From an uncultured Alphaproteobacteria bacterium (GTDB lineage Bacteria > Pseudomonadota > Alphaproteobacteria > Rhizobiales > Xanthobacteraceae), in assembly GCA_963831135.1 (NCBI GenBank), contig CAWHPH010000035.1, positions 8,704-72,703 on the forward strand: 64,000 nt of DNA. The letters are read 5' to 3'. The notes beneath the pieces were generated by a model. The model did not search any database, had not been told where the DNA came from, and saw only the letters and a program-made list of their open reading frames with translations. This document shows, in pieces, positions 1 to 64,000 of the stretch (positions are counted from its first letter, which is position 1; every line of letters starts with the position of its first letter). The translations under genes and the position numbers were made by a program.

Positions 1-63
1 TGTCTTTCGCCCCCCTCGCGAGCTGGCGGGGCTGGAACACGGCGGGAGTGGCCTCACCTTCCC

Positions 64-585
64 TCAGGTCGTCTTTATGGGGATCGCACCAAAATAGTCG
101 CTCTTGGCAATTTCAACGCCGCAATGGCGCAGAATTGCATAAGCGGCTGTGACATGGAAATGGAAGTTCGGCAGCAGAAAATGGATGAGATAATCGGCGC
201 CGTTCATGTGCCCCGTGGTCGGGCCGAGCGGGAAGCTGATCTCACGCTCGGCAGATGAGTCGATCGCCCTGCGGTCGAGCGTCTTCAGATAGGCGACCGT
301 TCTTGCCAGTCGGGCCTTGAGTTGATCGATGGTCGTCTCATCATCTTCGTAGCGGGGTGGCTCGACCCCTGCGAGGCGCGCGGAACCGTTCTTGGCGTTA
401 TCTGCCGCCACCTGTACCTGACGAGCGAGATCGAACATGTTCGGAGACAAACGCGTATGAAGAAGCACTGAGGGATCGATTTTTTTGGCGGCCGCATAAG
501 CCGCGGCTTTGTCGAGAATGGCCGACAGCGCATTGAGACTGATTTCGAAACTCGGGAGGGAGGCCTGAGAGATTGAAAACGGCAT
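64..585 (-). CDS. DUF1993 domain-containing protein
   Basis: ORF 64..648. Internal ATG at 585 (MPFSISQASLPSF...) is preceded by AAAGGA. The C-terminal pattern HFLLPNFHFHVTAAYAILRHCGVEIAKSDYFG fits my recollection of DUF1993. Confidence 0.75.
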   Translation of the reverse strand: MPFSISQASLPSFEISLNALSAILDKAAAYAAAKKIDPSVLLHTRLSPNMFDLARQVQVAADNAKNGSARLAGVEPPRYEDDETTIDQLKARLARTVAYLKTLDRRAIDSSAEREISFPLGPTTGHMNGADYLIHFLLPNFHFHVTAAYAILRHCGVEIAKSDYFGAIPIKTT

Positions 586-817
586 GGAAATGTATCCTTT
601 TGGACTTGATGAATTGCGGTGGGAAATTCGCGAGCGATTGGATAGCACAGGGAGCGATGCCGGATGGTCCCAGCCACGTACTTTACTCTACCCTTTCTAC
701 CGTCCGCGATACATCAATTTGACTGAAGCGGGATTAAAGCCGCATTGGCACGCGATAGACAGTTCGCCCAGTGAGCCATAAACTCTTAATGGTGGGGCCT
801 TCCTGGAGCGTGTCTGC

Positions 818-2584
818 ATGGCCGAAGAACGCCTCCAAAGGAGGCTCGCGGCAATTCTGTCGGCCGACGTGGTCGGGTACTCGCGCCTCATGGGTCTGGA
901 CGAGGCCGGGACCCTTTCCCGTCTGAATGCACTGAGGCGCGGGCTAATTGATCCGACGATAGCTGCCCATGCAGGACGGATCGTCAAGCTTATGGGCGAC
1001 GGGGCGCTGGTGGAGTTCGCCAGCGCTGTGGATGCTGTCACCTGCGCCATCGAGATTCAAAGACAGCTACGGGAGCACGACGCCGGTCGCCCGGAGGCCA
1101 ATCCGATCCAATTCCGGATAGGCATCAACGTCGGCGACATCATCATCGAGGGCGAGGACATCCTAGGAGATGGCGTCAACGTCGCGGCGCGGATCGAGGG
1201 AATTGCTGAACCCGGCGGCATCTCGATTTCTGAGGACGCTTGGCGGCAGGTGCAAGGTAAGGTGGCAGCCAACTTTGTCGATGCTGGGGAACAGAGCCTC
1301 AAGAACATCGCGCGGCCGGTGCGCGTCTATCGGCTCGATCTTGCGCAAAAGGTCGTGACTGCGTCCGACGTGCCGCGGCCAATGCCCGCGCAGTCTGACA
1401 AACCCTCCATTGCCGTCCTCGCCTTCAACAACATGAGTGGAGACCCGGAGCAGGAGTATTTTTCCGACGGTATCTGCGAGGACATCATTACCGATCTTTC
1501 GAAGTTGTCGGAGCTGCATGTTATCGCGCGCAATTCTAGCTTTACCTACAAGGGCAAGCCTGTCGACGTGAAGCAAGTTGGGCGCGACCTCGGCGTGCGC
1601 TACGTGTTAGAAGGCAGCGTGCGCAAGGCAGGCAACCGGGTGCGCGTTACCGGTCAGCTTATCGATGCTGCGAGCGGCGCTCACATCTGGGCCGAGCGCT
1701 TTGATCGCGATCTCACGGATATCTTCGCCGTGCAGGACGAGCTCACACAGGAGATCATTGCTGCGCTCAAGATTAAGTTGAGCGCGCCTGAAAAAGCACG
1801 GATCGCCGGAGGCGGCACCAAGAACGTGGACGCCCACGACTTCTTCCTGAGAGGGCGCGAGTTGGTGATCGGCAACAAAAGAGACCGCGAGATGTTCGCT
1901 GAGGCGAACGTGTATCTCCGTCGCGCCATCGAGCTCGATCCGAACTATGCCGGCCCCTACGCGGCTCTCGGCTGGGCGTACATAATGGATTATCAGAACC
2001 GCTGGAGCGACAGTCCCGAGACGTCATTGGACCAGGCCGAACGTCTTATCGACGAGGCGATTGCCAAAGACAACAAGGACCCTTTTGTGCATTACGTCGC
2101 TGCCCTACTTGGCCTATGGAAGAAGGATTACGAGCGATGGGCCCATGAGGCCGACAGGGCCTTATCACTCAATCCAAACTACGGGCACGCGCACCTTGCT
2201 CGAGGCCTAGTGCACGTCTATTCGGGTGAGCCCGTCAAAGGCATCCCCTACATCGAGCAAGCGATGCGCCTTGACCCAGCCCAGCAACAGTACAGACATT
2301 TCCTTGGCACCGCCTATCTCGTGGCCGGCAATTATGAGACCGCAGCAGCGATACTTAAAGAACGTGTCGCGATAACTCCGACCACGGATTTGTCGCGCGC
2401 CTTGCTGGCATCAGCATTGGGCCATTTGGGTCGCGCCGAGGAAGCTCGCCAGATCTGGCGCGAGCTTAAGGAGATCAATCCACGATACTCTTACTCAGAC
2501 CATTTTGGCCGACTGCCGTTTAGAAATCCCGCGGATGCTGATCAACTCACCGAAGGCCTGCGCAAGGCGGGCCTAGTGGAGTAA
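818..2584 (+). CDS. class III adenylate/guanylate cyclase fused to TolB-like and TPR repeat region
   Basis: 588-aa ORF. N-terminus LAAILSADVVGYSRLMG...KLMGDGALVEF...RIGINVGDII is a typical cyclase homology domain. The C-terminal half has TPR-like repeats (LDPNYAGPYAALGWAY, LNPNYGHAHLARGL). Confidence 0.85.
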   Translation: MAEERLQRRLAAILSADVVGYSRLMGLDEAGTLSRLNALRRGLIDPTIAAHAGRIVKLMGDGALVEFASAVDAVTCAIEIQRQLREHDAGRPEANPIQFRIGINVGDIIIEGEDILGDGVNVAARIEGIAEPGGISISEDAWRQVQGKVAANFVDAGEQSLKNIARPVRVYRLDLAQKVVTASDVPRPMPAQSDKPSIAVLAFNNMSGDPEQEYFSDGICEDIITDLSKLSELHVIARNSSFTYKGKPVDVKQVGRDLGVRYVLEGSVRKAGNRVRVTGQLIDAASGAHIWAERFDRDLTDIFAVQDELTQEIIAALKIKLSAPEKARIAGGGTKNVDAHDFFLRGRELVIGNKRDREMFAEANVYLRRAIELDPNYAGPYAALGWAYIMDYQNRWSDSPETSLDQAERLIDEAIAKDNKDPFVHYVAALLGLWKKDYERWAHEADRALSLNPNYGHAHLARGLVHVYSGEPVKGIPYIEQAMRLDPAQQQYRHFLGTAYLVAGNYETAAAILKERVAITPTTDLSRALLASALGHLGRAEEARQIWRELKEINPRYSYSDHFGRLPFRNPADADQLTEGLRKAGLVE

Positions 2585-2961
2585 CACGGCGGGCCTTAAC
2601 CCGCATGTCGGCTCATGGCCCTTCTCTGACCTCAGGCGAGGTCTGAGTTGAGTCCGCAAAGCGTGGAATAGCGGACACTGCTCGCGGGCGTCTCTCAAGG
2701 GGCGCACTGTGACCGTCGCAACTTGCCCAAAGATCGAGATTGTGACGCGGCTCTGGGGATTCCATCCATCATGGTTTGTTCACGACGATGGATGCACTTG
2801 GTCGGCAGTCTGTGGCAGACAGACTATACAAAAAACCCCTTCGGCGACCGATGTCAGAAGACCAATAATTCCAAGGACCGTTAGTCCCCCGCAGATCCAT
2901 ACGACAAACATTTGAATCCAGTATGGCCTCCAGGTATGATCCACGTGCATAGGGGGTGAGG

Positions 2962-3585
2962 ATGGAGAAGCGGGCCGCAATCTACGTTCGCGTATCTACT
3001 GACAGGCAGACCATTGAGAACCAAATCCGCGAGCTACGTCGGATCGCCGAGCGCAGGGGCTGGGAGGTCGTCCGCGAATACCAGGATGCGGGAGTAAGCG
3101 GCGCCAAAGGACGAGAGGCCCGGCCTGGGCTGGACGAGATGCTCAAAGACGCGCAGCGGCGTCGGTTTGACCTTGTGATGGCTTGGGCAATCGACCGACT
3201 GGGCCGCTCCTTAATCGACCTGCTGGGTACAATACAAGCGTTGGAGGCATGCGGCGTCGACTTGTACCTCGACCAGCAATCGATCGACACGACCACGCCG
3301 GCCGGGCGGCTTATGTTTCAGATCACAGGAGCCTTTGCGGAGTTTGAACGGAGCATGATCCGCCAGCGAGTCCGCGCCGGACTAAAAAGGGCAGTGGAGA
3401 GCGGTAAGCAGCTTGGTCGGCCCAAGATCGACCCCGCCATGGAGAAGCTTATACAAGCTCAATTGCGAGCCAAAAAGGGCATGCTGGCCATAGCGCGGGA
3501 CCTCAAGGTCGGGACAGGTACCGTGCAGCGAGTTAAACGAGAAATGGAGGCGGCCGGCCCTTTCGGCGACGCCGCAGCCGCGTGA
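2962..3585 (+). CDS. serine recombinase (resolvase/invertase family)
   Basis: AAIYVRVSTDRQTIENQ catalytic-serine motif. C-terminal HTH (MLAIARDLKVGTGTVQRV). GGGGGTGAGG lies upstream of the ATG at 2962. Confidence 0.9.
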   Translation: MEKRAAIYVRVSTDRQTIENQIRELRRIAERRGWEVVREYQDAGVSGAKGREARPGLDEMLKDAQRRRFDLVMAWAIDRLGRSLIDLLGTIQALEACGVDLYLDQQSIDTTTPAGRLMFQITGAFAEFERSMIRQRVRAGLKRAVESGKQLGRPKIDPAMEKLIQAQLRAKKGMLAIARDLKVGTGTVQRVKREMEAAGPFGDAAAA

Positions 3586-3773
3586 GGCGATCCTGAGTTT
3601 CGCAGGTGTCCGGCTCGGCGAGCGCAGCGAATAGAGCCCGGTCCAGCGCAGCCTTACGCACCAAGCTTCGTCATTTCGATAAATTTCTGTACAACTTTTG
3701 AATTTACAAGATTGCGGTGGGACGGAAATCACGCGACGCATAAGGAATCCACGAGGACAAGCAGAGGAAGACG

Positions 3774-6520
3774 TTGAACGCCGTTGAGATTGAGCAAGCG
3801 ATTTCCGTCCTCGCTGAGCAGCCCTTCGATGCTCAGGAGTTTCCGTTTGCCTTCCTCGAAGCCTTCGGAAATAAGCCGACGACGATCAAGCGGCTGCGCT
3901 CGGGTGCGTCGAACAGGTCAGACCTGGGCGGCGTTCTTCAGACGAACAACATCCACATCGTGACCTCCCGGCCCGGCGAGGTGACGAAGACCCTTGCCGC
4001 GCTGAAGGCGAGCCCCGCTACTGCTAAGGCAAAGGCGCGATTCATCCTCGCGACCGACGGGGCGGACTTCGAGGCTGAGAACCTGGAGGCTGGCGAAACA
4101 GTCGCCTGCGCCTATCGGGACTTCCCAGACCATTTCGGCTTCTTCCTGCCGCTGGCCGGGATCACCACCGTCAAACAGGTCCGCGAAAGCTCCTTCGACA
4201 TCAGGGCGACAAGCCGTCTGAACCGACTCTATGTCGAGCTTCTGGAAGACAACCCCAAATGGGGAACCGCTGAGCGCCGGCACGACATGAACCATTTCAT
4301 GGCGCGGCTGATCTTCTGTTTCTTCGCCCAGAGAACAGACATCTTCATCGGAGACGATCTGTTCACGGCCACGATCGAGCAGATGAGCGCGAGGGACTCG
4401 TCCAACACCCATGAAGTGATTGGCGAACTATTCCGCGCGATGAACACCAAGATTGAGAATCGGGCGAGCGCCAAGATATCCCGTTGGGCAGACGCGTTTC
4501 CTTACGTGAATGGTGAATTGTTCTCGGGCAGTATCGACGTGCCCCGCTTCAGCCGGATCGCGCGCTCCTATCTCCTCCATATCGGCGGTCTGGATTGGAC
4601 AAAGATCAACCCTGATATCTTCGGCTCGATGATCCAAGCGGTCGCGGAGGACGAGGAGCGCGGCGCGCTGGGCATGCACTACACCAGCGTGCCGAACATC
4701 CTGAAAGTGCTCAATCCGCTGTTCCTCGACGACCTGCGCGCGCGGCTGAAGGAGGCGGGGGACAACCCCCGCACGCTGCTTAACCTGCGCAAGCGAATAT
4801 CGAAGATCAGGGTCTTCGATCCGGCCTGCGGCTCGGGCAACTTCTTGGTGATCGCCTACAAGGCAATGCGGGAGATTGAGGCCGAGATCAATAAGCGGCG
4901 CGGCGAAGCGGACCGCCGTACCGAAATCCCACTGACCAACTTCCGTGGGATCGAGCTGCGCGACTTCCCGGCCGAGATCGCGCGCCTCGCCCTCATCATC
5001 GCGGAATTTCAATGTGATGTGCTCTATCGCGGACAGAAGGAGGCCCTGGCCGAGTTTCTACCGCTCGACGCAGAGAACTGGATCACCTGCGGCAATGCGC
5101 TGCGGCTCGACTGGCTCAGCATCTGCCCACCAACAACGACTGGCGTAAAATTGCAATCCGATGACTTGTTCAACACACCATTGGATCAAGCGCAGATCGA
5201 TTTTCAGAATGATGGGGGAGAGACCTACTTCTGCGGAAATCCGCCATTCACGGGTACGCGCAAACAAACCGATGCGCAAAAGAGCGACTTGCAATTCGTC
5301 CTTTCTCAATTCACCACAAAGTGGAAAAATGCCGACTATGTAGGCGCGTGGCTAGTCAAAGCCGCTCAGTACAATGCGCATTGTCGTGCACCATTCGCCT
5401 TCGTCGCTACCAACAGCCTCTGCCAAGGGCAACAGGTTCCTATAACGTGGACGGTGCTGAGAGATTTGGGCTTCAGAATACGTTTTGCGTGCACATCTTT
5501 CATTTGGTCGAATTTAGCCAAGAACCGCGCTGGCGTGACAGTGATAGTTGTTGGCTTAGACGCTGGTGCGTCGGGTGAGCGATATCTGATAGCCGGGGAG
5601 AACAAGCGCGTCGTTGATAATATCAATCCATATCTGACTGAGCACAAAGTCGATGTGGTATCTCCGTCACGCCGCCCCCTGTTTGTGCCGGTCGCGATGG
5701 ACTATGGCGTTTACTATTCCAAATCGGCTGGTTTGATTTTGCAGCCAGAGGAAGCACGCAAGCTCATTCAGGACGGCTTGCCCACTGACTTAATAAAGCG
5801 GTTCCTCGGGTCGAGCGAGTTTATCAATGGTATAGAACGGTTATGTCTCTGGCTAGATGATGATACCCTGCATGTCGCCGATCAATTTCCAGAAGTTCGA
5901 CGGCGGATTGAGACGGTCCGCAATGATCGCTTAGAGACGGAGGATGCTGCGGTCAACAAGCTGGCGGATAGGCCACATCAGTTCGTGAACGCAAAGGCGA
6001 GGAACAGAAGAAGATTCTCATACCAATCGTGTCGTCTGAAAATCGAGAATATCTCCCGGTAGGGTTGGCGGACGGCAGTGTTATTCCGACTAACAAGTCA
6101 TTCTATATTGGTGATGGGCCATTGTGGTGCTTGGCGATCCTATCTTCTAGGCTCCATCTGACGTGGATCGCTGCAATTTGCGGGCGTTTGCGCTCCGACT
6201 ATTCCTATTCAAACACGCTCGGTTGGAACACGTTTCCTCTGCCTAATCTCACGGAAAAAAACAGGCAGGATATGACTCGATCCGCAGAAGAGATCGTCCT
6301 CAGACGTGAAATGCACTTCCCCGCATCTTTGGCCGATCTGTATGAAGTTAAAGATGGTGTGAGCCGGATGCCCGTTGACCTACGTGAGGCGCATGAACGG
6401 AACGACGAGGTGCTGGAACGCATCTATATCGGCCGCCGGTTTCGCAACGATACTGAGCGGCTAGAAAAGCTGTTCGAGCTTTACACCAAGATGATCGCGT
6501 CCAAACGGCAGCCCGCATAG
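3774..6520 (+). pseudogene. MmeI-family type IIL restriction-modification enzyme, one reading-frame break near 6000-6010
   Basis: ORFs 3774..6062 and 6029..6520 join to about 915 aa. N-terminus AISVLAEQPFDAQEFPFAFLEAFGNKPTTIKRL. Motif I FDPACGSGNFLV, motif IV GNPPF. C-terminal SSENREYLPVG...YSNTLGWNTFPLP continues in another frame. Confidence 0.8.
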
Positions 6521-6560
6521 ACGGGCCATCAGGACACAGACCTTTGAGGTGGGTTCTTGA

Positions 6561-6950
6561 ATGCATAAATTCGAGTGGGACGAGGACAAGAACGCGGAAA
6601 ATCTCGCCAAACACGGCATTTGTTTCGAAGAAGCCGCTACGATCTTCGAGGGACCGGTTTTTACGCTCGATGATGAAGGGTCGCACGAGGAGGTCCGCGA
6701 GCGAAGTTACGGACTCATCAATGGGATTGCAGTAATCTGTGTCATACATACCGATCGGGGCGGAGCGACACGGATCATCAGCGCGCGAAAGGCCACCAAA
6801 CACGAACGGGAACTTTTCAATGCCTATCTCAAAAAAGCGTGCAGCGAAATCGAGGCGATAGCCGAGAACGACATCGATACCTCGGATATCCCCGAGGCGG
6901 GCGAGGAGTTTTTCAAAAAGGCCAAGCTCGTGTTGCCGGGGGACTTCGAA
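6561..6950 (+). CDS. brnT: BrnT (DUF497) toxin read in frame into an N-terminal BrnA-antitoxin-like stub; no stop before the helicase remnant
   Basis: MHKFEWDEDKNAENLAKHGICFEEA...RIISARKATKHERELF is BrnT-like. The following ENDIDTSDIPEAGEEFFKKAK resembles only the start of BrnA. The frame stays open to 7976, which is an artefact of overlapping decayed genes. Confidence 0.7.
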
Positions 6951-6989
6951 CCTCCTCTCACTCGGGTGCGCGTGCCGCCGGTAGCTCGA

Positions 6990-9048
6990 CAGGCAGCTTC
7001 ATCGTACCCTCCATTTCGGTTTCCTACGCCCGCAACGGCAGCTCGACCAAGGCCAACGCGCTCGGCATGCGGCCGATGCAGGAGCGCGCCTATGAACGTC
7101 GCGGCGAGCAGTATCTTCTCATCAAATCGCCGCCCGCGTCAGGCAAGAGCCGCGCGCTCATGTTCATCGCCCTCGACAAGCTCGCGCAATCAGGGCCTCA
7201 AGCAGGCGATCATCGTCGTGCCGGAAAAAACCATCGGCGCGAGTTTCCATGACGAGCCGCTGACCAAGTTCGGCTTTTGGGCCGACTGGACGGTTCGAGC
7301 CGAAATGGAATCTCTGCGATGCACCCGGCGCGGACAACGGCGGCAAGGTCAATTCCGTCGGCACGTTCCTCGACAGCGACGACAAGGTGCTGGTCTGCAC
7401 CCACGCGACCTTCCGCTTCGCCGTGGACAAGTTCGGCGTCGAGAAATTCGACGACCGGCTGATCGCCGTGGACGAGTTCCACCACGTCTCCGCCGACCCC
7501 GACAGCAAGCTCGGCCAGCATCTCGGCCAGTTCATCGCCCGCGACCGGGTGCATATCGTCGCCATGACCGGCTCCTACTTCCGGGGCGACGCCGATGCCG
7601 GTGCTGGCCCCGCAGGACGAAGCGAAGTTCGATACCGTCACCTACACCTACTATGAGCAGCTCAATGGCTACGAATATCTCAAGCAGCTCGACATCGGCT
7701 ATTTCTTCTATTCCGGCTCCTATGCTGACGACATCCTCAACGTGCTCGACCCGGCTGAGAAAACGATCATCCACATCCCGAGCGTCAATTCGCGCGAAAG
7801 CACGAAGGACAAGATCAGGGAGGTCGAGCACATCATCGAGGCGCTGGGCGACTGGCAGGGGACCGACCCCGCGACCGGCTTCCAGTTGGTCAAGACGCCT
7901 GACGGCCGCGTGCTCCGCATCGCCGATCTGGTCGATGACGACCCTGCCAAGCGCGACCGCGTTTCCGCCGCGCTGAAAGACCCGGCACAGAAGAACAACC
8001 GCGATCATGTGGACATCATCATCGCGCTCGGCATGGCGAAGGAAGGCTTCGACTGGATTTGGTGCGAGCATGCGCTGACGGTCGGATACCGGTCGAGCCT
8101 CACCGAGATCGTGCAGATCATCGGCCGTGCGACCCGCGACGCGCCGGGCAAGACCCGCGCCCGCTTCACCAATCTGATCGCCGAGCCCGACGCCTCCGCG
8201 GAGGCCGTTACCGAGGCGGTGAACGATACCCTGAAGGCCATCGCCGCCAGCCTTCTGATGGAGCAGGTGCTCGCGCCGCGCTTCGAGTTCAAGCCGAAGA
8301 ATCCGACACAGCGGTCCGACTCCAGGCTTCGACTACGGCGAAGGCGGTTACGATCCCAACAAGTGCAATGTCGGCTTCAACGAGGAAACAGGACAGTTCC
8401 AGATCGAGATCAAAGGATTGGCTGAACCCAAGAGCAAGGAAGCGGCGCGCATCTGCCGCGAGGATTTGAACGAGGTGATTGCCGCCTTCGTTCAGGACAA
8501 GACCGCCATCGAACGCGGCCTCTTTGACGAGGAGCTGGTGCCCGAGGAACTGACGCAGGTTCGCATGGGCAAGATCATCAAGGACAAGTATCCCGAACTC
8601 GATGAGGAGGACCAGGAGGCGGTGCGCCAGCACGCCATCGCCGCCCTCAACCTGACGCAACAGGCCAAGCAGATCGCCGCGTCGAAGGCGGCGAATACCG
8701 AAGCAGAGCGCCAACACCGCCCTGATCGACGGCGTGCGCAAGTTTGCCATGGACGTGCGCGAACTGGATATCGACCTTATCGACCGGATCAATCCGTTCG
8801 GCGAAGCCTACGCTATCCTCGCCAAGACAATGAGCGAGGACAGCCTGAAACAGGTGGCGGCAGCGATTGCCGCCAAGCGCACCAGCCTGACGCCAGAGGA
8901 AGCGAAGGACCTCGCAGTACGCGCTGTCAAGTTCAAGAAGGAGCGCGGACGGCTCCCTTCGATCAGCTCGCAAGACGCATGGGAGAGGCGGATGGCCGAA
9001 GGCGCGGCCGCCTTCGTCCGCTTCAAGGATGAGGGGCGCTATGAGTGA
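6990..9048 (+). pseudogene. DEAD/DEAH-type (SF2) helicase, no start codon and at least five frame changes
   Basis: Pieces in three frames: SFIVPSISVSYARNG...LLIKSPPASGKSRALMF (Walker A), LIAVDEFHHVS (DExH), TEIVQIIGRATRD (motif VI). Frame changes lie near 7187, 7297, 7592, 8320 and 8700. Stop at 9046-9048. Confidence 0.75.
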
Positions 9049-10247
9049 CCTCGACCTCGACGAACTGCGCTCCGAACTCGACGACTTCGCCCAGTCGGAG
9101 AAGAAGGGCGGACGCTCCCCGCGCGAGGAGCGCATCATTGCCGGGTTCGATGAGATACAGCGGTTTGTCGAGAAATACGGCCGCGCCCCGCAGCATGGGG
9201 AAGATCGCGACATTTTCGAGCGGCTTTACGCCGTGCGACTCGATCGTCTGCGCGCGCTTCCGGAATGTCGTTCGCTTCTAAAGCCGTTCGACCATCAAGG
9301 GCTATTAGCCGGGGCGGAGGGCGCTGCCGTCGAGCCGGAGGAGACGATTGACGAGGACGAGTTGCTTGCCGAACTGGCCGGCGCGGCAGGCTCATCCGAC
9401 ATCACCGAGCTTCGCCATGTCCGTACCAGCGCCGAGAAACGCGCTGCCGAGGAGATTGCCAACCGGCAGAAATGCGAGGACTTCGATCGCTTCAAGCCGA
9501 TCTTTGAAAAGGTTCAGCAGGAGATCGTATCTGGCGTCAGAGCAGACACGCCCATTCGAATTAAAGGCGGAGATCAGGCCCGGTAGCTTGTTTATTGTCG
9601 GCGGACAGAAAGCTTATGTCGCCGAGATGGGGGAGGTTTTTACAAACGCGCAAGGCCGCTCGGACGCCCGTCTTCGCGTGATCTTCGATAATGGCACCGA
9701 GAGCAATTTGCTTATGCGCTCGCTTCAGCGGGCGTTGCATAAGGATGAAGCGGGTCGACGGATTACCGATCCCTTTGCCGGTCCACTTTTTTCCGACGAG
9801 TACACGGCGGACGATCAGGCGGCGGGTACAATCTATGTGCTGCGAAGCAAGTCTGAACATCCAATTATCGCGGCGAACCGCGACCTCGTGCACAAGATCG
9901 GCGTAACAAGCATGCGCGTCGAGCAACGCATCGCAGGTGCGAGACTTCAGCCGACATTTCTCATGGCAGATGTCGAAGTAGTCGCTACGTATGAGCTATA
10001 CAACATTAGTCGCACGAAACTGGAAAAGCTGATCCACCGGGTGTTTGATCCGGCGCGTCTCGATATTGAGATTAAAGACCGCTTCGGACAGCCGGTTGTC
10101 GTAAGAGAATGGTTCCTCGTTCCGCTGTTCGTAATAGATGAAGCAGTCAAAAAGATTAGGGATGGCACAATTCCCGGCTTTAAGTACGACCCGAAATCAG
10201 CCTCCTTGCTAGATGTCTCGGATCGTAAAGAGCATCGAGCGCTCTAA
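9029..10247 (+). pseudogene. GIY-YIG nuclease family protein with T5orf172/MUG113-type domain, one frame break near 9545
   Basis: ORFs 9029..9586 and 9348..10247. The ATG at 9041 overlaps the helicase stop (ATGAGTGA). C-terminal GTIYVLRSKSEHP...HKIGVTS...EWFLVPLFVIDEAV fits T5orf172. Confidence 0.75.
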
Positions 10248-10681
10248 CGCTTGTGCGGCTGACCGATGCCGAAAGAGCAACGATGCTTGAGGCCGACGGA
10301 TTAGCTTGAGCTGCTCCGCCACGCTTGAATTTGTCGGTGCCAAAGAGTGCCCGTGTCATCACCGCGCTCAATTACCCCACTACGACAAGCGGTGCGACAT
10401 TTTCCATCGAGGAGAAGGTGATAAGACCGATGCGCTCAGATTTTCGATGCGGTCACATCCGCGCTATTACGAGCCAGAGCCCGCTTCGTGACGGCCGCGG
10501 CCGGCGCGCGGTGCTACTGACCCCGTCCCTGGAGAACAATGTCGATTGGGATGTGCGCGCTGATCCGAAAAAGTTAGGATAGCCGTGGCGCGGGGCCGGG
10601 TGGCCACCCGTCACACCTCACCACCGCCGAGGTGCCGCTCCGCGCCGACCTTTATTCGCCGGCGGTGATGGCGGTGCTCAA

Positions 10682-11251
10682 GTGGCAGTCCGAGAGAAAG
10701 CGAGCCAACGTAGCCCGAACGTGAAACGCAGTCCGCGACCGCCTTGGGGCAATCTACTGGGCGGGAAACCGATTGAGCGTCAATTTTGGGTCTTTGGAAA
10801 GAAAATCGCCCGTCCCGAGCAGCGCTTGCGTGCGCGGCAATACGCCAAAATGCAGGAGCTTAAGCGGCACTATGGGATAGTCGGCGGGGACTATGGTTTC
10901 CCGATCGAGGGGGTCGCTCCAGCCGAATGGTTGCCCTGGTATGAACTCGCGTTAGCCATTGCACGTGACTTGGACCGCAGTTTGCAAATCGTTGATGCTC
11001 CTAAGCCCGGAAAAACGGCTGCGCGCTGGCGCGGCGGCCGGGAGGGAGCGGTGTTGTTGGAGATGGTCGAATTCGAATTGGAGCGCACGGCGCACCAGAA
11101 CCGAAGTCTGCGGTGGATTTTGGACCGACTGCGAAGGCGATTTCCTGAAATAGGCAAAATTCCACTTAACGAGCTTGTTGCGCGCTACTACGACGCCAAG
11201 AGTTACAGGGACAATACGAAGCGGTCAGACAAACGGACGCTCACTTCGTAA
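10682..11251 (+). CDS. hypothetical protein
   Basis: 189-aa ORF with a non-ATG start and no recognised domain. Confidence 0.4.
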   Translation: MAVREKASQRSPNVKRSPRPPWGNLLGGKPIERQFWVFGKKIARPEQRLRARQYAKMQELKRHYGIVGGDYGFPIEGVAPAEWLPWYELALAIARDLDRSLQIVDAPKPGKTAARWRGGREGAVLLEMVEFELERTAHQNRSLRWILDRLRRRFPEIGKIPLNELVARYYDAKSYRDNTKRSDKRTLTS

Positions 11252-11338
11252 TTGTTTTTTTGCTTCGAACCTTCTAACGCGGCGCACCTTTCAGTATTTT
11301 GAGCCACAAGCGCGCAATTGCGCTAACTGGAGGTTTCA

Positions 11339-11584
11339 ATGCGGCGTCCTTCCATTTTCAAAAAAACTGATGTGACCCGCGTCGCAAGGGCGGTAATGGC
11401 CGCCGGGCTAAATGTCGTTCGTGTCGAGATCAATCCACGAGATGGCACGATCACAGTGGTGCCCGGCAAACCCGAAGAAGTTCGCCAGACCGCGGAACTC
11501 ATTGCATTGAGCGGTGCAGCGGCCGTGAGTAATGATCTTGATCGCGAGCTCGCGGAGTTTAAGGCCCGGCATGATCAGGATTGA
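11339..11584 (+). CDS. hypothetical small protein upstream of integrase
   Basis: 81-aa ORF with an ATG start. It overlaps the integrase start by 14 nt. Confidence 0.5.
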   Translation: MRRPSIFKKTDVTRVARAVMAAGLNVVRVEINPRDGTITVVPGKPEEVRQTAELIALSGAAAVSNDLDRELAEFKARHDQD

Positions 11585-12566
11585 GCTCAAAGGTATCGTC
11601 AAGGTCAGGGCTAAGGGACGTACTTACTGGTACGCTTGGCGTGGCGGGCCGCGGCTGCGCGGCGAGCCGGGAACGCCAGCTTTTATGGCCTCCTACAATG
11701 AGGCGATCGCGGACCGGCGGATGCCGGAGCCTGGACGCTTCCGTTCGCTGGTCACGCTCTACCGGGGAAGCGCCGACTTTCAGAAGCTCGCGGCGTCAAC
11801 CCGGCGCAACTGGTCGCCCTGGCTCGACCACATCGGCGAGTACTTCGGCGATCTTAGCATCGCGCAGTTCGACCGCACAGAGAAGATTAGGCCGTTGATC
11901 CGGCGGTGGCGAAACCGCTACGCGGAGACACCTCGAACGGCCGACTACGGCCTACAGGTCCTCTCCCGCGTGCTGTCCTACGCCGTCGACCCACTCGGTA
12001 AGATCGCCGGCAACCCGTGCGAGGGCATCAAACGACTCTACAGCGTCGATCGGTCGGAGATCATCTGGACTGAGGCCGACATCGCGCGCCTAGAGGCGAC
12101 TTGCAGCGGGGAGATCGCGCACGCCGTCGACCTTGCCGCCCATACTGGCTTGCGGCTCGGCGACCTGTTGCGGCTGTCATGGTCGCACGTCGGCGAAGAC
12201 CAGATCGCCATCACAACGGGCAAGAGCAAGCATCGCCGGCAGGCGATCAAGGTGCTGGCCGCCATCCCCAAGCGGTCGCCCACGATCCTTACCAATAGCA
12301 AAGGCCGGCCCTGGACGAAGGACGGCTTCGGCTCCTCGTTCAGCAAGGCGAAAGCCGCCGCCGGTTTGGAGGAGGCCGACCTCCACTTCCACGACCTCCG
12401 CGGCACGGCAGTGACGCGGTTCTACACGGCCGATCTGCCGGAGCGCATCATCGCCGAGGTGATGGGCTGGGAGGAGGAGCACGTCGCCCGCATCGTCCGC
12501 CGCTACGTGGGCCGCAATGCCGCGACCCTCGCGATGATCGGCAAGCTTAACAAAGGAGGAACGTAA
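11571..12566 (+). CDS. tyrosine recombinase/integrase
   Basis: MIRIELKG... start. Catalytic-region pattern AHTGLRLGDLLRLSW...HFHDLRGTAVTRF...VMGWEEEHVARIVRRY. Confidence 0.9.
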   Translation: MIRIELKGIVKVRAKGRTYWYAWRGGPRLRGEPGTPAFMASYNEAIADRRMPEPGRFRSLVTLYRGSADFQKLAASTRRNWSPWLDHIGEYFGDLSIAQFDRTEKIRPLIRRWRNRYAETPRTADYGLQVLSRVLSYAVDPLGKIAGNPCEGIKRLYSVDRSEIIWTEADIARLEATCSGEIAHAVDLAAHTGLRLGDLLRLSWSHVGEDQIAITTGKSKHRRQAIKVLAAIPKRSPTILTNSKGRPWTKDGFGSSFSKAKAAAGLEEADLHFHDLRGTAVTRFYTADLPERIIAEVMGWEEEHVARIVRRYVGRNAATLAMIGKLNKGGT

Positions 12567-12614
12567 CGTGCAAAACCGCCGGCAAAACCGCCTGTGCGGA
12601 AGTGGCTTAAGTGT

Positions 12615-12689
12615 TGGAGCGGGCGATGGGAATCGAACCCACGACACTCAGCTTGGGAAGCTGATGTTCTACCACTGAACTACGCCCGC
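12615..12689 (-). tRNA. tRNA-Gly (anticodon CCC), CCA encoded
   Basis: Hand-folded sequence: GCGGGCGTAGTTCAGTGGTAGAACATCAGCTTCCCAAGCTGAGTGTCGTGGGTTCGATTCCCATCGCCCGCTCCA. 7-bp acceptor stem, anticodon loop TTCCCAA, T-loop TTCGATT. Confidence 0.93.
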
Positions 12690-12691
12690 AT
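12650..12691. repeat. att direct repeat copy 1 (tRNA-Gly nt 1-40 plus 2 upstream nt)
   Basis: agcttgggaagctgatgttctaccactgaactacgcccgcat is identical over 42/42 nt to 30412..30453. Confidence 0.9.
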
Positions 12692-12746
12692 AACCTTTAT
12701 TTGATCGGTGTCTCTCGCATTCCGCCCTAACTCTTACCCGGAGAAT

Positions 12747-12780
12747 ACCCGGAGGTTCGAGTCGATCCGAACCTCCGGGT
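12747..12780. terminator. perfect 13-bp stem / 8-nt loop hairpin at the element's left end
   Basis: ACCCGGAGGTTCG-agtcgatc-CGAACCTCCGGGT. There is no clear U-tract, so its function as a terminator or insulator upstream of the tRNA is inferred only. Confidence 0.35.
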
Positions 12781-13081
12781 GAAATCCGCCGACACTATAT
12801 TATGGGCAGCGGGAAGCGCCAACTCCCCGCCGCGTATGGCCCGGCGCTCGCGCCGGGCCATTTTCATTTTGGACTTGACCGGCTTTTTAAGCTGGTCAAT
12901 TCGCCCGTAAGTTATTGCGGCGAAGTTGCAAACCCCTTCCCGAACCTCCACAGAGATAACCACGGTTGCGTCGGCGACTCGCGCGGGTGTATGAAAGATG
13001 CACCGTAGCGGCCCGCGTGCGCTCCTAACTGAGACACGCATTCCCCGCGACAGTCCCCACCGATCAGATAACCGAACGAGC

Positions 13082-13141
13082 GGCACTACATACGTTTTGT
13101 AGTGCCGGGGACGAGCCGCGCTACATCCGTTTTGTAGCGCG
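13082..13141. promoter_or_regulatory. two related 25-bp palindromes (putative operators) upstream of the Xis-like gene
   Basis: GGCACTACAtacgttTTGTAGTGCC (13082-13106) and CGCGCTACAtccgttTTGTAGCGCG (13117-13141). Centres are 35 bp apart. The second ends 16 nt before the ATG at 13157. Confidence 0.6.
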
Positions 13142-13156
13142 GGTGCGGAGCACATC

Positions 13157-13357
13157 ATGCGCGAACAACGCTTGTGGCCGATTTGGCTTTCGATTTCCGA
13201 AGCGTCCCGCGCGCTCGGTATCGAACGCAAAATTCTCTACGGATGGGTTGTCCAAGGGATGCCGATCTACAAGTGCGGAGTTCGCCGCAAGGTGCTGGTC
13301 GAGGACCTTGTTCGGTACATCCGCGCAAATCTGAAAACAGTGGAGCGTAAGTCATGA
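13157..13357 (+). CDS. excisionase/MerR-like helix-turn-helix DNA-binding protein
   Basis: 66 aa. LSISEASRALGIERKILYGWVVQGMPIYKCG is typical of the Xis/AlpA-like HTH family. It sits at the element end opposite the integrase. Confidence 0.7.
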   Translation: MREQRLWPIWLSISEASRALGIERKILYGWVVQGMPIYKCGVRRKVLVEDLVRYIRANLKTVERKS

Positions 13358-13896
13358 GCCAACTTCCCAATTACGCCGCAGAGGGCCGGATCAAAGCAGT
13401 GTGCGCAGAGAACGGCGTTCTCGCCGATTGCCTTGACGACATCGCACTGCAATTCCGCGAAGGCAAGTTGAGCGAGGCCGAGCTTCCCGCGAAGATCAAA
13501 GAGTGGAAGGCAACGCCCGATCATCATTACTTTCATCGCGGCGAAGGGGACGACAAAGAGCTTTTCGTTCGAGCGTTCGGCGAGTCGCCGTCGCTTCAAG
13601 CCAAGGGCGAAGTGTTCAAGAAGTACGGAGCGGCACGCGCGGCGGAAGTCGCTGCGCAGTTCGGGAACACGATCACCGAACTCAAGGCGGGCAAGACGCC
13701 CGACAGTTTCAAGACGAACGGCAACGGCGGCGATCACTCCGCTAACCCGTTCACTCGACTCCGCGTGAACGGAAAGATCAACGAAGCCGCAGCGGCCGAA
13801 GTCGCAAAGATGACCAAGGCGCTCGGCACCAAAAAAGTAGAAGCCATCGCACGCGCGGCCGGGATGACAATCACCGGCTTGCCGTTGCGGGCTTAA
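13354..13896 (+). CDS. hypothetical protein
   Basis: 180-aa ORF with an ATGA overlap onto the upstream gene. Confidence 0.55.
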   Translation: MSQLPNYAAEGRIKAVCAENGVLADCLDDIALQFREGKLSEAELPAKIKEWKATPDHHYFHRGEGDDKELFVRAFGESPSLQAKGEVFKKYGAARAAEVAAQFGNTITELKAGKTPDSFKTNGNGGDHSANPFTRLRVNGKINEAAAAEVAKMTKALGTKKVEAIARAAGMTITGLPLRA

Positions 13897-13908
13897 GGGG
13901 AGGCTCGA

Positions 13909-14271
13909 ATGGATAGTCGCACCAAAGAACATCTGCAATCGCAGGACACGGACATCGCTCGGCGTTCGAGCGTGCCTAAGCGGCATGTCCTCGTCACGCA
14001 CCCCGGCATGGCTTCGCAGACGCGCGGCACGCTTGGCGGACCAACACAAGGCAACCCACCGGACGCCTCGTCCCCGTCGCCGACTGATCCGTCGCGGCAG
14101 GGCAAGAGCTTCGCCGTTCCTGCCATCACGCACGGCATGTCGAGTCGTTCTGATCGCGGTCACTACGATCCGTCGTTCGCGCACGCGATCTTTTCTGAGG
14201 CCAGCCGCGACGTGACCGACTTCGCGCGGGACCTTCACACGGCTTTGCCGGGTGCAGGCAAAGAGGACTAA
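13909..14271 (+). CDS. hypothetical protein (low complexity)
   Basis: 120-aa ORF in the same operon orientation. Confidence 0.4.
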   Translation: MDSRTKEHLQSQDTDIARRSSVPKRHVLVTHPGMASQTRGTLGGPTQGNPPDASSPSPTDPSRQGKSFAVPAITHGMSSRSDRGHYDPSFAHAIFSEASRDVTDFARDLHTALPGAGKED

Positions 14272-14276
14272 CGACC

Positions 14277-14495
14277 ATGCGCGGCGAAATCAAATTCTTC
14301 GACGACAAACGCGGGTTCGGTTTCATCAAGATCGCGGGCGAGCAAAAAGATTTGTTCGTTCACATCACTGCCATTGAGAACGGGCCGCCGTTCACGGGCG
14401 ACATGGTGGAATTCGACATGGGGAACAACAAGCGCACCGGCAAGCAAGAGGCGCACAACGTCAAACTTGTAGGAGGGGGCAGTGGGAGCACCTAA
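14277..14495 (+). CDS. cold-shock domain (CspA-like) protein
   Basis: GEIKFFDDKRGFGFIKIAGEQKDLFVHITAI matches the RNP1/RNP2 layout of cold-shock domains. Confidence 0.85.
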   Translation: MRGEIKFFDDKRGFGFIKIAGEQKDLFVHITAIENGPPFTGDMVEFDMGNNKRTGKQEAHNVKLVGGGSGST

Positions 14496-14826
14496 TCAAC
14501 CACGCGACTCGCACGGCAGATGGGCCGCCGGAAATTCGGGTTCGTCTGCATCGGGCGACCATCAATCCGTGTCGCCGAGCCTCACTCACCGCAACGTCTC
14601 TGGCATCGCGGTGCCGCGCTCCATTCCTGTTGTTCGTCTCGACAACAAGGGAAGCCCGGACGTTAAGTCGTTCAAGGGTTCGGCACGATCAGACAAGATC
14701 GCGGCACTACGCGCCGTCGATCAGCGACACTTCGGAATTCCGGGTGATGTGGGAAATCGAGTCGGCAAGATGTTGCCCAAAGACCTACGCGGACCATCCA
14801 AGGCGGGATGGCCTTTCAACAATTGA
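14482..14826 (+). CDS. hypothetical protein
   Basis: 114-aa ORF with a 14-nt overlap onto csp. Contains NQPRDSHGRWAAG, a motif common in phage proteins. Confidence 0.45.
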   Translation: MGAPNQPRDSHGRWAAGNSGSSASGDHQSVSPSLTHRNVSGIAVPRSIPVVRLDNKGSPDVKSFKGSARSDKIAALRAVDQRHFGIPGDVGNRVGKMLPKDLRGPSKAGWPFNN

Positions 14827-14842
14827 ACCACAGGAGGCTCAC

Positions 14843-15337
14843 ATGGCCGTACAGACTGGAACTGGAAAGAAGCCGAAGCCGCCGGGCGCACCGGCTACGC
14901 TTAAGCAGGGCACGCGCCCGGCTGGCGAGACCTACAAGTCCGACTTGACCAAGGGCAATCTCGCCCGTGGTGGACTCGGACCTGTACGCAAGGACCCGAT
15001 CACGGGCGCGGAAGTCGCGCGCACCGGCTACGGTCAAAACGCATTCTCCGGCGCGTCAAGTTCGGGAGTCGAGGAAAGCTCCAAGCTGTCCGACTTCGAC
15101 ATCACGGTGGATGATCCGGCACTCGACAAGCTGGTCAAGCAAGGCATCGGCTCAAAGGTGAACGATGCCGATCAGGAAATGGTCGGACAAGAGCGGCCGG
15201 TCAGCGACGAACCGATCACACCGTCCTACGGCATGAAGTCGCCGAACATGAAGGCGGGCAGCTATGGAACGCTACCAGCAAAAGGACAGGGCACGTCAAC
15301 GGTCGCAACGGCGCAGCCGGTTCGTAAGCCGAGCTAA
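14843..15337 (+). CDS. hypothetical, probably disordered protein
   Basis: The internal ATG of ORF 14630..15337 is preceded by CAGGAGG. Confidence 0.5.
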   Translation: MAVQTGTGKKPKPPGAPATLKQGTRPAGETYKSDLTKGNLARGGLGPVRKDPITGAEVARTGYGQNAFSGASSSGVEESSKLSDFDITVDDPALDKLVKQGIGSKVNDADQEMVGQERPVSDEPITPSYGMKSPNMKAGSYGTLPAKGQGTSTVATAQPVRKPS

Positions 15338-15395
15338 CGTCACGGTCGGGCCGTTCACAGCAACGGCTCGGCGCTTGACCGATCTAAGTCTCGCC

Positions 15396-15539
15396 ATGGT
15401 CATTCCGTGGCGTGACTACAGCCAAGTCGGCATGACAACCGGCTGGCCGCAGTGGTGGATGAATGACGAGAACGAGTCGGAACGGATGCAAGAGATTTTG
15501 GACGCAACAGAGGACGAGGTTCTGCCATGGGAAATGTAG
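15396..15539 (+). CDS. hypothetical small protein
   Basis: Part of ORF 15264..15539. The start choice is uncertain. Confidence 0.3.
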   Translation: MVIPWRDYSQVGMTTGWPQWWMNDENESERMQEILDATEDEVLPWEM

Positions 15540-15844
15540 ACCTGTTTGATGCTCACAACCGACTCAACTTTCCGACTGACGAGGCTGTCGCTTCGATGCC
15601 GCCGGAAGTGCAAGAGCGGTTCAAGCCGGTTCGAGACGCGAAGGCCGTTCTCGATGCCGCGACCAAACACCGGGAGTCGGTAGCGCAGCGCATCGCGGCG
15701 AACGACGCCGAGCGCGCGACGACAACGGAGCAAATGAACATGATGCGCCCGAGTGGTACGGACGCGGATCGAACCCGCAACATCAAGGCGCACATCGCAA
15801 GCGAACAGCGTCAGAGACAACTCGAAAGAGGACTACCGGAATAA
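15527..15844 (+). CDS. hypothetical protein
   Basis: 105-aa ORF followed by a CCCCCG-N10-CGGGGG hairpin (15851-15872). Confidence 0.5.
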   Translation: MGNVDLFDAHNRLNFPTDEAVASMPPEVQERFKPVRDAKAVLDAATKHRESVAQRIAANDAERATTTEQMNMMRPSGTDADRTRNIKAHIASEQRQRQLERGLPE

Positions 15845-16053
15845 AAAGCTCCCCCGTTGTCATGAGCGGGGGTCTCGGCGGCGTGGACCACAGACACGCC
15901 CGCTACCGGCCGGGCGGCGGTCATCCTCCCGCCGTCCGGTCACCTTTCAAGGTTCGTCCGCTCCTGCACTCTACTGCCAGCGGGGGACGGCGGACGGAGC
16001 GGCCCGAGTATCTCTCCCTGAGTGCTCGGGCCGACCAAATAACGGAGTGAGCC

Positions 16054-16362
16054 ATGAGCGTGCACGATGTAATGCCACCGAAGCCGAAGGCCAAGAAGCC
16101 GGAGCCGTTCAACGTGCGCGCTGGTCGAATTCCGGTGCTCGATCACAAGAAGATCATGCGCGGTCATGTTGGGCCGAAGGCCACCGAAGCGACGTTGCCC
16201 CGGTTCGGAGTCAAGCACGGCGGCTCGTTGCAGACGGTGCAGGGTCGTCAGTGTTGGGTCGGTAACGAGCCGCTCGCCGTCGTCAGTGCAGAAGGCACGA
16301 ACCCGAACGCCGAGCTTCCACCGGCTCCCCCTCCACCGTCGAAACTCAAGGGCCAGTCATGA
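16054..16362 (+). CDS. hypothetical protein
   Basis: 102-aa ORF with GGAG upstream of the ATG. Confidence 0.5.
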   Translation: MSVHDVMPPKPKAKKPEPFNVRAGRIPVLDHKKIMRGHVGPKATEATLPRFGVKHGGSLQTVQGRQCWVGNEPLAVVSAEGTNPNAELPPAPPPPSKLKGQS

Positions 16363-17258
16363 GAAATCTAAAGGGCAAGGAATTCGAGGCCAAGCTCGCC
16401 GAAATTCTTGACACCGTTTCGCAGGACCCGGCGATGGAGCGCGCTATGCGATTGGCTGGCTACAGCCCAAAGATGATTTGGCTTTGGCTCAAGCGCAGCG
16501 GCGAAGGCGATACTAAGTATTTGGTCGCGTGGCCCGACAAGAAGGCGCGGAAAATCCAATTCTGCGATGCCGTTGTTCTCGCGCGCCGATTGCACAAAGT
16601 AAAAATGGACGCAACCATTCGCTCGGCCTGCGATGTCGGAATTCCCGAAGTTCAAATGCACGATGGTGCCGTTCTCTATGAGAAAGATGCGGCGCTTCTC
16701 GCCGAGTGGGGAGACGACAAAGAAGCGGCCGAACGCATCGGCGGCGTAATCGACTTCCCGTACAAGCACATCATCAACGAGCAAGGCAAGCGTGAGCGAA
16801 TTCCGCTCGTCCTCTACCGGCCTGCACCGGCTGCGCTGCGCCAGCATGTCATCCGCTCGCTAATCCCGTCCGAATTCAACCCGCCTGAACATCGGGTGAC
16901 ATCAACCGAGCACAGCGGGTCGGTGCTGATCTTGAACGCGAACCATCCGCCTTACGCGAAGGATTATCAGGCACCGCCGAGTCCGATCAAACAAGACTTG
17001 CAACAGCGCCTCGCCGATCTACGAGCACGCGGCCCGGCGCACAAGCACGCGACCGATAAGAACGGACTCAAAACCATTCCGAAGATCGGCACTGGATCAG
17101 TCAGCAACGATCCGCCGGAGCGGAATGGATACGGCGCAGCGCCGCAGGTTGATGCCGATGGTCATATCGTAGGTGCGAAGGTGCAGCCGATGATTAACGG
17201 CCGCACGGGTCAGCCCGCGCCGGGAGGTTTCAGCGCACTTACAGGACGGCCGACATGA
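16359..17258 (+). CDS. hypothetical protein (possible HTH/small-terminase-like N-terminus, weak)
   Basis: 299-aa ORF with an ATGA overlap upstream. Confidence 0.5.
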   Translation: MRNLKGKEFEAKLAEILDTVSQDPAMERAMRLAGYSPKMIWLWLKRSGEGDTKYLVAWPDKKARKIQFCDAVVLARRLHKVKMDATIRSACDVGIPEVQMHDGAVLYEKDAALLAEWGDDKEAAERIGGVIDFPYKHIINEQGKRERIPLVLYRPAPAALRQHVIRSLIPSEFNPPEHRVTSTEHSGSVLILNANHPPYAKDYQAPPSPIKQDLQQRLADLRARGPAHKHATDKNGLKTIPKIGTGSVSNDPPERNGYGAAPQVDADGHIVGAKVQPMINGRTGQPAPGGFSALTGRPT

Positions 17259-17572
17259 CCGATTTTATTGACAAGCTCACGCACAGCGAACCCGAGGACG
17301 TGCAGCAAGTCGGCACGGTCAATGCGCTCGGCGTGCGCAAGGTCAACATGATGGCCGTTCCCGAGCGCGCCGTGAGCGCAGAGGACATCGAAGCGCGGGA
17401 ACAAGCATTTCTCGACGCACCACAATTCCCTATCCCCTTTTGGGATTTGGACGACGGCCCGGCGCTCGAACCTTTGATGACTCAGGACCACGCCTTGCTA
17501 CGCGCGGCAGGCATCACCGCAGAAGAATGGGAACAAATCGTTCTCGAAGATCAATTGGAGAAAAGCAAATGA
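17255..17572 (+). CDS. hypothetical protein
   Basis: 105-aa ORF with ATGA overlaps at both ends. Confidence 0.5.
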   Translation: MTDFIDKLTHSEPEDVQQVGTVNALGVRKVNMMAVPERAVSAEDIEAREQAFLDAPQFPIPFWDLDDGPALEPLMTQDHALLRAAGITAEEWEQIVLEDQLEKSK

Positions 17573-18270
17573 CAAATCCACTCCGTCAGCAAATGGTCGC
17601 ACGGGCCGTGCAGCAAACGCAGAACGGCAAGATGGCGATCACCCTTCGCAACGTCGCCATGTTCCTGCCGGGACCGACCGCGTTCGATCCGAAGCTCAAG
17701 GCGCAAGTGGACTTTGAGCTTGATGCCGAGGACTTGGCACCGTATCTGCCCGCGCCGACGCCAGCGGTGGAAACACCTTCGCTCGCCGAGCGCCTGGCCG
17801 ATGTGGAAATCGAATTCGTGCCGCCGACTCCGGTTGAGCCGCCGGAGGTTCGTTATCAGCGACTCCAAAACCGTATGCTCGAACTGGAACGCGAACGCGT
17901 CGATCTTCGCTTCACCTACGACACGGCGATCCGCGACGAAATCAACGCGCGCAATGAACTGGACAAGATCGCCCGCGTGTTCATGAACGGGTTTGTGCGG
18001 ATCAGCCCGGACGAGTTGCTTAAGCAACACGCGGCATCCGAAGCCGAGACGCGCCGCAAGATCGCGGCCGGAGAAATTCCGAAGCCGCACCGCGTCAACA
18101 CCGTGGGGCCGTCTGCGCTTGATCGCTACATGGCTGCGCAGCGCGGCGGCAATCCCGGCTTTGCTGGTCGCGGCTATGCGCGCGGCGCTCAGCCCGCCAA
18201 CAAGCGCCTCATGTTCGATCCGAAGGCATTGCCCGGCTCGGGCCTGCCACAACTCAAGGAACCCGTATGA
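17569..18270 (+). CDS. hypothetical protein with coiled-coil-like middle
   Basis: MTNPLRQQ start is coupled to the upstream stop. Confidence 0.5.
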   Translation: MTNPLRQQMVARAVQQTQNGKMAITLRNVAMFLPGPTAFDPKLKAQVDFELDAEDLAPYLPAPTPAVETPSLAERLADVEIEFVPPTPVEPPEVRYQRLQNRMLELERERVDLRFTYDTAIRDEINARNELDKIARVFMNGFVRISPDELLKQHAASEAETRRKIAAGEIPKPHRVNTVGPSALDRYMAAQRGGNPGFAGRGYARGAQPANKRLMFDPKALPGSGLPQLKEPV

Positions 18271-18339
18271 AGCTCCCGCATTACATCCGGCTTGTAATGC
18301 GGGTCATCTGGCGGATTTGGGTGATGGAGCACTTCCACC

Positions 18340-18564
18340 ATGAGCACCAACGTAAAGCAACCGAAACGGAGCCGGGCTAAGCCGCTCGTTGCCGATGTGT
18401 CGGACTCGGCGTGCTTCGATGATCTTCGGTGGAAGGCTGGCACCGCCTACGCGACGTTTGCGAAGGACGGTTCGCAGTACACCTACGACATGAGCCGCGC
18501 GGACTTCAAAGAATGGATGGACAACCCGCTCGGCGAATTCTTCAACGCGAACGTAAGAGACTGA
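18340..18564 (+). CDS. KTSC domain-containing protein
   Basis: ...FDDLRWKAGTAYATFAKDGSQYTYDMSRADFKEWMDNPLGEFFNANVR resembles the KTSC family. Confidence 0.6.
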   Translation: MSTNVKQPKRSRAKPLVADVSDSACFDDLRWKAGTAYATFAKDGSQYTYDMSRADFKEWMDNPLGEFFNANVRD

Positions 18565-18567
18565 CCG

Positions 18568-19017
18568 ATGTCACGCGGACCGTGGAAGGCAGAGACACAC
18601 GCCCGGCGCAACGGCGGCGACGGTCATGGCCCGCTGTCTAATGCGCAGCGGACGCCGAACGATCACGTTGAGCCATGGAAGGATAAGCGCAAGGAAGCTC
18701 GGGCAAAGGTGAAGGCCGAGCTTGATGCGCTGCGCAGTAGCATTCTGTGGAAGGTGGCGAGTCAGAACCGCAAAGAGGCGTTGGCGCGCCACGCGCCGCG
18801 CTACATCGGGCACCCTTGCATCAAACACGACAACGCCGAGCGGTACACGGTGACGGGTCACTGTGTCGTCTGCGCGCGGGAAATCAGAGACGAAGTGCGC
18901 GGCATCGCCGTTAAGCCGCGCCTTGATCGCAAGCTACGGCCGACAGTCGCGGCAATGCGCAAGCCGGTGATCGCCGTGAGCCGGGGCTTCGATGACGAAC
19001 GGGCAGAAGTGTCATGA
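18568..19017 (+). CDS. hypothetical protein with GxPCxxH...RYxxxGxCxxC motif
   Basis: 149-aa ORF containing IGHPCIKHDNAERYTVTGHCVVCAREI. Confidence 0.5.
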   Translation: MSRGPWKAETHARRNGGDGHGPLSNAQRTPNDHVEPWKDKRKEARAKVKAELDALRSSILWKVASQNRKEALARHAPRYIGHPCIKHDNAERYTVTGHCVVCAREIRDEVRGIAVKPRLDRKLRPTVAAMRKPVIAVSRGFDDERAEVS

Positions 19018-19319
19018 GCATGGAAACGGATGAACTGGAATTCGATTTGACGAAACGCCGATGCGAGCGCGAAGGCTTCTATCTCGGGCGTCACAAGAAT
19101 TTCGATCCTGCGATGGGCGGCGGCGACTTGTACCTGATGCCGAAACAGAAGTTCGGCGGCGAGCGCAATCCGTCGCTGTTGAGCTACGCGACCAGCGACC
19201 AAATTCATCGCTATCTGAATGACGCAATTTCTCGAAAAAGAACGGAAGCCGTTGCGCATCCGTCAGGCCGTCAGGTCGTCAGATCATCGGAGCTTGAAGT
19301 CATGAACAAACAAACCTAA
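19014..19319 (+). CDS. hypothetical protein
   Basis: 101-aa ORF with an ATGA overlap. Its 3' end contains a CGTCAGG repeat cluster. Confidence 0.5.
   Translation: MSMETDELEFDLTKRRCEREGFYLGRHKNFDPAMGGGDLYLMPKQKFGGERNPSLLSYATSDQIHRYLNDAISRKRTEAVAHPSGRQVVRSSELEVMNKQT
19252..19282 (+). repeat. CGTCAGG 8-bp-period repeat cluster 1
   Basis: ttgcgcatc-CGTCAGGc-CGTCAGGt-CGTCAGa. Confidence 0.8.
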
Positions 19320-19384
19320 ATGCGCAAAGCGGCCCCGTGACCAGCGGGACCGCTTCACTTGCAAGGTGTTAGGAGCACCGTGCC

Positions 19385-19873
19385 ATGCCTGTTAAGAACC
19401 CCGAGATAATTCGCGCGGAGTCCGCTGTCAAGCGTGAGCTTGATCGGCTGGAACTGGTTGAGCGCGTGCCCGCGTTGCAGCGTGAAGCCGCCCGCAGCAC
19501 CGGACGATATGCACTCGACGAACGCGGCTATCCATTGCCGGTGCTGATCCTGCCACGCCATCCTGCCGTGATCGCCTACGTCAACGAATGCGCTGCGCAA
19601 TCGTCAGGCCGTCAGGCTGTCAGCGATTTGTGCACCGCTCGTCGAAATCTCAAAGCCGCTCACATTAACTACAAAGAACGCGTGCTCTACAGAACGCGCC
19701 ATGATATACGCGAGTGGTCGGACGGTGGCCGGTTCGTTTCATTGTCCGCCATCATCGAAGCCCGAGCCGACGCGATGCACTGGCGCAAGGTCATCAACAA
19801 GTTGGAAGCGGCAGAGAAGATGGAACAACAGAGAAGATGGAATGCCGCGCGCCTGCGCGTCACGCCGATCTAA
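19385..19873 (+). CDS. hypothetical protein
   Basis: 162-aa ORF with AGGAG upstream. Contains a second CGTCAGG cluster. Confidence 0.5.
   Translation: MPVKNPEIIRAESAVKRELDRLELVERVPALQREAARSTGRYALDERGYPLPVLILPRHPAVIAYVNECAAQSSGRQAVSDLCTARRNLKAAHINYKERVLYRTRHDIREWSDGGRFVSLSAIIEARADAMHWRKVINKLEAAEKMEQQRRWNAARLRVTPI
19596..19624 (+). repeat. CGTCAGG repeat cluster 2
   Basis: gcgcaat-CGTCAGGc-CGTCAGGc-TGTCAG. Confidence 0.8.
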
Positions 19874-19885
19874 GGACGGTCCCCT

Positions 19886-21256
19886 ATGAGCACCACGGCC
19901 ACAAAGACGCCGGACAACTACTTTTGGATCATGTCCGAAAACCGTTTCATGTACGCGCCAACTCGTTCGCTTTTCGAGAAGTCGGCAGTCGTCAAACAAC
20001 TCGGCAAAGAAGATGCGACGCTAGTTGAGGACACCCGCGTCTGTTCTAACCTTTGCTGGATACCCGGCGCGGGCACGTTCGTCGCCGACATGGCAGTGAA
20101 TGAAGGCGAGCTAGAACCGTTCGCGGGAAACAATCTGTTCAACCTTTACAAGCCGCCGAAGCCGCTACGCGAAGATGCTGATCCGGCCAAGGCACAGTTC
20201 TGGCTCGACATCGGTTATACGATCTACCCCGATGATTTCGACCACATCCTCGATTGTATCGCCTTCAAGGTTCAAAATCCGGGCGAGAAGATCAACCACT
20301 GTATCGTGCTCGGCAGTCCGATGCAGGGCATCGGCAAGGATGCGATCCTATGGGCTACCAAGCGCGCCGTGGGCCGCGCGAATTGGCGCAGCAAGGGTGC
20401 GACCGCTGTGCTGACGGCAATCGAAAAGAACTTCACGCCGTTCCTGAAATCGACCATCCTGCAAATCAGCGAAGTGCACGAAATGGGCGACAAGCGGTTC
20501 GGCTTCTATGACTCCATCAAGGATTGGTGCGCGTCGCCGCCCGATATGTTGACCGTCGCCGACAAGAACATCCGGGAGCACCCGATCACGAACGCGGTGC
20601 TCCCGATCCTCACGACAAACCATCTGACTGACGGTCTCTTTATTCCGCCGGAAGATCGGCGCGTGTATCTCGCGTGGTCGCGTGCTCAACCGACCAAATT
20701 CAGCAAAGAGTTTTGGGACGCCTATTTTCTCCGGCTCAAGGGTGGCGACGATGAACACGTTGCAGCGTTTCTGCAAGCTCGGGACCTGTCGAAATTCTCG
20801 CCGGGCGAGCCGCCGATCAAGACTGAGGCATGGAAGCAAGCCGTCGCCGCGAACCGCGCGCCAGCCGATGCCGAGCTTAGCGACCTGCTAGATGCGATGG
20901 CAGACGATTGGGCGTTCGAGACGGGCGAACTTGGCTGCGCTCGTCCATTCGCTGTGACCCTCGATCAGATGCACCGGCATCCGCGTGCAACTCATGCGCT
21001 GCGCTTGCTGTTCGGTGATCGCGGCAAAGCTCGAACCGCTGCGCACCGGCTCGCTACGGCTCAGTTCGGCAGTTTCGACAATCCCGACCGCGCCGATGGT
21101 CTGTGGAAGATCAACGGCCGCGCTCAGACGGTCTATGCTTGGGCGGAATTGTCGCCGGGCGAGAAGATGAACGCCGTCGCCGAACTGATCCGCATCGTGA
21201 CCTTGCCGAACAAGGTCCGCACCGATGCCGAGCTTGTGAAAGAGGAATTCGAGTGA
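19886..21256 (+). CDS. SF3 helicase-like P-loop NTPase (DUF5906 / phage-plasmid primase C-terminal type)
   Basis: 456 aa. Walker A-like VLGSPMQGIGKD, Walker B-like STILQISEV, then TTNHLTD. The layout matches P4/D5-type replicative proteins as I recall them. Confidence 0.65.
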   Translation: MSTTATKTPDNYFWIMSENRFMYAPTRSLFEKSAVVKQLGKEDATLVEDTRVCSNLCWIPGAGTFVADMAVNEGELEPFAGNNLFNLYKPPKPLREDADPAKAQFWLDIGYTIYPDDFDHILDCIAFKVQNPGEKINHCIVLGSPMQGIGKDAILWATKRAVGRANWRSKGATAVLTAIEKNFTPFLKSTILQISEVHEMGDKRFGFYDSIKDWCASPPDMLTVADKNIREHPITNAVLPILTTNHLTDGLFIPPEDRRVYLAWSRAQPTKFSKEFWDAYFLRLKGGDDEHVAAFLQARDLSKFSPGEPPIKTEAWKQAVAANRAPADAELSDLLDAMADDWAFETGELGCARPFAVTLDQMHRHPRATHALRLLFGDRGKARTAAHRLATAQFGSFDNPDRADGLWKINGRAQTVYAWAELSPGEKMNAVAELIRIVTLPNKVRTDAELVKEEFE

Positions 21257-21477
21257 TGGCCGAAGTCGATATTGGCGGCGCAATGCTGTGGGGCGCATCG
21301 GCTCGGGAGTGGGGCCGCACGCTGGCCGACAACCCATATGCAGCCGCGCCGGGAACCTACACGCTGCACAAGGCATGGAAATACGGGTTCGAGCACGCGG
21401 CCGAAGTGCAGGCACAACACTTCGGTGATGACCCTGCCGAGTCGCACTATGACGATTTGCGCGAACGGCGTGGTTGA
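21256..21477 (+). CDS. hypothetical small protein
   Basis: The ATG overlaps the upstream TGA (GTGATGG). Confidence 0.45.
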   Translation: MAEVDIGGAMLWGASAREWGRTLADNPYAAAPGTYTLHKAWKYGFEHAAEVQAQHFGDDPAESHYDDLRERRG

Positions 21478-21554
21478 GTACCAGCGCGCGGCCGGACTCA
21501 CTGGCGGCCGTTTATAGGTCACTGCGCCCCGGCATTCCTTCACGATGTCGATTG

Positions 21555-21593
21555 CACGCCCGTCAGGCCGTCAGGTCGTCAGGCCCGTCAATG
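21555..21593 (+). repeat. CGTCAGG repeat cluster 3 (intergenic)
   Basis: gcacgcc-CGTCAGGc-CGTCAGGt-CGTCAGGcc-CGTCAATg. Confidence 0.8.
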
Positions 21594-21594
21594 A

Positions 21595-21783
21595 TTAATC
21601 CTCCCAATCGCCCGGCGTTTCGAGTAGCGCCCGCCGTTCGGCCTGTAGCTTGTCGCGGCGTCGGCGGAGATATTGCTGTTTGGATTGCGCGCCCCAATTA
21701 GACCACTCGATTGCGCGCTCTCTGTCGTCCACTTCGGCGAGCAAGGCGTCAAGCTCGGCGAGGGTGCGCGGGCGTTGGGCCAT
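21595..21783 (-). CDS. hypothetical small protein
   Basis: MAQRPRTLAELDALLAEVDD... is the only minus-strand ORF in this block. Confidence 0.4.
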   Translation of the reverse strand: MAQRPRTLAELDALLAEVDDRERAIEWSNWGAQSKQQYLRRRRDKLQAERRALLETPGDWED

Positions 21784-21931
21784 CCCGGCAGGATGACTCG
21801 CCGGGCTGCACAAGACGTTAACGGCCGGGCATTCGCGCCCGGCCGTGCCGTCAAAGTCCTATCGCGTCATTGACGGCGACAGCCGGGGCGTCGCCGTTCA
21901 TTTCGTCTGGTTCAAACTTCCGGGGCGCGGC

Positions 21932-22040
21932 TGTCGGTGGTGTCAGTGATGTCAGTGGTTTTCTTCCCTACCCCCCTTTATAATGACGCGAAGGTTAGTG
22001 GGGAGGTTAGAGACCACTGACACCACTGATAGCACTGACG
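21932..22040. repeat. 28-nt imperfect inverted repeat built of GTCAGTG units around a 53-nt spacer containing TATAAT
   Basis: Left arm tgtcggtggtgtcagtgatgtcagtggt. Reverse complement of the right arm cgtcagtgctatcagtggtgtcagtggt (23/28 identical by hand alignment). The spacer contains cctttataatgacg. Confidence 0.75.
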
Positions 22041-22193
22041 GGCCGCTGTAGATGGCGGCATCGCAGATCGAACGGAGTAAACACCGGGACCACTCGGCGG
22101 AATGGGGCCAACATGGGTAATGGCTGCTTAAGAATTCCTGTAAAATTGGCCCTATCCGCCGCCACGGCAAATAATCAAGGTAAATCAACGGGT

Positions 22194-22212
22194 TACCCGG
22201 ACGCTCCGGGTA
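22194..22212. other. 7-bp hairpin/palindrome TACCCGG-acgct-CCGGGTA
   Basis: Read directly from the sequence. Confidence 0.6.
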
Positions 22213-22271
22213 TTAACCATCTAACCCTTTGTTCTTTTTCGTAAAGACATCAGCCGACTAGCCTGACGTGT

Positions 22272-22315
22272 GCCGTGCGATCTTTACCTTATCAATTAAG
22301 GTAAGCGAGCACGGC
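22272..22315. other. nested 44-nt palindrome
   Basis: GCCGTGC-gatct-TTACCTTA-tcaat-TAAGGTAA-gcga-GCACGGC. Confidence 0.7.
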
Positions 22316-22373
22316 CGGTCGGCGCGCGGCGTATGGTTAACGGACTCCTACGCGGGGAGGCTCTTGAACTCGG

Positions 22374-22447
22374 GATGGTGACCCTCAACCGTCAACCCTT
22401 AAGCGATGGTGACCGGGACGAGGGGATGGTGGAGGGTGCCGGTGACC
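22374..22447. repeat. three GGTGACC sites spaced 31 and 33 bp (two as GATGGTGACC), with a fourth at 22772-22778
   Basis: GGTGACC at 22377, 22408 and 22441. A degenerate GATGGTGGAG lies at 22425. The fourth copy ends 1 nt before the DUF3631 ATG. Confidence 0.7.
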
Positions 22448-22581
22448 ATTCCTTAGCTGTGGGCCAGTTCCAAACGCGCCCCCAAAATCGCAGAGGGGCA
22501 TGTGCCATTATGCTGTGGCACGCGCCGCCGAAGATCGAACCCGCTTTTGGACTAAAAAGAACAGCCAATTTCCCGAGCCCC

Positions 22582-22607
22582 GACCTGACGACCTGACGGA
22601 TGCGCAA
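22582..22607 (-). repeat. CGTCAGG repeat cluster 4 (inverted orientation)
   Basis: The reverse complement reads ttgcgcatc-CGTCAGGt-CGTCAGGtc. It shares 16 nt (ttgcgcatccgtcagg) with cluster 1. Confidence 0.8.
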
Positions 22608-22680
22608 ACGGCTTTCGAGGCGACTCACGATCTTGTGATCCGCTGTTAACGGTTCATTAAGAGTTTGGCCCTACCGTTGG

Positions 22681-22700
22681 GCCGTCAGGGCGTCAATGCG
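22681..22700 (+). repeat. CGTCAGG repeat cluster 5
   Basis: gc-CGTCAGGg-CGTCAATgcg. Confidence 0.7.
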
Positions 22701-22779
22701 CCCGCGACAGCAATGCGATTTCAATCCGATCTCCCTTGGTCGCAGCGCCATTCAAATCGGGGTCGCCAACAGGTGACCT

Positions 22780-24120
22780 ATGGGCGCGAAAAGCCCCCGC
22801 GATGTGAAATGGTATCGCCGACTATCCCAACTGTTCGCCGCGTGCGGCAGCAAGGCCGGTGACGGCGCTGTCGCCAAGGCCAAGCTCGAAGAAATGCTGT
22901 CAGTCAACGGGCTGACGTGGAACGACCTTCCCGAGCTACTGGCCGAAGCCAAGCGAGTCATGTCGGGCGAGCAAGAGCCAACGCCGCACGCCGATCCCGC
23001 CAAGCCCGGCCAGAAGCCGCCGCGCGACCTTGACATCATCCAACAGGTAACCGGGTTGCTTGATGTCTATCTCGACATCAAAGAGCACGAACGACTGGTC
23101 GTAGCGTTGTGGGTTCTCCACACCTACCTCCACCATCAATTCTCAGAGACTCCGAGGTTGATGTTCATCAGCCCGGTGGAGGGCGAGGGCAAGACCACGG
23201 CGTTGAACGTTTTGAACAAGCTGATCTTCCCGAGCGTCAAGGCGGCGAGCTTCACGGCTCCGGCGCTGGCGGCAGTGATCGACCGGGATCATCCTACTCT
23301 ACTACTGGACGAGGGCCGCAACCTCGATCTACAGAACAACATGCTCATGCGCTCCATCATGCACTCGGGCCATGAGCGCGGCGGCGTGCGGGTCATCTTG
23401 CGCGGCGGACAGCCGACAAGGTTCGAGACGTTCGGCCCGCTGTGCATCACCGCAATCGAAGAACTGCCATCCTACGAACTAATGAGCCGGGCGATCATCA
23501 TCCGGCTGCGGCGCTCTACGCGAGACGACATCCGAAAGTTTCACGAAGAAGATACGAAGTATGACCTGATCTACGAGAACGTCCGCAAGTGGGCGAGTTG
23601 GGCGCATTACAATCTCGACCTGCGCAATGTCGATCCGAAACTGCCGAACTTGAAGAACCGCCGGAAGGATAATTGGCGACCGCTGATCGCCATCGCCGAT
23701 GCACTCAACTACGGCGACCCGGCGCGCGAAGCGATGCAGAAATTCGACGGCCGGTACGAGGAAGCTCCGGGAGTCCTGATCCTGCGCGACATCAAGTCGG
23801 TGTTCGGCGATACCCATGCGATGCACAGCAAGGCGCTGGCTGACGAACTACAGAAGATCGAAACGTCGCCATGGTTCGACTGGAAAGGCAAGGATGGTTC
23901 CTACCAGCCGCACCCGATCACGCCGAACGACATCGCCCGGCTACTGCGGCCGTTTCAGATAAGGCCGCGCTCGGTTGAAATCGGTAGCGTCAACCTCAAG
24001 GGCTATCACCGCGACGACTTCCGCGAAGCGTGGGCCGCATACTGCCCCGACGATGACGCCAAGCCGAGCAAGCCCGACACTGTGGTGCAGTTCCCGGCGA
24101 AGGCGAGGAAGCAGTCATGA
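22780..24120 (+). CDS. DUF3631 domain-containing protein
   Basis: 446 aa. RRKDNWRPLIAIADAL...LRDIKSVFGD...ITPNDIARLLRPFQIRPRSV...KGYHRDDFREAWAAY matches my recollection of DUF3631. Confidence 0.7.
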   Translation: MGAKSPRDVKWYRRLSQLFAACGSKAGDGAVAKAKLEEMLSVNGLTWNDLPELLAEAKRVMSGEQEPTPHADPAKPGQKPPRDLDIIQQVTGLLDVYLDIKEHERLVVALWVLHTYLHHQFSETPRLMFISPVEGEGKTTALNVLNKLIFPSVKAASFTAPALAAVIDRDHPTLLLDEGRNLDLQNNMLMRSIMHSGHERGGVRVILRGGQPTRFETFGPLCITAIEELPSYELMSRAIIIRLRRSTRDDIRKFHEEDTKYDLIYENVRKWASWAHYNLDLRNVDPKLPNLKNRRKDNWRPLIAIADALNYGDPAREAMQKFDGRYEEAPGVLILRDIKSVFGDTHAMHSKALADELQKIETSPWFDWKGKDGSYQPHPITPNDIARLLRPFQIRPRSVEIGSVNLKGYHRDDFREAWAAYCPDDDAKPSKPDTVVQFPAKARKQS

Positions 24121-24248
24121 TCCTACTCGGTATCCTAATCGTGTTCGCAATCTGCTACGCGGGCGCGCGGCGAGAGGCGCGGATTTTCAATGAGCGCGAT
24201 AAGAGCAGGGACTATCGGACCACGTTCCAGCGCCTAGCGAAGTGGTGA
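24117..24248 (+). CDS. 43-aa putative single-pass membrane peptide
   Basis: Hand-translated MILLGILIVFAICYAGARREARIFNERDKSRDYRTTFQRLAKW. ATGA overlap with the DUF3631 stop. It is below the ORF-track size cut-off. Confidence 0.35.
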   Translation: MILLGILIVFAICYAGARREARIFNERDKSRDYRTTFQRLAKW

Positions 24249-24252
24249 CGCC

Positions 24253-24444
24253 ATGAGCAAGCATCCATGGAGTGACGAGCTTCAAGCGTTCTTAGAGGCG
24301 CACTCAAACTCAACGCCTGACGACATTCAACGCGACATGGGGAGCTTGCCCGAGAGCGTCGTGTTTGAGCTTTACCGCTACCTGACGGTGCGCGAAGTTA
24401 TAGAGGATGCCGTGCGCGACGGCTATTTGGAGCGGATCAAATGA
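24253..24444 (+). CDS. hypothetical small protein
   Basis: 63-aa ORF. Confidence 0.45.
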   Translation: MSKHPWSDELQAFLEAHSNSTPDDIQRDMGSLPESVVFELYRYLTVREVIEDAVRDGYLERIK

Positions 24445-24659
24445 GCGACGCCTTAGACCGCGCGATTGCCCGGCTTGCGGAAGCGCAACAGCGGCAAGAG
24501 GCCATGGCGAGCAACGCCCGCGCCGATGGCCGCGACGTTGCCGCTGCGTGCCAAGATCGGGACGTGTTCCTAGCTGACGTTGTTCGCCTTGGCTTGATGC
24601 ACTTACGCGCCATGCGCGAAATTGACCCGGACGGCGTGCCCGACTTCGGTGACCCTTGA
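24441..24659 (+). CDS. hypothetical small protein
   Basis: 72-aa ORF with an ATGA overlap. Confidence 0.45.
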   Translation: MSDALDRAIARLAEAQQRQEAMASNARADGRDVAAACQDRDVFLADVVRLGLMHLRAMREIDPDGVPDFGDP

Positions 24660-24753
24660 GCGGCGCGACCGTCGCGGAAACAAAAACTACGACCGAGCCG
24701 GAGCCGACGTTCACATTAACCGACTCGAAGGCGTAGCGTTGACCCCGAGCGCC

Positions 24754-25758
24754 TCACGACACCTTCCAGCCACGAAGTTTGTTCGCTTGGGCAACATACT
24801 TCGGGTTAGGTCGGTCGGACTTCGCTGGTGGAGAAATTAGAATTGGGCGAAGTGCGGAGCGAAATCTTGAAAGTCCAGCGGCTTTATTTTCCGTTTTAAG
24901 CGCAACGACCATCGGCTCGTTCACGTGGGTTTTGAAATCCTTGTCGAATGTCACAAGGGATTGATCGTAAGCCTTATGATGCAAGGCGCAAAGAGCCACA
25001 CCATTTGAGGTTCTGTCAGTGCTACCCTTTTCACCTACGGGAAGAATATGAGCGCCCTCAATCAATCTCAACTGGACTCCACACATTGCGCAACGGTGAG
25101 AATACACAGTTAGAACACGACGGCTAAAATCATTTGCGCGAACGGCCTTCCACGTCGAAACGAGTGCACGCTTGCGTTTTTCGGCAACGCCCGAGTCTAT
25201 TTCGCCTTCATCTACTGCATCAGGATCATCGCTAATACGCGATAGAACCTTAAACTCCCTTGGCACCCTTCCGCTGTCATGTAGGGCTTCGAGGTTCTCG
25301 ATGTATGTCCCCACGAAGTCCGGTCTAAATCCGATTGCGGTTTCACCGCTGGATTTTATCGACGGCGCGAAACCATTGAGAAGCGCCTTGCGCAGCGCCG
25401 CTTCGTTGATTTGTAGCGATGGTGACGAGCCTAGTGGGCCCAAGTGCTGGCGAATATCCCAACCGGCAAACACCCCAACATCATCCCACCAACCCAACAC
25501 CAAATTTCGCGTTCTCGCGTCTTTCTTAAATCGACTAACGCCTGTGACTTGTATTCGATACTCATTCGGGAGGCTTGTTCTACCACCGAACGTTATGTTC
25601 CAAATATAAACCTTGACGCGGTAGCGACGGTCATCTCGCCAGACACTGTAGTGCGCTGGATGTTTTGAACGCCCGGCGTGATAAAGCAAGCTCCAACCAC
25701 TAGCTTGCACCGCTTCTTCAAATTCTAGCAACAGCGCCTTTTTCGACAAGCGCGCCAT
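24754..25758 (-). CDS. HNH endonuclease with unassigned ~200-aa N-terminal domain
   Basis: HRCAMCGVQLRLIEGAHILPVGEKGSTDRTSNGVALCALHHKAYD is an HNH_2-type core. It is the last gene of the four-gene operon. Confidence 0.8.
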   Translation of the reverse strand: MARLSKKALLLEFEEAVQASGWSLLYHAGRSKHPAHYSVWRDDRRYRVKVYIWNITFGGRTSLPNEYRIQVTGVSRFKKDARTRNLVLGWWDDVGVFAGWDIRQHLGPLGSSPSLQINEAALRKALLNGFAPSIKSSGETAIGFRPDFVGTYIENLEALHDSGRVPREFKVLSRISDDPDAVDEGEIDSGVAEKRKRALVSTWKAVRANDFSRRVLTVYSHRCAMCGVQLRLIEGAHILPVGEKGSTDRTSNGVALCALHHKAYDQSLVTFDKDFKTHVNEPMVVALKTENKAAGLSRFRSALRPILISPPAKSDRPNPKYVAQANKLRGWKVS

Positions 25759-25764
25759 TGAGCT

Positions 25765-26889
25765 TCATCCCTTATATGGCATCGCCGCAAGCGACACGAC
25801 GTGCGAACCATTGTCGCGTTCGCCCTTAACTTCGCCCGCCTTAGTTTTTGTCTTTGACCCTCTAGTCACAATATGCTTTGGCCGCTTTTTTCCGCCGTCA
25901 GAGGGCAGCGGCTCGCCCTCGCCGTTCCAAAGCAAGCCCGGATGCGCGATACGATAGTAGCCGTCCGCGATCTTTGGGACTGGCTGTGGCTTCACATCCG
26001 CTCGTGATTTGAAGCGACCTAATGCGCCGTTGAGGTATTCCTCAACTAATTCAGAGCAGACCCATTTCCGGCCAAGCCGCTCGGCTACCTCTCCTGTGAC
26101 GCAACTGCCAGCGAAAGGGTCAAATACCTTATCGCCTGCATCCGTGAGCATACGGATGAAATATTCGGGCAACGCAGCCGGGAAGCGGGCAGGATGCGCC
26201 TTGATGCTTTTTTCTTGGCAATAGCGCAAATAAGCACTGTTGCTCTCCGTGTTGGGGACTGCGATGAGATTTGGAGGTATGGCCGCGCCATTGTTGATGG
26301 AAAATTTGCTACTAATGTCGTGTCCTGACGGGCGAAGCTTTGCCTTGTAGCCATTGACCAGCAACGTTTCCATGCTGGGGCTGTAGGGTTGAAGTACCCG
26401 CCGATTGCTGGCGCGCGGCCATTCGCTCTTGCTTAGCCACCAGACCGTATTGACAGCATCCTTTACGCGGATGCGGCGGATGTTTACCCATTCGGCTGGC
26501 GTGGGCAGCTTCGACGGGTTCCACCAGTAGAAATCTTGGGCAAGATGAAACCCAAATTCGTCGCACAGCATGATAAGCATTTTGAAGTGATACAAGCTGC
26601 GCACTGGTACGCCGGGCATCCACGCTCCGCCCAAATCAATCACGAGGCTGCCGCTAGTCTTGATAATCCGATGAAATTGTGTGGCGAACGCACGGAACCA
26701 TTCTAAGTATGCGTCCTCCCGAACGTTCCCGTATTCCTTCTTGCGTGTGAGTCCGAACGGGGGACTTGTCATTATTAGATCGACACTGTCAGCCTTCATG
26801 GTCCGCATCACTTCAAGACTATCCCCATGATAAATCTTGCCGTGCTTCGTCGCATGAAACACGCTTATGGAAGCTGGCTTCTTGGTCAT
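25765..26889 (-). CDS. beta-class N4/N6 DNA methyltransferase (SPPF motif, probably m4C)
   Basis: DLIMTSPPFG (motif IV) precedes VFDPFAGSCVTG (motif I), plus AHPARFP. ATGA overlap with the upstream gene. Confidence 0.85.
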   Translation of the reverse strand: MTKKPASISVFHATKHGKIYHGDSLEVMRTMKADSVDLIMTSPPFGLTRKKEYGNVREDAYLEWFRAFATQFHRIIKTSGSLVIDLGGAWMPGVPVRSLYHFKMLIMLCDEFGFHLAQDFYWWNPSKLPTPAEWVNIRRIRVKDAVNTVWWLSKSEWPRASNRRVLQPYSPSMETLLVNGYKAKLRPSGHDISSKFSINNGAAIPPNLIAVPNTESNSAYLRYCQEKSIKAHPARFPAALPEYFIRMLTDAGDKVFDPFAGSCVTGEVAERLGRKWVCSELVEEYLNGALGRFKSRADVKPQPVPKIADGYYRIAHPGLLWNGEGEPLPSDGGKKRPKHIVTRGSKTKTKAGEVKGERDNGSHVVSLAAMPYKG

Positions 26890-28289
26890 GATCCATCTCC
26901 CAAATCTATTTTCTTTAGGGTCATCGCGTGCTCAGCTTCCCTTCTAAACGCATCAACTAAGTAAGTTGCATTCGCGGTTATCGCCTCCAAGTCGGAGCGA
27001 TCAATCATTACGATTGCAAGGTTCGAGTCCGACATGATGCGGTTGGCATATCGGCGAGCCTCGCTCCCTATCTCGCCAGTCGTCACGATGACAATCACCG
27101 TGCTTTTGAGGAAATGAGTTAGCCCAACTTCCTTCGCAACGTCATCGAGTGAGACACGCGCAGTGTTTTTGCACTGAACCTGCCAGCGCGAATAGACGAG
27201 GCGGGCGGATTGGAATATCAGGTCAATTTCAGCGCCGCCGGTAGAACTAGCGCGCAGTCTCGTGGCAACATAATCCATCGCAAGACTACGCATGAGCTTA
27301 AAGGCGAGAGCTTCAAGCGCTAAACCAGCGACATAGCGATCCTTCGACTTTATTTCAGTCAAAATATCGGCGAGCGGCTTCGTCAACAGAGCGAGAAGCT
27401 TGGGATCAACTTGATTTTTCAGTTGATCGAGCAATGGCCCAAGGATTTCGGTCTTGACCTTAGATGTTGGGGAGACAAGAAATGGCTTTGCCCCTCGACC
27501 GGTAGTCGTCTTGGTTGCATTGATGTAGCCCGCATCTTGCAGCGCGTTCAGCACTTCTTTTGGCAGGCTCTTATCCGGGAACCGCACGCCGTAAGTGGCA
27601 GCCGCCAGTCGCGCTATTTCATTCGCTGGCTGGGGTGTAGTTACGCCACTGTTCGCCAGCGCCAATAAGAACGCGCGCTGTTGTCTACTGAATTTGGCGA
27701 TTGCGGGAAATTCTTCGGGATCGACACCGAGCACGGCCCGAAGCCGAATGGGATCGACTTGCCAACGGCTCCCAACGATGACTCCTGCCTTGGCGAGCCA
27801 TAATCGCATCATGCTGGGATGCTTGCCGCCACGCGGAAAATGCACGCCACGCTCAGCTAATGCCTCTCGTAAGGTGTCCAGCGTGATTTCCTCACCCGCA
27901 GCGACCATATCTTGCAGACATTGCACGAACGTCATGCCCCGCAAATTCAGAAGAATGTGCCGAGCAAGTTCCTCGTAAAGTGCAGTCTCGTCGCCGCGCA
28001 GGCCGTGTAGTTTCAATCCGAAATCAGTGAAGCGCGCTTCACGATCTATGATGCCATAAGCAATCATCCCGAGCTTGCAATTGTTGGCGAGCTTTCCCCG
28101 GTTGTAGCTTTTGTGATCTTCGTCGGTGGGTGCCGCCGCATGTCCAGTGAAATACTTATCAAGGATCGCTGCTTCTAGCGCATGAGGGTCGCCTTGGTGC
28201 GCCTCCGTAATCTCCAGTAAGTCGGGCAGGCTGATCTGCGACGGCGAAAATTCGCTGCCGAATGGTAGATCGCTCCGTTGCGTCACCAT
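26886..28289 (-). CDS. Mrr-like (PD-(D/E)xK) restriction endonuclease domain protein with long unassigned N-terminal region
   Basis: Start chosen at MVTQRSDLPFGSEFSPSQ (28289), 14 nt after the RHH stop. C-terminus LEALAFKLMRSL...GGAEIDLIF...WQVQCKNT...VIVIVTTGEIGSEARRYA. Confidence 0.7.
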   Translation of the reverse strand: MVTQRSDLPFGSEFSPSQISLPDLLEITEAHQGDPHALEAAILDKYFTGHAAAPTDEDHKSYNRGKLANNCKLGMIAYGIIDREARFTDFGLKLHGLRGDETALYEELARHILLNLRGMTFVQCLQDMVAAGEEITLDTLREALAERGVHFPRGGKHPSMMRLWLAKAGVIVGSRWQVDPIRLRAVLGVDPEEFPAIAKFSRQQRAFLLALANSGVTTPQPANEIARLAAATYGVRFPDKSLPKEVLNALQDAGYINATKTTTGRGAKPFLVSPTSKVKTEILGPLLDQLKNQVDPKLLALLTKPLADILTEIKSKDRYVAGLALEALAFKLMRSLAMDYVATRLRASSTGGAEIDLIFQSARLVYSRWQVQCKNTARVSLDDVAKEVGLTHFLKSTVIVIVTTGEIGSEARRYANRIMSDSNLAIVMIDRSDLEAITANATYLVDAFRREAEHAMTLKKIDLGDGS

Positions 28290-28303
28290 GGCTGCGCTCG
28301 TCC

Positions 28304-28483
28304 CTAACCGCGCTCGTCTAGTGGGCGGGGAATATCTTTGAGGTACTGCTGAATTGCGCGCCGAATAACCCAAGCCGCCGATACGTCGTTTCTCTCCGCG
28401 AGTTGGCACACTTCAGAGTAGTCACCTTCGCCGAGGGTGACTGTTAGCCGAGCAGGCTGCTTGGCGCGCTTTGGTCGGCCCAT
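28304..28483 (-). CDS. ribbon-helix-helix (CopG-like) regulator
   Basis: MGRPKRAKQPARLTVTLGEGDYSEVCQLAERNDVSAAWVIRRAIQQYL shows the beta-alpha-alpha pattern. Confidence 0.7.
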   Translation of the reverse strand: MGRPKRAKQPARLTVTLGEGDYSEVCQLAERNDVSAAWVIRRAIQQYLKDIPRPLDERG

Positions 28484-28493
28484 GCGACTCACT

Positions 28494-28512
28494 GTGGTGC
28501 AGTTTTCACCAC
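28494..28512. promoter_or_regulatory. inverted repeat GTGGTG-N7-CACCAC just upstream of the RHH start (candidate operator)
   Basis: Read directly. It lies 11-29 nt upstream of the ATG at 28483 on the minus strand. Confidence 0.4.
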
Positions 28513-28696
28513 GCATATCACGCACGGCGGTATTCGCAGCCGCCTCAACAGAGTTTTCCGCTGCTTAGTGGGCTTCCCGCTGGCCGAACTATCGCAAGCG
28601 CCACGGATGGGCGTGTGCGGGACGTACCCACATCACGGGGCCGCCGCATGACCGACCTTGACTTCTCCCCTCGCGCTTGTACACGTTTTGTTCTAA

Positions 28697-28975
28697 ATGA
28701 CAATAGAAACAATTGGCGAGGCGCTTTCGTTCGGCTGGCGCGTCGTGGCGCGGTGCTTCCGGGGCCGCGAGGATGGCCCTACGTCGCGGTCTAGTCGGGA
28801 GTGCACCTATCGCCGCGAATTGGATTTAGAGACGCTGGTCTGCACGCGCGGCCGGGCGTTTCCGTTGTCGCGGCTCGAAAGCCGATTGCGATGCCCGCGA
28901 TGCGGCAATAGGCGAATGGTGGTGATGTTTGAACCACCGCCACCGACTCGGATGGCGTCACCTTCAAAATTTTGA
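28697..28975 (+). CDS. small zinc-ribbon-like protein
   Basis: 92 aa ending in RLRCPRCGNRRMVVMFEPP. Confidence 0.5.
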   Translation: MTIETIGEALSFGWRVVARCFRGREDGPTSRSSRECTYRRELDLETLVCTRGRAFPLSRLESRLRCPRCGNRRMVVMFEPPPPTRMASPSKF

Positions 28976-28999
28976 AAAGGCGGTGTCGCCACGCGGCCG

Positions 29000-30291
29000 T
29001 CAGGCGGCTCGTTTCTTTTTCTCGGGGACTTGACCATGCAGGTAGGCCATCATCGTCTCGCTGATCCGGTGCTGCGCCTCAACGATCACGTCGCCGTTCT
29101 TCATCACCCAACGGATGATATACCTTTGCGACACGTTCTCGAACGCATGGCCCATGAGAAACTTCGACACGTCCGGGTCGATCCCGATACCGGCCGCCGT
29201 CGTCTTGAACGTCCTTCTCAACGCCATGCCGGTCGCAGGAAGATCGTCACGGCTCGCTTGAGTGCAGCCCGGCCAGATAAACGCATCATCGTGGCCGCGC
29301 TCGCCAACGAGCTTGATCGCGTCTCTGATCGCCGGGGTGAGCGGTACGGTGACGGTGTTCTTCATCTTCAGGTCGCCACCGCCAATTGTCAGTTCATCGT
29401 CGGTCAAGTCGCCCAACGAGTCCGCGCAAGCTCGCCCGGCCGGGCACCGACCAGCATGTTGACCAAGTGGAACGACTGCCGCACCGGCCGAAGCGCCTTC
29501 CACTTCTCATTCCAGCCGTGGAAGTCCGCCGGAGCCATACCTTTCTTCTCGCGCGCCTCAATGGCGAAGTCCACCGCAGCGGTCGGCAGGTTCACTTTCG
29601 ATAGTTTCAGGTCGCGGCGGGTGCGCTTCTTATACAGCGCGCGGACGATCCTCGCCGCATGGTTGCCGCTGACCGGCCCATGCTTCTTGACCATCAACGC
29701 GTGCCAGTCGGCGAAGGCGTCGGGCCGCTCGCTCATTTCGACGAGGGTCCAGTTCTTCCATTGCGGCAGGATGATTTGATTGCCCAAATGGCGGACGTTC
29801 TTGGCCCAACGCGCGGGCTTGCCACGCTTGGCGGCGAGTTGTTCGAGGTGCAGCAAATAGTCCTCGAACGCCTCGCCGAGCTTCACGCTGTCGCGTTTGC
29901 CTACGGGCAAAGTGCCAGTGATGGCCTTGGCGGCTTCGACTCGCGCCTTGTCACGCGCGGCGGCAACGTCAACGTGATCGTCGGCCCGCTGCAACGTCGG
30001 CTGCGGGCCGATGTATTCTCCGACCCGAGTGACGACAGGACCCGTGTCACGGCCGCCTACAACGGCGCTGGCGCGTCGGCCGCGATCATAGTGGCCCAAC
30101 GGCACGCAGGTGTAGATGCGCTTACCGTGGTCGCTGCGCTCGTTATAGAACTGCCATTGATGACGGACCTTGCCGAGCCGCAATTGCAGCCCTTTGATTT
30201 GACTGTCGCGCAGCAGCATCGGCTTGCCTTCGGCGAAGTCGATCAGGGCATCAACAAAGCCGTCGTGCAGGTCGGCGGTTCTCTTCTCCAT
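29000..30291 (-). pseudogene. tyrosine integrase with one frame break near 29400-29420
   Basis: ORF 29404..30291 (N-terminal/SAM-like part ...LVGARPGELARTRWA) and ORF 29000..29503 (...MALRRTFKTTAAGIGI...LMGHAFENVSQRYI) lie in different frames. Confidence 0.8.
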
Positions 30292-30411
30292 GACGCTTTA
30301 CCCGTAAATTACCCGGAGCGACGGATCGTCGTCCGACCTTTGTTCACGGGGAGAAATGCGCGCCGACTATAGGTTTTTCAAGCAAATCTGGGTTTCAGGG
30401 TTAATGGAATT

Positions 30412-30453
30412 AGCTTGGGAAGCTGATGTTCTACCACTGAACTACGCCCGCAT
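30412..30453. repeat. att direct repeat copy 2 (orphan 5' half of tRNA-Gly)
   Basis: Identical 42-mer. The flanks differ on both sides. It lies 121 nt upstream of the minus-strand integrase start. Confidence 0.9.
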
Positions 30454-30641
30454 GCGCCGAGCATAGCGAAGCCAAGCAGCGCAGAGCAAGGTCGTCGGAT
30501 CGGCCGGCTGAAGGCGCAACGCCCATCCGCTGCCGACGCGAAATCGACGGAGACTGGACATAAAGTCCGAATCCCGCGAGCGAACGCCGCGATAGGAAGG
30601 ATAGCCTGCTGTCGTACTCATCGTTGAGCCGGGAGCAAGCG

Positions 30642-31154
30642 ATGCCGAGCCGTGTCGCCACCAACACTGCCGCCACCAACACTGCCGCCAGCAAGACTTA
30701 CGGGACCGTCCCTGCCGATCGGCAGAAGGAGATGAGCGGCCTGGAGTTTGTCCAAGGCCTCGCCGAGGGAACGCTGCCACTGAACACGATCGCTCGGACG
30801 CTGGGCTATGACGTGGCCGAGGCGGCGAATGGCCGTGTCGTCGTCACCGCCGAACCGAATGACACCCACCTCAATCCGGCCGGCACCGTGCATGGCGGCC
30901 TGGCGGCGACATTGCTCGATAGCTGCATGGGACTGGCCATTCTGTCGACTCTGGAGAAAGGCGTCGGCCAGACGACGCTCGAATTCAAGATTTCACTCGT
31001 GCGGCCGATCACGCCGCAGACCGGCCTGATCACGGCAGAAGGCGTCGTGCTGAGCCGGGGCCGCCGCGTCGGCACCGCCCAAGGCCGGATCACCGACGGC
31101 AACGGGCGCTTGCTCGCGCATGGCACGACGACATGCCTGATTTTCCAGGCATGA
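30642..31154 (+). CDS. PaaI-family hotdog thioesterase
   Basis: NPAGTVHGGLAATLLDSCMGLA motif. Start is ATG 30642 or TTG 30624. Confidence 0.8.
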   Translation: MPSRVATNTAATNTAASKTYGTVPADRQKEMSGLEFVQGLAEGTLPLNTIARTLGYDVAEAANGRVVVTAEPNDTHLNPAGTVHGGLAATLLDSCMGLAILSTLEKGVGQTTLEFKISLVRPITPQTGLITAEGVVLSRGRRVGTAQGRITDGNGRLLAHGTTTCLIFQA

Positions 31155-31174
31155 CGTGAAGTCGGCGTCAAAAA

Positions 31175-32140
31175 TCAAGCTGCGAGAAAGCGTCCGACCT
31201 GATCGCAAAAGAAATCCGGCGACTCTTCAGCAACGAAATGGCCGCTGTCTTCCGCGATCACGGCGGTGAGGTTACGAGCCTGTTGCCGCAGCCCGTCCGC
31301 TAGCTTCGTCCCGACGCCATGGCGCCCTGCGATCGCCAGGATGGGCATGTCGAGCGTTCGCCCCTCAAACGAGGCCGCCAACACGGCGTCATCCCGGAGC
31401 GCGCGATAATAGTTGAATCCCGCCGTCATGCCGCCGGGTGTCGCATAATGTCTGGCGAACTCCGTGATTGCCGCTTCGGACACGGCGCCCTTATTGTAGG
31501 ACCATGCGCGGATCTGGGCGGCAATATAGTCCCGCTCCCGCCCCTTGGTCAGCATTTCAGGGATTTCCGGGGCCATGTGAAATCCATAATGCCACGCACC
31601 GCCCCGCAAGGCGTCCATGTTCTCCGTGCCTGGGATGAGGCAGTCCACCATCACGAGCTTCTCGACGCAATCGGGATGCAGGTGGGCGAGCATGTAGGCA
31701 GCTTTGCCGCCCATGTCGTGCGCGACAATATGGGCTCGGCCTCCGGCAACATGGCCGGCCAAAGCGCGGATGTCGGCAGCGATCGTGCGCTTGTCGTAGC
31801 CAGTGGGCGTTCTCTCAGATAATCCCGTGCCTCTGAGATCAGGAGCAATGACGGTGAAGCGCGGAGAGAGCCGCTCCATTGTCTCCCGCCAGGCGAACCA
31901 GGTCTGCGGCCAGCCGTGAAGGAAGATCACCGCGGGTCCGGACCCCGCGCTGACGTAATGCAATCGTATGCCGTTGATCTGTGCGAACCGGCTGGCTCCG
32001 CCCTTCGGAAGCGAAGCGGGGACGGCCGTCTCTGCGATGGGCGATTGGGCGAGCGCAGGCGAGACAATTGTCGCCGCCAGTGCCGATCCCATGGCGGCAT
32101 GCGATGCTGCAATGATAAATTGTCGACGCCCGGTTCTCAT
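31175..32140 (-). CDS. alpha/beta hydrolase with twin-arginine signal
   Basis: MRTGRRQFIIAASHAAMGSALA signal. HGWPQTW and VAHDMGG nucleophile elbow. Confidence 0.8.
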   Translation of the reverse strand: MRTGRRQFIIAASHAAMGSALAATIVSPALAQSPIAETAVPASLPKGGASRFAQINGIRLHYVSAGSGPAVIFLHGWPQTWFAWRETMERLSPRFTVIAPDLRGTGLSERTPTGYDKRTIAADIRALAGHVAGGRAHIVAHDMGGKAAYMLAHLHPDCVEKLVMVDCLIPGTENMDALRGGAWHYGFHMAPEIPEMLTKGRERDYIAAQIRAWSYNKGAVSEAAITEFARHYATPGGMTAGFNYYRALRDDAVLAASFEGRTLDMPILAIAGRHGVGTKLADGLRQQARNLTAVIAEDSGHFVAEESPDFFCDQVGRFLAA

Positions 32141-32241
32141 TGTCTCTCGCTGTGTGAGTGTGACCGGGCGCGAGGGTTGCCGATCCGGGTCGATCGGTCT
32201 ATCCGTTATGCCGTCACGGCTTCTATAACCTGCGGTTATGA

Positions 32242-33267
32242 ATGAATCTCGCATCCGCCCTCCGCGCATTTATTCGCGTCGTCGAACGGGGATCGATGAC
32301 GGCGGCGGCATCCGATCTTGGCATTTCTCAGCCCGCGGTCAGCAAGCTCCTGCGAAACTTGGAGGCTCATACGGGCGCCAGACTTATCGAAAGAAGCTCG
32401 CGCGCCATGCGCCCGACCAGCCAGGGGCTGGTTCTCTATAAGGCATCGGGGGGCGCGCTATCGGCTATCGATGCCGCGATCGAAGCCGTCCGGAGCGATG
32501 CCGGCGCCATCAACGGAAGTTTGCGCCTGCATGGCCCGGCCTGTGTCGGCGAACGCCATTTGCACCGCATCGTCATGAATTTCCAGGACCAGCATCCGGC
32601 CGTTACCGTGGACCTCATCCTGGAGAACCAATCGATCGATCTCATCCATGAGAATGTCGATCTCGCCATCAGAATGGGGCGGCCGACGGATCAAAATGTG
32701 ATTACGCGCAGAATTGGATTTAGCAGAAGATTCCTTGTGGCGTCGCCTGACTATCTTGCACGCCGCGGGCCCGTTCGCAGTCGTAACGATATCAATAATC
32801 ACGATCTTATCGTCACCAACGCCTCGCTATCCCGCGGTGGTCTCCTCGGTCTTTTCAAGGGGAATGCAACGACGGCAGTCGCCGTCCGGCCAAAGCTGAC
32901 GACCAACAATGCGCAGGTTCTCGTCGACGCATTGACAGCGGGCCGAGGGATCGGCACCGCGCAAGTTCTGCTGGTCGCCGAGGAGCTGAGACAGGGCCAA
33001 TTGGTCAGAGTGCTTCCGCAATACGAGCTCAAGCCGACCGAGCTCTTTCTCGCCTATCCATCGTCAAAATTCGTGCGTCCCGCCATTCGCGCCTTTATTG
33101 ACTTCGCCGTTCCGGCCTTGCGCAGGATCGAAGGAATTGTCCAAGGCCATGCATCCGCGGATACGGGCGGCGCGGCTCTTGATGTTTTCAAACGGGAGCC
33201 TCGGCGGGCCATGCGCCGGATGGCACGTCAAAGCGGCCGGCGGTCGCTCTCGCGCAGCGGATTGTGA
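32242..33267 (+). CDS. LysR-family transcriptional regulator
   Basis: FIRVVERGSMTAAASDLGISQPAVSKLLRNLE. Divergent from the hydrolase gene. Confidence 0.9.
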   Translation: MNLASALRAFIRVVERGSMTAAASDLGISQPAVSKLLRNLEAHTGARLIERSSRAMRPTSQGLVLYKASGGALSAIDAAIEAVRSDAGAINGSLRLHGPACVGERHLHRIVMNFQDQHPAVTVDLILENQSIDLIHENVDLAIRMGRPTDQNVITRRIGFSRRFLVASPDYLARRGPVRSRNDINNHDLIVTNASLSRGGLLGLFKGNATTAVAVRPKLTTNNAQVLVDALTAGRGIGTAQVLLVAEELRQGQLVRVLPQYELKPTELFLAYPSSKFVRPAIRAFIDFAVPALRRIEGIVQGHASADTGGAALDVFKREPRRAMRRMARQSGRRSLSRSGL

Positions 33268-33356
33268 CGCCGCAACAGGTTCAACGAAACGCCTCGACGT
33301 AGCCAATCGCGGCGACAAGCTGCGCAGGGCCGCCTCGATCGCGGTATTGAGCGCGC

Positions 33357-33746
33357 TTACTCCCGCCCGAACTGCTTGCGCAGCTCGATCTTGGCTTGCT
33401 CCAACGTCCGCCGCCGGCTTGCCGGCAGGTTCTTGCCGGCGCGATTGATGTAGAAGACCAGCATCGACAGCGCCGAGCGGTAGGGCGCGGCCTTGCGCCG
33501 GCGGCTTCTTTCCGCCGAGCGTTTGAGCGAAGCGGCGATGCGCTTGGGGTCATTCAAGGTAAAGACGCCGCCTTGCAGGTCGAGCGCGTTGCTTTCGCGG
33601 GTGACGCGGCCGGACCAGTAAAGGGTCGCCTTGCGGCGCGGGGTCTTCGCGCGCGCTGTACTGTGGCGGCGCGCTTTCGCACTGGCGGTTTTTCTGCCGG
33701 CCGCATGGGGCCGCGCGGTCGTTTTGCGGCTTGCGGTTCGGGCCAT
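33357..33746 (-). CDS. DUF3175 domain-containing protein
   Basis: WSGRVTRESNALDLQGGVFT...SALSMLVFYINRAGKNL. Confidence 0.7.
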   Translation of the reverse strand: MARTASRKTTARPHAAGRKTASAKARRHSTARAKTPRRKATLYWSGRVTRESNALDLQGGVFTLNDPKRIAASLKRSAERSRRRKAAPYRSALSMLVFYINRAGKNLPASRRRTLEQAKIELRKQFGRE

Positions 33747-33825
33747 GGCGTCCTCCTGCGTTCTCTAAGTCTACAGTCTCAAAGAACATCGGCGGCGATT
33801 GTTCCGTGCGAATGCGACTTGCGCT

Positions 33826-34995
33826 TCAGCTCGCCTTCTCCAGGCTCGACGTCGCAACAGTGCCGTCGGAATCGAACACCGCGACGCCCATCATCGGGTC
33901 GATCGGTATTTCCCAGGGCTTGTGCTTCAAGGTGCGCAAAGTGTCGGCATAGCCGGCCTGCCAGCGCCGGTCGACGCCTTCGGGGGTGAAATCGATGTCG
34001 CGCAAATAGTCTTCGTTCTCGAGCGGAGCGGCGTTGAGCCGGATGATATGCATGAGCGTGCCGCAGCCATAGCCGGCGATCTCCTTGACCGCCGGCGTCT
34101 CGCGCTGGGCTTCCGGCATCATGCGCACCAATTCGCGCACCATGTGGCGGAGCTGATGGATGTGTTCCTGACGCGGGATGTGACTGTCGGCGCGGCTGGC
34201 GAACTGGATGTCCTTCTGCCGGCTCAAGACCTGCCAGACCGATTCCGGCTCCGGCCCGGCGATGGGAAATATCTGCACCGAGAACACGACCGAATCGCGC
34301 CGCGGATTGTCGTCGAACACCACCTCGACCGGGGTGTTCGAGTAGAGGGCGCCGTCCCAGTAAGGGTCGCCGTCGATGCGCACGGCGGGGAAGCCGGGCG
34401 GCACCGCGCAAGAGGCGAGCACATGATCGACGGTGATGGGCACGCTGCGGCTGTCGAAATAATGCATCTTCCCGGTGCGCACATTGACCGCGCCGACGGT
34501 CAGCCGCGGCTGCTTGGCGTTCAGTCGTTCGAAGTCGACGACATTGGCAATGGTCTTGCGCAGCTCGTCGATCGTGTAGAAGGCGGCGTGTTCGACCCCG
34601 ACCAGCGCGTTGAGGCCCCAGGCGATGGCGCTGTTGGGCGCGAAATATCCGGGAATGCCGCCCAAGATGGTCATCCAATAGGCGGCGGCATGGCCGGCCA
34701 GCCGGCCGAAGGGCGTATCGCCCCACACCGGCTTGCGTTCGATCCGCTGCCAGAATTCGCGCAAACGATCGAGCCGTACGGCGACATCGTTGCCGGCGAT
34801 GATCGCGGCATTGACGGCGCCGATCGAGGTGCCGATCACCCAATCCGGCTCGATGCCGGCTTCGTGCAGCGCCTGATAGACGCCGCCCTGATAGGCACCC
34901 AAGGCGCCGCCGCCTTGAAAGACGAGCACCACCTGGCCCGGCAATTCGGGCGGCTCCGCCACCTTTTGCGCGGATTGATGAATGACATAATCCAT
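33826..34995 (-). CDS. patatin-like phospholipase family protein
   Basis: VFQGGGALGAYQGGV and GTSIGAVNAA (GxSxG) motifs. Confidence 0.85.
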   Translation of the reverse strand: MDYVIHQSAQKVAEPPELPGQVVLVFQGGGALGAYQGGVYQALHEAGIEPDWVIGTSIGAVNAAIIAGNDVAVRLDRLREFWQRIERKPVWGDTPFGRLAGHAAAYWMTILGGIPGYFAPNSAIAWGLNALVGVEHAAFYTIDELRKTIANVVDFERLNAKQPRLTVGAVNVRTGKMHYFDSRSVPITVDHVLASCAVPPGFPAVRIDGDPYWDGALYSNTPVEVVFDDNPRRDSVVFSVQIFPIAGPEPESVWQVLSRQKDIQFASRADSHIPRQEHIHQLRHMVRELVRMMPEAQRETPAVKEIAGYGCGTLMHIIRLNAAPLENEDYLRDIDFTPEGVDRRWQAGYADTLRTLKHKPWEIPIDPMMGVAVFDSDGTVATSSLEKAS

Positions 34996-35167
34996 GAGCG
35001 CCTCCCCGCCCGGTTCAACGGGCGGCTTTTAATGCTGCAATTCCTACAATTTGTGTCGTCCCCCGGCGCGGGGCAACGCTTTTGCGGCACGATTGATCGG
35101 CATTGCTTTTTCTCGACTTTTTGCCGCGATCCCGCTAAGCGGGCCGCGCAACCGGACCCGCACACGA

Positions 35168-36079
35168 ATGGAACACAGCCTGCCACGATCAGCCGACCGC
35201 CGCGCTCCGCCGCGCGGGCTCTGGTGGCTTGGCGTCTGCGCTTTGTTTGCGCTGGCGTTCGCCGCGGGCGACCGGCCCGCCGCCGCCGCGTCCGAGAATG
35301 CCGCCGCAAGCCGCGCGGTGGTGCTGCCTGGATTTTGGGACCCGCGGCGGCGCCCGGAACGGCCGGATCTGTCGCGCATCCAGGCCATTCGTTTTCTCAC
35401 CGACGTGGATTATCCGCCGTTCGACTATACCGGGCCGGCCGGCAATCCGGCCGGCTTCAATGTCGATCTGGCGCGGCTCATCTGCGAGGAAATCAAGATC
35501 AGCCGCACGGTCCAGGCGCGCCCCTTCGCCACGTTGCTCGATGCGCTCAATGACAATCGCGGCGACGCGGTGATCGCTTCCATCGCGCCCACGGCGGAAA
35601 CGCGCCCTCGGGCCGATTTCACCGATCCCTATTACCGGACGCCGGCGCGCTTCGTGGCGCGGATCGATTCCTCGATCAGCGACGTGCTGCCGGAACGGCT
35701 CGAAGGCAAGAAAATCGCCGTCATTGCCGGCACCGCGCACGAAGCCTACCTGAAGGCCATGTTCACCGAGGCGGTGGTGCGGACCTATCCCAACGCCGAG
35801 GCGGCGCGCGAGGCGTTGCGCAACAAGGATGTCGACCTTCTGTTCGGCGACGGCATCGCGCTCGCTTTCTGGCTCAACGGCGCGGATTCGGCCGGCTGCT
35901 GCGCGTTCCGCGGCGGGCCGTTTCTGGAAAGCCGGTTTTTTGGCGAAGGCGTCGGTATTGCGGTCAAGCGCGACAACGACCTGCTGCGGCTTGCGCTCAA
36001 TTGGGCGCTGTTTCAGCTCTGGGAAAAGGGAAGCTTCACCGATCTGTGGCTGCGCTATTTCCCCATCAGCCCGTTTTAG
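35168..36079 (+). CDS. periplasmic solute-binding protein (family 3 type)
   Basis: Signal-like N-terminus. DVDYPPFDY...GFNVDLARLICEE. Confidence 0.75.
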   Translation: MEHSLPRSADRRAPPRGLWWLGVCALFALAFAAGDRPAAAASENAAASRAVVLPGFWDPRRRPERPDLSRIQAIRFLTDVDYPPFDYTGPAGNPAGFNVDLARLICEEIKISRTVQARPFATLLDALNDNRGDAVIASIAPTAETRPRADFTDPYYRTPARFVARIDSSISDVLPERLEGKKIAVIAGTAHEAYLKAMFTEAVVRTYPNAEAAREALRNKDVDLLFGDGIALAFWLNGADSAGCCAFRGGPFLESRFFGEGVGIAVKRDNDLLRLALNWALFQLWEKGSFTDLWLRYFPISPF

Positions 36080-36164
36080 CTCCAAGGTTTCGACAAAACG
36101 TGCTTCAACAAAAGGGCTGCAACAAAACGCGCTTTGACGAAACGGCGACGTTCGACACGATAAC

Positions 36165-37802
36165 ATGACGGCTGTGACGATGGATGATGTATCAAATCTG
36201 CGGACGCTCGCGGAGCAGTCGCATGCCTGGCCGTTCGAGGAAGCGCGCAAGATCGTCGCGCGGCTGAACAAGCGCCCGAAGGACGAAGTTATTTTCGAGA
36301 CCGGCTACGGCCCCTCCGGCCTGCCGCATATCGGAACGTTTGGCGAAGTGGCGCGCACGACGATGGTGCGCCACGCCTTCCGCGTGCTCACCGACGACAA
36401 GATCAAGACGCGCCTGATCGCCTTCTCCGACGACATGGACGGTCTGCGCAAGGTTCCCGACAACATCCCGAACAAGGAGATGGTGGCGCACCATCTCAAC
36501 AAGCCGCTGACCAAAGTGCCGGATCCGTTCGGCACGCATGCGAGCTTCGCCGACCATAACAATGCGCGGCTGCGCGCCTTCCTCGATCAGTTCGGTTTCG
36601 AGTACGAGTTCATGTCCTCGACCGCTTGCTACACATCGGGACGTTTTGACGATGCGCTCCTCAAGGTGCTGCAGCATTTCGAGGCGGTGATGGCGATCAT
36701 GCTGCCGTCGCTGCGCGAGGAGCGCGCGCTTTCCTATTCGCCGTTCCTGCCGATCTCCGAGCGCACCGGCGCGGTGCTGCAGGTGCCGGTCGTCGCCCAT
36801 GACGCCAAAGCCGGCACGATCACCTATGAGGATCCGGAAACGGCCGAGCGCGTGACGACGCTCGTCACCGGCGGCCGCTGCAAATTGCAGTGGAAGCCGG
36901 ATTGGGCGATGCGTTGGGTCGCGCTCGGCGTCGATTATGAAATGGCCGGCAAGGATCTGATCGATTCGGTGAAGCTCTCGGGCGAGATCTGCCGCGCGCT
37001 CGGCGGCGCGCCGCCGGACGGCTTCAACTACGAGCTCTTTCTCGACGAGAACGGTCAGAAAATCTCCAAGTCGAAAGGCAACGGCCTCACCATCGACGAG
37101 TGGCTGCGCTATGCGAACCCCGAGAGCTTGTCGTTGTTCATGTATCGCGAGCCGAAGGCGGCGAAGCGGCTCTATTTCGATGTGATCCCGCGTCACGTCG
37201 ACGAATATTATCAATACTTGGAAGCCTACGGGCGGCAGGCGCCGCGCGAGCGGCTAAGCAATCCGGTCTGGCACATTCACTCCGGCGCGCCGCCGAAGGC
37301 CGACAATCCGGTGCCATTCGCCATGCTGCTGTCGCTCGTGACCGCCTCGAATGCGGAGAATGCCGACACGCTCTGGGGCTTCATCGGCCGCTACCGGCCG
37401 GGCGTCACCCGCGAGACTCATCCGCATCTCGCCAAGCTCGTCGATTACGCCATCCACTATTTCCGCGATTTCGTGCAGCCGGCGAAGAAATTCCGCGAGC
37501 CGAGCGATGCCGAGCGCGCGGCTTTGATCGACTTGCGCGATGCGTTGTCGCAATTGCCGGCGGATGCGGACGCGCAAGTTATTCAAGATGTCGTCTATGA
37601 GGTGGGCCGGCGCGAGCCCTTCCTCGATCACAAGAAGAAAGCCAAGGACGGCAAGCCGGGTGTCGCGCTCGACTGGTTCAACATGCTCTATCAGGTGCTG
37701 CTCGGGCAGGAGAAAGGCCCGCGCTTTGGCTCCTTCGCAGCCGCCTACGGCATCGGGAACACCATCGACGTGATCGACGGCGCGCTGGCGCGCTCGGCGT
37801 GA
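36165..37802 (+). CDS. lysK: lysine--tRNA ligase, class I
   Basis: 545 aa. [12 protein letters not shown] (HIGH-like) and KISKSKGNG (KMSKS-like). Confidence 0.9.
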
Positions 37803-37872
37803 CGATTTACCCACCCGCCAACAGCGGAGGGGCCGCAATGGTGCATTGAGCGTGCGCAGCGCATCTCTGACG

Positions 37873-38139
37873 TTATAGGTCCTCCAAGCGGACACCGCGG
37901 CCGGCACGCAGGCTCCGACGCGCCTTTTCAATTCGCTGCAAAAATCGCGGATCATTCTCCAGTCGATACTCGAACCAGTCGTCCTCGGATTTAAATCCGA
38001 TGAGGACGCCAGCCGGTTTGCCGTGCCGCGTGATGACGATATCCTCGTTCGCTGCTTCGCGGAGAAAATGCGAGAGCCCATCTTTCACTTCGGAGAGCGG
38101 GAGTTCCCTTACTCCGCGTTTCCGTGTTGGCTTAGCCAT
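37873..38139 (-). CDS. Phd/YefM-family antitoxin
   Basis: LSEVKDGLSHFLREAANEDIVITRHGKPAGVLIG. Confidence 0.8.
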   Translation of the reverse strand: MAKPTRKRGVRELPLSEVKDGLSHFLREAANEDIVITRHGKPAGVLIGFKSEDDWFEYRLENDPRFLQRIEKARRSLRAGRGVRLEDL

Positions 38140-38402
38140 GCTTCGGCCTCTGCTTTGCTGACGACCGCGAGAATCTCTACGGTCGAATTTGAGATATCGT
38201 AGAAGACGCGAACGTCGTCTACGCGCAATCTGTATTGCGGACGTGCAAGCCCGCGTAGCCTCTTGATCCGACTGCGGCTCGTCTTCGCCGGCTCATGCCG
38301 TAGATAGGTTTCGAGTGCCGCGCGAACGATTGCCCGGATATTGGCTTTAAGTCCTTTAAGATCTTCGACCGCTTCCGGAGCAAGTAAGATCGTGTACGGC
38401 AT
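38109..38402 (-). CDS. RelE/ParE-family toxin
   Basis: MPYTILLAPEAVEDLKGL...YRLRVDDVRVFYDISNSTVEILAVVSK. It lies upstream of its antitoxin and overlaps it by 31 nt. Confidence 0.8.
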   Translation of the reverse strand: MPYTILLAPEAVEDLKGLKANIRAIVRAALETYLRHEPAKTSRSRIKRLRGLARPQYRLRVDDVRVFYDISNSTVEILAVVSKAEAEAWLSQHGNAE

Positions 38403-38443
38403 TATAGCCGGATTATAGCCAGATTATAGCCAGATTACGCAGA
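38400..38443. repeat. 3.5 tandem copies of an 11-bp unit GATTATAGCCA filling the gap between the S24 gene stop and the toxin ATG
   Basis: cattatagccg / gattatagcca / gattatagcca / gattacgcaga. The minus strand reads TGGCTATAATC x2, then CGGCTATAATG, whose ATG is the toxin start. Confidence 0.9.
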
Positions 38444-38445
38444 AA

Positions 38446-39075
38446 CTACTGGCTCGCCCACAAAATCCGCGCGATCCACAGCACATCCTCGGCCGCGATG
38501 GTGCGGTCCTCGTGCTCGGCATTGAGCGAGCGAAGCTCGATCGATTGTGCGGTGCGGCGCTTGAGCTCCTTCGCCATTACTTCGCCGGCTCGGGTTTTCA
38601 CCACGACGCGGTCGCCGCGGCGGATCGGCGCCGACGGCGAGACCAGGATCACGTCGCCGTCGCGATAGGCCGGCTGCATCGACTGGCCGGAGATTTGCAG
38701 CGCATAGGCATGCTCGTCGGCGACTTCCGGAAAGGCGATTTGCTCCCAGCCTTCGCCTAAGGGAAAACCGGCATCGTCGAAATAGCCGCCGCTGCCAGCC
38801 TGGGCGAAGCCCAGGAGCGGCAGCGTCTTGGTGGCGCGTCCGTCGCTGGCACTAAGCAATGCGACGAACATGTCGACCGGCGTGCCGGTCGCCGCCAGCG
38901 CCTTGGCGATCGACTCGGTCGAGGGCCAACGCGCGCGGCCCTCCGCGGTCATGCGTTTGGATTTGTTGAAGGTGGTCGGATCGAGCCCGGCGCGGCGCGC
39001 GAGTCCGGAAGCCGACAGACCGGCGCGCTCTGCCAGACGATCGATCGCCGACCAGATCTGCGCGTGGGTGAGCAT
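38446..39075 (-). CDS. HTH + S24 peptidase (LexA/CI-like) repressor
   Basis: N-terminal HTH (LSASGLARRAGLDPTTFNKSK). C-terminal ISGQSMQPAYRDGDVILV...VVKT...AKEL. Confidence 0.8.
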   Translation of the reverse strand: MLTHAQIWSAIDRLAERAGLSASGLARRAGLDPTTFNKSKRMTAEGRARWPSTESIAKALAATGTPVDMFVALLSASDGRATKTLPLLGFAQAGSGGYFDDAGFPLGEGWEQIAFPEVADEHAYALQISGQSMQPAYRDGDVILVSPSAPIRRGDRVVVKTRAGEVMAKELKRRTAQSIELRSLNAEHEDRTIAAEDVLWIARILWASQ

Positions 39076-39242
39076 CGAAAGCCCCCGAAACCGCGGCTGC
39101 GATGATAGGAATGATTGCCTGCGTGCTCAAGTCCTGTCAGAAGTCGAGGAGCTTACGAGCTTGACGGGCAACCGCAGGCTGAACGCGCCTCCAAACGGGC
39201 GCCTCTGGCGCCGGTAGGGTCGCGGGACGCGAGGCGAAAGGC

Positions 39243-39587
39243 GTGACGACGATCTATAAGATCTGCGAGCGGGCAGCGTGGGAAGAGGCCGAGGCCGCCG
39301 GGCGGTTCGTCGGATCGCCCGCCGATAGCCGCGACGGCTTCATCCATTTTTCCACCGCCGCCCAGCTGCCGGGCACCGCGGCGAGGCATTTCGCCGGTCA
39401 ATCGGGTTTGATGCTGGTGGCGGTCGATGGCGACGCGCTCGGCGGCGCCTTGAAATGGGAACCATCGCGCGGCGGCGAGCTTTTCCCTCACCTTCATGCC
39501 GCGCTTCCATTGTCCGCGGTTTTGTGGGTATGCCCACTTGCCGACGAGCGCGAAGGGCGTCGGCCGCTGCCGGAGCTTGCCTCGTGA
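39243..39587 (+). CDS. DUF952 domain-containing protein
   Basis: IYKICERAAWEEAEAAGRF.GSPADSRDGFIHFST. GTG start. Confidence 0.75.
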   Translation: MTTIYKICERAAWEEAEAAGRFVGSPADSRDGFIHFSTAAQLPGTAARHFAGQSGLMLVAVDGDALGGALKWEPSRGGELFPHLHAALPLSAVLWVCPLADEREGRRPLPELAS

Positions 39588-40678
39588 TTGCTGCATTCGA
39601 GCGTCTCGTCCGGCCGCTCCTGCATGCGCTCGATCCGGAAGATGCTCATGCGCTCACGCTCAAGCTCTTGAAATTCGCACCTTTGCTGCCGGCGGTGCGC
39701 GACGACACGCGGCTGGCAGTGCGCGCCTTCGGCCTCAACTTTCCCAATCCGGTCGGCATGGCGGCGGGCTTCGACAAGAATGCCGAAGTGCCGGATGCGT
39801 TGTTCCGGCTCGGCTTCGGCTTTGTCGAGGTCGGCACCATCACGCCGCGGCCGCAAGCTGGGAATCCGCGCCCGCGCATCTTTCGCCTCGACGCGGACGG
39901 CGGCGTCATCAACCGGCTGGGCTTCAACTCGCAGGGCGCCGATACCGTTCTCAAACGGCTTGCGGCGCGCGCCGATGCCGGCGGCATTGTCGGGATCAAT
40001 GTCGGCGCCAATAAAGACTCGCCCGACCGCGTCGCCGACTATGTCGGGCTGATCGAACGCTTCGCCTCGGTCGCAAGCTACGTCACCGTCAACATCTCCT
40101 CGCCCAATACGCCGGGATTGCGGGCGTTGCAGCAGGCCACGGCGCTCGACGATCTTCTCGCCCGCGTGGTCGATGCGCGCGAGCGCGTGGCGCCGAATGC
40201 AGGGCCGACGCCGGTGCTGCTCAAGATCGCACCCGATCTCTCGCTCGCCGAGCTGGACGATGTGGTCGGCATCGCCCGGTCGCGCCGGGTCGATGGCATG
40301 ATCGTCGGCAACACGACGCTGGCGCGCCCGCCGAGCCTGCGGGAAACGAAGCTCGCCGGAGAGGCGGGAGGGTTGTCGGGCCGGCCGCTGCTGGCGCTCG
40401 CCACCCGCATGCTGGCGGAAACCTATGTGCGCGTGGAGGGCGTATTTCCGCTGATCGGGGCCGGCGGCATCGATTCCGGCGCGGCCGCGCTCGCCAAGAT
40501 CCGCGCCGGCGCGACGCTGCTGCAGCTTTATTCGGCGCTGGTGTTTCGCGGGCTTGGGCTTGTGGCCGAGATCAAATCGGCGCTCGTCACCGCGCTCGAA
40601 CGCGACCGCCTCGACCGCCTCGCCGAATTGGTCGGCGCCGACGCGGCCGCCGTCACCGCCGAGCCGTGGCCGGCATAA
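39584..40678 (+). CDS. pyrD: dihydroorotate dehydrogenase (quinone)
   Basis: GTGA overlap with the DUF952 stop. NPVGMAAGFDKNAEV, GFGFVEVGTITP, NISSPNTPGLR. Confidence 0.9.
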   Translation: MIAAFERLVRPLLHALDPEDAHALTLKLLKFAPLLPAVRDDTRLAVRAFGLNFPNPVGMAAGFDKNAEVPDALFRLGFGFVEVGTITPRPQAGNPRPRIFRLDADGGVINRLGFNSQGADTVLKRLAARADAGGIVGINVGANKDSPDRVADYVGLIERFASVASYVTVNISSPNTPGLRALQQATALDDLLARVVDARERVAPNAGPTPVLLKIAPDLSLAELDDVVGIARSRRVDGMIVGNTTLARPPSLRETKLAGEAGGLSGRPLLALATRMLAETYVRVEGVFPLIGAGGIDSGAAALAKIRAGATLLQLYSALVFRGLGLVAEIKSALVTALERDRLDRLAELVGADAAAVTAEPWPA

Positions 40679-41447
40679 TGGCCGCGCCATTGCCGTCGCC
40701 GCCTTCATCGAACCGCAAGGCGGCCGCGCCGGGCGTCGGCGCCAGCACCGGTTGCAAGACCGGCACCAGGCGGCGGCGCTCGCGCCGGGTCGGGATCGCA
40801 CGATAGACCTGCTTGGTCGCCTCGACGATGTGCACGCCGGCAAAGGGAGCGGAAATGGTGGAGCCGGTGCGCTCCCAGGCGACCGCCGAGCGCAGAAACC
40901 AGCCGCGCCCGACCGGCGGCACGTAAAGCGCTTCGCCCCAGCCGACGGGCGTGAACCAGGTCTCGCGCAGAAGATGGGTGAGCTGCGGGCGCGAATAGGG
41001 GCGGCCATGGCCGAACGGGGTCGTATCCATCCGCGCCCACAGCCCGCGCCGGTTCGGCACGACGGCGAGCAGGCGGCCCCCGCCGGCCATCACCCGCCAG
41101 ACTTCGCGCAACAGCCCGACCGGATCGGTCGAATTTTCCAGTGCATGCACCAGAAGCACGCGGTCGACCGCCGAATCGGTCAGCGGCAAGTCGTCTTCTT
41201 CGACGAGCGCCGCCAGCGCCGGTTTGGACGAGGGCCAGCGCACGACGCCCTGCGGGGCCGGCATCATGGCGAGACAGCGCTCGGCTTCTTCGCGAAACAG
41301 GCCGAGATAGGGTGTCGCGTAGCCGATCCCCAGCACGCGCAAGCCGCTCGTGTCGGTCCAATGCGTGCGGATGCCACGGCCAATGAAACGCCGGGCCACA
41401 ATGCCGAGCCGCTGAGCATAGAAGTTGCGCAGGTCAACGACGTCCAT
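40653..41447 (-). CDS. class I SAM-dependent methyltransferase
   Basis: VLGIGYATPYL...VDRVLLVHALE...GGRLLAVVPN. Confidence 0.7.
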   Translation of the reverse strand: MDVVDLRNFYAQRLGIVARRFIGRGIRTHWTDTSGLRVLGIGYATPYLGLFREEAERCLAMMPAPQGVVRWPSSKPALAALVEEDDLPLTDSAVDRVLLVHALENSTDPVGLLREVWRVMAGGGRLLAVVPNRRGLWARMDTTPFGHGRPYSRPQLTHLLRETWFTPVGWGEALYVPPVGRGWFLRSAVAWERTGSTISAPFAGVHIVEATKQVYRAIPTRRERRRLVPVLQPVLAPTPGAAALRFDEGGDGNGAAIMPATARR

Positions 41448-41611
41448 GACTGCAAATTAGCACGCCGTGGCGGAACGCGCGTGCATGCGCGAAGGCGGAA
41501 TCGATGACCGGCGACTTGCGGTTAATAAGATCGAATGCCTACGTTAGGGCTTGGCTTATGGATGCCAGGCGGGCCGGCATGCGGCCTTCGCCCCGGAATG
41601 ACGGAGTGGAC

Positions 41612-42379
41612 ATGCCGGCGCAGACCTATCTATTTCCCTGCCTTAAAGACAATTTTGGCGTTCTGCTGCACGATCCGGAAACCGGCGCGACCGCCTCGAT
41701 CGATGCTCCGGAGGCCGCGCCGGTCGAGGCCGCGCTGCAAAAGACCGGCTGGCGGCTGACCGATATCCTTGTCACCCATCATCATGGCGACCACACCGCC
41801 GGCATCGGCGAGCTCAAAGCCAGGCACAAATGCCGGGTGGTCGCGCCGCGCAACGAAGCGCAACGCATCGCGCATGTGGACGAGACCGTGGGCGAGGGCG
41901 ATGCCGTGAAGATCGGCGCGTTGCAAGGCCGCGTCATCGACACGCCCGGCCACACCGCCGGCCATGTCTCGTATTTCTTTCCGGCCGACAAGCTCGCCTT
42001 TGTCGGCGACACGCTGTTTTCGATCGGCTGCGGCCGCGTGATCGAAGGCGATCCGGAGATGATGTGGCAATCGCTGCTCAAGCTGCGCGGCCTGCCCGAC
42101 GACACGAAATTCTATTGCGGCCACGAATATACCGACGCCAACATTCGCTTCGCCAAGACCATCGAGCCCAATAACAAGGCGCTGGCGGCGCGCGCCGAAG
42201 AGGTCGCGCGGCTTTTGTCCGCCGGCAAGCCCACCATTCCGGCGACGATCGGGGCGGAGAAGGCGGACAATCCCTTTCTGCGCGCCGACGTCGCCGAAGT
42301 CGCGCAGTCGGTCGGTCTTGCCGGCAGCCCCGCCTGGAAAGTGTTCGCGGAAATCCGCGAGCGCAAAAACCGCTTCTAA
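41612..42379 (+). CDS. gloB: hydroxyacylglutathione hydrolase
   Basis: CLKDNFGVLLHD...VTHHHGDHTAG...TPGHTAGH. Confidence 0.9.
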   Translation: MPAQTYLFPCLKDNFGVLLHDPETGATASIDAPEAAPVEAALQKTGWRLTDILVTHHHGDHTAGIGELKARHKCRVVAPRNEAQRIAHVDETVGEGDAVKIGALQGRVIDTPGHTAGHVSYFFPADKLAFVGDTLFSIGCGRVIEGDPEMMWQSLLKLRGLPDDTKFYCGHEYTDANIRFAKTIEPNNKALAARAEEVARLLSAGKPTIPATIGAEKADNPFLRADVAEVAQSVGLAGSPAWKVFAEIRERKNRF

Positions 42380-42388
42380 AGATCGACT

Positions 42389-42823
42389 TTGACGACGCTT
42401 CTGACCGCCGCCGACATTATCCGGCTTCTGGATCTCAAGCCGCATCCGGAAGGCGGTCACTACCGCCAAACGTTTCAGGATAGCAAAACGGTGGACGGCG
42501 TCCGGGCGGTCTCGACAGCGATCTATTTTCTCTTGGCGCGCGGCGAGCGTTCGCATTGGCATCGCGTCGACGCCGCCGAAATCTGGCACTGGCATGCCGG
42601 CGCGCCGCTCGAGCTTGAAGTCGCCTCGGCGCCCGGACATCGCGAGCGCATCATGCTTGGCAGCGCTCTCGCCGCCGGCCAACGCCCGCAAGGCATCGTT
42701 CCCGCTCATGCCTGGCAGGCAGCGCGCTCGCTCGGCGACTGGACGCTGGTCGGCTGCACGGTGGCGCCGGGTTTCGAATTCGCCAAATTCGAGCTGGCGC
42801 CGAGCGGCTGGGAGCCGGGATAA
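42389..42823 (+). CDS. cupin (DUF985) domain protein
   Basis: LDLKPHPEGGHYRQTF...SHWHRVDAAEIWHWHAG. Confidence 0.75.
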   Translation: MTTLLTAADIIRLLDLKPHPEGGHYRQTFQDSKTVDGVRAVSTAIYFLLARGERSHWHRVDAAEIWHWHAGAPLELEVASAPGHRERIMLGSALAAGQRPQGIVPAHAWQAARSLGDWTLVGCTVAPGFEFAKFELAPSGWEPG

Positions 42824-42883
42824 GATCGGCTCTTGCGGTCGCAATAGGCGCGGCCGATGACGCGCCAAAAGCGGTCGTGAACG

Positions 42884-43558
42884 TTAGCGAATATCGTTGG
42901 GCAGCGTGGCGGGATTGACCGGCGTGAATGTCGCGCCGGCTCCTGATCGGCCGGTAAAGGCGGTGAACCCTTCCTTGGTGGCGACGATATCGCCGGGCCG
43001 CAAAGTCGGATCGGTCTTGACGTCCAGCGGCGCAAGACCGAATGCGTCCTTGCCATTGCAAGTGCACTTGTCCACCAGCTGCTTGCGGTATGCAAAGGCC
43101 GTGTCGAGATCGGCATAGCGCTGGCCGTCCTGCGCAACCGCGCCGGCGACCTCGGCGCCGAAAAACACCTTGGTCTTGCTGTAGGGGCAAATCGCACGGC
43201 AGGTTTCGGCCGGCGTCGCCTTGACGATTTGTTCCATCGGAAAATGGTGGCCGTCGCACAGCCGCACGCAGAAAGCGACCCCATGGCCGGTGGTGCCGCC
43301 GCCTTCACTGACGCTCTCGCGTCCGAGCGGCGCCGGCGCGATCCGCCCCGGCACCGGCGCAGGCGCCGGCGGATGGTCGTACGAATGCGACGGCGGCTCC
43401 CACCGTCGCGAGCCGCCGAACAGAAAATCAAAAAATCCTTCCTCGGCGCTGGCTGCGCGTGAGGCCATCATCGCCGATGCGGTCATCACGATGCCGACGA
43501 GCACCGTCGCCGCGCGGTAGTTCGCGCCTCCGTGCCGGTTGTGACAGCCCTTGCGCAT
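42884..43558 (-). CDS. DUF2865 domain-containing protein
   Basis: FCVRLCDGHHFP...CRAICPYSKTKVF. Confidence 0.7.
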   Translation of the reverse strand: MRKGCHNRHGGANYRAATVLVGIVMTASAMMASRAASAEEGFFDFLFGGSRRWEPPSHSYDHPPAPAPVPGRIAPAPLGRESVSEGGGTTGHGVAFCVRLCDGHHFPMEQIVKATPAETCRAICPYSKTKVFFGAEVAGAVAQDGQRYADLDTAFAYRKQLVDKCTCNGKDAFGLAPLDVKTDPTLRPGDIVATKEGFTAFTGRSGAGATFTPVNPATLPNDIR

Positions 43559-43802
43559 CGCAACACCAATTCGGCGGTAGCATTCAAAGTCGCGTCTGTC
43601 TGCTTGCAGATCCGTTTGCAGGCGCGGCGCCTCCGTTCAGATCTGACATTTTTGTTATTGTATCATCTTGGCGGCAATGTGCACCCCGTCCAAGGGCTAA
43701 GAACCGGCCAGCGAGGCTCGCGGAGTTTACCATCGGGCCGGCCACTTCAGGCCGGACTCGTCGGCTCGCGCCTCAGGATGACGGATCATAGACGAAGCGA
43801 AG

Positions 43803-44528
43803 CTAGGTAATATACTGGCCGCCATTGGCGGTGAGCGTCGAACCGGTGAGCAGGCCCGCATCGTCGGAGGCGAGAAACACCACGCAGCGTCCGATCTCTT
43901 CCGGTTCGCCGAGCCGGCCGATCGGAATCGTCGGCAGGATGCTCTTTTCCAGCACCTCTTTCGGCACCGCCTGCACCATCTCGGTGTTGATATAGCCCGG
44001 CGCGATCGCATTGACGGTAATGCCGACGCGCGCGCCTTCCTGCGCCAGCGCCTTGGTGAAGCCGATCTCGCCGGCCTTGGCCGCCGAATAATTGGTCTGG
44101 CCGAACTGGCCCTTCTGTCCGTTGATCGACGAAATGTTGATGATGCGGCCGAACTTGCGTTCGCGCATGCCTTCGATCACCTGGCGGGTCATGTTGAACA
44201 GCGAGCCGAGATTGGTGTTGATCACCGTCGTCCACTGCTCGGGCTTCATGCGATGAAGCTGCGCGTCGCGGGTAATGCCGGCATTGTTGACCAGCACGTC
44301 GACCGGCCCCAGATCGGCTTCGACCTGTTTCACGCCGGCGGCGCAGGCCTCGAACGAGGAAACGTCCCATTTGTAGACTGGGATGCCGGTCTCGGCCTTG
44401 AATTTCTGTGCCGCCTCGTCGTTGCCGGCGTAATTCGCCGCGACCTTGTATCCGGCGGCCTTCAGCGCCTTGGCGATGGCCGCGCCGATACCGCGGGTTC
44501 CCCCCGTCACGATTGCGACGCGTGGCAT
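43803..44528 (-). CDS. phaB: acetoacetyl-CoA reductase
   Basis: MPRVAIVTGGTRGIG...NYSAAKAG...; 241 aa. Confidence 0.9.
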   Translation of the reverse strand: MPRVAIVTGGTRGIGAAIAKALKAAGYKVAANYAGNDEAAQKFKAETGIPVYKWDVSSFEACAAGVKQVEADLGPVDVLVNNAGITRDAQLHRMKPEQWTTVINTNLGSLFNMTRQVIEGMRERKFGRIINISSINGQKGQFGQTNYSAAKAGEIGFTKALAQEGARVGITVNAIAPGYINTEMVQAVPKEVLEKSILPTIPIGRLGEPEEIGRCVVFLASDDAGLLTGSTLTANGGQYIT

Positions 44529-44656
44529 GATCTCCTCCCCTGATCTGTCCTCGTCATGCCCGGCTTCGCGAGCATCCACCTTGAATGTATTCCAAAATTA
44601 CATGGCCGGGACAAACCCGGCCATGATGCAGGTCAATTGAGATGCGGCTTTTGCGC

Positions 44657-45832
44657 TTACCGCTCCACGCAGAGTGCGATGCCCATGCCGCCGCCGATGC
44701 AGAGCGTCGCCAGACCTTTCTTCGCGTTGCGCTTTTGCATCTCGTAGAGCAGCGTGACCAGCACGCGCGCGCCCGAGGCGCCGATCGGATGGCCGATGGC
44801 GATGGCGCCGCCATTGACGTTGACCTTGGCGGTGTCCCAGCCGAGATCCTTGTTTACGGCGCAAGCCTGCGCGGCAAAGGCCTCGTTGGCTTCGATGAGG
44901 TCGAGGTCGTTGACGCTCCAGCCGGCCTTTTTCAGCGCCGCGCGCGACGCCGGGATCGGGCCGGTGCCCATGATCTTCGGGTCGACGCCGGCCTGGGCCC
45001 AGGACACGATGCGCGCCATCGGCGTCTTGCCGAGCTTGGCGGCTTCGCTCGCGCGCATCAGCACCATGGCGGCGGCACCGTCATTGATGCCCGAGGCGTT
45101 CGCTGCCGTGACAGTGCCTTCCTTGTCGAAGGCGGGGCGGAGCTTGCTGATCGTTTCCAGCGTGGTGCCGTGCTTGGGATATTCGTCGGTATCGACGACG
45201 ATGTCGCCTTTGCGGGTTTTCACCGTCACCGGCGCGATTTCGTCCTTGAACTTACCGGCTTTTTGCGCGGCTTCCGCCTTCTGCTGCGAACCAACGGCGA
45301 ACTCGTCTTGCTGCTGACGGGTGATCTGCCACTGGCGCGCGACGTTTTCGGCGGTGTTGCCCATGTGATAGCCGTTAAAGATATCCCACAGGCCGTCCTT
45401 GATCATGGTGTCGACCATCTCGAAATTGCCCATCTTCACACCGTTGCGCAGATGCGCGCAGTGCGGGGAGAGGCTCATCGATTCCTGGCCGCCGACCACG
45501 GCGATGTCGGAATCGCCGTTGGCGATCGCCTGGTAACCGAGTGCGACCGTCCGCAATCCGGAGCCGCAGACCTGGTTGACGCCCCAGGCCGGCACTTCAA
45601 TGGGAATGCCGGCCGCGATCGCGGCTTGGCGGGCCGGGTTCTGACCCTCACCGGCGGTGAGGATCTGCCCCATGATCACTTCGGACACCCGCGCGGGCTC
45701 GACGCCGGCGCGATCGATCGCCGCCTTGATGGCGACTTTCCCAAGTTCGTGGGCTGGCACGGTGCCAAATGCCCCGTTGAATGCGCCGACCGGCGTGCGT
45801 ACCGCGCCAACGATCACAATATCGTCCTTCAT
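44657..45832 (-). CDS. phaA: acetyl-CoA acetyltransferase (beta-ketothiolase)
   Basis: 391 aa. [31 protein letters not shown]. Confidence 0.92.
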
Positions 45833-46082
45833 GGGAGGTCCTTTCGGAGGGTCATGCAGGTGATTAACGCGGGGTTGCCGCGGCTGACTTGATATATGTC
45901 ATAGGGACGCGACGGGCTGCCGACAAGCGGGGTAGGGCCGCATCGCAGCCATACGGCGACTGACCTGGCCCTTCGGCGCCTGGTGCCCAATTGGAAAGGC
46001 GCGTTCCGGGCCTCGCATAAAACGGTAGCCGTTCCGACAGAAAGCGCTTATTTTAGTTTCTGAAACGCGCGGTCAAAATGCC

Positions 46083-46700
46083 ATGCCAGAACCAATGACC
46101 AAGCCCCAAACGATGAATAAACCCGTCGAACCCATCACGATCAAAAAGTACGCCAACCGGCGGCTCTACAATACCGGCACCAGCACCTACGTCACGCTCG
46201 AAGACCTCGCCGCCATGGTCAAGACCGGCGAAGACTTCATCGTCTTTGACGCCAAGACCAGCGAGGACATTACCCGATCGGTCCTCACGCAGATCATCTT
46301 CGAGCAGGAAAACAAAGAGGGGCAGAATCTTCTGCCCATCACCTTCCTGCGCCAGCTCATTCGCTTCTACGGCGACAGCATGCAGATGCTGGTGCCGCGT
46401 TATCTGGAAGTCTCAATCGAGTCGCTGACGCGCGAGCAGGAAAAATTCCGGCACCAGATGGCGCAAGCGTTTGGGGTCGGCGCCTTCACCTCGCTCGAGG
46501 AGCAGGTGCGGCGGAACATGGAAATGTTCGAGCGCACCTTCGCCATGTTCGCGCCGTTTGCCCGGCGTGAGGGTCAGGCTGCCGCCGAAGCTGAGGCGGA
46601 AGCGGGCAAGGCGGCCGCCGGCAAGGGCGGCGACATCGACGATCTCAAGAAGCAGCTCGAGGAAATGCAGAAAAAAGTCGACCGCTTGTCGGAAAAATAG
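46083..46700 (+). CDS. phaR: polyhydroxyalkanoate synthesis repressor PhaR
   Basis: IKKYANRRLYNTGTSTYVTLEDLA. Divergent from phaA. Confidence 0.9.
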   Translation: MPEPMTKPQTMNKPVEPITIKKYANRRLYNTGTSTYVTLEDLAAMVKTGEDFIVFDAKTSEDITRSVLTQIIFEQENKEGQNLLPITFLRQLIRFYGDSMQMLVPRYLEVSIESLTREQEKFRHQMAQAFGVGAFTSLEEQVRRNMEMFERTFAMFAPFARREGQAAAEAEAEAGKAAAGKGGDIDDLKKQLEEMQKKVDRLSEK

Positions 46701-46730
46701 CGGCGACTGATTGTGATAGCTGCTTGCCTG

Positions 46731-46810
46731 CCGCTCATTCCCGCGAAAGCGGGAATCCAGCAGGTCGCCGCTGATGCGAGCAGCGCAGGATCCCCGCCTA
46801 CGCGGGGACG
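46731..46810. repeat. REP-like hairpins between convergent phaR and the EAL gene
   Basis: ATTCCCGC-gaaa-GCGGGAAT (46737-46756) and TCCCCGC-ctac-GCGGGGA (46791-46808). Confidence 0.7.
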
Positions 46811-46827
46811 AGCGGAATTGAAATGGA

Positions 46828-48604
46828 TCACATCGCCTTCGCCATTCCGCCGCTGAGCCACGGCCGTTCGGTCGAAGCCAGCCCCACCAGCACGCCCTGG
46901 ATGTAATCGCAGCCCCAGGATTCCAAGAGCTTCGCGGTCTGTTCGTCCTGCACCCATTCGGCGACGGTTGAGAGCTGCAGCCGCTTGCCGAGATCGATGA
47001 GCGTGTGCACGAAGGCGCGATCGTCTTCCGAACGGATCATGTTCTGCACGAAAGCGCCGTCGACCTTGACGATGTCAACGCCGAGCTTGCGCAAGTTGCG
47101 GAACGACGTATAGCCGGCGCCGAAATCGTCGATCGCGATGCGGCAGCCGAAATCCTTCACGCGGGCGACAAAGCCGCGGGTCTCGTCGATATCGTGGATC
47201 GCGGCGCTCTCGGTGATCTCGATGATCAGACGTTCCGCGACGCCGCTATGCGCGCGCAGCAGCGAACCGAGCCCAGCCCACCAATTGGGATCGGTTGTGG
47301 AGCCGGGCGAGACATTCACGCTCGCCTGCAAGGACGGCGTCGCGACCATTTCGTCGATCACGAGTTCGAGAACGCGATGGTCGAGCAAACGCACCAGGCC
47401 AAGGCGTTCGGCCACCGGAATGACCTCGCTGGCGCCCAGAAGACTGCCGTCGCTGCGGCGCACCCGCATCAGGCATTCGTAAAAGGCCGGCCGGCGGTCG
47501 GCCGTCCTTGCCACGGTCTCATAGGCCAGAAAGATCCGCCGTTCGTTGAGCGCGGCCACGATCTCGTCGGTGGCCCGGATATTTTCCCGGCGCTGCGCGT
47601 CGCGCTCGACATTGGGGCGATAAGCGAGAAACGAGCCGCGGCGCTTTCCCCTCGCCGCGCTGAGGGCCTCCTGGGCGCGTGCCAGCACGTCGGCAACGGT
47701 GCGCGCGTGGCGTGGCGCCGTCACCCCGCCGATCGTTACCGTCACCGCCACCGGACCTGAACTCGGTCTGCACCAATTCATCGCGCACCCCGGCCAAGAG
47801 CCGCTCGGCGGCGACCGCCATGTCGTCGGGCGTGCAATCCTTCAGCACCACCCCGAATTTGTTGCCCGAATAACGCCCGAGCGTATCGCGGCCGCGCATC
47901 AGGCTGCGGAGGCGCTTACTGACCACGCAGATCACCTGGTCGGCCGTATCGTATCCGTAGGACTCGTTGATCCCTCCCAGATTATCGATGGCGACCAGAA
48001 GGAAGCCGCAAGAGGAGCGAAAGCGCACGGCTTCTTCGAGCGTCTTCTCCAAGATTTCGGTCAGGTGATAGCGGTTGAACTCGCCGGTGAGCTCGTCGCG
48101 GCGGGCGAGGTGTTCGAGCCGGCGTTCCCGCTCGTAACGCTCGTTGATGACATGGATCGTGCCGTGCGCGCGCGCAGGCTTGCCGTCGGACCCGGCGAAC
48201 CAGCGGCCGGAATCCTCCACCCAAAGCCGGGTTTCCAAGCCCGGATCGGGGCGGATGGCGTATTGGATGCGATAGGTTATGCCCTGGCCTTGGTCGCGCT
48301 GGTCGGATTTGACGATCGCGTCGAACGGAGCCTGGCTGTTGTCGGGCTCGAGCAGCTGCGCGTAAGCGCGGCCGCTGGCGATCGCGCCGTTATCGCGGAT
48401 GAGCAACACGTCGGCGGCGTTCGCGCTCCAGGTCAGAACGTCGCTTGCGATGTCCCAGCGGTACAGCACTTCGCCGACCGAGGCGAGAATCTCTGACGCG
48501 TCCAGTCGCGCCGGCGCTCGCTGTTCGCCGGCAGCGCCGACCGAGGCGTTCGTTCGATTGAGGTCGGCGGAAAGATGGGGATCGCGCGAAGCCTTGTCGT
48601 TCAC
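46828..48604 (-). pseudogene. PAS-GGDEF-EAL signalling protein with one frame break near 47755-47780
   Basis: ORF 47519..48604 (RDELTGEFNR...GGINESYG...RYSGNKFGV) and ORF 46828..47781 (EAL part: LAYETV...FGAGYTSFRNL...VKVDGAF...QG) lie in different frames. Confidence 0.8.
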
Positions 48605-49262
48605 CGTCGCCTCATTCTTACAGCTATGCGCGGCACATGTGCGAAGTCATCTGCGCGAAGTCATGCAAACCGCAGGAGCAAGGAAAGCGCGCTGCAATCC
48701 CCTGATCGCCAAATCCACGCCGCGGCGAAGCTCGGAATCGGACAGGTTATTCTTAACCTAACGCGCGAGCTTAAAGAATTCGGAAATCCAATGTTGGGTT
48801 TTGGCGATGTGCGGCGTGGCACGGGGTTTGCGCACCAAAGACCGAAACTGGCTTTGACGTCCCGCTTTTGGGCGGCGGCGTGTCATTTCGGTACAGGAAA
48901 CGCAACAGGTGAGCACCGCCCTCGTCCCCGTCGCCATCCCCGTTGCCATGACCGATTCTCTAGCGCATCCCGGTTCCCCCAGCGGTCGGCCGCGCGCCGA
49001 TTTCCTCGCGCAATTGATCGCGACCGTTGCGCAAGCGCCGCAGACGCGGACGCGCCGGCGCGCCGAGCCGGCGGAAGCGGTGGCCGCTTATGGTGAGATC
49101 GAGCGCCGCCCGGCGCCGCAACGTCACGCTTTTTCGCGCTCGCTCTAACAAAGAGCGTGCAGTGGCCAGGCGAACTGCCGCTGCGAAACGTTTGCCTTTC
49201 ACCCCACCCCGCGCTCCCGCGGAGCGCGACCCTCCCCCTCCAGGGGAGGGTAAGCGAACGCT

Positions 49263-49673
49263 TCAGACCGCCCGGTCGGTCTCGATCTCGACCTGCCGCT
49301 GCGAGCTGCGGATGCTGACGATGAAGCCCACCAGGACGTCGACCAGGCCGATCATGGTCAGCAGAAAGAATGTCGACGTGCCGGCCTGACGCACCAGCAG
49401 AAACTCGACCAGCATCACGATGAACAGCGCCATCGCCAGGATGTGGTCGACGATCGAGCGCATCCCCATCCGCGTCGCTTTCATCATCTCGACCGCGAGC
49501 AAGAGGATGGCGAAGGCGATGAGCAGATCCTCCCAGGTCAGCACCCAGTCCTGACCCGACATCATCTGGATCGTCGCTACCGGCGTGGTCCAGCCGACGC
49601 CGGGGGTGAGAAACGCGATCATATTGTAAATAGCGAAGGGAATGAGAAGCAGAGGAAAGCCAAGAACAAACAT
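49263..49673 (-). CDS. conserved integral membrane protein
   Basis: 136 aa with four hydrophobic segments. Confidence 0.6.
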   Translation of the reverse strand: MFVLGFPLLLIPFAIYNMIAFLTPGVGWTTPVATIQMMSGQDWVLTWEDLLIAFAILLLAVEMMKATRMGMRSIVDHILAMALFIVMLVEFLLVRQAGTSTFFLLTMIGLVDVLVGFIVSIRSSQRQVEIETDRAV

Positions 49674-49960
49674 GCCGCGCGCCTCGTATTCAAAGCCGCA
49701 CTGAAATGTCCTTACCTCTCGCCAGTGCGGAGAGAGGCCGCCCCGGATGTGATCCGGGGTCGACGCCGGAGTTCAGCGAGGAAGAGGAAGTCGGAAACTG
49801 GGCGCGATCTGCCCGATCTGCCCGTGTGGTCCCTCTGTCCCCCGGCTTGCGCCGCCCCCTCGCAGCTTGTCCCGCGCGCGTCGCAGAAACGAAGTCCGAA
49901 AACGATCCCGGATCAGCGCTGCAGGATGTCGGCCGCAGCGCGTCCGGGAAACAAGCAATA

Positions 49961-50146
49961 CTAGGCTTCCGCCTTCTTGCTGAGCACTTGGCGGCCGCGA
50001 TACATGCCGGTCTTCAGATCGATATGGTGCGGCCGGCGCAGTTCGCCAGAATCCTTGTCCTCGACATAGGACGGGCGCTTGAGCGCGTCCGCCGACCGGC
50101 GCATGCCGCGTCGCGACGGTGATGTTTTTCTCTTCGGCACGGCCAT
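49961..50146 (-). CDS. rpmF: 50S ribosomal protein L32
   Basis: [18 protein letters not shown]. Confidence 0.93.
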
Positions 50147-50495
50147 GATGAAGGTCTCCTGATCCGGCTATCCTGGGATTGGCGGGCTTATAGAAGAACG
50201 GGCCGGCGGACGCAGTGCTCCGTTCGGATGTGACTGCCGCATCGGCTTTGCCTCACAATTATGTGGTGTCACGGTGCGTGCGGGATAATTTCCCTCGGCC
50301 TCAACTGGGGAAGGGGTATTCGTAGATGACGGGTGGCGCGAAATCTCTTCCTTGAACGTTTGATAGGGGCGACGGTGGTTTCGGTTTGTTGTCCCCGTTA
50401 TTTACGTTTTGATCGTATGCAGTGCGATTTAGAGGGCTAGCAATGGTAGGAAACATTGTTTATGGTGTTTTTGTGCCCAAATCGGATGACTCCGT

Positions 50496-50732
50496 ATGGA
50501 GCGAAAAAGCAGAGACTGGCAAGCTCTGGTTAAGGGCATTCTGAAGGCCGAACTTGCGCGCCGAGACCTGAGTTATGCTGACCTGGCTGAAAAGCTTGCG
50601 GAAGTCGGCGTGAAGGACAACAGACGCAATATCACAAATAAAGTTGGCCGCGGAAATTTCACTGCCGTGTTTTTCGTGCAATGCTTGCAAGCTATCGGCT
50701 GCGAGGCGATTCATTTGGAGGAGGGCCAATGA
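50496..50732 (+). CDS. DUF6471-like small HTH protein
   Basis: WQALVKGILKAELARRDLSYADLAEKLAEVGV...NKVGRGNFTAVFFVQCLQAIGC. ATGA overlap with the next gene. Confidence 0.6.
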   Translation: MERKSRDWQALVKGILKAELARRDLSYADLAEKLAEVGVKDNRRNITNKVGRGNFTAVFFVQCLQAIGCEAIHLEEGQ

Positions 50733-51148
50733 ACGTGCAGTGGCCGGTCCCGGTAGTGGCTCCGGCGCTCCCAAAGGCCGACAATACATCGGCTGCGCTG
50801 GCCGCGCTCCAGGTCGCCAACCTCTACTATCGCAGCACCGCTTGGCCCGAGCCTTTCGACGCGACCACGCATCGCCTGCACAAGGGCGACGCTCGTGATC
50901 TGTCTTGGCTGTCGGACAACTCGGTTCATTTGGTCGTGACTTCGCCTCCCTACTGGACGCTGAAACAGTACGAAAAGCGCGGTGGCCAACTTGGCGACGT
51001 TGCGGATTACGAGTCCTTTCTTGATGAGCTCGACAAAGTGTGGCGGGAATGCACGCGGGTTCTCGTCGAAGGCGGCCGGATATGCTGTGTGGTCGGTGAT
51101 GTCTGCATTCCTCGCAAACGCGATGGTCACCACCGGGTCATGCCGTAG
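50729..51148 (+). pseudogene. truncated N4/N6 DNA methyltransferase (SPPY motif only; motif I region missing)
   Basis: HLVVTSPPYWTLKQY...RICCVVGDVCIPRKR, then TAG after 139 aa. No FxGxG segment is found downstream in any frame. Confidence 0.7.
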
Positions 51149-51304
51149 CACGGTGACATTCAGGAGCGCGCCGCATTTCGCCCATCCGGCCGCCGACCTC
51201 GTCGGGGGGAAATTCCAGTGGGGAAGCCCAGCAAGCCTTGAAGCCCTTGAAGCGCTTCCGACGCTATCCTCGTCTAATGCCGGTTAGTCTCTCCGATGCG
51301 GTAG

Positions 51305-51907
51305 ATGATCTTCTCCAGCGACCGACCCAAGATTCCGGGCGGCTCGACTTACTGGCGACCTTTTGCGCGCGAAGGGCTGCCTGGCGTTCGGGGCGGCAAG
51401 GCCAACGAAGTCGGCATTCGCGGTTTAGGGCGTCAAAAGGATTGGGACCTCGCCTACGTGCTGGCCGGAAAGCCGCGCCTGCTCATTTCGCTCAAATCCA
51501 TCCTGAAAAACCTGTCGGGAGTGGTGCCAAATCGCCTTGATGACCTTATGGGCGAGGCCGCAAACGTGCAGCAATTATCGCCCGAAATCGTGATCGGTTA
51601 CGTGGTCATCATGGACGAGCACGAGGACTCGATGCGCCGCGACGGCAAGGGAACTTGGAGCGACCATTTCGAAGGCAATCTGAGCAGGATCGCCATACGC
51701 CGCGCGCCGCTCTGGAATCAAGGCGTTATCGAAGGCGCATGGCTCATTCGGATCAATAGCAGCCGACCGCCAGGTCAGCGCGTGACCAATGCTATCGACA
51801 TGGATGCGAAGGGAACGACGTTCTTTCGGGCGTTGCTTGACGAGCTTTATCTGCGGGAGCCGACCTTGCGGCCCGTCCAGGCCGCACCGCCTCCCGAAGC
51901 CCGTTGA
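51305..51907 (+). CDS. hypothetical protein, possible PD-(D/E)xK restriction endonuclease remnant
   Basis: DWDLAY...LLISLKS pattern. An upstream ORF in another frame (51238..) may be its original N-terminus. Weak call. Confidence 0.35.
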   Translation: MIFSSDRPKIPGGSTYWRPFAREGLPGVRGGKANEVGIRGLGRQKDWDLAYVLAGKPRLLISLKSILKNLSGVVPNRLDDLMGEAANVQQLSPEIVIGYVVIMDEHEDSMRRDGKGTWSDHFEGNLSRIAIRRAPLWNQGVIEGAWLIRINSSRPPGQRVTNAIDMDAKGTTFFRALLDELYLREPTLRPVQAAPPPEAR

Positions 51908-51912
51908 GACAG

Positions 51913-52635
51913 CTAAATAATTTCGCATAATTCGGCAATCTGAAGCTCAAAATGCGCGCGCGACGGCGCGCGCGGGCGAATGCAGGCATCGAGGGCCGGA
52001 TGGGCGGCGGCGCGGCGTTCGTAGAGGCCGGCGACCCGGCGCAACGGCTGGCTGGGCGTGCGCGCGCTGCGGTGAAGCGGGTTGGGAAGAACGGCCGCGA
52101 GTTCCGCCGATTCCCGGGGCGTCAGCTCGTGCGCCGACTTGCCGAATGCGTAGCGGGCGCCGGCCTCCGCCCCGAACTCGCCATTCGGGCCCCATTCGGC
52201 GATGTTGAGATAGATTTCAAGCACGCGGCGCTTGGGCAGCACCATGTAGATCCACAGCGCCAGCGGCACTTCCAGTGCCTTGCGCACGAAGCTGCGGCCC
52301 TGCCACAGGAAAAGGTTCTTGGCGGTCTGTTGGGTGATGGTGGAGCCGCCGCGCGCTTCCTGCAGATCTTCGTCGGCCTGCTGCAAGGCCTCGCGGATGG
52401 CGCCCAAGTCGATGCCGCGATTGCGGCAGAAACTGCCGTCCTCGGCGATGATCACGGTGAGCGGCAGACTCGGTGCCATGCGGCTGAGCGGCATATAGAC
52501 GCGCTCGACCCGGCTGCCGGTGATAAAGCGCCACAGCATCGACGTCGAAACCGGCTCACCGAATCGGTAGAGCGGCACAATCAGATAAGGCAGCGCCAGC
52601 AGGATCAGAACGATAACCGCAATGGCCACAAGCAT
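51913..52635 (-). CDS. mtgA: monofunctional biosynthetic peptidoglycan transglycosylase
   Basis: [15 protein letters not shown]...[15 protein letters not shown]...[13 protein letters not shown]. Start is ATG 52635 (alternative GTG 52668). Confidence 0.88.
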
Positions 52636-52763
52636 GCGGCGCAGACCTGCCGGCAGGGAGGGGCGCACTAGAGCGCATCCCGATCTGGGTGAATGTGCTC
52701 TCGATTCTTGCGTGGTCGCATGTCCTTTTCGGAAAACCGGTTTCCACTTTTCCGGGACATGCT

Positions 52764-53081
52764 TTAGTTGCGCGCATAGCCAATGAGCGGCTTCTTCTTG
52801 CGCCCGAGCAGGATCAGGATCATCGCGATGATGGCGAGCACGCCCCAGGCCGGCAGGTCGAAGGCCGTTTGCATATAGGGGTCCCAGGCCCAGGTCGCTT
52901 TCTGCCGAAGCCAGTTCTGCGCCAGGTTGAGGCTGTTCTGATCGACCATCGCCCAAACTTCCCCGAGTTTGGCATAGACCATGTGCTGGTTGGCGATCGA
53001 CTTGGTCCCGTCATAGACAAACAGCACAAACGCTGTTGCCAACACGCAGAGGCCGATAAGGCGCAACAGAAATCTGATCAT
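52764..53081 (-). CDS. small membrane protein
   Basis: 105 aa with hydrophobic N- and C-terminal segments. Confidence 0.55.
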
Positions 53082-53330
53082 GGGCGGGGCAGCAATCTGC
53101 AGGCGGCGGGGCAGATGCAGGAATTACCCTGTCAAATCCTCGCGTTCAATGTCTGGTTTGTTCACTGTTCATTGTTTGGGCTCTCTTAATGTCCTTGCCT
53201 GATGAGTACGGCGCTTTTGGCACCGTTGCTATGCGCCGCGCGGCCATCCCTTGAGCAGGAGCCATGCCTTCCGCTAACGTTCCGCGCACCGCAAGGCTAA
53301 ACTGCCGTCGCTTCTCACCAAGGAATTGAA

Positions 53331-55610
53331 ATGGCTACGAAATCCGGCGGCCGCTCGCACCGGCCGACTTTTACCGATCAGGAGGCTTTGCTGTTTCACA
53401 GCCAAGGCCGGCCGGGAAAGCTCGAAGTCGTGGCCACCAAGCCCATGGCGACGCAGCGCGATCTGTCGCTCGCCTATTCGCCCGGTGTTGCCGTACCGGT
53501 GCTGGCGATCGCCGAGGATGAAAGCCGCGCCTACGACTATACGACCAAGGGCAATTTCGTCGCCGTGATCACCAACGGCACGGCGATTCTCGGGCTCGGC
53601 AATCGCGGCGCGCTCGCCGCCAAGCCGGTGATGGAAGGCAAGGCGGTGCTGTTCAAGCGCTTCGCCGACATCGATTCGATCGATCTCGAAGTCTCGACCG
53701 AGGATCCCGATGAATTCATCAACTGCGTCAAGGTGCTCGGCAAAAGCTGGGGCGGCATCAATCTCGAGGATATCAAGGCGCCGGAGTGCTTCATCATCGA
53801 GCAAAAGCTGCGCGAATTGCTCGACATTCCGGTCTTCCATGACGATCAGCACGGCACCGCCATCATCGCCGCGGCCGGGCTGATCAATGCGCTTGAACTC
53901 ACCGGCCGCGAGATCAAAAACACCAAGGTCGTCTGCAACGGCGCCGGCGCCGCCGGCATCGCCTGTCTGGAGCTTCTGCGCGCCATCGGCTTTCGGCCGG
54001 AAAATCTCGTCCTCTGCGACACCAAGGGCGTGATTTACGAAGGCCGCACCGAGGGCATGAACCAGTGGAAGTCGGGGTTTGCAGTCAAGACCGACGCGCG
54101 CACCCTCACCGACGCCTTGGTCGGCGCCGACGTGTTCTTCGGCCTTTCGGCCAAGGGCGCGGTGACGCAGGACATGGTGAAGGGGATGGCGGAGAAGCCG
54201 ATCATCTTCGCCATGGCCAATCCGGATCCGGAGATCACCGTTGAGGATGTGGCCGCCGTACGCTCGGACGCCATCATGGCCACCGGCCGCTCCGACTATC
54301 CGAACCAGATCAACAACGTGCTTGGCTTTCCCTACATCTTCCGCGGCGCGCTCGACGTGCGGGCGCGCGCGATCAACATGGAGATGAAGATCGCGGCCGC
54401 GCACGCGCTCGCTCAATTGGCGCGCGAGGACGTGCCCGACGAGGTCGCCGCCGCTTATGGCGCGCGGCCGAAATACGGGCCCGATTACATCATCCCGGTG
54501 CCGTTTGATCCCCGGCTCATCGCAACCATCCCGCCGGCGGTGGCGCAGGCGGCGATGGATTCGAAAGTCGCGCGCCGCCCGATCGTCGACATGGAAGCCT
54601 ACCGGCAGCAATTACGCATGCGGCTCGATCCCATCGCCGGCGTGCTGCAGCGGGTGTTCCAGCGCCTGCGCCGGCAGCCCCGCCGCGTCGTCTTCGCCGA
54701 GGGCGAGGAGGAGCAGGTGATCCGCGCGGCCGCTTCGTTCGTGCAGCAGGGCCTTGGCAGCGCGTTGCTGGTCGGGCGCGAGGCGCGGGTGCGCGCGACC
54801 GCGGAGGCAACCGGCGTCGAGCTCGGCGGCGGCATCGAGATCATCAACGCGGCTCTGTCGTCGCGCAACGCGGCCTATGCCGCTTATCTGTACGAGCGGC
54901 TGCAGCGCCACGGCTATCTGCAGCGCGATTGCCAGCGGCTGGTGAATACCGATCGCAATCACTTCGCCGCCTGCATGGTGGCGCTCGGCGATGCCGATGC
55001 GATGGTGACCGGCGTCACCCGCAATTTCTCGGTCGCGCTCGAGGACGTGCAGCGCTGCATCGATCCGAAGCCGGGCCATCGCGTCATCGGCGTGTCGCTC
55101 GTTTTGGCGCGCGGGCGCACCGTTCTGGTTGCCGACACCGCCGTCACCGAAATGCCGGACGCCGCCGACATCGCCGATATCGCCGTCGAAGCGGCGCGGG
55201 TGGCGCGCGCGCTCGGCTACGAGCCGCGGCTCGCTTTGCTCGCCTTCTCGACCTTCGGCCATCCGCCGGGCGAGCGGTCGGAGCGCGTGCAGGAGGCCGT
55301 GCGCCTCCTCGACAAGCAGCGCGTGGATTTCGAGTATGACGGCGAGATGGCGGCCGACGTGGCGCTGAACATGGAGCTGCGCGAGGCCTATCCGTTCTGC
55401 CGGCTGTCCGGGCCCGCCAATGTGCTGATCATGCCGGCATTCCACTCGGCCTCGATCTCCACCAAGATGCTGCAGGAACTCGGCGGCGCCACGGTGATCG
55501 GCCCGCTGCTGGTCGGGCTCGACCGCTCGGTGCAGATCGTGCAGCTCGGCGCCAACGACTCCCAGCTGGTCAATATGGCGGCGCTCGCGGCCTATAATAT
55601 CAGCGGATAG
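53331..55610 (+). CDS. maeB: NADP-dependent malic enzyme (malic + PTA-like domains)
   Basis: 759 aa. LSLAYSPGVA...FNDDQHGTAII-like (VFHDDQHGTAII). Confidence 0.92.
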   Translation: MATKSGGRSHRPTFTDQEALLFHSQGRPGKLEVVATKPMATQRDLSLAYSPGVAVPVLAIAEDESRAYDYTTKGNFVAVITNGTAILGLGNRGALAAKPVMEGKAVLFKRFADIDSIDLEVSTEDPDEFINCVKVLGKSWGGINLEDIKAPECFIIEQKLRELLDIPVFHDDQHGTAIIAAAGLINALELTGREIKNTKVVCNGAGAAGIACLELLRAIGFRPENLVLCDTKGVIYEGRTEGMNQWKSGFAVKTDARTLTDALVGADVFFGLSAKGAVTQDMVKGMAEKPIIFAMANPDPEITVEDVAAVRSDAIMATGRSDYPNQINNVLGFPYIFRGALDVRARAINMEMKIAAAHALAQLAREDVPDEVAAAYGARPKYGPDYIIPVPFDPRLIATIPPAVAQAAMDSKVARRPIVDMEAYRQQLRMRLDPIAGVLQRVFQRLRRQPRRVVFAEGEEEQVIRAAASFVQQGLGSALLVGREARVRATAEATGVELGGGIEIINAALSSRNAAYAAYLYERLQRHGYLQRDCQRLVNTDRNHFAACMVALGDADAMVTGVTRNFSVALEDVQRCIDPKPGHRVIGVSLVLARGRTVLVADTAVTEMPDAADIADIAVEAARVARALGYEPRLALLAFSTFGHPPGERSERVQEAVRLLDKQRVDFEYDGEMAADVALNMELREAYPFCRLSGPANVLIMPAFHSASISTKMLQELGGATVIGPLLVGLDRSVQIVQLGANDSQLVNMAALAAYNISG

Positions 55611-55611
55611 A

Positions 55612-55735
55612 GCATGATCCGGAAAAAGCCTGCCCCGGACTTGATCCGGGGTGGAAACCGGTTTTTCCGAAAAGATCATGCTCCACCAAAAAGTTAGAGC
55701 GCCAATCGTTTCGACCTGAAGAGATTGGCGCCCTG
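55612..55735. repeat. dispersed REP-like element (copy B) with two hairpins
   Basis: CCCCGGA-cttga-TCCGGGG (55633-55651) and GCGCCAATC-N15-GATTGGCGC (55699-55731). The core gtggaaaccggtttttccgaaaagatcatgc recurs inverted at about 52690-52765. Confidence 0.7.
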
Positions 55736-55890
55736 ATGCCGCTTCCGCCAATCGCCGGAAATCGCGGCTGCCGATTTACGACCCCGAAACCAGTGTCGGA
55801 TAAGACACATAGCCCGCGTATCCCGGCTTAGCAGTGCAGTGCTGCGCACCGCACCGCATCCGGGAAATGCGTGCGAGAAGTGCCTCAACC

Positions 55891-56688
55891 ATGAAACACG
55901 AGCTCCCCCAGCCACCCCTAGCCCTCGAAGTCCGCGGGCTGGTCAAACGCTTCGACCGCCCCGCCGTCGACGGCCTCGAGCTCGCGGTCCGCACCGGCGA
56001 ATTCTACGCGCTGCTCGGCCCCAATGGCGCCGGCAAGACCACCACCTTGCGCATGATCGCGGGTTTGCTGCGTCCCGATTCCGGCTCAATCCGCATCGCC
56101 GGCATCGACGCGCTCGCCGATCCGGTCGCCGCCAAGCGCGTGACCGCCTGGATTTCCGACGAGCCGATGACCTACGACAAGCTCACGCCCGAGGAATATC
56201 TGGAATTCGTCGCCGGACTCTGGGGCGTCGAGCCTTCGCTCGCCGAGGCGCGTGCGCGCGAGCTTTTGGACTGGCTCGGGCTATTGCCGCACGCGCGCGA
56301 GCGCTGCGAGACTTTCTCGAAAGGCATGCGCCAGAAAGTAGCGCTCGCTGGCGCGCTGGTGCACGAGCCGCGCCTGATCATCCTCGACGAGCCGCTCACC
56401 GGGCTCGACGCCGGCTCCGCGCGCCAGGTCAAGAACGTGCTGCGCGAGCGCGCGCGCTCGGGCGGCACCGTGCTGATGACGACGCACATCCTGGAAGTCG
56501 CCGAGCGCATGGCGGACCGCATCGGCGTCATCGCCCACGGCAAGCTCATCGCCGAAGGCACGCTCGAGGAATTGCGCCGGCAGGCGGGCAGCAACGGCAC
56601 CGGCACTGGCGCCGGCGCGGTCGACGGCAATGCGAGCCTCGAGGACACGTTCCTCGCGCTCGTCGCCGAGGCGGCGGAAGCAGCGTGA
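55891..56688 (+). CDS. ABC transporter ATP-binding protein
   Basis: LLGPNGAGKTTTL, FSKGMRQKVALAGAL, LIILDEP. Confidence 0.9.
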   Translation: MKHELPQPPLALEVRGLVKRFDRPAVDGLELAVRTGEFYALLGPNGAGKTTTLRMIAGLLRPDSGSIRIAGIDALADPVAAKRVTAWISDEPMTYDKLTPEEYLEFVAGLWGVEPSLAEARARELLDWLGLLPHARERCETFSKGMRQKVALAGALVHEPRLIILDEPLTGLDAGSARQVKNVLRERARSGGTVLMTTHILEVAERMADRIGVIAHGKLIAEGTLEELRRQAGSNGTGTGAGAVDGNASLEDTFLALVAEAAEAA

Positions 56689-56821
56689 AGCCGTTTCGGA
56701 TCAATCCGGAAACCGCGTAGCGGCTATCCGGAATCATAACCACGATTGGTACGGAATTATCTACTCTCGTGGCTATGGATTCCGGTCGCGCTCGCGCGCC
56801 CGAACGCATGAGTCACCTCCC

Positions 56822-58349
56822 ATGACCCAGCCCGGCACGGCCGTCTGGTTCGCCCGGCACGAATCGCGGCTCGCGTGGCGCGATTGGGTGGCGATGATGA
56901 CCGCCGGAAAGGCGGCGCGTCGCCGCCGCGTCGCGCTCGGCATTCTCGCTTTCGTCATCGGCATGCATGCGGTCGCCTATTTCGTGGTCGGCGGTTTCGC
57001 CGCGGCCGCGCCCGACAAGCCCATGTTCATCGCCATCACCGCGACGGTTCTGCTGTCGTGGCTTCTGATGGTGTCGCAGGCGACGGAATCGATCACGCGC
57101 GCCTTCTACGCGCGCGCCGATCTCGATCTCATTCTCGCGTCGCCGGTCGCCGCGCAGGAATTATTCGCCGTGCGCATCGCGACCGTTGCGCTCGCGATCG
57201 CCGCGATGGCGCTGCCGCTCGCGGGGCCGTTCATCGACATGCTCGCCTTCCTTGGCGGCTGGCATTGGCTCGGCGCGTATGGCGTGATCCTCGCGATGGG
57301 CGCGGCGGCGACGGCGGTGGCGGTCGCGCTCACGGTGGCGCTGTTCCGCGCCATCGGGCCGAAGCGCACGCGGCTGGTCGCGCAGGTGCTGGCCGCGATC
57401 ATCGGCGCCGCCTTCGTCATCGGCCTGCAGGTCGCGGCAATCCTCTCCTACGGCACGCTCTCGCGCAGCGACGTGCTGCAATCGAAAACGCTCGCGGCGC
57501 TCGCGCCCGGCCTCGACAGCGTCTTGTGGTGGCCGGCGCGCGCCGTGCTCGGCGATCTCACCGCGCTTGCCGGCGTCGTGGCCGCAAGCTTCATCCTCCT
57601 GGCCGCCGTCATTGCGCTCGTCGCGCCGCGCTTCGGCGATTACGCCATGGCCGCGTCCGGCGCCGGCGCCACGCCGGCGGTCGCGCGCCCGCGGTACGAG
57701 CGGCTTCCGGGTTGCATCGCCGCGTGCCGCGCTCCGCCGCAAGGAATGGCTTCTTCTTCGCCGCGATCCCTGGCTCGCCTCGCAGACGCTGATGCAGATG
57801 CTTTATCTGCTGCCGCCGGCGATCCTGCTCTGGAAGAGCTTCGAAGGCGGCGGCGGCGCGCTCAATCTGCTGGTGCCGGTCCTGGTGATGGCGGCGGGCC
57901 AGCTCGCCGGCGGCCTCGCCTGGCTGTCCATCTCCGGCGAGGACGCGCCCGATCTTGTCGCCACGGCGCCGATCCCACAGCGTTTCGTGCTGCGCGCCAA
58001 GGTCGAGGCGGTGATCGCGATCATCGCAGCGATCTTCGGCCCGCTGGTCGTGGTGATCGCCATCGCCTCGCTTTGGCATGCCGCCATCACCGCCGCCGGC
58101 ATCGTCATTGCCGCATCGGCTGCGACCGCGATCCAGCTCTGGTTCCGCACCCAGGCCAAGCGCAGCCAATTCCGCCGCCGGCAGATTTCCTCACGCGTCG
58201 CCACTTTTGCGGAGGCCTTTTCCTCGATCGGCTGGGCCGCCACCGCCGCGGTCGCCGCGGTCAATCTCTGGCTCGCAATTCCGCCCGGCCTGATCGCGCT
58301 CGCCGTGCTCGTCGGCACGCGTATCCTGGCGCCGCGCGGGCGGGAGTAG
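56822..58349 (+). pseudogene. ABC-2-type permease-like membrane protein with a frame break near 57690-57720
   Basis: The N-terminal half is in the frame of ORF 56630..58846 (MTQPGTAVWF...). The C-terminal half is in the frame of ORF 57567..58349 (LRRKEWLLLRRDPWL...). Confidence 0.65.
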
Positions 58350-58435
58350 TTCGTCATTGCGAGGAGCGAAGCGACGAAGCAATCCACAACCCGCGCCGTG
58401 AAACTGGATTGCTTCGCTTCGCTCGCAATGACGAA
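58350..58435. repeat. long imperfect palindrome (REP-like) filling the gap between convergent stops
   Basis: ttcgtcattgcgaggagcgaagcgacgaagcaatcca ... tggattgcttcgcttcgctcgcaatgacgaa. Confidence 0.8.
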
Positions 58436-58437
58436 GA

Positions 58438-59232
58438 CTACCGCAGCGCCACCAGCAGAATAACGATCTCGCTCACCTGCTCGACCGCGCCGAGCACGTC
58501 GCCGGTCTGGCCGCCGATCTGCCGCTGGCTGAGCCAGGCGAGCAGCGACACCGCGATCGCCAGCGCCACCACCGCGATCAGCGCATGCGCAAGCCCGAGG
58601 CAGAACAGCAGCGCCAGGAATCCGAGCGCAGCGGCGATCGCGACCCGCGTGCCCGAAGGCCGCCCCGCCGTGAACGCAAGCCCGTCCGTGCGCGCGGCCG
58701 GAAGAAAGAACATCACCAGCGGCATCACCGCGCGCGCGCCGGCATGCGCCGCGATCAGCGCCGGTGCCACCAGCACCGGATCGGTGAGGCTTGCGATCGC
58801 GTCGGCGCGCACGAGCAGCGACACGATCAGCGCGCACACGCCGTAGGTGCCGATCCGGCTGTCGCGCATGATTTCGAGCTTGCGTTCGCGGGTGTCGCCG
58901 CCGCCGAAGCCGTCGGCGGTGTCGGCGAGCCCGTCCTCATGCAGCGCGCCGGTGACAAGAAGCGTCGCGGCGACGGTGAGCGCCGCCGCCGGCCAGGCGA
59001 ACATCACGAGGCGATGCGCCAGCGCATAGGCCAACGCGCCGATCAGGCCGATCACGAAGCCCGCGAGCGGAAACGCCCAGACGGCTTGCGCTAGATTCGT
59101 GTGCCCGGCAGCGCCGCCGGCCCCCTCATGCCGCGGCAGCGGCAGCCGCGTCAGAAACAGGATGCTGGCCGACAACTCGCCGACCGGCGCGGCCAGCCGC
59201 TCTCCCCATTCGCGCCATTCACCGGATGCCAT
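58438..59232 (-). CDS. cobS: adenosylcobinamide-GDP ribazoletransferase
   Basis: FLTRLPLP...[18 protein letters not shown]...DSRIGTYG. Confidence 0.88.
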
Positions 59233-59485
59233 CGTCCCCTCACCCCGGGCCATCACGGGAATGTTGGCCGGACTTGAACAGGTTTGCTACAGCATAATCC
59301 GAAACGAGCTGAGCTGTCTTTCGTACCATCCAAGTCGGCTGTTGCCGACTTGGAGACGTAAGCATTCTCGAAATCGGGTAAACCGATTTCGGTTCGCGCT
59401 TCGGCCGCATCCTTCGAGGCTCGCTTCGCCCGCACCTCAGGATGACGGACGACAGTCCGCGAGTGCCGCAAAGGATAATCGCCCC

Positions 59486-60536
59486 ATGCCCGCCTTCGCC
59501 TCCTTCGCCGACCTGCGCGCCGTCTGCCTCGACCTGCCGAGCGGCCATCCCGCCGCGAGCCTTGCCGTCGCCATGCGCGAGGACACGCTGACCAAGCCGC
59601 CGAAAAGCCTCGGCCGGCTGGAGGAGCTCGTAGCCTTCCTCGCCCATTGGCAGGGCCACGCGCCGCCGCGGCTTGATCGCACCGAGGTGCTGGTCTTCGC
59701 CGGCAATCACGGTGTCACCAGACAGGGCGTCTCCGCCTATCCCGCCGAGGTCACCGCGCAGATGGTGGCGAATTTTTCGCACGGCGGCGCCGCCATCAAC
59801 CAGCTCGCCGCGCGCCGCAGGTGCCGCGCTCCGCGTCATTCCGCTGCAACTCGACGCGCCCACCGCCGACTTTACGGAGAGCCCTGCGCTCACCGAAGCC
59901 GAATTCCTTGCCGCCGTCGCCGCCGGCCATGACGCCGTGTCGCCGGACAGCGATCTGATTTGCCTCGGCGAAATGGGCATCGGCAACACCACGGCGGCCG
60001 CGGCGCTCGCGGCCGCGTCCTTCGGCGGCGGCGGCGCGCGCTGGGCCGGCCGCGGCACCGGCGTCGACGACGACGGGCTTGCCAGAAAGCGCGACGTCAT
60101 CGACCGCGCGCTCGATCGTCACTCCGGCCTGCTCGACGATCCGCTCCGCATCGCCGCGGCCTTCGGCGGCCGCGAGCTTGCCGCCATTCTCGGCGCCACG
60201 CTTGCCGCCCGCCGCCACAGCATTCCGGTGCTGCTCGACGGCTTTGTCTGCACGGCTGCTGTTGCGCCGCTCTACCGGCTGCGCACCGATACTCTTGCCC
60301 ATGCAATTGCCGGCCACGTCTCGGCGGAAGCCGGCCACCGCATGCTGCTCGATGAGTTGAAATTGAAGCCGCTGCTCGATCTCGACATGCGGCTCGGCGA
60401 AGCCTCCGGCGCCGCCACGGCGTTGCTCATTCTGCGCGCCGCGCTCGCCTGCCACACCGGCATGGCGACGTTCGCCGAAGCCGGCGTCTCCGACAAGCCG
60501 GCCGACGAGAGCGCCGAGCCGAAGGCGGCGGGGTAG
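59486..60536 (+). pseudogene. cobT: nicotinate-nucleotide--dimethylbenzimidazole phosphoribosyltransferase with a frame break near 59815
   Basis: ORF 59099..59932 carries [14 protein letters not shown]...FAGNHGV...[13 protein letters not shown] 59673..60536 carries LRVIPLQL...GEMGIGNTTAAAAL...MRLGEASGAA. Confidence 0.85.
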
Positions 60537-60585
60537 TTTCTTTTCTCCCCCCTTTAGGGGAGGAAAGATTTCGCGCGTCGACGCG

Positions 60586-60756
60586 GTTCACACGAACACG
60601 ATTGAAGGCTTCTGGAGCATCTTCAAGCGTGGCGTGGTCGGCACGTCCCGCAAAATGAGCGCCAATATATGCCGCTGTACGTCGCAGAGTTTCAGCTCCG
60701 CTACAATATCCCGCAGTAACGCCAGTATGTTCGGAAGCGCGATAACAGGCTGCTGA
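60586..60756 (+). pseudogene. C-terminal remnant of an IS1595-family transposase
   Basis: Hand-translated VHTNTIEGFWSIFKRGVVGTSRKMSA..., then YMPLYVAEFQLRYN only in a shifted frame, returning to ...ASMFGSAITGC*. Confidence 0.7.
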
Positions 60757-60923
60757 GGCGTGGTCACCGGCGTCCGTTTCAGCTAAAGGAAAACGAGGCC
60801 AGCGGGCGGATGCAATCAGAGTTGCCGTTTGAGGATCATCGGCGATGTCTCCGACGCGGCTAAATCACAAGGGCAATTAGCTGTACGCAACCCGCGACTA
60901 TCAGAATCGCCGTCTGCCAAAGA

Positions 60924-61616
60924 TTGGTTGATCCTATGTCCACTGAGTTTTGGCTAAATAATTTAGAATCAGCCAAATGGGTATTTGTAGTCGCATATGT
61001 GGTTGCAACGATTGGCGTTACGATGATAGGGGTGCATTGGGAAGGTGAGCACTTCGCAAAACCAAAGCAGTCATTAGGGCATAGGCTGGTAGTTTGGTCA
61101 CTTGCCGCAGATACGCTATTCACCATTCTCATATTTGCTACCGACGGATGGATTAGCCAAATCCAAAAATCCCAGATTGCCGAGGCTGTGAATCGAGCCG
61201 CCAAAGCTGAAGAGACTTTAGTTGCATATCGAAAGCAACGGTACTTAACCCAAGGCCAAAAGGATCGAATTGCTCGGGTAACTAAGGATTTTCCGTCCAT
61301 TCCATTCGTGGCATTTACAGCGCTAGAATAAGAGAACTGGACTTTCGTATTGGATATAGCGTCTGCCCTCAGAGATGGCGGCTGGAATTGGATGGCGGTT
61401 CCGGGCGGATTGCAGGCAAGAGACCCGAGTCTTCCAAGTGAAGGAAAAACTATCGCCGACCATGTTGTCGTCATGGCCCCCAAAGGATTGGAAGAGGCAG
61501 GAAAAGCGCTAGTGAATGCCCTTACGGACCCGGCCGTTATCGACATGGATGTGGGTGAGGTCCAGTTAGAGCTTAATAGCAGCGTCATGACCATTGTCGT
61601 GGGCAACAAGAGATAG
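60924..61616 (+). pseudogene. AT-rich hypothetical membrane-anchored protein interrupted by an in-frame TAA (61329-61331)
   Basis: ORFs 60924..61331 and 61350..61616 are in the same frame (both coordinates divisible by 3). GC is visibly lower than in the flanks. Confidence 0.45.
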
Positions 61617-61798
61617 CGCTGCGTTAATGCAGCAAGCTACGCTGCGGCTGATCCCGGATTTCGCTACCGCTCAATCCGAGCTACTCGCCATCCCCGATTC
61701 GTCCGAATTTGTTGAGCCGCGAATCGGCCAGACGTCGGGCCAATCACTCAGCTTCAGCTAAGAAGGACCGCAATCATCCGGTATAGGCCGCAGGGTGC

Positions 61799-62048
61799 CT
61801 AATTGTCGCCGCCGCTGCGCTTGAGCAGCGTGGGGTCGTCCTTATGGATTTTGATGAGATCGATGAGATTTCTCGATTCCGAAGTCGGTGAAGGCCATCG
61901 CGCCATCGTCGCCGACCCGGTAGACCCATATCACGCCGGCTTCGACGTCCATTTCGTTGGCGACGTCGGATAGCCAGTCCTCGTTTTCGCCGAGGTCCTT
62001 GGCGAGGCGGTTAATCGTGGTGACGTGATGTACCTTATTGACGTGCAT
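61799..62048 (-). pseudogene. small conserved-looking ORF coupled to IS66 tnpC, apparent 1-nt indel in an AAA run
   Basis: MHVNKVHHVTTINRLAKDL...FTDFGIE. Removing one A from gagaaatc near 61868 would continue as NLIDLIKIHKDDPTLLKRSGGDN*. The start lies 2 nt after the tnpC stop. Confidence 0.45.
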
Positions 62049-62050
62049 GA

Positions 62051-63736
62051 TCAGGCGGCCTGAGCGGCAAAGGCTGATGCTCGCGGCGTCCAGTTCCACG
62101 GCAGCAACTCATCCAATCGATGCGCAGGATGAGTTGCGATACGGGCGAGCACGTCGGCGAGCCAGGCCTGAGGATCGACGTCGTTCAGCTTGGCCGTCAC
62201 GATCAGCGTGGCCATGACCGCGGCGCGGTCGGCTCCGCGATCGGAGCCTGCGAACAGCCAGGATTTCCGCCCCAGCGCAAAGCCACGCAGGGCGCGCTCG
62301 GCCGCATTGTTGGTCAGGCAGACCCTGCCATCTCCGATGAAGCGGGCAAACCAGTCCCACCGCTTGAGCATGTAGTCGATCGGCCCGGCGACGAAGGCCG
62401 AGCGCGACATGCGGGAACGCTGTTCCCGTAGCCAGGTTTCCAGTTCGGCGAGAACAGGCGCACTCTGTTCCTTGCGGATACGCAGACGCTCATCGGCGGC
62501 AAGGCCGTTGATGCCGCGCTCGATGTCGAACAACACGTCAATACGCCTGACCGCCTCCAGTGCGACCGGCGAGATTGCCGCCGCGTTCTTGCCGCGCCGT
62601 GCATTGGCGGCAATGTCGGCCAGTTCGAAGAACTGCCGCCTGGCATGGGCCCAGCATAGTGCGGGCGTGATCGCCCTCGGCTTGCGCGATGGATCGTAGA
62701 GCGCGTTATAGCCGCCATAGGCGTCAGCCTGCAGGATACCGGTGAAGCCTTGAAGATGCCGCACGGGATGCTCGTGCCGCCGGTCGCGCGAGGCGTAATA
62801 GAGCGCCGCCGGCGGCGCATGGCCGCCAAAGGGACGATCGTCCCGGACGTAGGTCCAGATGTGCCCTTTGACCGTCTTGCCCTTCGCCAGGATCGGCACC
62901 GTGGTGTCGTCGCCGTGCAGCCGGTCGGCGACCAGGACATGGGCCTCGATCAGCGCATGGAGCGGCCGCAAGACCATAGCGCAGGCGCCGACCTGATCGG
63001 CCAGCGTCGAGACGCTGAGATCAATGCCCTCCCGGGCATAGCGCTCGCTCTGGCGGTTGAGCGGCTGGTGCTGCCCGAACTTCTCGAACAGGATCATGGC
63101 CAGCAGGTTCGGCCCGGCAAAGCCGCGCGGCGTCACATGGAAGGGTGCCGGCGGCTGCGTGATCGTCTCGCAACTCCGGCACGAGAACTTCTCCCGCACC
63201 GTCTGGATCACCTTCCACTGCCGCGGGATGACCTCCAGCGTCTCGGTGATGTCCTCACCCAGCTTGGACAGCTTCGCCGACCCGCAGCAGGGACAGCTCT
63301 CCGGCGCGGCCATCACCACGCGCTCGCGGGGCAGATGATCGGGAAACGGCTTGCGCGCAGGCCGCTTGCGCTCGAACGATTTGACCGTCTGGGTCCGGCC
63401 CGCCGCATTCTCGGCCGCCAACTCGTCCTCGGTCGCTGCCGCTTCCAGATCTTCGAGTTGAAGCTCCATCTGATCCAGCAGCCGCGCCGTGCGCTCCGAA
63501 CGCGTCCCATAGAGCTCTCGCCGCAGTTTCTCGATCGCCAGCTTGAGATGGGCGATCAGGGCTTCGCTGCTGGAAAGATCCGCCTGTGCATTGGCCGCTT
63601 CGGCCTTGGCGACCGCGGCATTGGCCTCGGCAACTGCAGCATTGGCCTCAGCCTTGAGGCGCGCATGGCGCTCCGCGAGGATCATCGCATGCGCGGCGGC
63701 GAGATCGGACGGAAGCGATTCAGCAGCGTCTTTCAT
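62051..63736 (-). CDS. tnpC: IS66-family transposase (TnpC)
   Basis: 561 aa. CPCCGSAKLSKLGEDITETLEVIPRQWKVIQ...HGDDTTVPIL...LQADAYGGYN. Confidence 0.92.
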   Translation of the reverse strand: MKDAAESLPSDLAAAHAMILAERHARLKAEANAAVAEANAAVAKAEAANAQADLSSSEALIAHLKLAIEKLRRELYGTRSERTARLLDQMELQLEDLEAAATEDELAAENAAGRTQTVKSFERKRPARKPFPDHLPRERVVMAAPESCPCCGSAKLSKLGEDITETLEVIPRQWKVIQTVREKFSCRSCETITQPPAPFHVTPRGFAGPNLLAMILFEKFGQHQPLNRQSERYAREGIDLSVSTLADQVGACAMVLRPLHALIEAHVLVADRLHGDDTTVPILAKGKTVKGHIWTYVRDDRPFGGHAPPAALYYASRDRRHEHPVRHLQGFTGILQADAYGGYNALYDPSRKPRAITPALCWAHARRQFFELADIAANARRGKNAAAISPVALEAVRRIDVLFDIERGINGLAADERLRIRKEQSAPVLAELETWLREQRSRMSRSAFVAGPIDYMLKRWDWFARFIGDGRVCLTNNAAERALRGFALGRKSWLFAGSDRGADRAAVMATLIVTAKLNDVDPQAWLADVLARIATHPAHRLDELLPWNWTPRASAFAAQAA

Positions 63737-63780
63737 GAGAAGATGGAATCACATCCGCCGCGACCTGCAAGCAAAAACTG

Positions 63781-64000
63781 TCAGCCGACCGAGGTCGGAC
63801 GCCAGGTTTCCTGCGGATGGCGCCAGTCGATCCCGGAGAGCAGGTAACCGAGCTGCGCGGAGGAGATTGTCACCGCACCGTCGGCCGCGCTCGGCCACAG
63901 GAAGCGGCCCCGCTCCAGCCGCTTGGTAAACAGGCACGCACCCTGGCCGTCATGCCAGATCACCTTCAAGAGACCGCCGCTGCGTCCACGAAAACAAAAC
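63781..64000 (-). CDS. tnpB: IS66-family accessory protein TnpB (partial; runs off the window)
   Basis: ...LKVIWHDGQGACLFTKRLERGRFLWP...IDWRHP. The frame is open to position 64000. Confidence 0.85.
   Translation of the reverse strand, partial: FCFRGRSGGLLKVIWHDGQGACLFTKRLERGRFLWPSAADGAVTISSAQLGYLLSGIDWRHPQETWRPTSVG

Follow-up and report, generated by a model that had tools for sequence, protein, structure and literature searches.

The combination of YeeA, also called DnmA, with YeeB and YeeC has been described since 2009 (PMC2731913, PMC7261158, PMC9973331, bioRxiv 10.1101/2021.05.05.442762). Morgan et al. (2009; PMC2731913), who treated it under a second group of MmeI homologues, reported that the three genes are invariably linked and proposed that the cluster acts as a type I-like restriction-modification system. 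In the papers cited here, functional evidence on the trio amounts to one positive phenotype, the protection that yeeAB of Vibrio crassostreae 7F1_18 gives against one phage group, and to negative results from Bacillus subtilis, which keeps the trio with no detectable restriction. A recombinase adjoins dnmA in B. subtilis (PMC9973331). The trio is absent from PADLOC-DB v2.0.0 as a named system, and NCBIfam gives no system name for the locus studied here. A sequence-only reading of this locus had not recognized its helicase-nuclease pair as a named system and had stated that an existing name would count against its proposal. The first statement holds for PADLOC-DB v2, but the pair has been described as part of YeeA/DnmA-YeeB-YeeC, and therefore the proposal is refuted on that point.

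The window analyzed here is a 64,000-nucleotide stretch of a draft alphaproteobacterial genome. We judge it probable that positions 3774-10247 form a single operon of the DnmA(YeeA)-YeeB-YeeC kind on an integrative island beside a tRNA-Gly gene and, as part of that same judgment, that the single-base indels which interrupt it are artifacts of the assembly. All genes described below lie on the forward strand except the tRNA gene. Just 5′ of the trio is a serine recombinase (resolvase) at 2956-3585 (Pfam Resolvase, E = 8.7e-47). It is followed by an MmeI-family N6-adenine DNA methyltransferase of DnmA/YeeA type with its own target-recognition domain (3774-6520; Pfam, PADLOC, and tblastn), a BrnT ribonuclease toxin as cargo between methyltransferase and helicase (6561-6845; Pfam BrnT_toxin, E = 3e-23), a short BrnA-like remnant open reading frame (6820-6965), a YeeB-type SF2 helicase in six pieces (7004-9048), and a YeeC-type GIY-YIG nuclease in two pieces (9041-10247; Pfam MUG113, E = 1.3e-14, and T5orf172, E = 1.8e-11, both C-terminal). 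The helicase was delimited by tblastn, DNA alignment, and domains on intact relatives and on the window pieces. Its stop overlaps the nuclease start at 9041-9048 (ATGAGTGA), so the translational coupling of the pair that had been noted earlier is borne out by the sequence. A 189-residue open reading frame with no Pfam match (10682-11251) separates the nuclease from the tyrosine integrase of the island (11532-12566; Pfam Phage_integrase, E = 3.3e-15), beyond which ARAGORN places a tRNA-Gly(CCC) on the reverse strand (12615-12689). Because its 3′ end faces the integrase, this tRNA gene is the likely integration site of the island; a search for an att repeat of it to the left of the island, by blastn-short and by exact words of 12 or more bases, gave nothing convincing. 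The earlier description of a defense or mobile island is thus sound, with resolvase, MmeI-like gene, BrnT, integrase, and tRNA-Gly all in place.

The methyltransferase carries the Pfam domains MmeI_N, MmeI_hel, MmeI_Mtase, MmeI_TRD, and MmeI_C and matches the PADLOC profile REase_MTase_IIG at E = 9e-198. Its phmmer alignment with MmeI (5hr4; E = 2.8e-94) begins by pairing residue 87 of the query with residue 107 of MmeI, the latter lying past the MmeI nuclease region to judge by the catalytic positions of that enzyme. When the N-terminal 120 residues were searched alone, no match to MmeI was found. Across six orthologues, the conserved N-terminus reads SDLGGVLQTNNIHI, with no E-x-K after the conserved D. 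On this sequence evidence, the N-terminus is predicted to be without the PD-ExK nuclease of MmeI. The gene changes from frame 3 to frame 2 near 5990-6015 (tblastn), a break that is placed by protein alignment only, as no close DNA relative spans the target-recognition region. A further break lies in the cargo, where, relative to two relatives with the same BrnT cargo (L055 and L080), a one-base deletion near 6845 removes the BrnT stop. Neither break was on the list drawn up from the sequence alone. The BrnA-like frame that follows is also broken by this deletion; in the relatives it is ∼47 residues long and lacks the C-terminal part. We recognized it from alignment with the relatives and from the sequence, and the assignment is weak because Pfam gives no match.

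Intact proteins from Nitrobacter, Sinorhizobium, and Roseomonas, placed on the window by tblastn, define the boundaries of the helicase and nuclease pieces. The helicase runs in frame 2 (7004-7195), frame 3 (7188-7295), frame 1 (7300-7611), frame 2 again (7595-8305), frame 3 (8313-8678), and frame 1 (8701-9045), which makes five frame changes, all of them +1; the nuclease runs in frame 2 (9041-9541) and then frame 3 (9543-10238). These pieces are 84-97% identical in amino acid sequence to the intact proteins. DNA alignment with five intact relatives resolves one surplus base in the window near each of positions 7186, 7294, 7596, and 8306 in the helicase and 9542 in the nuclease, while the fifth helicase change is a net +1 within a variable linker at 8678-8701. 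The five helicase changes and the one in the nuclease that had been called from the sequence are therefore all present, as is the loss of the helicase start, there being no ATG, GTG, or TTG at the homologous position. On intact relatives and window pieces alike, the helicase shows a DEAD/ResIII core, Helicase_C, and a C-terminal PMBR-like motif, and by gene order and domains we assign helicase and nuclease as the putative YeeB- and YeeC-type partners of the upstream MmeI-like methyltransferase. In PADLOC-DB v2.0.0, profile matches of the intact helicase are limited to weak ones to PbeA in the Helicase_C region (E = 5.7e-7), and the intact nuclease matches no profile; the window pieces behave alike. 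Intact orthologues have a Walker A (GKS) and a DEFH motif in the helicase and a conserved R and E in the GIY-YIG domain. Neither protein matched a solved structure by sequence. For an intact orthologue of the nuclease, AlphaFold2 gave a model of only moderate quality (mean pLDDT 71.8, pTM 0.38), and a Foldseek search of the PDB with it returned nothing at E ≤ 0.001. We note, and draw no inference from, weak Foldseek hints of an EF-P/eIF5A-like fold, provisionally in the middle beta segment of this model.

The nine or so single-base indels in methyltransferase, BrnT, helicase, and nuclease most likely reflect errors in the consensus of the draft assembly, because essential genes of the same genome show breaks of the same sort. 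Its rpoC (contig C4, near 74.15 kb) is split by a +1 frame change. By comparison with three same-genus relatives, a single base is also inserted in each of three conserved genes of the window, namely a GGDEF-EAL gene, an unnamed 510-residue gene, and cobT (near 59.8 kb). Near the end of another contig (C61; lnt and miaB at 72-77 kb), miaB, corC, and lnt are spread over two or three frames each and are intact in a relative. A codon-model scan of the whole 5.73-Mb genome gave 277 candidate frame switches with an excess of +1 over the opposite direction (170 vs 107), at twice the expected frequency within 5 kb of contig ends. By eye, the ten verified insertion sites share no motif beyond a GC-rich context.

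The main alternative is that the indels are real, the trio and its BrnT cargo having been silenced recently by repeated frameshifts, for example because restriction was costly or autoimmune. The 3.3-kb helicase/nuclease region does hold six candidate switches, a density ∼40-fold that of the genome on average, and the cluster is set 16-18 kb into a contig of 76 kb, whereas most other clusters sit at a contig end. It also stands apart in direction, every helicase and nuclease break being +1 where contig-end clusters are mixed. All four genes of the unit are affected. Genuine inactivation of restriction systems is common in nature. Morgan et al. (PMC2731913) verified that MmeI-family genes are disrupted in some sequenced isolates, and the B. 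subtilis trio, as noted above, restricts nothing detectable. The unusual break density that had been remarked on is thus genuine; however, comparable clusters occur elsewhere in the genome, in housekeeping operons. A single frameshift suffices to inactivate a gene, and eight or nine neutral indels predict tens of substitutions and some in-frame stops. There is no in-frame stop in any piece of the trio, and the helicase has no private change at any of 354 columns conserved to 97% or more, where 81 intact homologues have a median of 2 (maximum 9). The nuclease (3 private changes in 103 conserved columns) and the methyltransferase (4 in 285) speak somewhat for decay, being toward the high end of what is normal without exceeding it. 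The direction of the breaks does not fit decay, as those in helicase and nuclease are all +1 insertions, while bacterial pseudogene decay is usually deletion-biased. Taken with the same type of single-base insertion in the essential rpoC and lnt, with the similar insertions in three conserved genes of the window, and with the miaB/corC/lnt clusters, the absence of amino acid decay in the helicase makes the real inactivation inferred from the sequence alone unlikely. This assembly has many single-base indels, and calls of pseudogenes or decay from it need read support before they are interpreted.

The gene linkage bears on a second alternative, namely, that helicase and T5orf172 nuclease are an independent two-gene defense system beside an unrelated MmeI-type restriction enzyme. 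The overlap of the two genes agrees with it, as do the BrnT cassette that separates the methyltransferase gene from the pair and the PADLOC v2 score, by which that gene encodes a complete type IIG enzyme. We compared 80 loci, the closest of at least 594 retrieved from species-representative genomes, whose helicases come from several phyla and share 80% or more identity with the query. Among loci with sufficient flanking sequence, the methyltransferase lies upstream on the same strand as the helicase in 52/52, and the nuclease lies downstream of the helicase in 76 of 77. Methyltransferase and helicase genes abut or overlap directly in 35/66 loci. Together with the N-terminus that does not align to the MmeI nuclease region and the invariable linkage in the literature, this makes the two-gene reading very improbable, and the two-gene unit that had been proposed gives way to a trio that includes the methyltransferase. 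In five annotated plasmid loci, the helicase gene follows that of the methyltransferase, with or without cargo in between, and precedes that of the GIY-YIG nuclease, and stops overlap starts. Intact orthologous trios occur on plasmid 2 of Nitrobacter hamburgensis X14 and on Agrobacterium rubi pW2_73_5. Plasmids of Moraxella and Ligilactobacillus share the gene order, the Lactobacillales and Moraxella copies being 44-47% identical. The homologues in the trio on a plasmid of Moraxella osloensis, the species that was the second example of Morgan et al., are 47% identical, and a control search with T5orf172 found its match in B. subtilis. The locus adds a further example of this trio, which is very widespread.

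Phase variation is frequent in restriction systems, and the frame changes might in principle be regulatory; we reject phase variation and programmed frameshifting as scarcely credible because the break sites are without repeats, none of those in helicase and nuclease lying in a homopolymer run or simple repeat, while six independent sites, all shifting the frame in the same direction, would need to switch jointly and 79/80 homologous helicases are plain single-frame genes (one of the 80 other loci has a multi-frame helicase, and none has a multi-frame nuclease).

Between the methyltransferase and helicase genes, 31/66 loci carry cargo. Observed cargo includes RhuM (PADLOC candidate PDC-S05), Schlafen-AlbA_2, YhcG/DUF1016, zeta toxin, and GmrSD, together with PIN toxins, RelE/ParE, and DarTG-like genes. 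The pairing of BrnT with a truncated BrnA occurs at three loci, one of them in the window. On balance, we favor the view that YeeABC-type operons have, at the methyltransferase-helicase junction, a slot dedicated to the insertion of toxin-antitoxin and defense cargo. This suggests that expression of the cargo may be coupled to the restriction module or that the cargo may serve as its backup. The variable slot is the one aspect of these operons that may merit separate study.

From the proposal of Morgan et al. (2009) and the domain content, a mode of action can be outlined. The methyltransferase would use its own target-recognition domain to recognize an asymmetric site, where it would methylate one adenine on one strand, thereby marking host DNA. 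On unmodified DNA, its non-nuclease N-terminal domain would recruit or activate the helicase and the GIY-YIG nuclease, which would translocate along the DNA and cut it, giving type I-like restriction.

Among known systems, the locus is closest to the described DnmA(YeeA)-YeeB-YeeC trios. It shares with them an MmeI-like methyltransferase predicted to lack PD-ExK, an SF2 helicase, and a GIY-YIG/T5orf172 protein in identical order, as well as a setting that was acquired horizontally and includes recombinase and toxin-antitoxin genes; it differs in belonging to a very conserved clade, in its BrnT cargo, and in being frame-broken in the assembly. MmeI itself (type IIL/IIG) has homologous methyltransferase, helical spacer, target-recognition, and C-terminal domains and probably has single-strand adenine methylation in common with the trio (PMC2731913). 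However, the first 86 residues of the window methyltransferase do not align to the nuclease region of MmeI, and in the trio it is presumably the helicase and the GIY-YIG protein, as separate polypeptides, that carry out cleavage.

The BREX methyltransferase PglX and DrmMI of class 1 DISARM are likewise MmeI-related, are without nuclease activity, and have helicase-type partners. The PglX and DrmMI profile matches of the locus are weak and fall far under the curated cut-offs, and no PglZ, BrxC, BrxL, DrmA, DrmB, or DrmC-type gene was found in it. Type I restriction-modification (HsdM/HsdS/HsdR) resembles the trio in keeping the modification and recognition module apart from an ATP-dependent motor and nuclease, although Pfam, NCBIfam, and PADLOC detect neither HsdS nor HsdR, either here or at orthologous loci that are intact. 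In the trio, methyltransferase and target-recognition domain form one fused protein, and the nuclease is a GIY-YIG protein on its own polypeptide, in contrast to the PD-ExK nuclease fused to the motor in type I enzymes. Type I operons also carry comparable cargo, and the slot of YeeABC-type operons resembles that of hsd operons in gathering RhuM, YhcG/DUF1016, Schlafen-AlbA_2, toxins, and GmrSD within the operon.

A tblastn search of PLSDB with one helicase piece matched 186 plasmids, and amino-acid identity reaches 95% even in distant hosts. The same operon is annotated on plasmids of Nitrobacter, Sinorhizobium, Methylosinus, Agrobacterium rubi, Synechococcus, Moraxella osloensis and Ligilactobacillus, in the order ∼920-aa "DNA methyltransferase", optional insert, ∼690-aa DEAD/DEAH helicase and ∼400-aa GIY-YIG nuclease, with overlapping stops and starts. 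At the Roseomonas locus the methyltransferase position is left without an annotated gene, and the Synechococcus plasmid helicase shares 88% identity with a window piece. At least 594 helicase relatives were retrieved from species-representative genomes, and the best 80 of these were used for the linkage counts. Each shares 80% identity or more with the query, and their hosts belong to Proteobacteria, Acidobacteriota, Gemmatimonadota, Bacteroidota, Nitrospira, Verrucomicrobiota and Bacillota. Such identity across these groups points to horizontal transfer of one trio clade in very recent times and on a very wide scale. Among these best 80, the methyltransferase lies upstream of the helicase in 52/52 loci with enough flank and the nuclease lies downstream in 76/77. 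Because of this linkage, the two-gene unit proposed by the sequence-only reading gives way to a trio, to which the MmeI-like gene of the window (3774-6520) belongs. In a relative from the same order, contigs C2 and C3 carry three copies of the methyltransferase gene's 5′ part (77-78% identical), a single complete helicase-nuclease stretch and isolated short pieces of helicase; this genome may contain the system in several copies or in rearranged form.

The trio has been described before. Morgan et al. 2009 (PMC2731913) distinguished two sets of MmeI homologues, the second of which is without PD-ExK, differs over the first ∼100 residues and lies "invariably" beside a DEAD helicase resembling YeeB and a GIY-YIG protein resembling YeeC; they proposed that it works like a type I system and modifies a single strand. 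Studies of dnmA-yeeB-yeeC in B. subtilis (Nye et al. 2020, PMC7261158, and a 2023 mBio paper, PMC9973331) confirmed that the synteny is conserved and that YeeC has a T5orf172 domain, and found neither a restriction nor an anti-phage phenotype. In Vibrio crassostreae, yeeAB confers resistance to a single phage group (Piel et al., bioRxiv 10.1101/2021.05.05.442762). The pair is thus the YeeB/YeeC half of a known trio. The view that helicase plus T5orf172 is an unnamed combination holds for PADLOC-DB v2, where neither protein has a named model, but not for the literature (PMC2731913, PMC7261158, PMC9973331). Solved structures gave no sequence match for helicase or nuclease.

The window methyltransferase aligns with MmeI (PDB 5hr4, E=2.8e-94) only from residue 87, corresponding to MmeI residue 107, and residues 1-120 searched alone give no MmeI match. 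In the orthologues this N-terminus is conserved and is without an E-x-K motif. The motifs PPASGKS, DEFH and QIIGRATR are present in intact helicase orthologues. For the nuclease, structure prediction on an intact orthologue gave only a moderate model, which has no significant PDB neighbor and adds nothing firm. Domain content, gene order, translational coupling and the missing MmeI-type nuclease alignment are direct observations. Drawing further on Morgan 2009 and on general knowledge of MmeI, type I and GIY-YIG enzymes, we suggest that the methyltransferase would read an asymmetric site and methylate one adenine, that unmodified sites would license the SF2 motor, and that the GIY-YIG nuclease would cut afterwards.

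A stop-to-stop listing of 6.0-10.6 kb shows overlapping plus-strand ORFs chained across changing frames. On this strand, Pfam assigns the MmeI-type enzyme to 3744-6062 plus 5972-6520 and BrnT from 6561, and in the 6.0-10.6 kb region also a Helicase_C fragment, a PMBR-like motif and, at the 3′ end, T5orf172/MUG113. When intact plasmid proteins of Nitrobacter hamburgensis X14, Sinorhizobium americanum and Roseomonas mucosa were placed on the window by tblastn, the helicase fell into six pieces: 7004-7195 (frame 2), 7188-7295 (frame 3), 7300-7611 (frame 1), 7595-8305 (frame 2), 8313-8678 (frame 3) and 8701-9045 (frame 1). The nuclease (9041-9541, frame 2; 9543-10238, frame 3) and the methyltransferase (3774-6005, frame 3; 5987-6514, frame 2) each gave two plus-strand pieces. 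Aligned at the DNA level (MAFFT) with five intact relatives, the window has one surplus base near each of 7186, 7294, 7596, 8306 and 9542, and a net +1 change in the variable helicase linker at 8678-8701; none of these breaks lies in a homopolymer run. The broken pair described from sequence is therefore present, including the nuclease frame change near 9542, the stop/start overlap ATGAGTGA at 9041-9048 and the lost helicase start, where ATG, GTG and TTG are all absent from the homologous position. To this we add the loss of the BrnT stop near 6845 through a one-base deletion, in comparison with two loci that have the same BrnT cargo (L055, L080).

The same breaks had been read as real inactivation. 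Most probably, on four indirect lines of evidence, the apparent heavy decay is instead an assembly artefact in a draft prone to indels, because rpoC (outside the window) and three conserved genes of the window are broken too, break clusters occur elsewhere and the broken genes show no decay. The essential rpoC lies in two frames (71191-74250 and 73955-75514 of contig C4); the +1 change falls within Rpb1 domain 5 near 74150 and identifies the assembly as prone to indels. Compared with three same-genus genomes, exactly one surplus base is found in each of three conserved chromosomal genes of the window, a GGDEF-EAL gene (∼47760, minus strand), a 510-aa gene with no Pfam match (∼57696, plus) and cobT (DBI_PRT; ∼59808, plus). 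A genome-wide scan by seven-state Viterbi, with a codon-usage model trained on this genome, recovers 6/6 breaks of the pair, and all ten sites checked against homologues (these six, rpoC and the three window genes) proved true. It lists 277 candidate switches, 170 of +1 type vs 107 of −1 type, clustered mostly near contig ends (64 observed vs 33 expected within 5 kb of an end). In the largest cluster (C61, 73.0-76.9 kb), miaB, corC and lnt each occupy two or three frames; a relative has single intact ORFs. Clusters of 3-9 candidates lie near contig ends there and at C49 154.7-157.7, C2 49.0-53.1, C33 33.0-34.2 and C1 1-7 kb; by translation reading only, the C49 cluster falls in a wecB-like gene and the C2 cluster in a thrC-like gene. 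A further candidate lies near 62100 of the window.

Genuine decay of the trio genes, which we consider unlikely, would fit a cluster that is contig-internal and has ∼40 times the mean break density of the genome, with helicase and nuclease breaks all +1, and true disruption of restriction genes is frequent. The claimed break density is real, but it is not peculiar to this locus, as the C61 cluster illustrates. Against decay, essential and conserved genes of the same genome are broken alike, and no piece of the broken trio genes has an in-frame stop. Eight or nine neutrally accrued indels would be expected to come with tens of substitutions, and even an indel:substitution ratio of 1:2 would predict about four changes at conserved helicase columns. 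At columns at least 97% conserved among homologues, the window has 0 private changes over 354 helicase columns (others' median 2, maximum 9, 81 sequences), 3 over 103 nuclease columns (median 1) and 4 over 285 methyltransferase columns (median 2), all within the normal range. Moreover, among the best 80 of at least 594 loci, only one other helicase and no nuclease uses more than one frame, so the five-fold broken helicase is an outlier of the assembly rather than of the family. For that one helicase (L096:7001-9446, from a metagenome-assembled genome), the match exceeds the usual length by ∼400 nt, suggesting an insertion or frameshift. If the island were under-represented in the reads, or ∼80% identical in other community members, consensus polishing could fail as at contig ends; this idea would reconcile the artefact reading with the points that speak for real decay.

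A serine recombinase (2956-3585) precedes the trio, which is followed by a 189-aa ORF with no family match, a tyrosine integrase (11532-12566) and tRNA-Gly(CCC), its 3′ end toward the integrase; no att repeat was found. The island is accessory, since only one other genome in the genus sample had a match, and that partial. Short plus-strand coding segments in changing frames occupy 13000-19300, with a candidate −1 switch near 17202 and no Pfam matches for the ORFs tested; this run may represent a further mobile element or additional assembly breaks.

The most interesting by-product of the analysis is a cargo slot between the methyltransferase and helicase genes. Among the best 80 of at least 594 loci, the two genes abut (gap ≤70 nt) in 35/66 and are separated by an insert of 0.4-4.2 kb in 31/66. 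In these loci (L025-L104) and the plasmid loci L003, L005, L006 and L106, the slot holds RhuM (PADLOC candidate PDC-S05), Schlafen-AlbA_2/HATPase_c_4 proteins, YhcG/DUF1016 nucleases, a zeta-toxin-like kinase, GmrSD, PIN toxins, RelE/ParE, DUF559, an IS66 transposase and several families without a match (260, 277, 337, 286, 448 and 137 aa); that of Moraxella holds RelB/YafQ together with DUF4433 and macro-domain (DarTG-like) genes. BrnT with a BrnA-like stub of ∼47 aa after it is found in the window, one Dongiaceae genome and one Bradyrhizobium genome. The window ORF after BrnT (6820-6965; ∼47 aa in L055 and L080) has no Pfam BrnA match and, judged from sequence, appears to be a truncated antitoxin ending just before the helicase start. 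Type I hsd operons carry the same kinds of cargo inside, and the contents of the slot therefore fit a type I-like reading of the trio.

Follow-up and report, generated by a model that had tools for sequence, protein, structure and literature searches.

Evidence for reverse-polarity integration of a mobile element at the tRNA-Gly(CCC) anticodon stem-loop in an uncultured alphaproteobacterium

Introduction

The initial annotation of the locus described here held that tRNA-targeting integrases normally duplicate the 3' part of their target gene. Reverse polarity, in which the 5' part is duplicated, is indeed rare but is already published. Zhao & Williams 2002 is cited as precedent in the relevant passage of PMC6563490, and the passages of PMC8371274 on pTN3-like integrases of Thermococcales (Cossu et al. 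2017; Krupovic & Bamford 2008) give their attB as the 5' half of a tRNA gene. According to the same passages, the rebuilt tRNA is reportedly expressed from the integrase promoter, and these archaeal integrases are 'suicidal', the att site lying inside the integrase gene, which becomes split into int(N) and int(C). Insertion at the 5' end of a target gene, with restoration of that gene, is also described for dusA-specific integrases (PMC4482086), and Klebsiella clade I.d islands integrate upstream of arg2 tDNA, at the D-loop (bioRxiv 10.1101/2020.11.02.365908).

Here we describe E_R, found in a 64-kb window (the whole stretch of DNA analysed). E_R is very probably an integrative element that uses its own integrase to insert, in reversed orientation, at the anticodon stem-loop of tRNA-Gly(CCC); reverse polarity being documented but rare, E_R is a new, well-supported member of the class. 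Relative to the case of Zhao & Williams 2002, as far as the citing text describes it, E_R adds a multi-genome clade, proof from SNP partition and a conserved architecture of promoter and arms. As in the pTN3-like systems of PMC8371274, in so far as they are set out there, the excised circle of E_R would carry an element promoter upstream of a 5' half-tRNA and the integrase gene. With the conventional anticodon-loop class (Williams 2002), E_R shares a crossover at the symmetric anticodon stem-loop and an integrase beside the att site, but has the tRNA gene turned round with respect to the attP arms. It also has putative arm-type repeats, and more distant homologues of its integrase carry PF13356 (Arm-DNA-bind_3), the domain of P4-like integrases, plus PF00589. 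The dusA integrases have 5'-end insertion and restoration in common with E_R, whereas their target is protein-coding; Klebsiella clade I.d differs in host (Gammaproteobacteria), in site (D-loop) and in its integrases.

A repeated tRNA 5' half delimits E_R

Comparison of sequences establishes the boundaries, empty sites, polarity and crossover window of E_R, and its arrangement as a family trait. The features at the insertion are as follows.

12615-12689, minus strand: complete tRNA-Gly(CCC), the sole tRNA called by ARAGORN in the window (Rfam RF00005, 72.5 bits)
12650-12691, minus strand: distal att copy, far from the integrase; element-derived and joined to the tRNA 3' half
12692-30411, no strand: body of the integrated element E_R, with no counterpart at the syntenic L122 and L026 loci
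30412-30453, minus strand: integrase-proximal att copy; displaced host 5' tRNA fragment with its native promoter still attached

The two att copies are identical at 42/42 nt and are the only matches to this block within the window, even with three mismatches tolerated; 100 shuffles gave no match. The block consists of nt 1-40 of tRNA-Gly(CCC) plus 2 nt 5' of the gene, its end falling in the 3' strand of the anticodon stem, and the unit that it brackets measures 17,762 bp with one 42-bp copy included. Sequences diverge directly beyond both copies, and the tRNA 3' half (12615-12649) is present once in the window, with no second copy. [quoted passage not shown]

Both junctions were recovered in an independent assembly (ENA ERZ25039509 contig_23723; L087, L084), and the left junction is also seen in NCBI JBLFKX010081014.1 (L088). 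The GC content of E_R is 0.52-0.63, against 0.63-0.71 farther right. Under the Islander rule, an island has a complete tDNA and a cognate fragment that points the same way, with the integrase between them and, for a 5' fragment, that fragment upstream of the tDNA; E_R has this configuration.

Empty sites and a second island

The empty site predicted in the initial annotation was located, exactly, in related genomes. L122 contains, in order, integrase_L, a tRNA identical at 75/75 positions, the native promoter and a thioesterase gene, with nothing inserted between them. Its positions 9962-11149 align with window 11532-12689 and its positions 11110-11169 with window 30412-30470, synteny running on to window 41102. 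L026 has the same uninterrupted arrangement on the promoter side, and L147 and L026 form a filled and empty pair for the 3' flank. The precise absence of the island, which is the Islander empty-site criterion, is thus seen in L122, in L026 and in the comparison of L147 with L026. From 30454 onward the window is homologous to the tRNA 5' flank in L026 and L122, so that the right flank of E_R is the native promoter region of the tRNA and the fragment beside the integrase is, as had been proposed, the promoter-proximal 5' half.

Although the E_R insertion had been correctly recognized, the initial annotation overlooked that the 3' side of the tRNA is also occupied by an island, E_L, with a conventional integrase of its own.

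11571-12566, plus strand: E_L integrase (PF00589), outside E_R and convergent on the tRNA 3' end, 48 nt away

A homologue of this integrase, followed by a convergent complete tRNA-Gly, was found in 15/18 related loci (CCC in 14, TCC in 1). Three E_L-type islands have a direct repeat of 47-49 nt that runs from tRNA nt 27/28 to the 3' end, and a fourth has a shorter one (nt 45-74). On this evidence E_L is a conventional island of normal polarity, belonging to an integrase family that acts at the same anticodon loop; the E_L and E_R integrases are unrelated. We infer that the tRNA in the window is a recombinant, with nt 1-40 from E_R and the 3' part from the former downstream DNA, the donor of which was probably E_L. 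The tRNA gene at this locus may be made wholly of mobile-element DNA, given that E_L adjoins it and carries an integrase whose family shares this anticodon loop as its site.

The E_R integrase

29000-30291, minus strand: E_R tyrosine integrase, frameshifted in the window; contig_23723 has an intact copy of 430 aa

A 1-nt deletion near 29405 splits the integrase ORF of the window into pieces at 29404-30291 and 29000-29503. The integrase that the initial annotation assigned to the element is therefore present, but its ORF is broken in the window, the intact form being that of contig_23723. The two assemblies differ by 6 indels over 21 kb, and the frameshift could be decay or sequencing error. 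An alignment of 36 homologous sequences shows no variation at R284, K309, R359 or Y391 and at least 90% conservation of H382, giving the R...K...(H)xxR...H...Y catalytic pattern of the tyrosine recombinase/phage-integrase superfamily; the first His of HxxR is replaced by Ala in the E_R clade (GMALRRT). Pfam gives no match for either window fragment and no Pfam domain is listed for the intact 430-aa form; the C-terminal piece has a weak match to the PHROG_1 integrase. Homologues at up to 58% identity carry PF00589, with or without PF13356; the latter is recorded only for those at about 35-37% identity (P0041-P0046) and not for the E_R integrase itself. No relative was found among 50,697 phage records, and no Mesorhizobium protein appeared among the homologues. 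The phylogeny of the group is a rough neighbour-joining tree built on partly frameshifted MAG sequences.

A 'suicidal' integrase of pTN3 type was considered and rejected: the E_R att site lies outside the integrase ORF, ~120 nt upstream of its ATG, and the ORF is continuous, unsplit, in contig_23723.

With its own integrase frameshifted in the window, E_R might have been mobilized by the neighbouring conventional integrase (11571-12566), which is intact and whose family also targets the tRNA-Gly(CCC) anticodon loop. That family, however, yields direct repeats of nt 27/28-75 and not of nt 1-40. Moreover, L092/L119 and L147 have E_R-type ends alongside E_R-type integrases but lack this second integrase, and L122 carries the second integrase without E_R. 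We consider mobilization by the neighbour highly improbable.

The 5' polarity recurs across the integrase family

In 17 other genomes, a homologue of the E_R integrase lies directly downstream of a 5' fragment of tRNA-Gly(CCC). These fragments span nt 1 to 37-42 in sense orientation, ending at the anticodon loop or stem, and a complete tRNA-Gly(CCC) is absent from all 17 loci (up to 10 kb each side, contig permitting). L121 is a further example of the arrangement, and two more distant homologues have the same layout with tRNA-Lys(CTT) (L104) and tRNA-Arg(TCT) (L111); the L109 and L117 relatives use the same tRNA-Gly(CCC) loop, but with a 3' fragment. In L093 and L096 the tRNA homology stops precisely where the anticodon loop ends on its 3' side, which sets a limit on the crossover. 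Almost identical distal arms border six different 3' flanks, which we count as support for recent mobility, and L091 contains a tandem array. The reversed arrangement is, on this comparison, typical of the whole integrase group in soil Alphaproteobacteria.

The origin of each tRNA half can be read from SNPs that separate host and element versions. In MAG MFD02248.bin.1.117 the displaced fragment (L092) reads GAACGACAGC, and the complete tRNA (L119) reads GAACATCAGC, which is of element type and fused to the host strand GCTGT. The L119 and L143 tRNAs are chimeras in which the 5' stem strand TCAGC is element-type and the 3' strand GCTGT host-type, the anticodon stem having a U:U mismatch at its top; ARAGORN calls both as tRNAs. 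Host and element SNPs thus fall as expected under the reversed model: the attP/attB identity block covers the 5' part of the tRNA, and it is the element that provides the 5' half of the rebuilt gene. This partition (L092/L119, L143) proves the reversed polarity, with an element-derived 5' half in the intact tRNA, and the crossover maps to nt 27-40.

The locus is complex, and a conventional 3' duplication followed by inversion, deletion or a second insertion might mimic a 5' duplication in one genome. The family-wide pattern effectively refutes this, because the same 5'-fragment geometry recurs beside homologous integrases in at least 17 genomes of different species. The window moreover holds no 3' fragment, the SNP partition makes the 5' half of the intact tRNA element-derived, and the differing host flanks speak against a single ancestral rearrangement copied among loci. 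Duplication of the 5' part by a site-specific, integrase-bearing insertion, as first annotated, is supported by empty sites, family recurrence and SNP partition alike.

Candidate promoters and putative arm-type sites

30460-30489, minus strand: candidate native host tRNA promoter (TTGCTC at 30489-30484, 18-nt spacer, TATGCT at 30465-30460)
12794-12822, minus strand: candidate element-borne promoter P_E (TTGGCG, 17 nt, TATAGT), ~105 nt upstream of tRNA nt 1
12735-12781, minus strand: distal arm-type site cluster with two direct CTCCGGGTA repeats at 11-bp spacing (12754-12746 and 12743-12735)
30298-30318, minus strand: proximal arm-type site pair, CTCCGGGTA-ATTT-ACGGGTAA, stopping 7 nt short of the integrase ATG

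The native promoter candidate scores under the threshold of the consensus scanner and was identified by direct reading of the sequence; the same CTTGC...GCTATGCT/GCTATTCT pattern recurs 5' of the tRNA fragment at most related loci and is also seen at the L026 empty site. Once the element is integrated, this candidate faces the 5' tRNA fragment, beyond which lies the integrase gene. P_E is kept at seven distal ends, in six sequence versions (L143, L144, L145, L119, L091, L146 and L147); in elements with a 3-nt insertion, a TAATAT hexamer takes the 17-nt-spaced position, and conservation ends just upstream of the -35 hexamer. Consensus match and conservation are the sole basis for calling P_E promoter-like, and the block could be kept purely as an att arm. 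The suggestion that the element supplies the tRNA promoter fits this predicted site, common to the seven distal ends, and the rebuilt tRNA would be transcribed from the element (integrase) promoter.

The rebuilt tRNA might instead be weakly expressed or non-functional, tolerated since another tRNA-Gly reads GGG, so that an element promoter would be unnecessary. Persistence of the U:U-mismatch chimeras in L119 and L143 suggests such relaxed constraint, but ARAGORN still recognizes them, and every element carries a perfect copy of nt 1-37 or longer with a conserved upstream block, which argues for selection to rebuild the gene. A dispensable tRNA is accordingly improbable.

The window contains 4 copies of the motif CYCCGGGTA where 0.41 would be expected, 3 of them at the element ends. 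The 11-bp-spaced pair upstream of the integrase is kept in L090, L092, L094, L095, L097, L105, L110 and L121, and the CCGGGTA repeats are putative arm-type sites for integrase or excisionase. One inverted, imperfect copy makes the opposite arm of a hairpin at 12747-12780, with a 13-bp stem that, in the initial annotation, was suggested as a possible insulator of the tRNA. This hairpin lies downstream of P_E, and its conserved part is an inverted CCGGGTA motif common to both att arms, so that it is more likely part of the arm-type binding sites.

Were the hairpin a terminator or insulator, the true tRNA promoter would lie within the ~55 nt directly preceding the gene. The stem-bearing leader does fold well (-39.9 kcal/mol, z = -3.0) and a conserved A/T-rich CAAATAAAGGTT stands directly upstream of the tRNA, but the stem has no trailing U-run, the L119 fold is no better than shuffled (z = -0.5) and no sigma-70-like hexamer pair was detected from hairpin to tRNA. 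Conservation is confined to the base of the stem and does not extend to the upper stem; it is conservation of sequence, with no covariation, and the motif involved is repeated on both att arms. We regard a terminator or insulator as unlikely, if the least so of the alternatives weighed here, and favour arm-type sites.

Proposed mechanism

We propose that the E_R integrase joined attP to the host tRNA-Gly(CCC) gene by recombination at the anticodon stem-loop, the target gene being oriented relative to the attP arms in reverse of the usual. The attP would comprise the element's own promoter, then a copy of tRNA nt 1-40, then the integrase gene. Strand exchange falls inside nt 27-40, the 7-nt anticodon loop TTCCCAA being its most likely place. 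At the integrase end the product would be host promoter, host 5' half-tRNA and integrase gene; at the far end it would be element promoter and element 5' half joined to the resident 3' half, making a complete tRNA. Promoters would thereby be swapped: the host tRNA promoter would read into the integrase gene after integration and P_E would drive the rebuilt tRNA, while in the excised circle P_E would double as integrase promoter. Present-day excision of E_R is at most a candidate activity: the circular attP junction that the initial annotation suggested seeking turned up in neither the JGI metagenome nor the IMG/VR collections.

Cargo and element type

A temperate phage was considered and set aside: no match to capsid, portal, terminase or tail genes was found in Pfam or PHROGs among the larger ORFs tested, and the integrase has no relative among the 50,697 phage records. 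An integrative conjugative element was rejected as well, there being no relaxase or type IV secretion Pfam domains among the scanned ORFs, a set that took in part of the small ones.

13157-13357, plus strand: excisionase-like HTH_17 protein, 66 aa (PF12728, E = 3e-5, 24.6 bits, cut-off 27)
19886-21256, plus strand: primase-polymerase-like protein, 456 aa (tblastn, 25-29% identity to phage proteins)
21543-22752, no strand: 1.2 kb free of ORFs of 90 aa or more, with CGTCAGGN repeats of 8-bp period and inverted repeats
22780-24120, plus strand: DUF3631 protein, 446 aa (PF12307, E = 7.5e-26)
24754-28409, minus strand: restriction-modification-like cargo (MTaX1/HNH protein, N6/N4 methyltransferase, Mrr-type nuclease)

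Homologues of the 66-aa protein bear the JGI label 'excisionase family DNA binding protein', making it a candidate recombination directionality factor. The 456-aa protein has no match in Pfam, PHROG or PDB sequence searches, and some of its phage matches are annotated as DNA primase-polymerase; the resemblance of E_R to phage is limited to this protein. DUF3631 proteins are frequently found with replication modules, and the repeat-rich stretch may be an origin or operator region. E_R looks like a replicative integrative element of plasmid- or satellite-like character.

The direct repeat and the empty site

The direct repeat reported in the initial annotation is confirmed. Positions 12650–12691 and 30412–30453 are identical at 42 of 42 nucleotides, and these are the only two matches to the 42-mer in the 64-kb window when up to three mismatches are allowed (shuffled controls, zero). 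The sole tRNA in the window is tRNA-Gly(CCC) (12615–12689, minus strand; Rfam 72.5 bits) and, as had been claimed, the repeat read on the minus strand covers its nucleotides 1–40 plus two upstream bases. In linear tRNA numbering the anticodon loop TTCCCAA occupies nt 31–37 and the 3′ stem strand GCTGA nt 38–42, so the end of the repeat falls within the 3′ stem strand. The 3′ half of the tRNA occurs once in the window. Both repeat junctions recur in an independent assembly (ENA ERZ25039509 contig_23723), and the left junction is found as well in an NCBI metagenome contig.

We searched for syntenic loci with the thioesterase gene immediately to the right of the element, here termed E_R (12692–30411). 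Only one of the 80 loci returned (L026) is syntenic with the tRNA; in it, an identical tRNA-Gly(CCC) directly adjoins a 5′ flank homologous to the window from 30454 onward, with 10 kb of synteny. A better comparator, L122, was reached through integrase_L (11571–12566, plus strand), a second integrase in the window. Its order is integrase_L, tRNA (75/75 identical), native promoter flank and thioesterase, synteny extends up to window position 41102, and 12690–30411 is missing. Hence, the empty site that had been predicted is real, as L026 also indicates. The empty attB is predicted to read ...cgaacccacgacactc + nt 1–40 + at + gcgccgagcatagcg.... The right flank of E_R is the native promoter side of the tRNA, read from the sequence as TTGCTC, 18 nt and TATGCT. 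On the 3′ side, a filled locus (L147) and the empty L026 have the DUF3311 gene and the tRNA in common.

The excised circle would carry the attP junction ...caaataaaggttat + tRNA nt 1–40 + aattccattaaccc.... The proposed search for a circular junction found none: neither JGI metagenome contigs, queried with the predicted attP sequence, nor IMG/VR, queried with the integrase-proximal junction, gave a match, and a looser junction pattern recovered one further integrated copy only (L121).

Chimeric tRNAs establish the polarity of insertion

In the metagenome-assembled genome MFD02248.bin.1.117 a related element straddles a contig break. One piece (L092) contains the host promoter, the 5′ tRNA fragment and the integrase; the other (L119) contains the distal end of the element, far from the integrase, and runs on through the complete tRNA to a host transporter gene. 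The displaced fragment has the sequence ...GAACGACAGC...; that of the complete tRNA, ...GAACATCAGC..., is of the element type and continues into a host-type 3′ stem strand, GCTGT. The same chimeric tRNA-Gly(CCC), with element strand TCAGC and host strand GCTGT, is present at L119 1594–1668 and L143 63–137; its anticodon stem is mismatched (U:U) at the top, and it is still called a tRNA by ARAGORN. The joining of an element-type 5′ strand to a host-type 3′ strand means that the 5′ half of the functional gene is derived from the element, and the SNPs of the chimera place the exchange between nt 27 and nt 40. At two related loci (L093 and L096) tRNA homology ends exactly at the 3′ end of the loop. 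These sequences are consistent with a classical 7-bp overlap coinciding with the anticodon loop. Near-identical distal arms stand beside six different 3′ flanks (the window, L119, L143, L144, L145 and L147), which indicates recent mobility.

Reversed polarity across the integrase family

The minus-strand reading frames 29404–30291 and 29000–29503 encode a single tyrosine recombinase in two pieces, N-terminal and C-terminal respectively, split in the window by an apparent 1-nt deletion between ...RTRWA and DLTDD.... The gene is whole (430 aa) in contig_23723, which differs from the window by 17 substitutions and 6 indels over the element and right flank (12780–34118, ~21 kb; 99.9% identical). 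A Pfam search with the protein returned no match. R284, K309, R359, H382 and Y391 are conserved among its homologues in a 36-sequence alignment, more distant homologues carry PF00589 and PF13356, and the closest match in the genome collection stands at 80%.

The family survey comprised 29 genomic loci taken from the integrase alignment. At 17 of these a fragment of tRNA-Gly(CCC), starting at nt 1 and ending at nt 37–42, lies 120–600 nt upstream of the integrase and in the same sense, in most cases with a host-type promoter (CTTGC...GCTATGCT) immediately upstream. A complete tRNA-Gly(CCC) is absent from all 17 within up to 10 kb on each side, contig permitting. The JGI contig L121 is an additional 5′-fragment case. 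Distant members of the family use other tRNA genes or the opposite part of the gene.

Displaced tRNA sequences at loci of distant family members
L104: 5′ fragment of tRNA-Lys(CTT)
L111: 5′ fragment of tRNA-Arg(TCT)
L109 and L117: 3′ part of tRNA-Gly(CCC), from ~nt 29, antisense to the integrase
L102 and L116: 3′ part of tRNA-Gly(TCC), arranged as in L109 and L117, antisense to the integrase

In every case, whichever the polarity, the displaced fragment ends at the anticodon loop and the integrase reads away from it; what varies between reversed and conventional loci is the orientation of the tRNA gene. This difference is a reversal of target orientation, permitted by the dyad symmetry of the anticodon stem. 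In a rough neighbour-joining tree most reversed Gly(CCC) integrases separate from the conventional ones, with a reversed Gly(CCC) sub-group (L099, L106, L100 and L108) and the reversed Lys(CTT) integrase of L104 both placed on the conventional side.

Two loci show further arrangements. At L103, the sister of L104, the tRNA-Lys(CTT) that directly precedes the integrase is complete and not a fragment. L091 (9965–15735) is a tandem array comprising a degraded element without its former proximal att, then the distal arm of that element, and beyond it a 5′ tRNA fragment and another family integrase (37% identical).

A second island on the 3′ side of the tRNA

The initial picture of the locus overlooked a second island, E_L, on the 3′ side of the tRNA. 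Window 1–12614 differs from the host flank in L026, and integrase_L (PF00589), unrelated to the E_R integrase, converges on the tRNA 3′ end. A convergent complete tRNA-Gly comes after its homologues in 15 of 18 related loci (CCC 14, TCC 1). Three of those islands have terminal direct repeats running from tRNA nt 27/28 to the 3′ end (47–49 nt), and a fourth has a shorter one (nt 45–74). The repeats from nt 27/28 to the 3′ end identify the integrase_L family as conventional and acting at the same anticodon loop. The tRNA has islands on both sides, and perhaps none of its own sequence is original to the host. Neither a 3′ tRNA fragment nor a direct repeat that could define the left end of E_L, and so its left att, was found in the window or the variant contigs.

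Cargo in the E_L region 2622–12614 includes a resolvase (2956–3585), an MmeI-type IIG restriction-modification gene (3774–6062), a BrnT toxin, a DEAD helicase and a T5orf172 protein. Compared with contig_23723, the window shows frameshifts in several of these cargo genes. From a single metagenome sample (ERZ25039509), three contigs have window 1–2621 in common (L083 to 3603) and then continue into entirely different DNA. The breakpoints at 2621 and 3603, defined against L081 and L083, lie one just past a cyclase gene and the other just past the resolvase gene, with no att-like repeat at either. The sequences on either side of the tRNA have diverged to unequal extents: window 1–12593, the second-island part, is 98.8% identical to contig_23723 (135 substitutions), against 99.9% (17 substitutions) for the element and right flank.

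Architecture of the attachment region

A ~130-nt block ending at the tRNA is common to seven distal ends (six sequence versions), which are unrelated upstream of it. The window has a promoter-like site here (P_E, 12794–12822, minus strand), consisting of TTGGCG (12822–12817), 17 nt and TATAGT (12799–12794); three elements with a 3-nt spacer insertion present a TAATAT hexamer at the 17-nt spacing instead. Downstream of this site are CCGGGTA motifs, one inverted and then two direct copies 11 bp apart (12754–12735). Immediately ahead of the integrase ATG is a matching pair with the same 11-bp spacing (30318–30298), and this proximal pair is kept in relatives with integrases only ~45–77% identical.

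The perfect 13-bp hairpin at 12747–12780, proposed earlier as an insulator, is made of the inverted CCGGGTA pair plus a lineage-specific extension. Other elements keep only the base of the stem, as sequence, and its fold is unexceptional; comparison across elements gives no support to an RNA structure. Since the stem base is kept as sequence with an ordinary fold, and CCGGGTA occurs on both arms, we read the motifs as putative arm-type binding sites in preference to an insulator.

In the 120-nt gap before the integrase, neither a terminator-like site nor a separate sigma-70-like promoter was detected. A fourth copy of the arm motif, CTCCGGGTA, with an inverted CCGGGTAA partner, is found at 22193–22213 in the ORF-poor stretch of E_R (21543–22752). 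Just inside the distal end of E_R is a strong terminator-like hairpin (12836–12861, plus strand; 11 bp then TTTCATTTTG), oriented to halt transcription entering from the tRNA side. An overlapping isrO match (Rfam, 12816–12864) scores 27 bits against a gathering score of 42 and was judged to be due to chance.

A proposed expression switch

Excision would place P_E ahead of the 5′ half-tRNA and, beyond it, the integrase gene, and both would be transcribed from it in the circle. On integration, P_E would serve the rebuilt tRNA instead, and transcription from the host tRNA promoter would enter the integrase gene; the integrase would then be controlled by a strong tRNA promoter that is regulated by growth rate. 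Transcription of integrase and tRNA would in this way be switched by the recombination state itself. Such a scheme, which we infer for E_R, matches the one described for pTN3-like archaeal elements (PMC8371274). We offer only tentatively, and with more doubt than conviction, the suggestion that reversed polarity in this sizeable clade of soil-Alphaproteobacteria integrases, with targets in tRNA-Gly(CCC), Lys(CTT) and Arg(TCT), is a stable strategy tying integrase control to the host tRNA promoter and not a rare accident. Because an unrelated integrase family also works at this anticodon loop, with normal polarity, two mobile elements can between them rebuild a whole tRNA gene, as seems to have happened in the window.

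Relation to known cases

Both the software used to find islands and textbook accounts presuppose that an element targeting a tRNA gene brings a copy of its 3′ end, with the host promoter still driving the gene. Duplication of the 3′ part is the usual case, as the initial annotation held; duplication of the 5′ part, though rare, had already been published. According to a passage of PMC6563490 that cites Zhao & Williams 2002 and several archaeal examples, the 5′-distal region is used 'considerably less frequent[ly]', and our likening of E_R to the M. loti element (Zhao & Williams 2002) follows the descriptions in citing papers. Moreover, the configuration filter of Islander already permits 5′ fragments upstream of the tDNA, and a Klebsiella study describes islands integrating upstream of arg2 (bioRxiv 10.1101/2020.11.02.365908). 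With these reverse-polarity cases published, the kind is already known, and the E_R integrase family is a new, unusually well-documented bacterial family within this rare kind. The original reading of the locus is supported; it needed correcting on the hairpin, on the second island and on what was already known.

The locus and its approximately twenty relatives provide a clean bacterial example opposite to the usual 3′-end arrangement, with exact empty sites, polarity-proving chimeric tRNAs, and a conserved candidate promoter and arm-site architecture open to direct testing. That two unrelated integrase families approach a single tRNA gene from opposite sides, and act at one and the same anticodon loop, is relevant to the evolution of att-site specificity around the dyad symmetry of tRNA stem-loops. 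For work on metagenome-assembled genomes, reverse-polarity islands and 5′ tRNA fragments are easily overlooked or misannotated.

Cargo of E_R

Annotated features of E_R
13157–13357, plus strand: HTH_17 excisionase-like protein (66 aa)
14277–14495, plus strand: cold-shock-domain protein
19886–21256, plus strand: primase-polymerase-like protein
21543–22752, no strand: repeat-rich non-coding stretch
22780–24120, plus strand: DUF3631 protein
24754–28409, minus strand: methyltransferase, HNH and Mrr cassette

Neither phage structural genes nor conjugation genes were detected among the E_R reading frames scanned (Pfam, PHROGs), and most cargo frames drew no annotation from Pfam, PHROGs, NCBIfam, PADLOC and PDB sequence searches. 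The description that suits E_R best is that of a small, integrative and apparently replicative element.

Clusters of an 8-bp-period repeat, CGTCAGGN, some inverted, lie between E_R genes at 19245–19282, 19586–19623, 21545–21589, 22581–22610 and 22674–22703, the largest flanking the 1.2-kb ORF-poor stretch upstream of the DUF3631 gene. They could be iterons or operator sites. The excisionase-like module also occurs at 3300–4200 of the related loci L141/L142, with no tRNA present; its neighbours there are Flp/TadE pilus genes and an integrase of another sort that has an Arm-DNA-bind_3 domain.

Follow-up and report, generated by a model that had tools for sequence, protein, structure and literature searches.

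The locus at positions 24754-28512 of the window (the entire 64,000-nt stretch of DNA) is probably a composite Type II restriction-modification (R-M) operon on an integrative island, in which two alternative nucleases share one methylase of the M.PvuII family under an RHH controller. The initial annotation could not place its architecture. As judged from sequence comparison, the four genes are the union of two widespread R-M cassettes, G2-then-MT and MT-then-G4, that share one methylase family, where G2 is an Mrr-type nuclease gene, MT the methylase gene and G4 an MTaX1-HNH nuclease gene. The locus is a variant of familiar R-M, namely defence by discrimination of self and non-self DNA, and not a new kind of defence. 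Our literature search, with REBASE outside its scope, found no publication that types this four-gene set.

ORF calls place all genes on the minus strand in the order RHH, G2, MT, G4, co-oriented and tightly packed, with a 4-nt overlap of G2 and MT in the ATGA at 26886-26889 and a 6-nt gap (25759-25764) from MT to G4. The four packed minus-strand ORFs, coordinates and junctions of the initial annotation were all confirmed, and the domain calls bore out its view of two unrelated nuclease folds around one methylase. The drop in GC content that it described is also real, as the flanks have about 0.59-0.62 and the stretch of 24.5-27.5 kb has 0.51-0.55. A mobile/integrative island of 17.8 kb, which is integrated at tRNA-Gly and has a frameshift in its integrase, carries the locus as cargo. 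The features of the locus are as follows.

28494-28512, minus strand: inverted repeat GTGGTG-AAAACTG-CACCAC (GTGGTG-N7-CACCAC), putative RHH operator, 10 nt upstream of the RHH ATG (direct reading)
28304-28483, minus strand: RHH protein, 59 aa, MGRPKRAKQPARLTVTL..., putative operon controller/repressor (Pfam RHH_1, E = 1.7e-6, over the gathering score)
26886-28289, minus strand: G2, 467 aa, predicted restriction endonuclease with an N-terminal helical/winged-helix region of ~320 aa and a C-terminal Mrr-type PD-(D/E)xK domain (Pfam Mrr_cat, E = 5.3e-10)
26985-27320, minus strand: Mrr_cat nuclease domain of G2, residues 324-435, core GGAEIDLIF...WQVQCKNT (Pfam)
25765-26889, minus strand: MT, 374 aa, beta-class N4-cytosine DNA methyltransferase of the M.PvuII family (PF01555, N6_N4_Mtase, E = 3.2e-37)
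26755-26766, minus strand: SPPF catalytic motif of MT, residues 42-45 (translation; aligns with the SPPF of M.PvuII)
24754-25758, minus strand: G4, 334 aa, MTaX1-HNH, predicted second restriction-type nuclease (Pfam MTaX1, E = 8.1e-28; HNH_2, E = 1.2e-10)
25300-25620, minus strand: MTaX1 domain of G4, residues 47-153, predicted restriction-endonuclease-like alpha/beta fold (Pfam; AF2 pLDDT 82)
24943-25092, minus strand: HNH_2 nuclease core of G4, residues 223-272 (Pfam)

With regard to the methylase, its annotation as a beta-class SPPF enzyme agrees with the PF01555 match, and its catalytic and AdoMet-binding motifs are intact, since SPPF and DPFAGSCVTG are both present. MT matches the PADLOC MTase_II model PDLC03323 (E = 7e-120), and its residues 12-314 match M.PvuII in the PDB (1boo, E = 2e-107). 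The identity to M.PvuII is 55% over the full length and 61% within M.PvuII residues 114-235, the central segment that we assume to hold the target-recognition region. The whole-length identity suggests that MT probably makes m4C at CAGCTG, and it would thereby mark the host's own sites. CAGCTG is found 4 times in the window against 17.2 +/- 4.1 expected and is absent from positions 1-39362, a depletion that is not specific, as most 6-bp palindromes are depleted in the window and CAGCTG ranks 15th of 64. The PvuII system (C.PvuII, R.PvuII and M.PvuII; CAGCTG) resembles our locus in the methylase (same family, ~55% identity, SPPF, beta-class order) and in a gene for a small DNA-binding regulator that is closely preceded by an operator. 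On the other hand, the locus has no R.PvuII homologue and uses two unrelated proteins, G2 and G4, for restriction. Moreover, its regulator is an RHH protein and not a helix-turn-helix C protein, and all its genes point the same way, the methylase gene being the central one.

The RHH gene runs from an ATG at 28483-28481 to a TAG stop ending at 28304, and in 26 of 80 loci a homologue of it immediately precedes G2. The inverted repeat, which had been likened to a controller operator, recurs as TGGTG-N7-CAYC in 15 of 27 related RHH-bearing loci, no more than 60 nt ahead of the RHH start, whereas the background in these loci is 0.0013 per 60 nt. Because it is kept despite diverged surroundings, it is not a chance match. 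A small regulator encoded first in the operon and a conserved palindromic operator upstream of its start make the RHH protein controller-like without C-family membership, which was rejected, as the match is to RHH_1 and the C family is of the Xre-type helix-turn-helix. The protein would bind the TGGTG-N7-CACCA repeat over its own 5' region, so that the operon may be autoregulated, and would fill the role of the helix-turn-helix C proteins of classical systems such as PvuII.

The C-terminal Mrr/PD-(D/E)xK core that had been recognised in G2 is supported by the Mrr_cat match, but the suggestion that this fold hints at modification-dependent restriction did not hold. In 78 of 80 genomes, drawn from many phyla, MT is the immediate neighbour of G2 and runs in the same direction (median gap 9 nt), which argues that G2 is the cognate Type II nuclease and not a solitary Mrr-type enzyme. 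These loci have no further conserved neighbour, the commonest neighbour family being found in 6 of 50, and an archaeal homologue with 29% identity is also followed by a PF01555 methylase. By its gene neighbourhood, G2-then-MT is a conserved and widespread two-gene R-M cassette. The start of G2 at the ATG at 28289 agrees with the N-termini of homologues (alignment A1). E354, D356, Q370, Q372 and K374 (D...QxK) are invariant in 14 homologues of 71-82% identity, so the loss of catalytic residues that the annotation had asked about is not seen. The AF2 model (pLDDT 76) has Nt.BspD6I as its top PDB fold match (E = 7.5e-4), and its fold is like the modular Type IIS-like enzymes Nt.BspD6I and PaqCI and also like winged-helix proteins. 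G2 would be the primary cognate restriction enzyme, whose winged-helix-rich N-terminal region would recognise the unmethylated site and whose C-terminal domain would cut. Among the restriction-enzyme models of PADLOC none hits G2, and sequence comparison gave no related protein of solved structure. Some sources mislabel G2 homologues as methyltransferases.

G2 shares a predicted N-terminal recognition region and a C-terminal PD-(D/E)xK domain with the modular Type II enzymes FokI, Nt.BspD6I and PaqCI, though it has no detectable sequence similarity to them, the TM-scores are low (~0.2) and its cleavage domain is of the Mrr_cat type. In SdaI, another modular Type II enzyme, the recognition region is likewise separate from the PD-(D/E)xK cleavage domain. 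Type IIS systems usually need two methylation activities, whereas the partner of G2 is a single methylase with a palindromic target expected. The Mrr_cat domain with D...QxK is common to G2, E. coli Mrr and other Type IV enzymes of this type, but Mrr is solitary and cuts modified DNA, whereas G2 is methylase-linked and has a different and much longer N-terminal region.

For G4, the HNH core of the initial annotation stood, while the N-terminal domain that it had left unassigned is Pfam MTaX1. MTaX1 (PF20296, 97.6 bits against a cut-off of 25) is followed by HNH_2 (PF13391, 41.5 bits against 21), and the two domains occur together in 120 of the 120 homologues listed out of 1,348. The HNH catalytic and zinc-binding residues C223, C226, H237, N252, C257, H260 and H261 are invariant in 36 homologues. 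The MTaX1-HNH family comprises 425 clusters at 50% identity and has no solved structure. The best Foldseek matches of its MTaX1 domain are the SPARDA nuclease domain (DREN), I-Ssp6803I and Hjc (probability 0.99, E = 6e-3 to 1e-2). In alignment A2 of G4 homologues, W53, G58, G59, E66, R68, Q70, D101 and H105 of MTaX1 are invariant, and the positions expected for the classical D...(D/E)xK, as placed in this sequence alignment, vary. From the model, MTaX1 is probably a module for recognition of DNA or of methylation state: as a presumably degenerate restriction-endonuclease fold, it would bind DNA and tell unmethylated from methylated targets, and the HNH domain would cut. Aravind and co-workers described MTaX1 in methylase-containing Dnd/Pbe-type and R-M neighbourhoods as a domain-level prediction, and a comparative genomics study stated that it is "also found in several R-M systems" (PMC10853773). 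New here are the pairing of MTaX1-HNH with M.PvuII-family methylases, the two-gene cassette and its composite with G2.

In most of 80 metagenomic loci, G4 homologues lie directly downstream of an M.PvuII-like MT, with a median spacing of -14 nt, that is, an overlap. MT-then-G4 without G2 was found in 29 loci whose upstream sequence was sufficient to judge, and MT-then-G4 on 22 further short metagenomic contigs (51 or more loci in total), with no third conserved gene in these loci. Judged by this synteny, MT-then-G4 is a second self-contained and widespread two-gene cassette. Moreover, the MT and G4 trees have the same deep split, which indicates co-evolution, and the strict methylase linkage points to restriction of unmodified DNA. 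G4 would then act independently of G2 as a further restriction enzyme, and one methyl mark would license both.

Two facts, among others, count against this reading of G4. Its HNH domain is nearest to those of Type IV, modification-dependent enzymes, namely TagI (E = 1.2e-6 in alignment), VcaM4I and, at a score under the cut-off, the NCBIfam PT-DNA restriction model; and MTaX1-GmrSD_N fusions exist with no methylase nearby. They would suit an arrangement in which G2 and MT are the true R-M pair and G4 is a Type IV-like reader-HNH enzyme, whose MTaX1 reads foreign modification (for instance in phage DNA that is hypermodified or methylated in another way) and which acts as a second line when phages evade the Type II system. 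TagI, VcaM4I and ScoMcrA-type PT-dependent enzymes share with G4 a C-terminal HNH_2 and an N-terminal DNA-reading domain, but the N-terminal domain of G4 is the restriction-endonuclease-like MTaX1 and not SRA, PUA or SBD, and G4 is methylase-linked. We regard such a role as unlikely, because G4 is the sole methylase-adjacent nuclease in at least 29 loci, where the two genes overlap or abut and no further partner is conserved, a strict linkage for which a solitary-type enzyme has no reason, and because G4 and MT co-diverge.

The closest relatives of our G4 (61-62% identity) lie behind a Type III-like pair of Res and a 1006-aa Mod or have no M.PvuII-like methylase within 6 kb, and a fixed CAGCTG specificity fits poorly with this. 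This raises a possibility that G4 is a methylase-guided nuclease, in which MTaX1 binds to PF01555 methylases or detects the state of their reaction, the methylase acts as the DNA-specificity subunit, and one module could serve methylases of different specificity. The relatives of 61% identity abut, with no gap, the PF01555 Mod and not an M.PvuII-like enzyme; MTaX1 is N-terminal in every case and is joined to several different effectors (HNH, GmrSD_N and AAA_21); and the MT/G4 co-phylogeny suits a protein-protein interface as well as a shared specificity. However, the MTaX1 fold is nuclease- or DNA-binding-like, the Type III-like context is one lineage (L085, L086 and L088), and the MTaX1-GmrSD_N proteins have no neighbouring methylase, so we hold methylase guidance to be distinctly unlikely. 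A broader idea, also improbable, is that MTaX1-HNH is a portable methylase-licensed module, docking on PF01555 methylases or reading their mark with no fixed DNA sequence, and attachable to Type II (M.PvuII-like) and Type III-like systems.

To return to two independent nucleases licensed by one mark, each of them forms a complete two-gene cassette with this methylase family elsewhere, and the window therefore holds both alternatives around one methylase. As to the synteny question of the initial annotation, the four genes keep their order in other genomes too, and on a plasmid. The G2-MT-G4 order was found in 15 other loci (11 genome, 3 metagenome and 1 Roseivivax plasmid), a minority state (11 of 80 G2 loci and 3 of 80 G4 loci). 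The composite most likely arose by recombination between the cassettes via their homologous methylase genes, and the same unmethylated sites would then be restricted redundantly, by two different mechanisms. In BbvCI and Bpu10I, which are heterodimers, the two restriction genes encode related subunits of one obligate enzyme. They resemble our locus in having more than one nuclease gene dependent on the same modification, but G2 and G4 have unrelated folds and each is found alone with a methylase elsewhere.

It might instead be supposed that the composite is an accident of recombination between two R-M cassettes, with one nuclease only functional or expressed in the host and the other being lost. 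Its minority state, the interspersal of composite and G2-only loci in the MT tree, which agrees with G4 having been lost repeatedly, and the frameshifted island integrase would fit this. So would the G4 copy of locus L035, which is split into two ORFs and indicates that the second nuclease can decay. However, G2 and G4 of the window are full-length with every invariant catalytic residue present, and their genes are still tightly packed with the 4-nt overlap and 6-nt gap. Moreover, the G4 proteins of composite loci range from 34% to 60% in identity, so that the gene arrangement has outlasted considerable divergence. An accident seems very unlikely to us.

Two large candidate restriction-enzyme families, G2 (>2,400 homologues) and MTaX1-HNH (~1,350), are tied to one well-studied methylase family, and both are predicted to be blocked by M.PvuII-type m4C, probably at CAGCTG. 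Because G2 has no PADLOC model and its homologues are sometimes labelled methyltransferases, such loci are likely scored as orphan methylases or missed. Three unrelated nucleases, R.PvuII included, serve one methylase family, and R-M-R composites exist, which illustrates cleanly how nucleases are swapped and merged around a methylase that stays conserved. If the portable-module idea were true, one methyl mark would support two-tier restriction by a sequence-specific Mrr-type and a methylase-guided HNH enzyme. If the nucleases are redundant on the same mark, the locus would show, as a natural experiment, whether restriction with a doubled nuclease is more difficult to escape or to lose.

Judged from its sequence, the locus is predicted to be a composite Type II restriction-modification (R-M) operon, made of a ribbon-helix-helix (RHH) controller, a modular Mrr-type nuclease (G2), an M.PvuII-family m4C methylase (MT) and an MTaX1-HNH nuclease (G4). 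Re-reading of the window returned the four minus-strand ORFs at the coordinates of the initial annotation, and the domains RHH_1, Mrr_cat, N6_N4_Mtase and HNH_2 all scored above the Pfam gathering scores.

Genes of the operon and a neighbouring island gene
28304-28483, minus strand: RHH, ORF with Pfam RHH_1
26886-28289, minus strand: G2, ORF with Pfam Mrr_cat
25765-26889, minus strand: MT, ORF with Pfam N6_N4_Mtase
24754-25758, minus strand: G4, ORF with Pfam MTaX1 and HNH_2
22780-24120, plus strand: DUF3631 protein, 446 aa

The tight packing described at first was also read again from the sequence: the stop codon of RHH ends at 28304, with the ATG of G2 following at 28289, G2 and MT share an ATGA overlap at 26886-26889, and 6 nt lie between MT and G4. 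For G2, the longest ORF begins with a GTG at 28409, upstream of this ATG; the N-termini of homologues match the ATG at 28289, and therefore the 467-aa reading is right. The drop in GC content is also real, with 0.51-0.55 over 24.5-27.5 kb versus about 0.60 in the flanks. The initial annotation saw two unrelated nuclease folds around one methylase and could not place this architecture, and our literature search found no paper that types this gene set. We place it as a composite of two Type II cassettes, G2-MT and MT-G4. The initial observation is thus confirmed, and its interpretation was right in part.

Homologues of G2 number more than 2,400, the best 120 of which are 71-100% identical to the G2 of the window. 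One genome per species was scanned (177 relatives) and 80 loci were looked at, including those of Alpha-, Beta- and Gammaproteobacteria (one Klebsiella), Acidobacteriota, Chloroflexota, Planctomycetota, Cyanobacteria, Bacteroidota, Verrucomicrobiota and Omnitrophota. An M.PvuII-like methylase, 57-77% identical to MT, is present in 78 of the 80, nearly always directly downstream on the same strand (upstream in five and more distant in one), with a median gap of 9 nt between the G2 stop and the methylase start; one of the two loci without it is a contig end. No other gene family recurs beside G2 more often than in 6 of 50 loci. A PF01555 methylase also follows an archaeal homologue (29% identity) encoded on a plasmid of Haloplanus. 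Across phyla, the identity of G2 (59-85%) and of MT (57-77%) in these loci (L001-L080) is unusually high for restriction genes, which points to a probably recent and frequent horizontal spread.

The Mrr-type catalytic residues of G2 proved to be intact, E354, D356, Q370, Q372 and K374 being invariant in an alignment with 14 homologues of 71-82% identity. In the AlphaFold model (pLDDT 76), residues 20-335 are helical with winged-helix-like units, and an alpha/beta nuclease domain spans residues 339-460. The best fold match in the PDB is Nt.BspD6I, a Type IIS-like nickase (E = 7.5e-4), followed by PaqCI, MspJI and the winged helices of ORC/Cdc6 and PadR, all with low TM-scores, as multi-domain models tend to give. 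Neither the single sequence nor the profile of G2 matched any PDB sequence, and PADLOC and NCBIfam scans gave no named family except for a weak match to PDC-M58A (E = 0.005) through the Mrr domain. The Mrr fold had been described as one usually linked to modification-dependent restriction, a link that we do not extend to G2, since G2 adjoins MT in nearly all loci. We conclude that G2 is a predicted modular Type II restriction endonuclease, in which the Mrr-type fold does not mean modification dependence. As a side observation, JGI labels many G2 homologues 'site-specific DNA-methyltransferase (cytosine-N4-specific)' (for example, the proteins P0014, P0031, P0073 and P0116), while their sole Pfam domain is Mrr_cat; this label was apparently transferred from the adjacent gene.

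With regard to the methylase, MT aligns with the sequence of the M.PvuII crystal structure (1boo) with E = 2e-107 over residues 12-314, and also matches one PADLOC Type II methylase model (E = 7e-120). The identity to M.PvuII is 55% overall and 61% in M.PvuII residues 114-235, a central segment that presumably holds the target-recognition region. From this similarity we infer that MT would make m4C at CAGCTG. The window has 4 copies of this sequence, where shuffles have 17.2 +/- 4.1, and none lies in 1-39362; this depletion lends weak support to such a specificity. Most 6-bp palindromes are depleted in the window as well, CAGCTG ranking 15th of 64, so that its avoidance was set aside as proof of specificity. 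Other depleted palindromes include CCCGGG (3 observed, 17.9 expected) and CTCGAG (11 and 30.7).

The HNH core of gene 4 was correctly recognized at first, but the N-terminal domain then left unassigned is Pfam MTaX1, 'Methylase-associated X1' (E = 8e-28), which was reportedly defined by Krishnan et al. in 2020 (NAR). The family is small, with 425 clusters at 50% identity among 1.84 billion representatives; MTaX1 is always N-terminal, and members are mostly about 333 aa. There are 1,348 homologues of G4, and all 120 listed have both MTaX1 and HNH_2. In the alignment of 36 homologues, the zinc and catalytic residues of the HNH domain (C223, C226, H237, N252, C257, H260 and H261) are invariant. 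In the model of G4 (pLDDT 82), a long helical linker connects an N-terminal alpha/beta domain to the HNH domain. Foldseek matched the N-terminal domain best to PD-(D/E)xK nucleases, namely the SPARDA nuclease domain, the homing endonuclease I-Ssp6803I and Hjc, with a probability of 0.99 but weak E-values (6e-3 to 1e-2). The classical D...(D/E)xK positions of MTaX1 vary among the same 36 homologues, and W53, G58, G59, E66, R68, Q70, T72, D101, H105, S112, S114 and Q116 are invariant. Based on the model, MTaX1 reads as a degenerate restriction-endonuclease fold that may recognize DNA or its methylation state.

The context of G4 resembles that of G2. Among 80 G4-seeded metagenomic loci (G4 identity 41-63%, methylase identity 51-82%), most of those with upstream sequence have an M.PvuII-like methylase immediately upstream, and only 3 of the 80 also have G2. 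The methylase stop and the G4 start usually overlap (median spacing -14 nt), and no third conserved gene family was found in 29 MT-G4 loci. When all loci were classified, 50 had G2-MT without G4, 29 had MT-G4 without G2, 22 had MT-G4 on contigs too short for a decision, and 17 were G2-MT-G4 composites, among which the window and two near-identical contigs are counted. No conserved third or fourth partner gene was found in the G2-only or G4-only loci. The gene order of the window, whose conservation had been proposed as a check, was found again in 11 genome loci, 3 metagenome loci and one 18.8-kb plasmid of Roseivivax marinus, where PGAP names the products 'restriction endonuclease', 'site-specific DNA-methyltransferase' and 'HNH endonuclease'. 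Read most simply, MT-G4 would itself be a two-gene Type II R-M system, and the window would carry both alternative nucleases around one methylase. Moreover, the neighbour-joining trees of MT and G4 have a deep split in common, one clade containing only MT-G4 cassettes and the other G2-type methylases with the composites scattered within it, which argues that G4 co-evolves with the methylase.

Two side observations concern these loci. A Terriglobia composite (L035 8518-9525) has its G4 homologue, of 34% identity, broken up into two ORFs (195 and 134 aa), which suggests that the second nuclease is decaying there. In several MT-G4 loci, a McrBC-like module of an AAA_5 ATPase and partner proteins of about 410-495 aa without Pfam match lies on the opposite strand, either right behind G4 or between it and an RHH-fused methylase (L093 2861-5850, L114 1979-5788 and L084 7003-10869).

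Some relatives of G4 do not fit a plain R-M reading. The closest ones (61-62% identity) sit in two contexts unlike that of the window. The first is a Bradyrhizobium-type locus (L085, L086 and L088; 1-6999) with a ResIII helicase, a 1006-aa PF01555 methylase that has an FDPPYG motif, and a G4 relative with MTaX1 and HNH domains (61% identity) whose start abuts the methylase stop without a gap; no M.PvuII-like methylase is present in this locus. The second is a contig that lacks an M.PvuII-like methylase within 6 kb. On a short metagenome contig (L117 1070-2142), G4 immediately follows a G2-type RHH (55% identity), G2 and MT being absent both from between the two genes and from the 1 kb upstream. 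In addition, the HNH domain is most like those of Type IV enzymes, and the sole matches of the G4 profile were the HNH regions of TagI and VcaM4I. Rare MTaX1 fusions to GmrSD_N (DUF262) or to an AAA_21/AAA_15 ATPase also exist (L168; P0282, P0336 and P0317), and the MTaX1-GmrSD_N gene on the Hymenobacter plasmid NZ_CP095048.1 (L168 5001-6566) has HEPN, HNH and Z1 genes but no methylase nearby. The Res/Mod-type contexts, L117, the Type IV-like HNH and the methylase-free MTaX1-GmrSD_N keep alive two other readings, that G4 is a modification-dependent backup nuclease or a plug-in nuclease guided by the methylase. We rate both below plain R-M because G4 is the sole nuclease beside the methylase in many loci; G4 as a portable nuclease licensed by the methylase is a minority reading.

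As for control, an RHH of the same family stands directly upstream of G2 in 26 of the 80 loci. The GTGGTG-N7-CACCAC inverted repeat noticed at first occupies 28512-28494, and 10 nt separate it from the downstream RHH ATG. Of 27 loci with such an RHH (window counted), 15 have TGGTG-N7-CAYC no more than 60 nt from the RHH start, with diverged sequence around it; its background in those loci is 0.0013 per 60 nt. This phylogenetic footprint is evidence for a putative RHH operator. The RHH protein would act as a controller does and falls outside the HTH C-protein family. A G2-type RHH in G4-only loci was set aside, since the RHH HMM matches only the composites and L117; the G4-type cassettes L084 and L093 have a different RHH fused to the methylase N-terminus, with a NikA-like Pfam match in L093. 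Consensus promoter and terminator scans of the operon found sites no more frequent than in shuffled sequence.

The operon is part of a 17.8-kb integrative island, bracketed by a perfect 42-bp direct repeat at 12650-12691, inside tRNA-Gly(CCC) (12615-12689, minus strand), and at 30412-30453, just past the integrase start. The repeat covers the 5' part of the tRNA, and the idea of its 3' end as the att site was set aside. The island holds the integrase, the R-M operon, the DUF3631 protein and many small ORFs. The tyrosine-integrase-like gene (29000-30291, minus strand) is split near 29410 into two overlapping ORFs because of a 1-nt deletion relative to the metagenome contig L081, which is 99.85% identical to the window and has an intact integrase of 430 aa; the deletion is a true frameshift or else an indel introduced by the assembly. 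Many consecutive small ORFs without Pfam match occupy 13000-22000, which together with the DUF3631 protein suggests a satellite- or prophage-like element. Searches of deposited phage genomes gave no match for G2 and only HNH-fragment matches for G4. Four copies of a 38-nt repeat (19245-19282, 19586-19623, 21545-21582 and 22659-22696; 63-100% identity) with the core CGTCAGGCCGTCAGG(T/C)CGTCAG may be regulatory or iteron-like sites.

Finally, the G2 and G4 families are each a widespread, uncharacterised partner of the M.PvuII-like methylase family. The locus is of value for discovering enzymes and for improving annotation, and it is a clear example of how nucleases are swapped and merged around one methylase.
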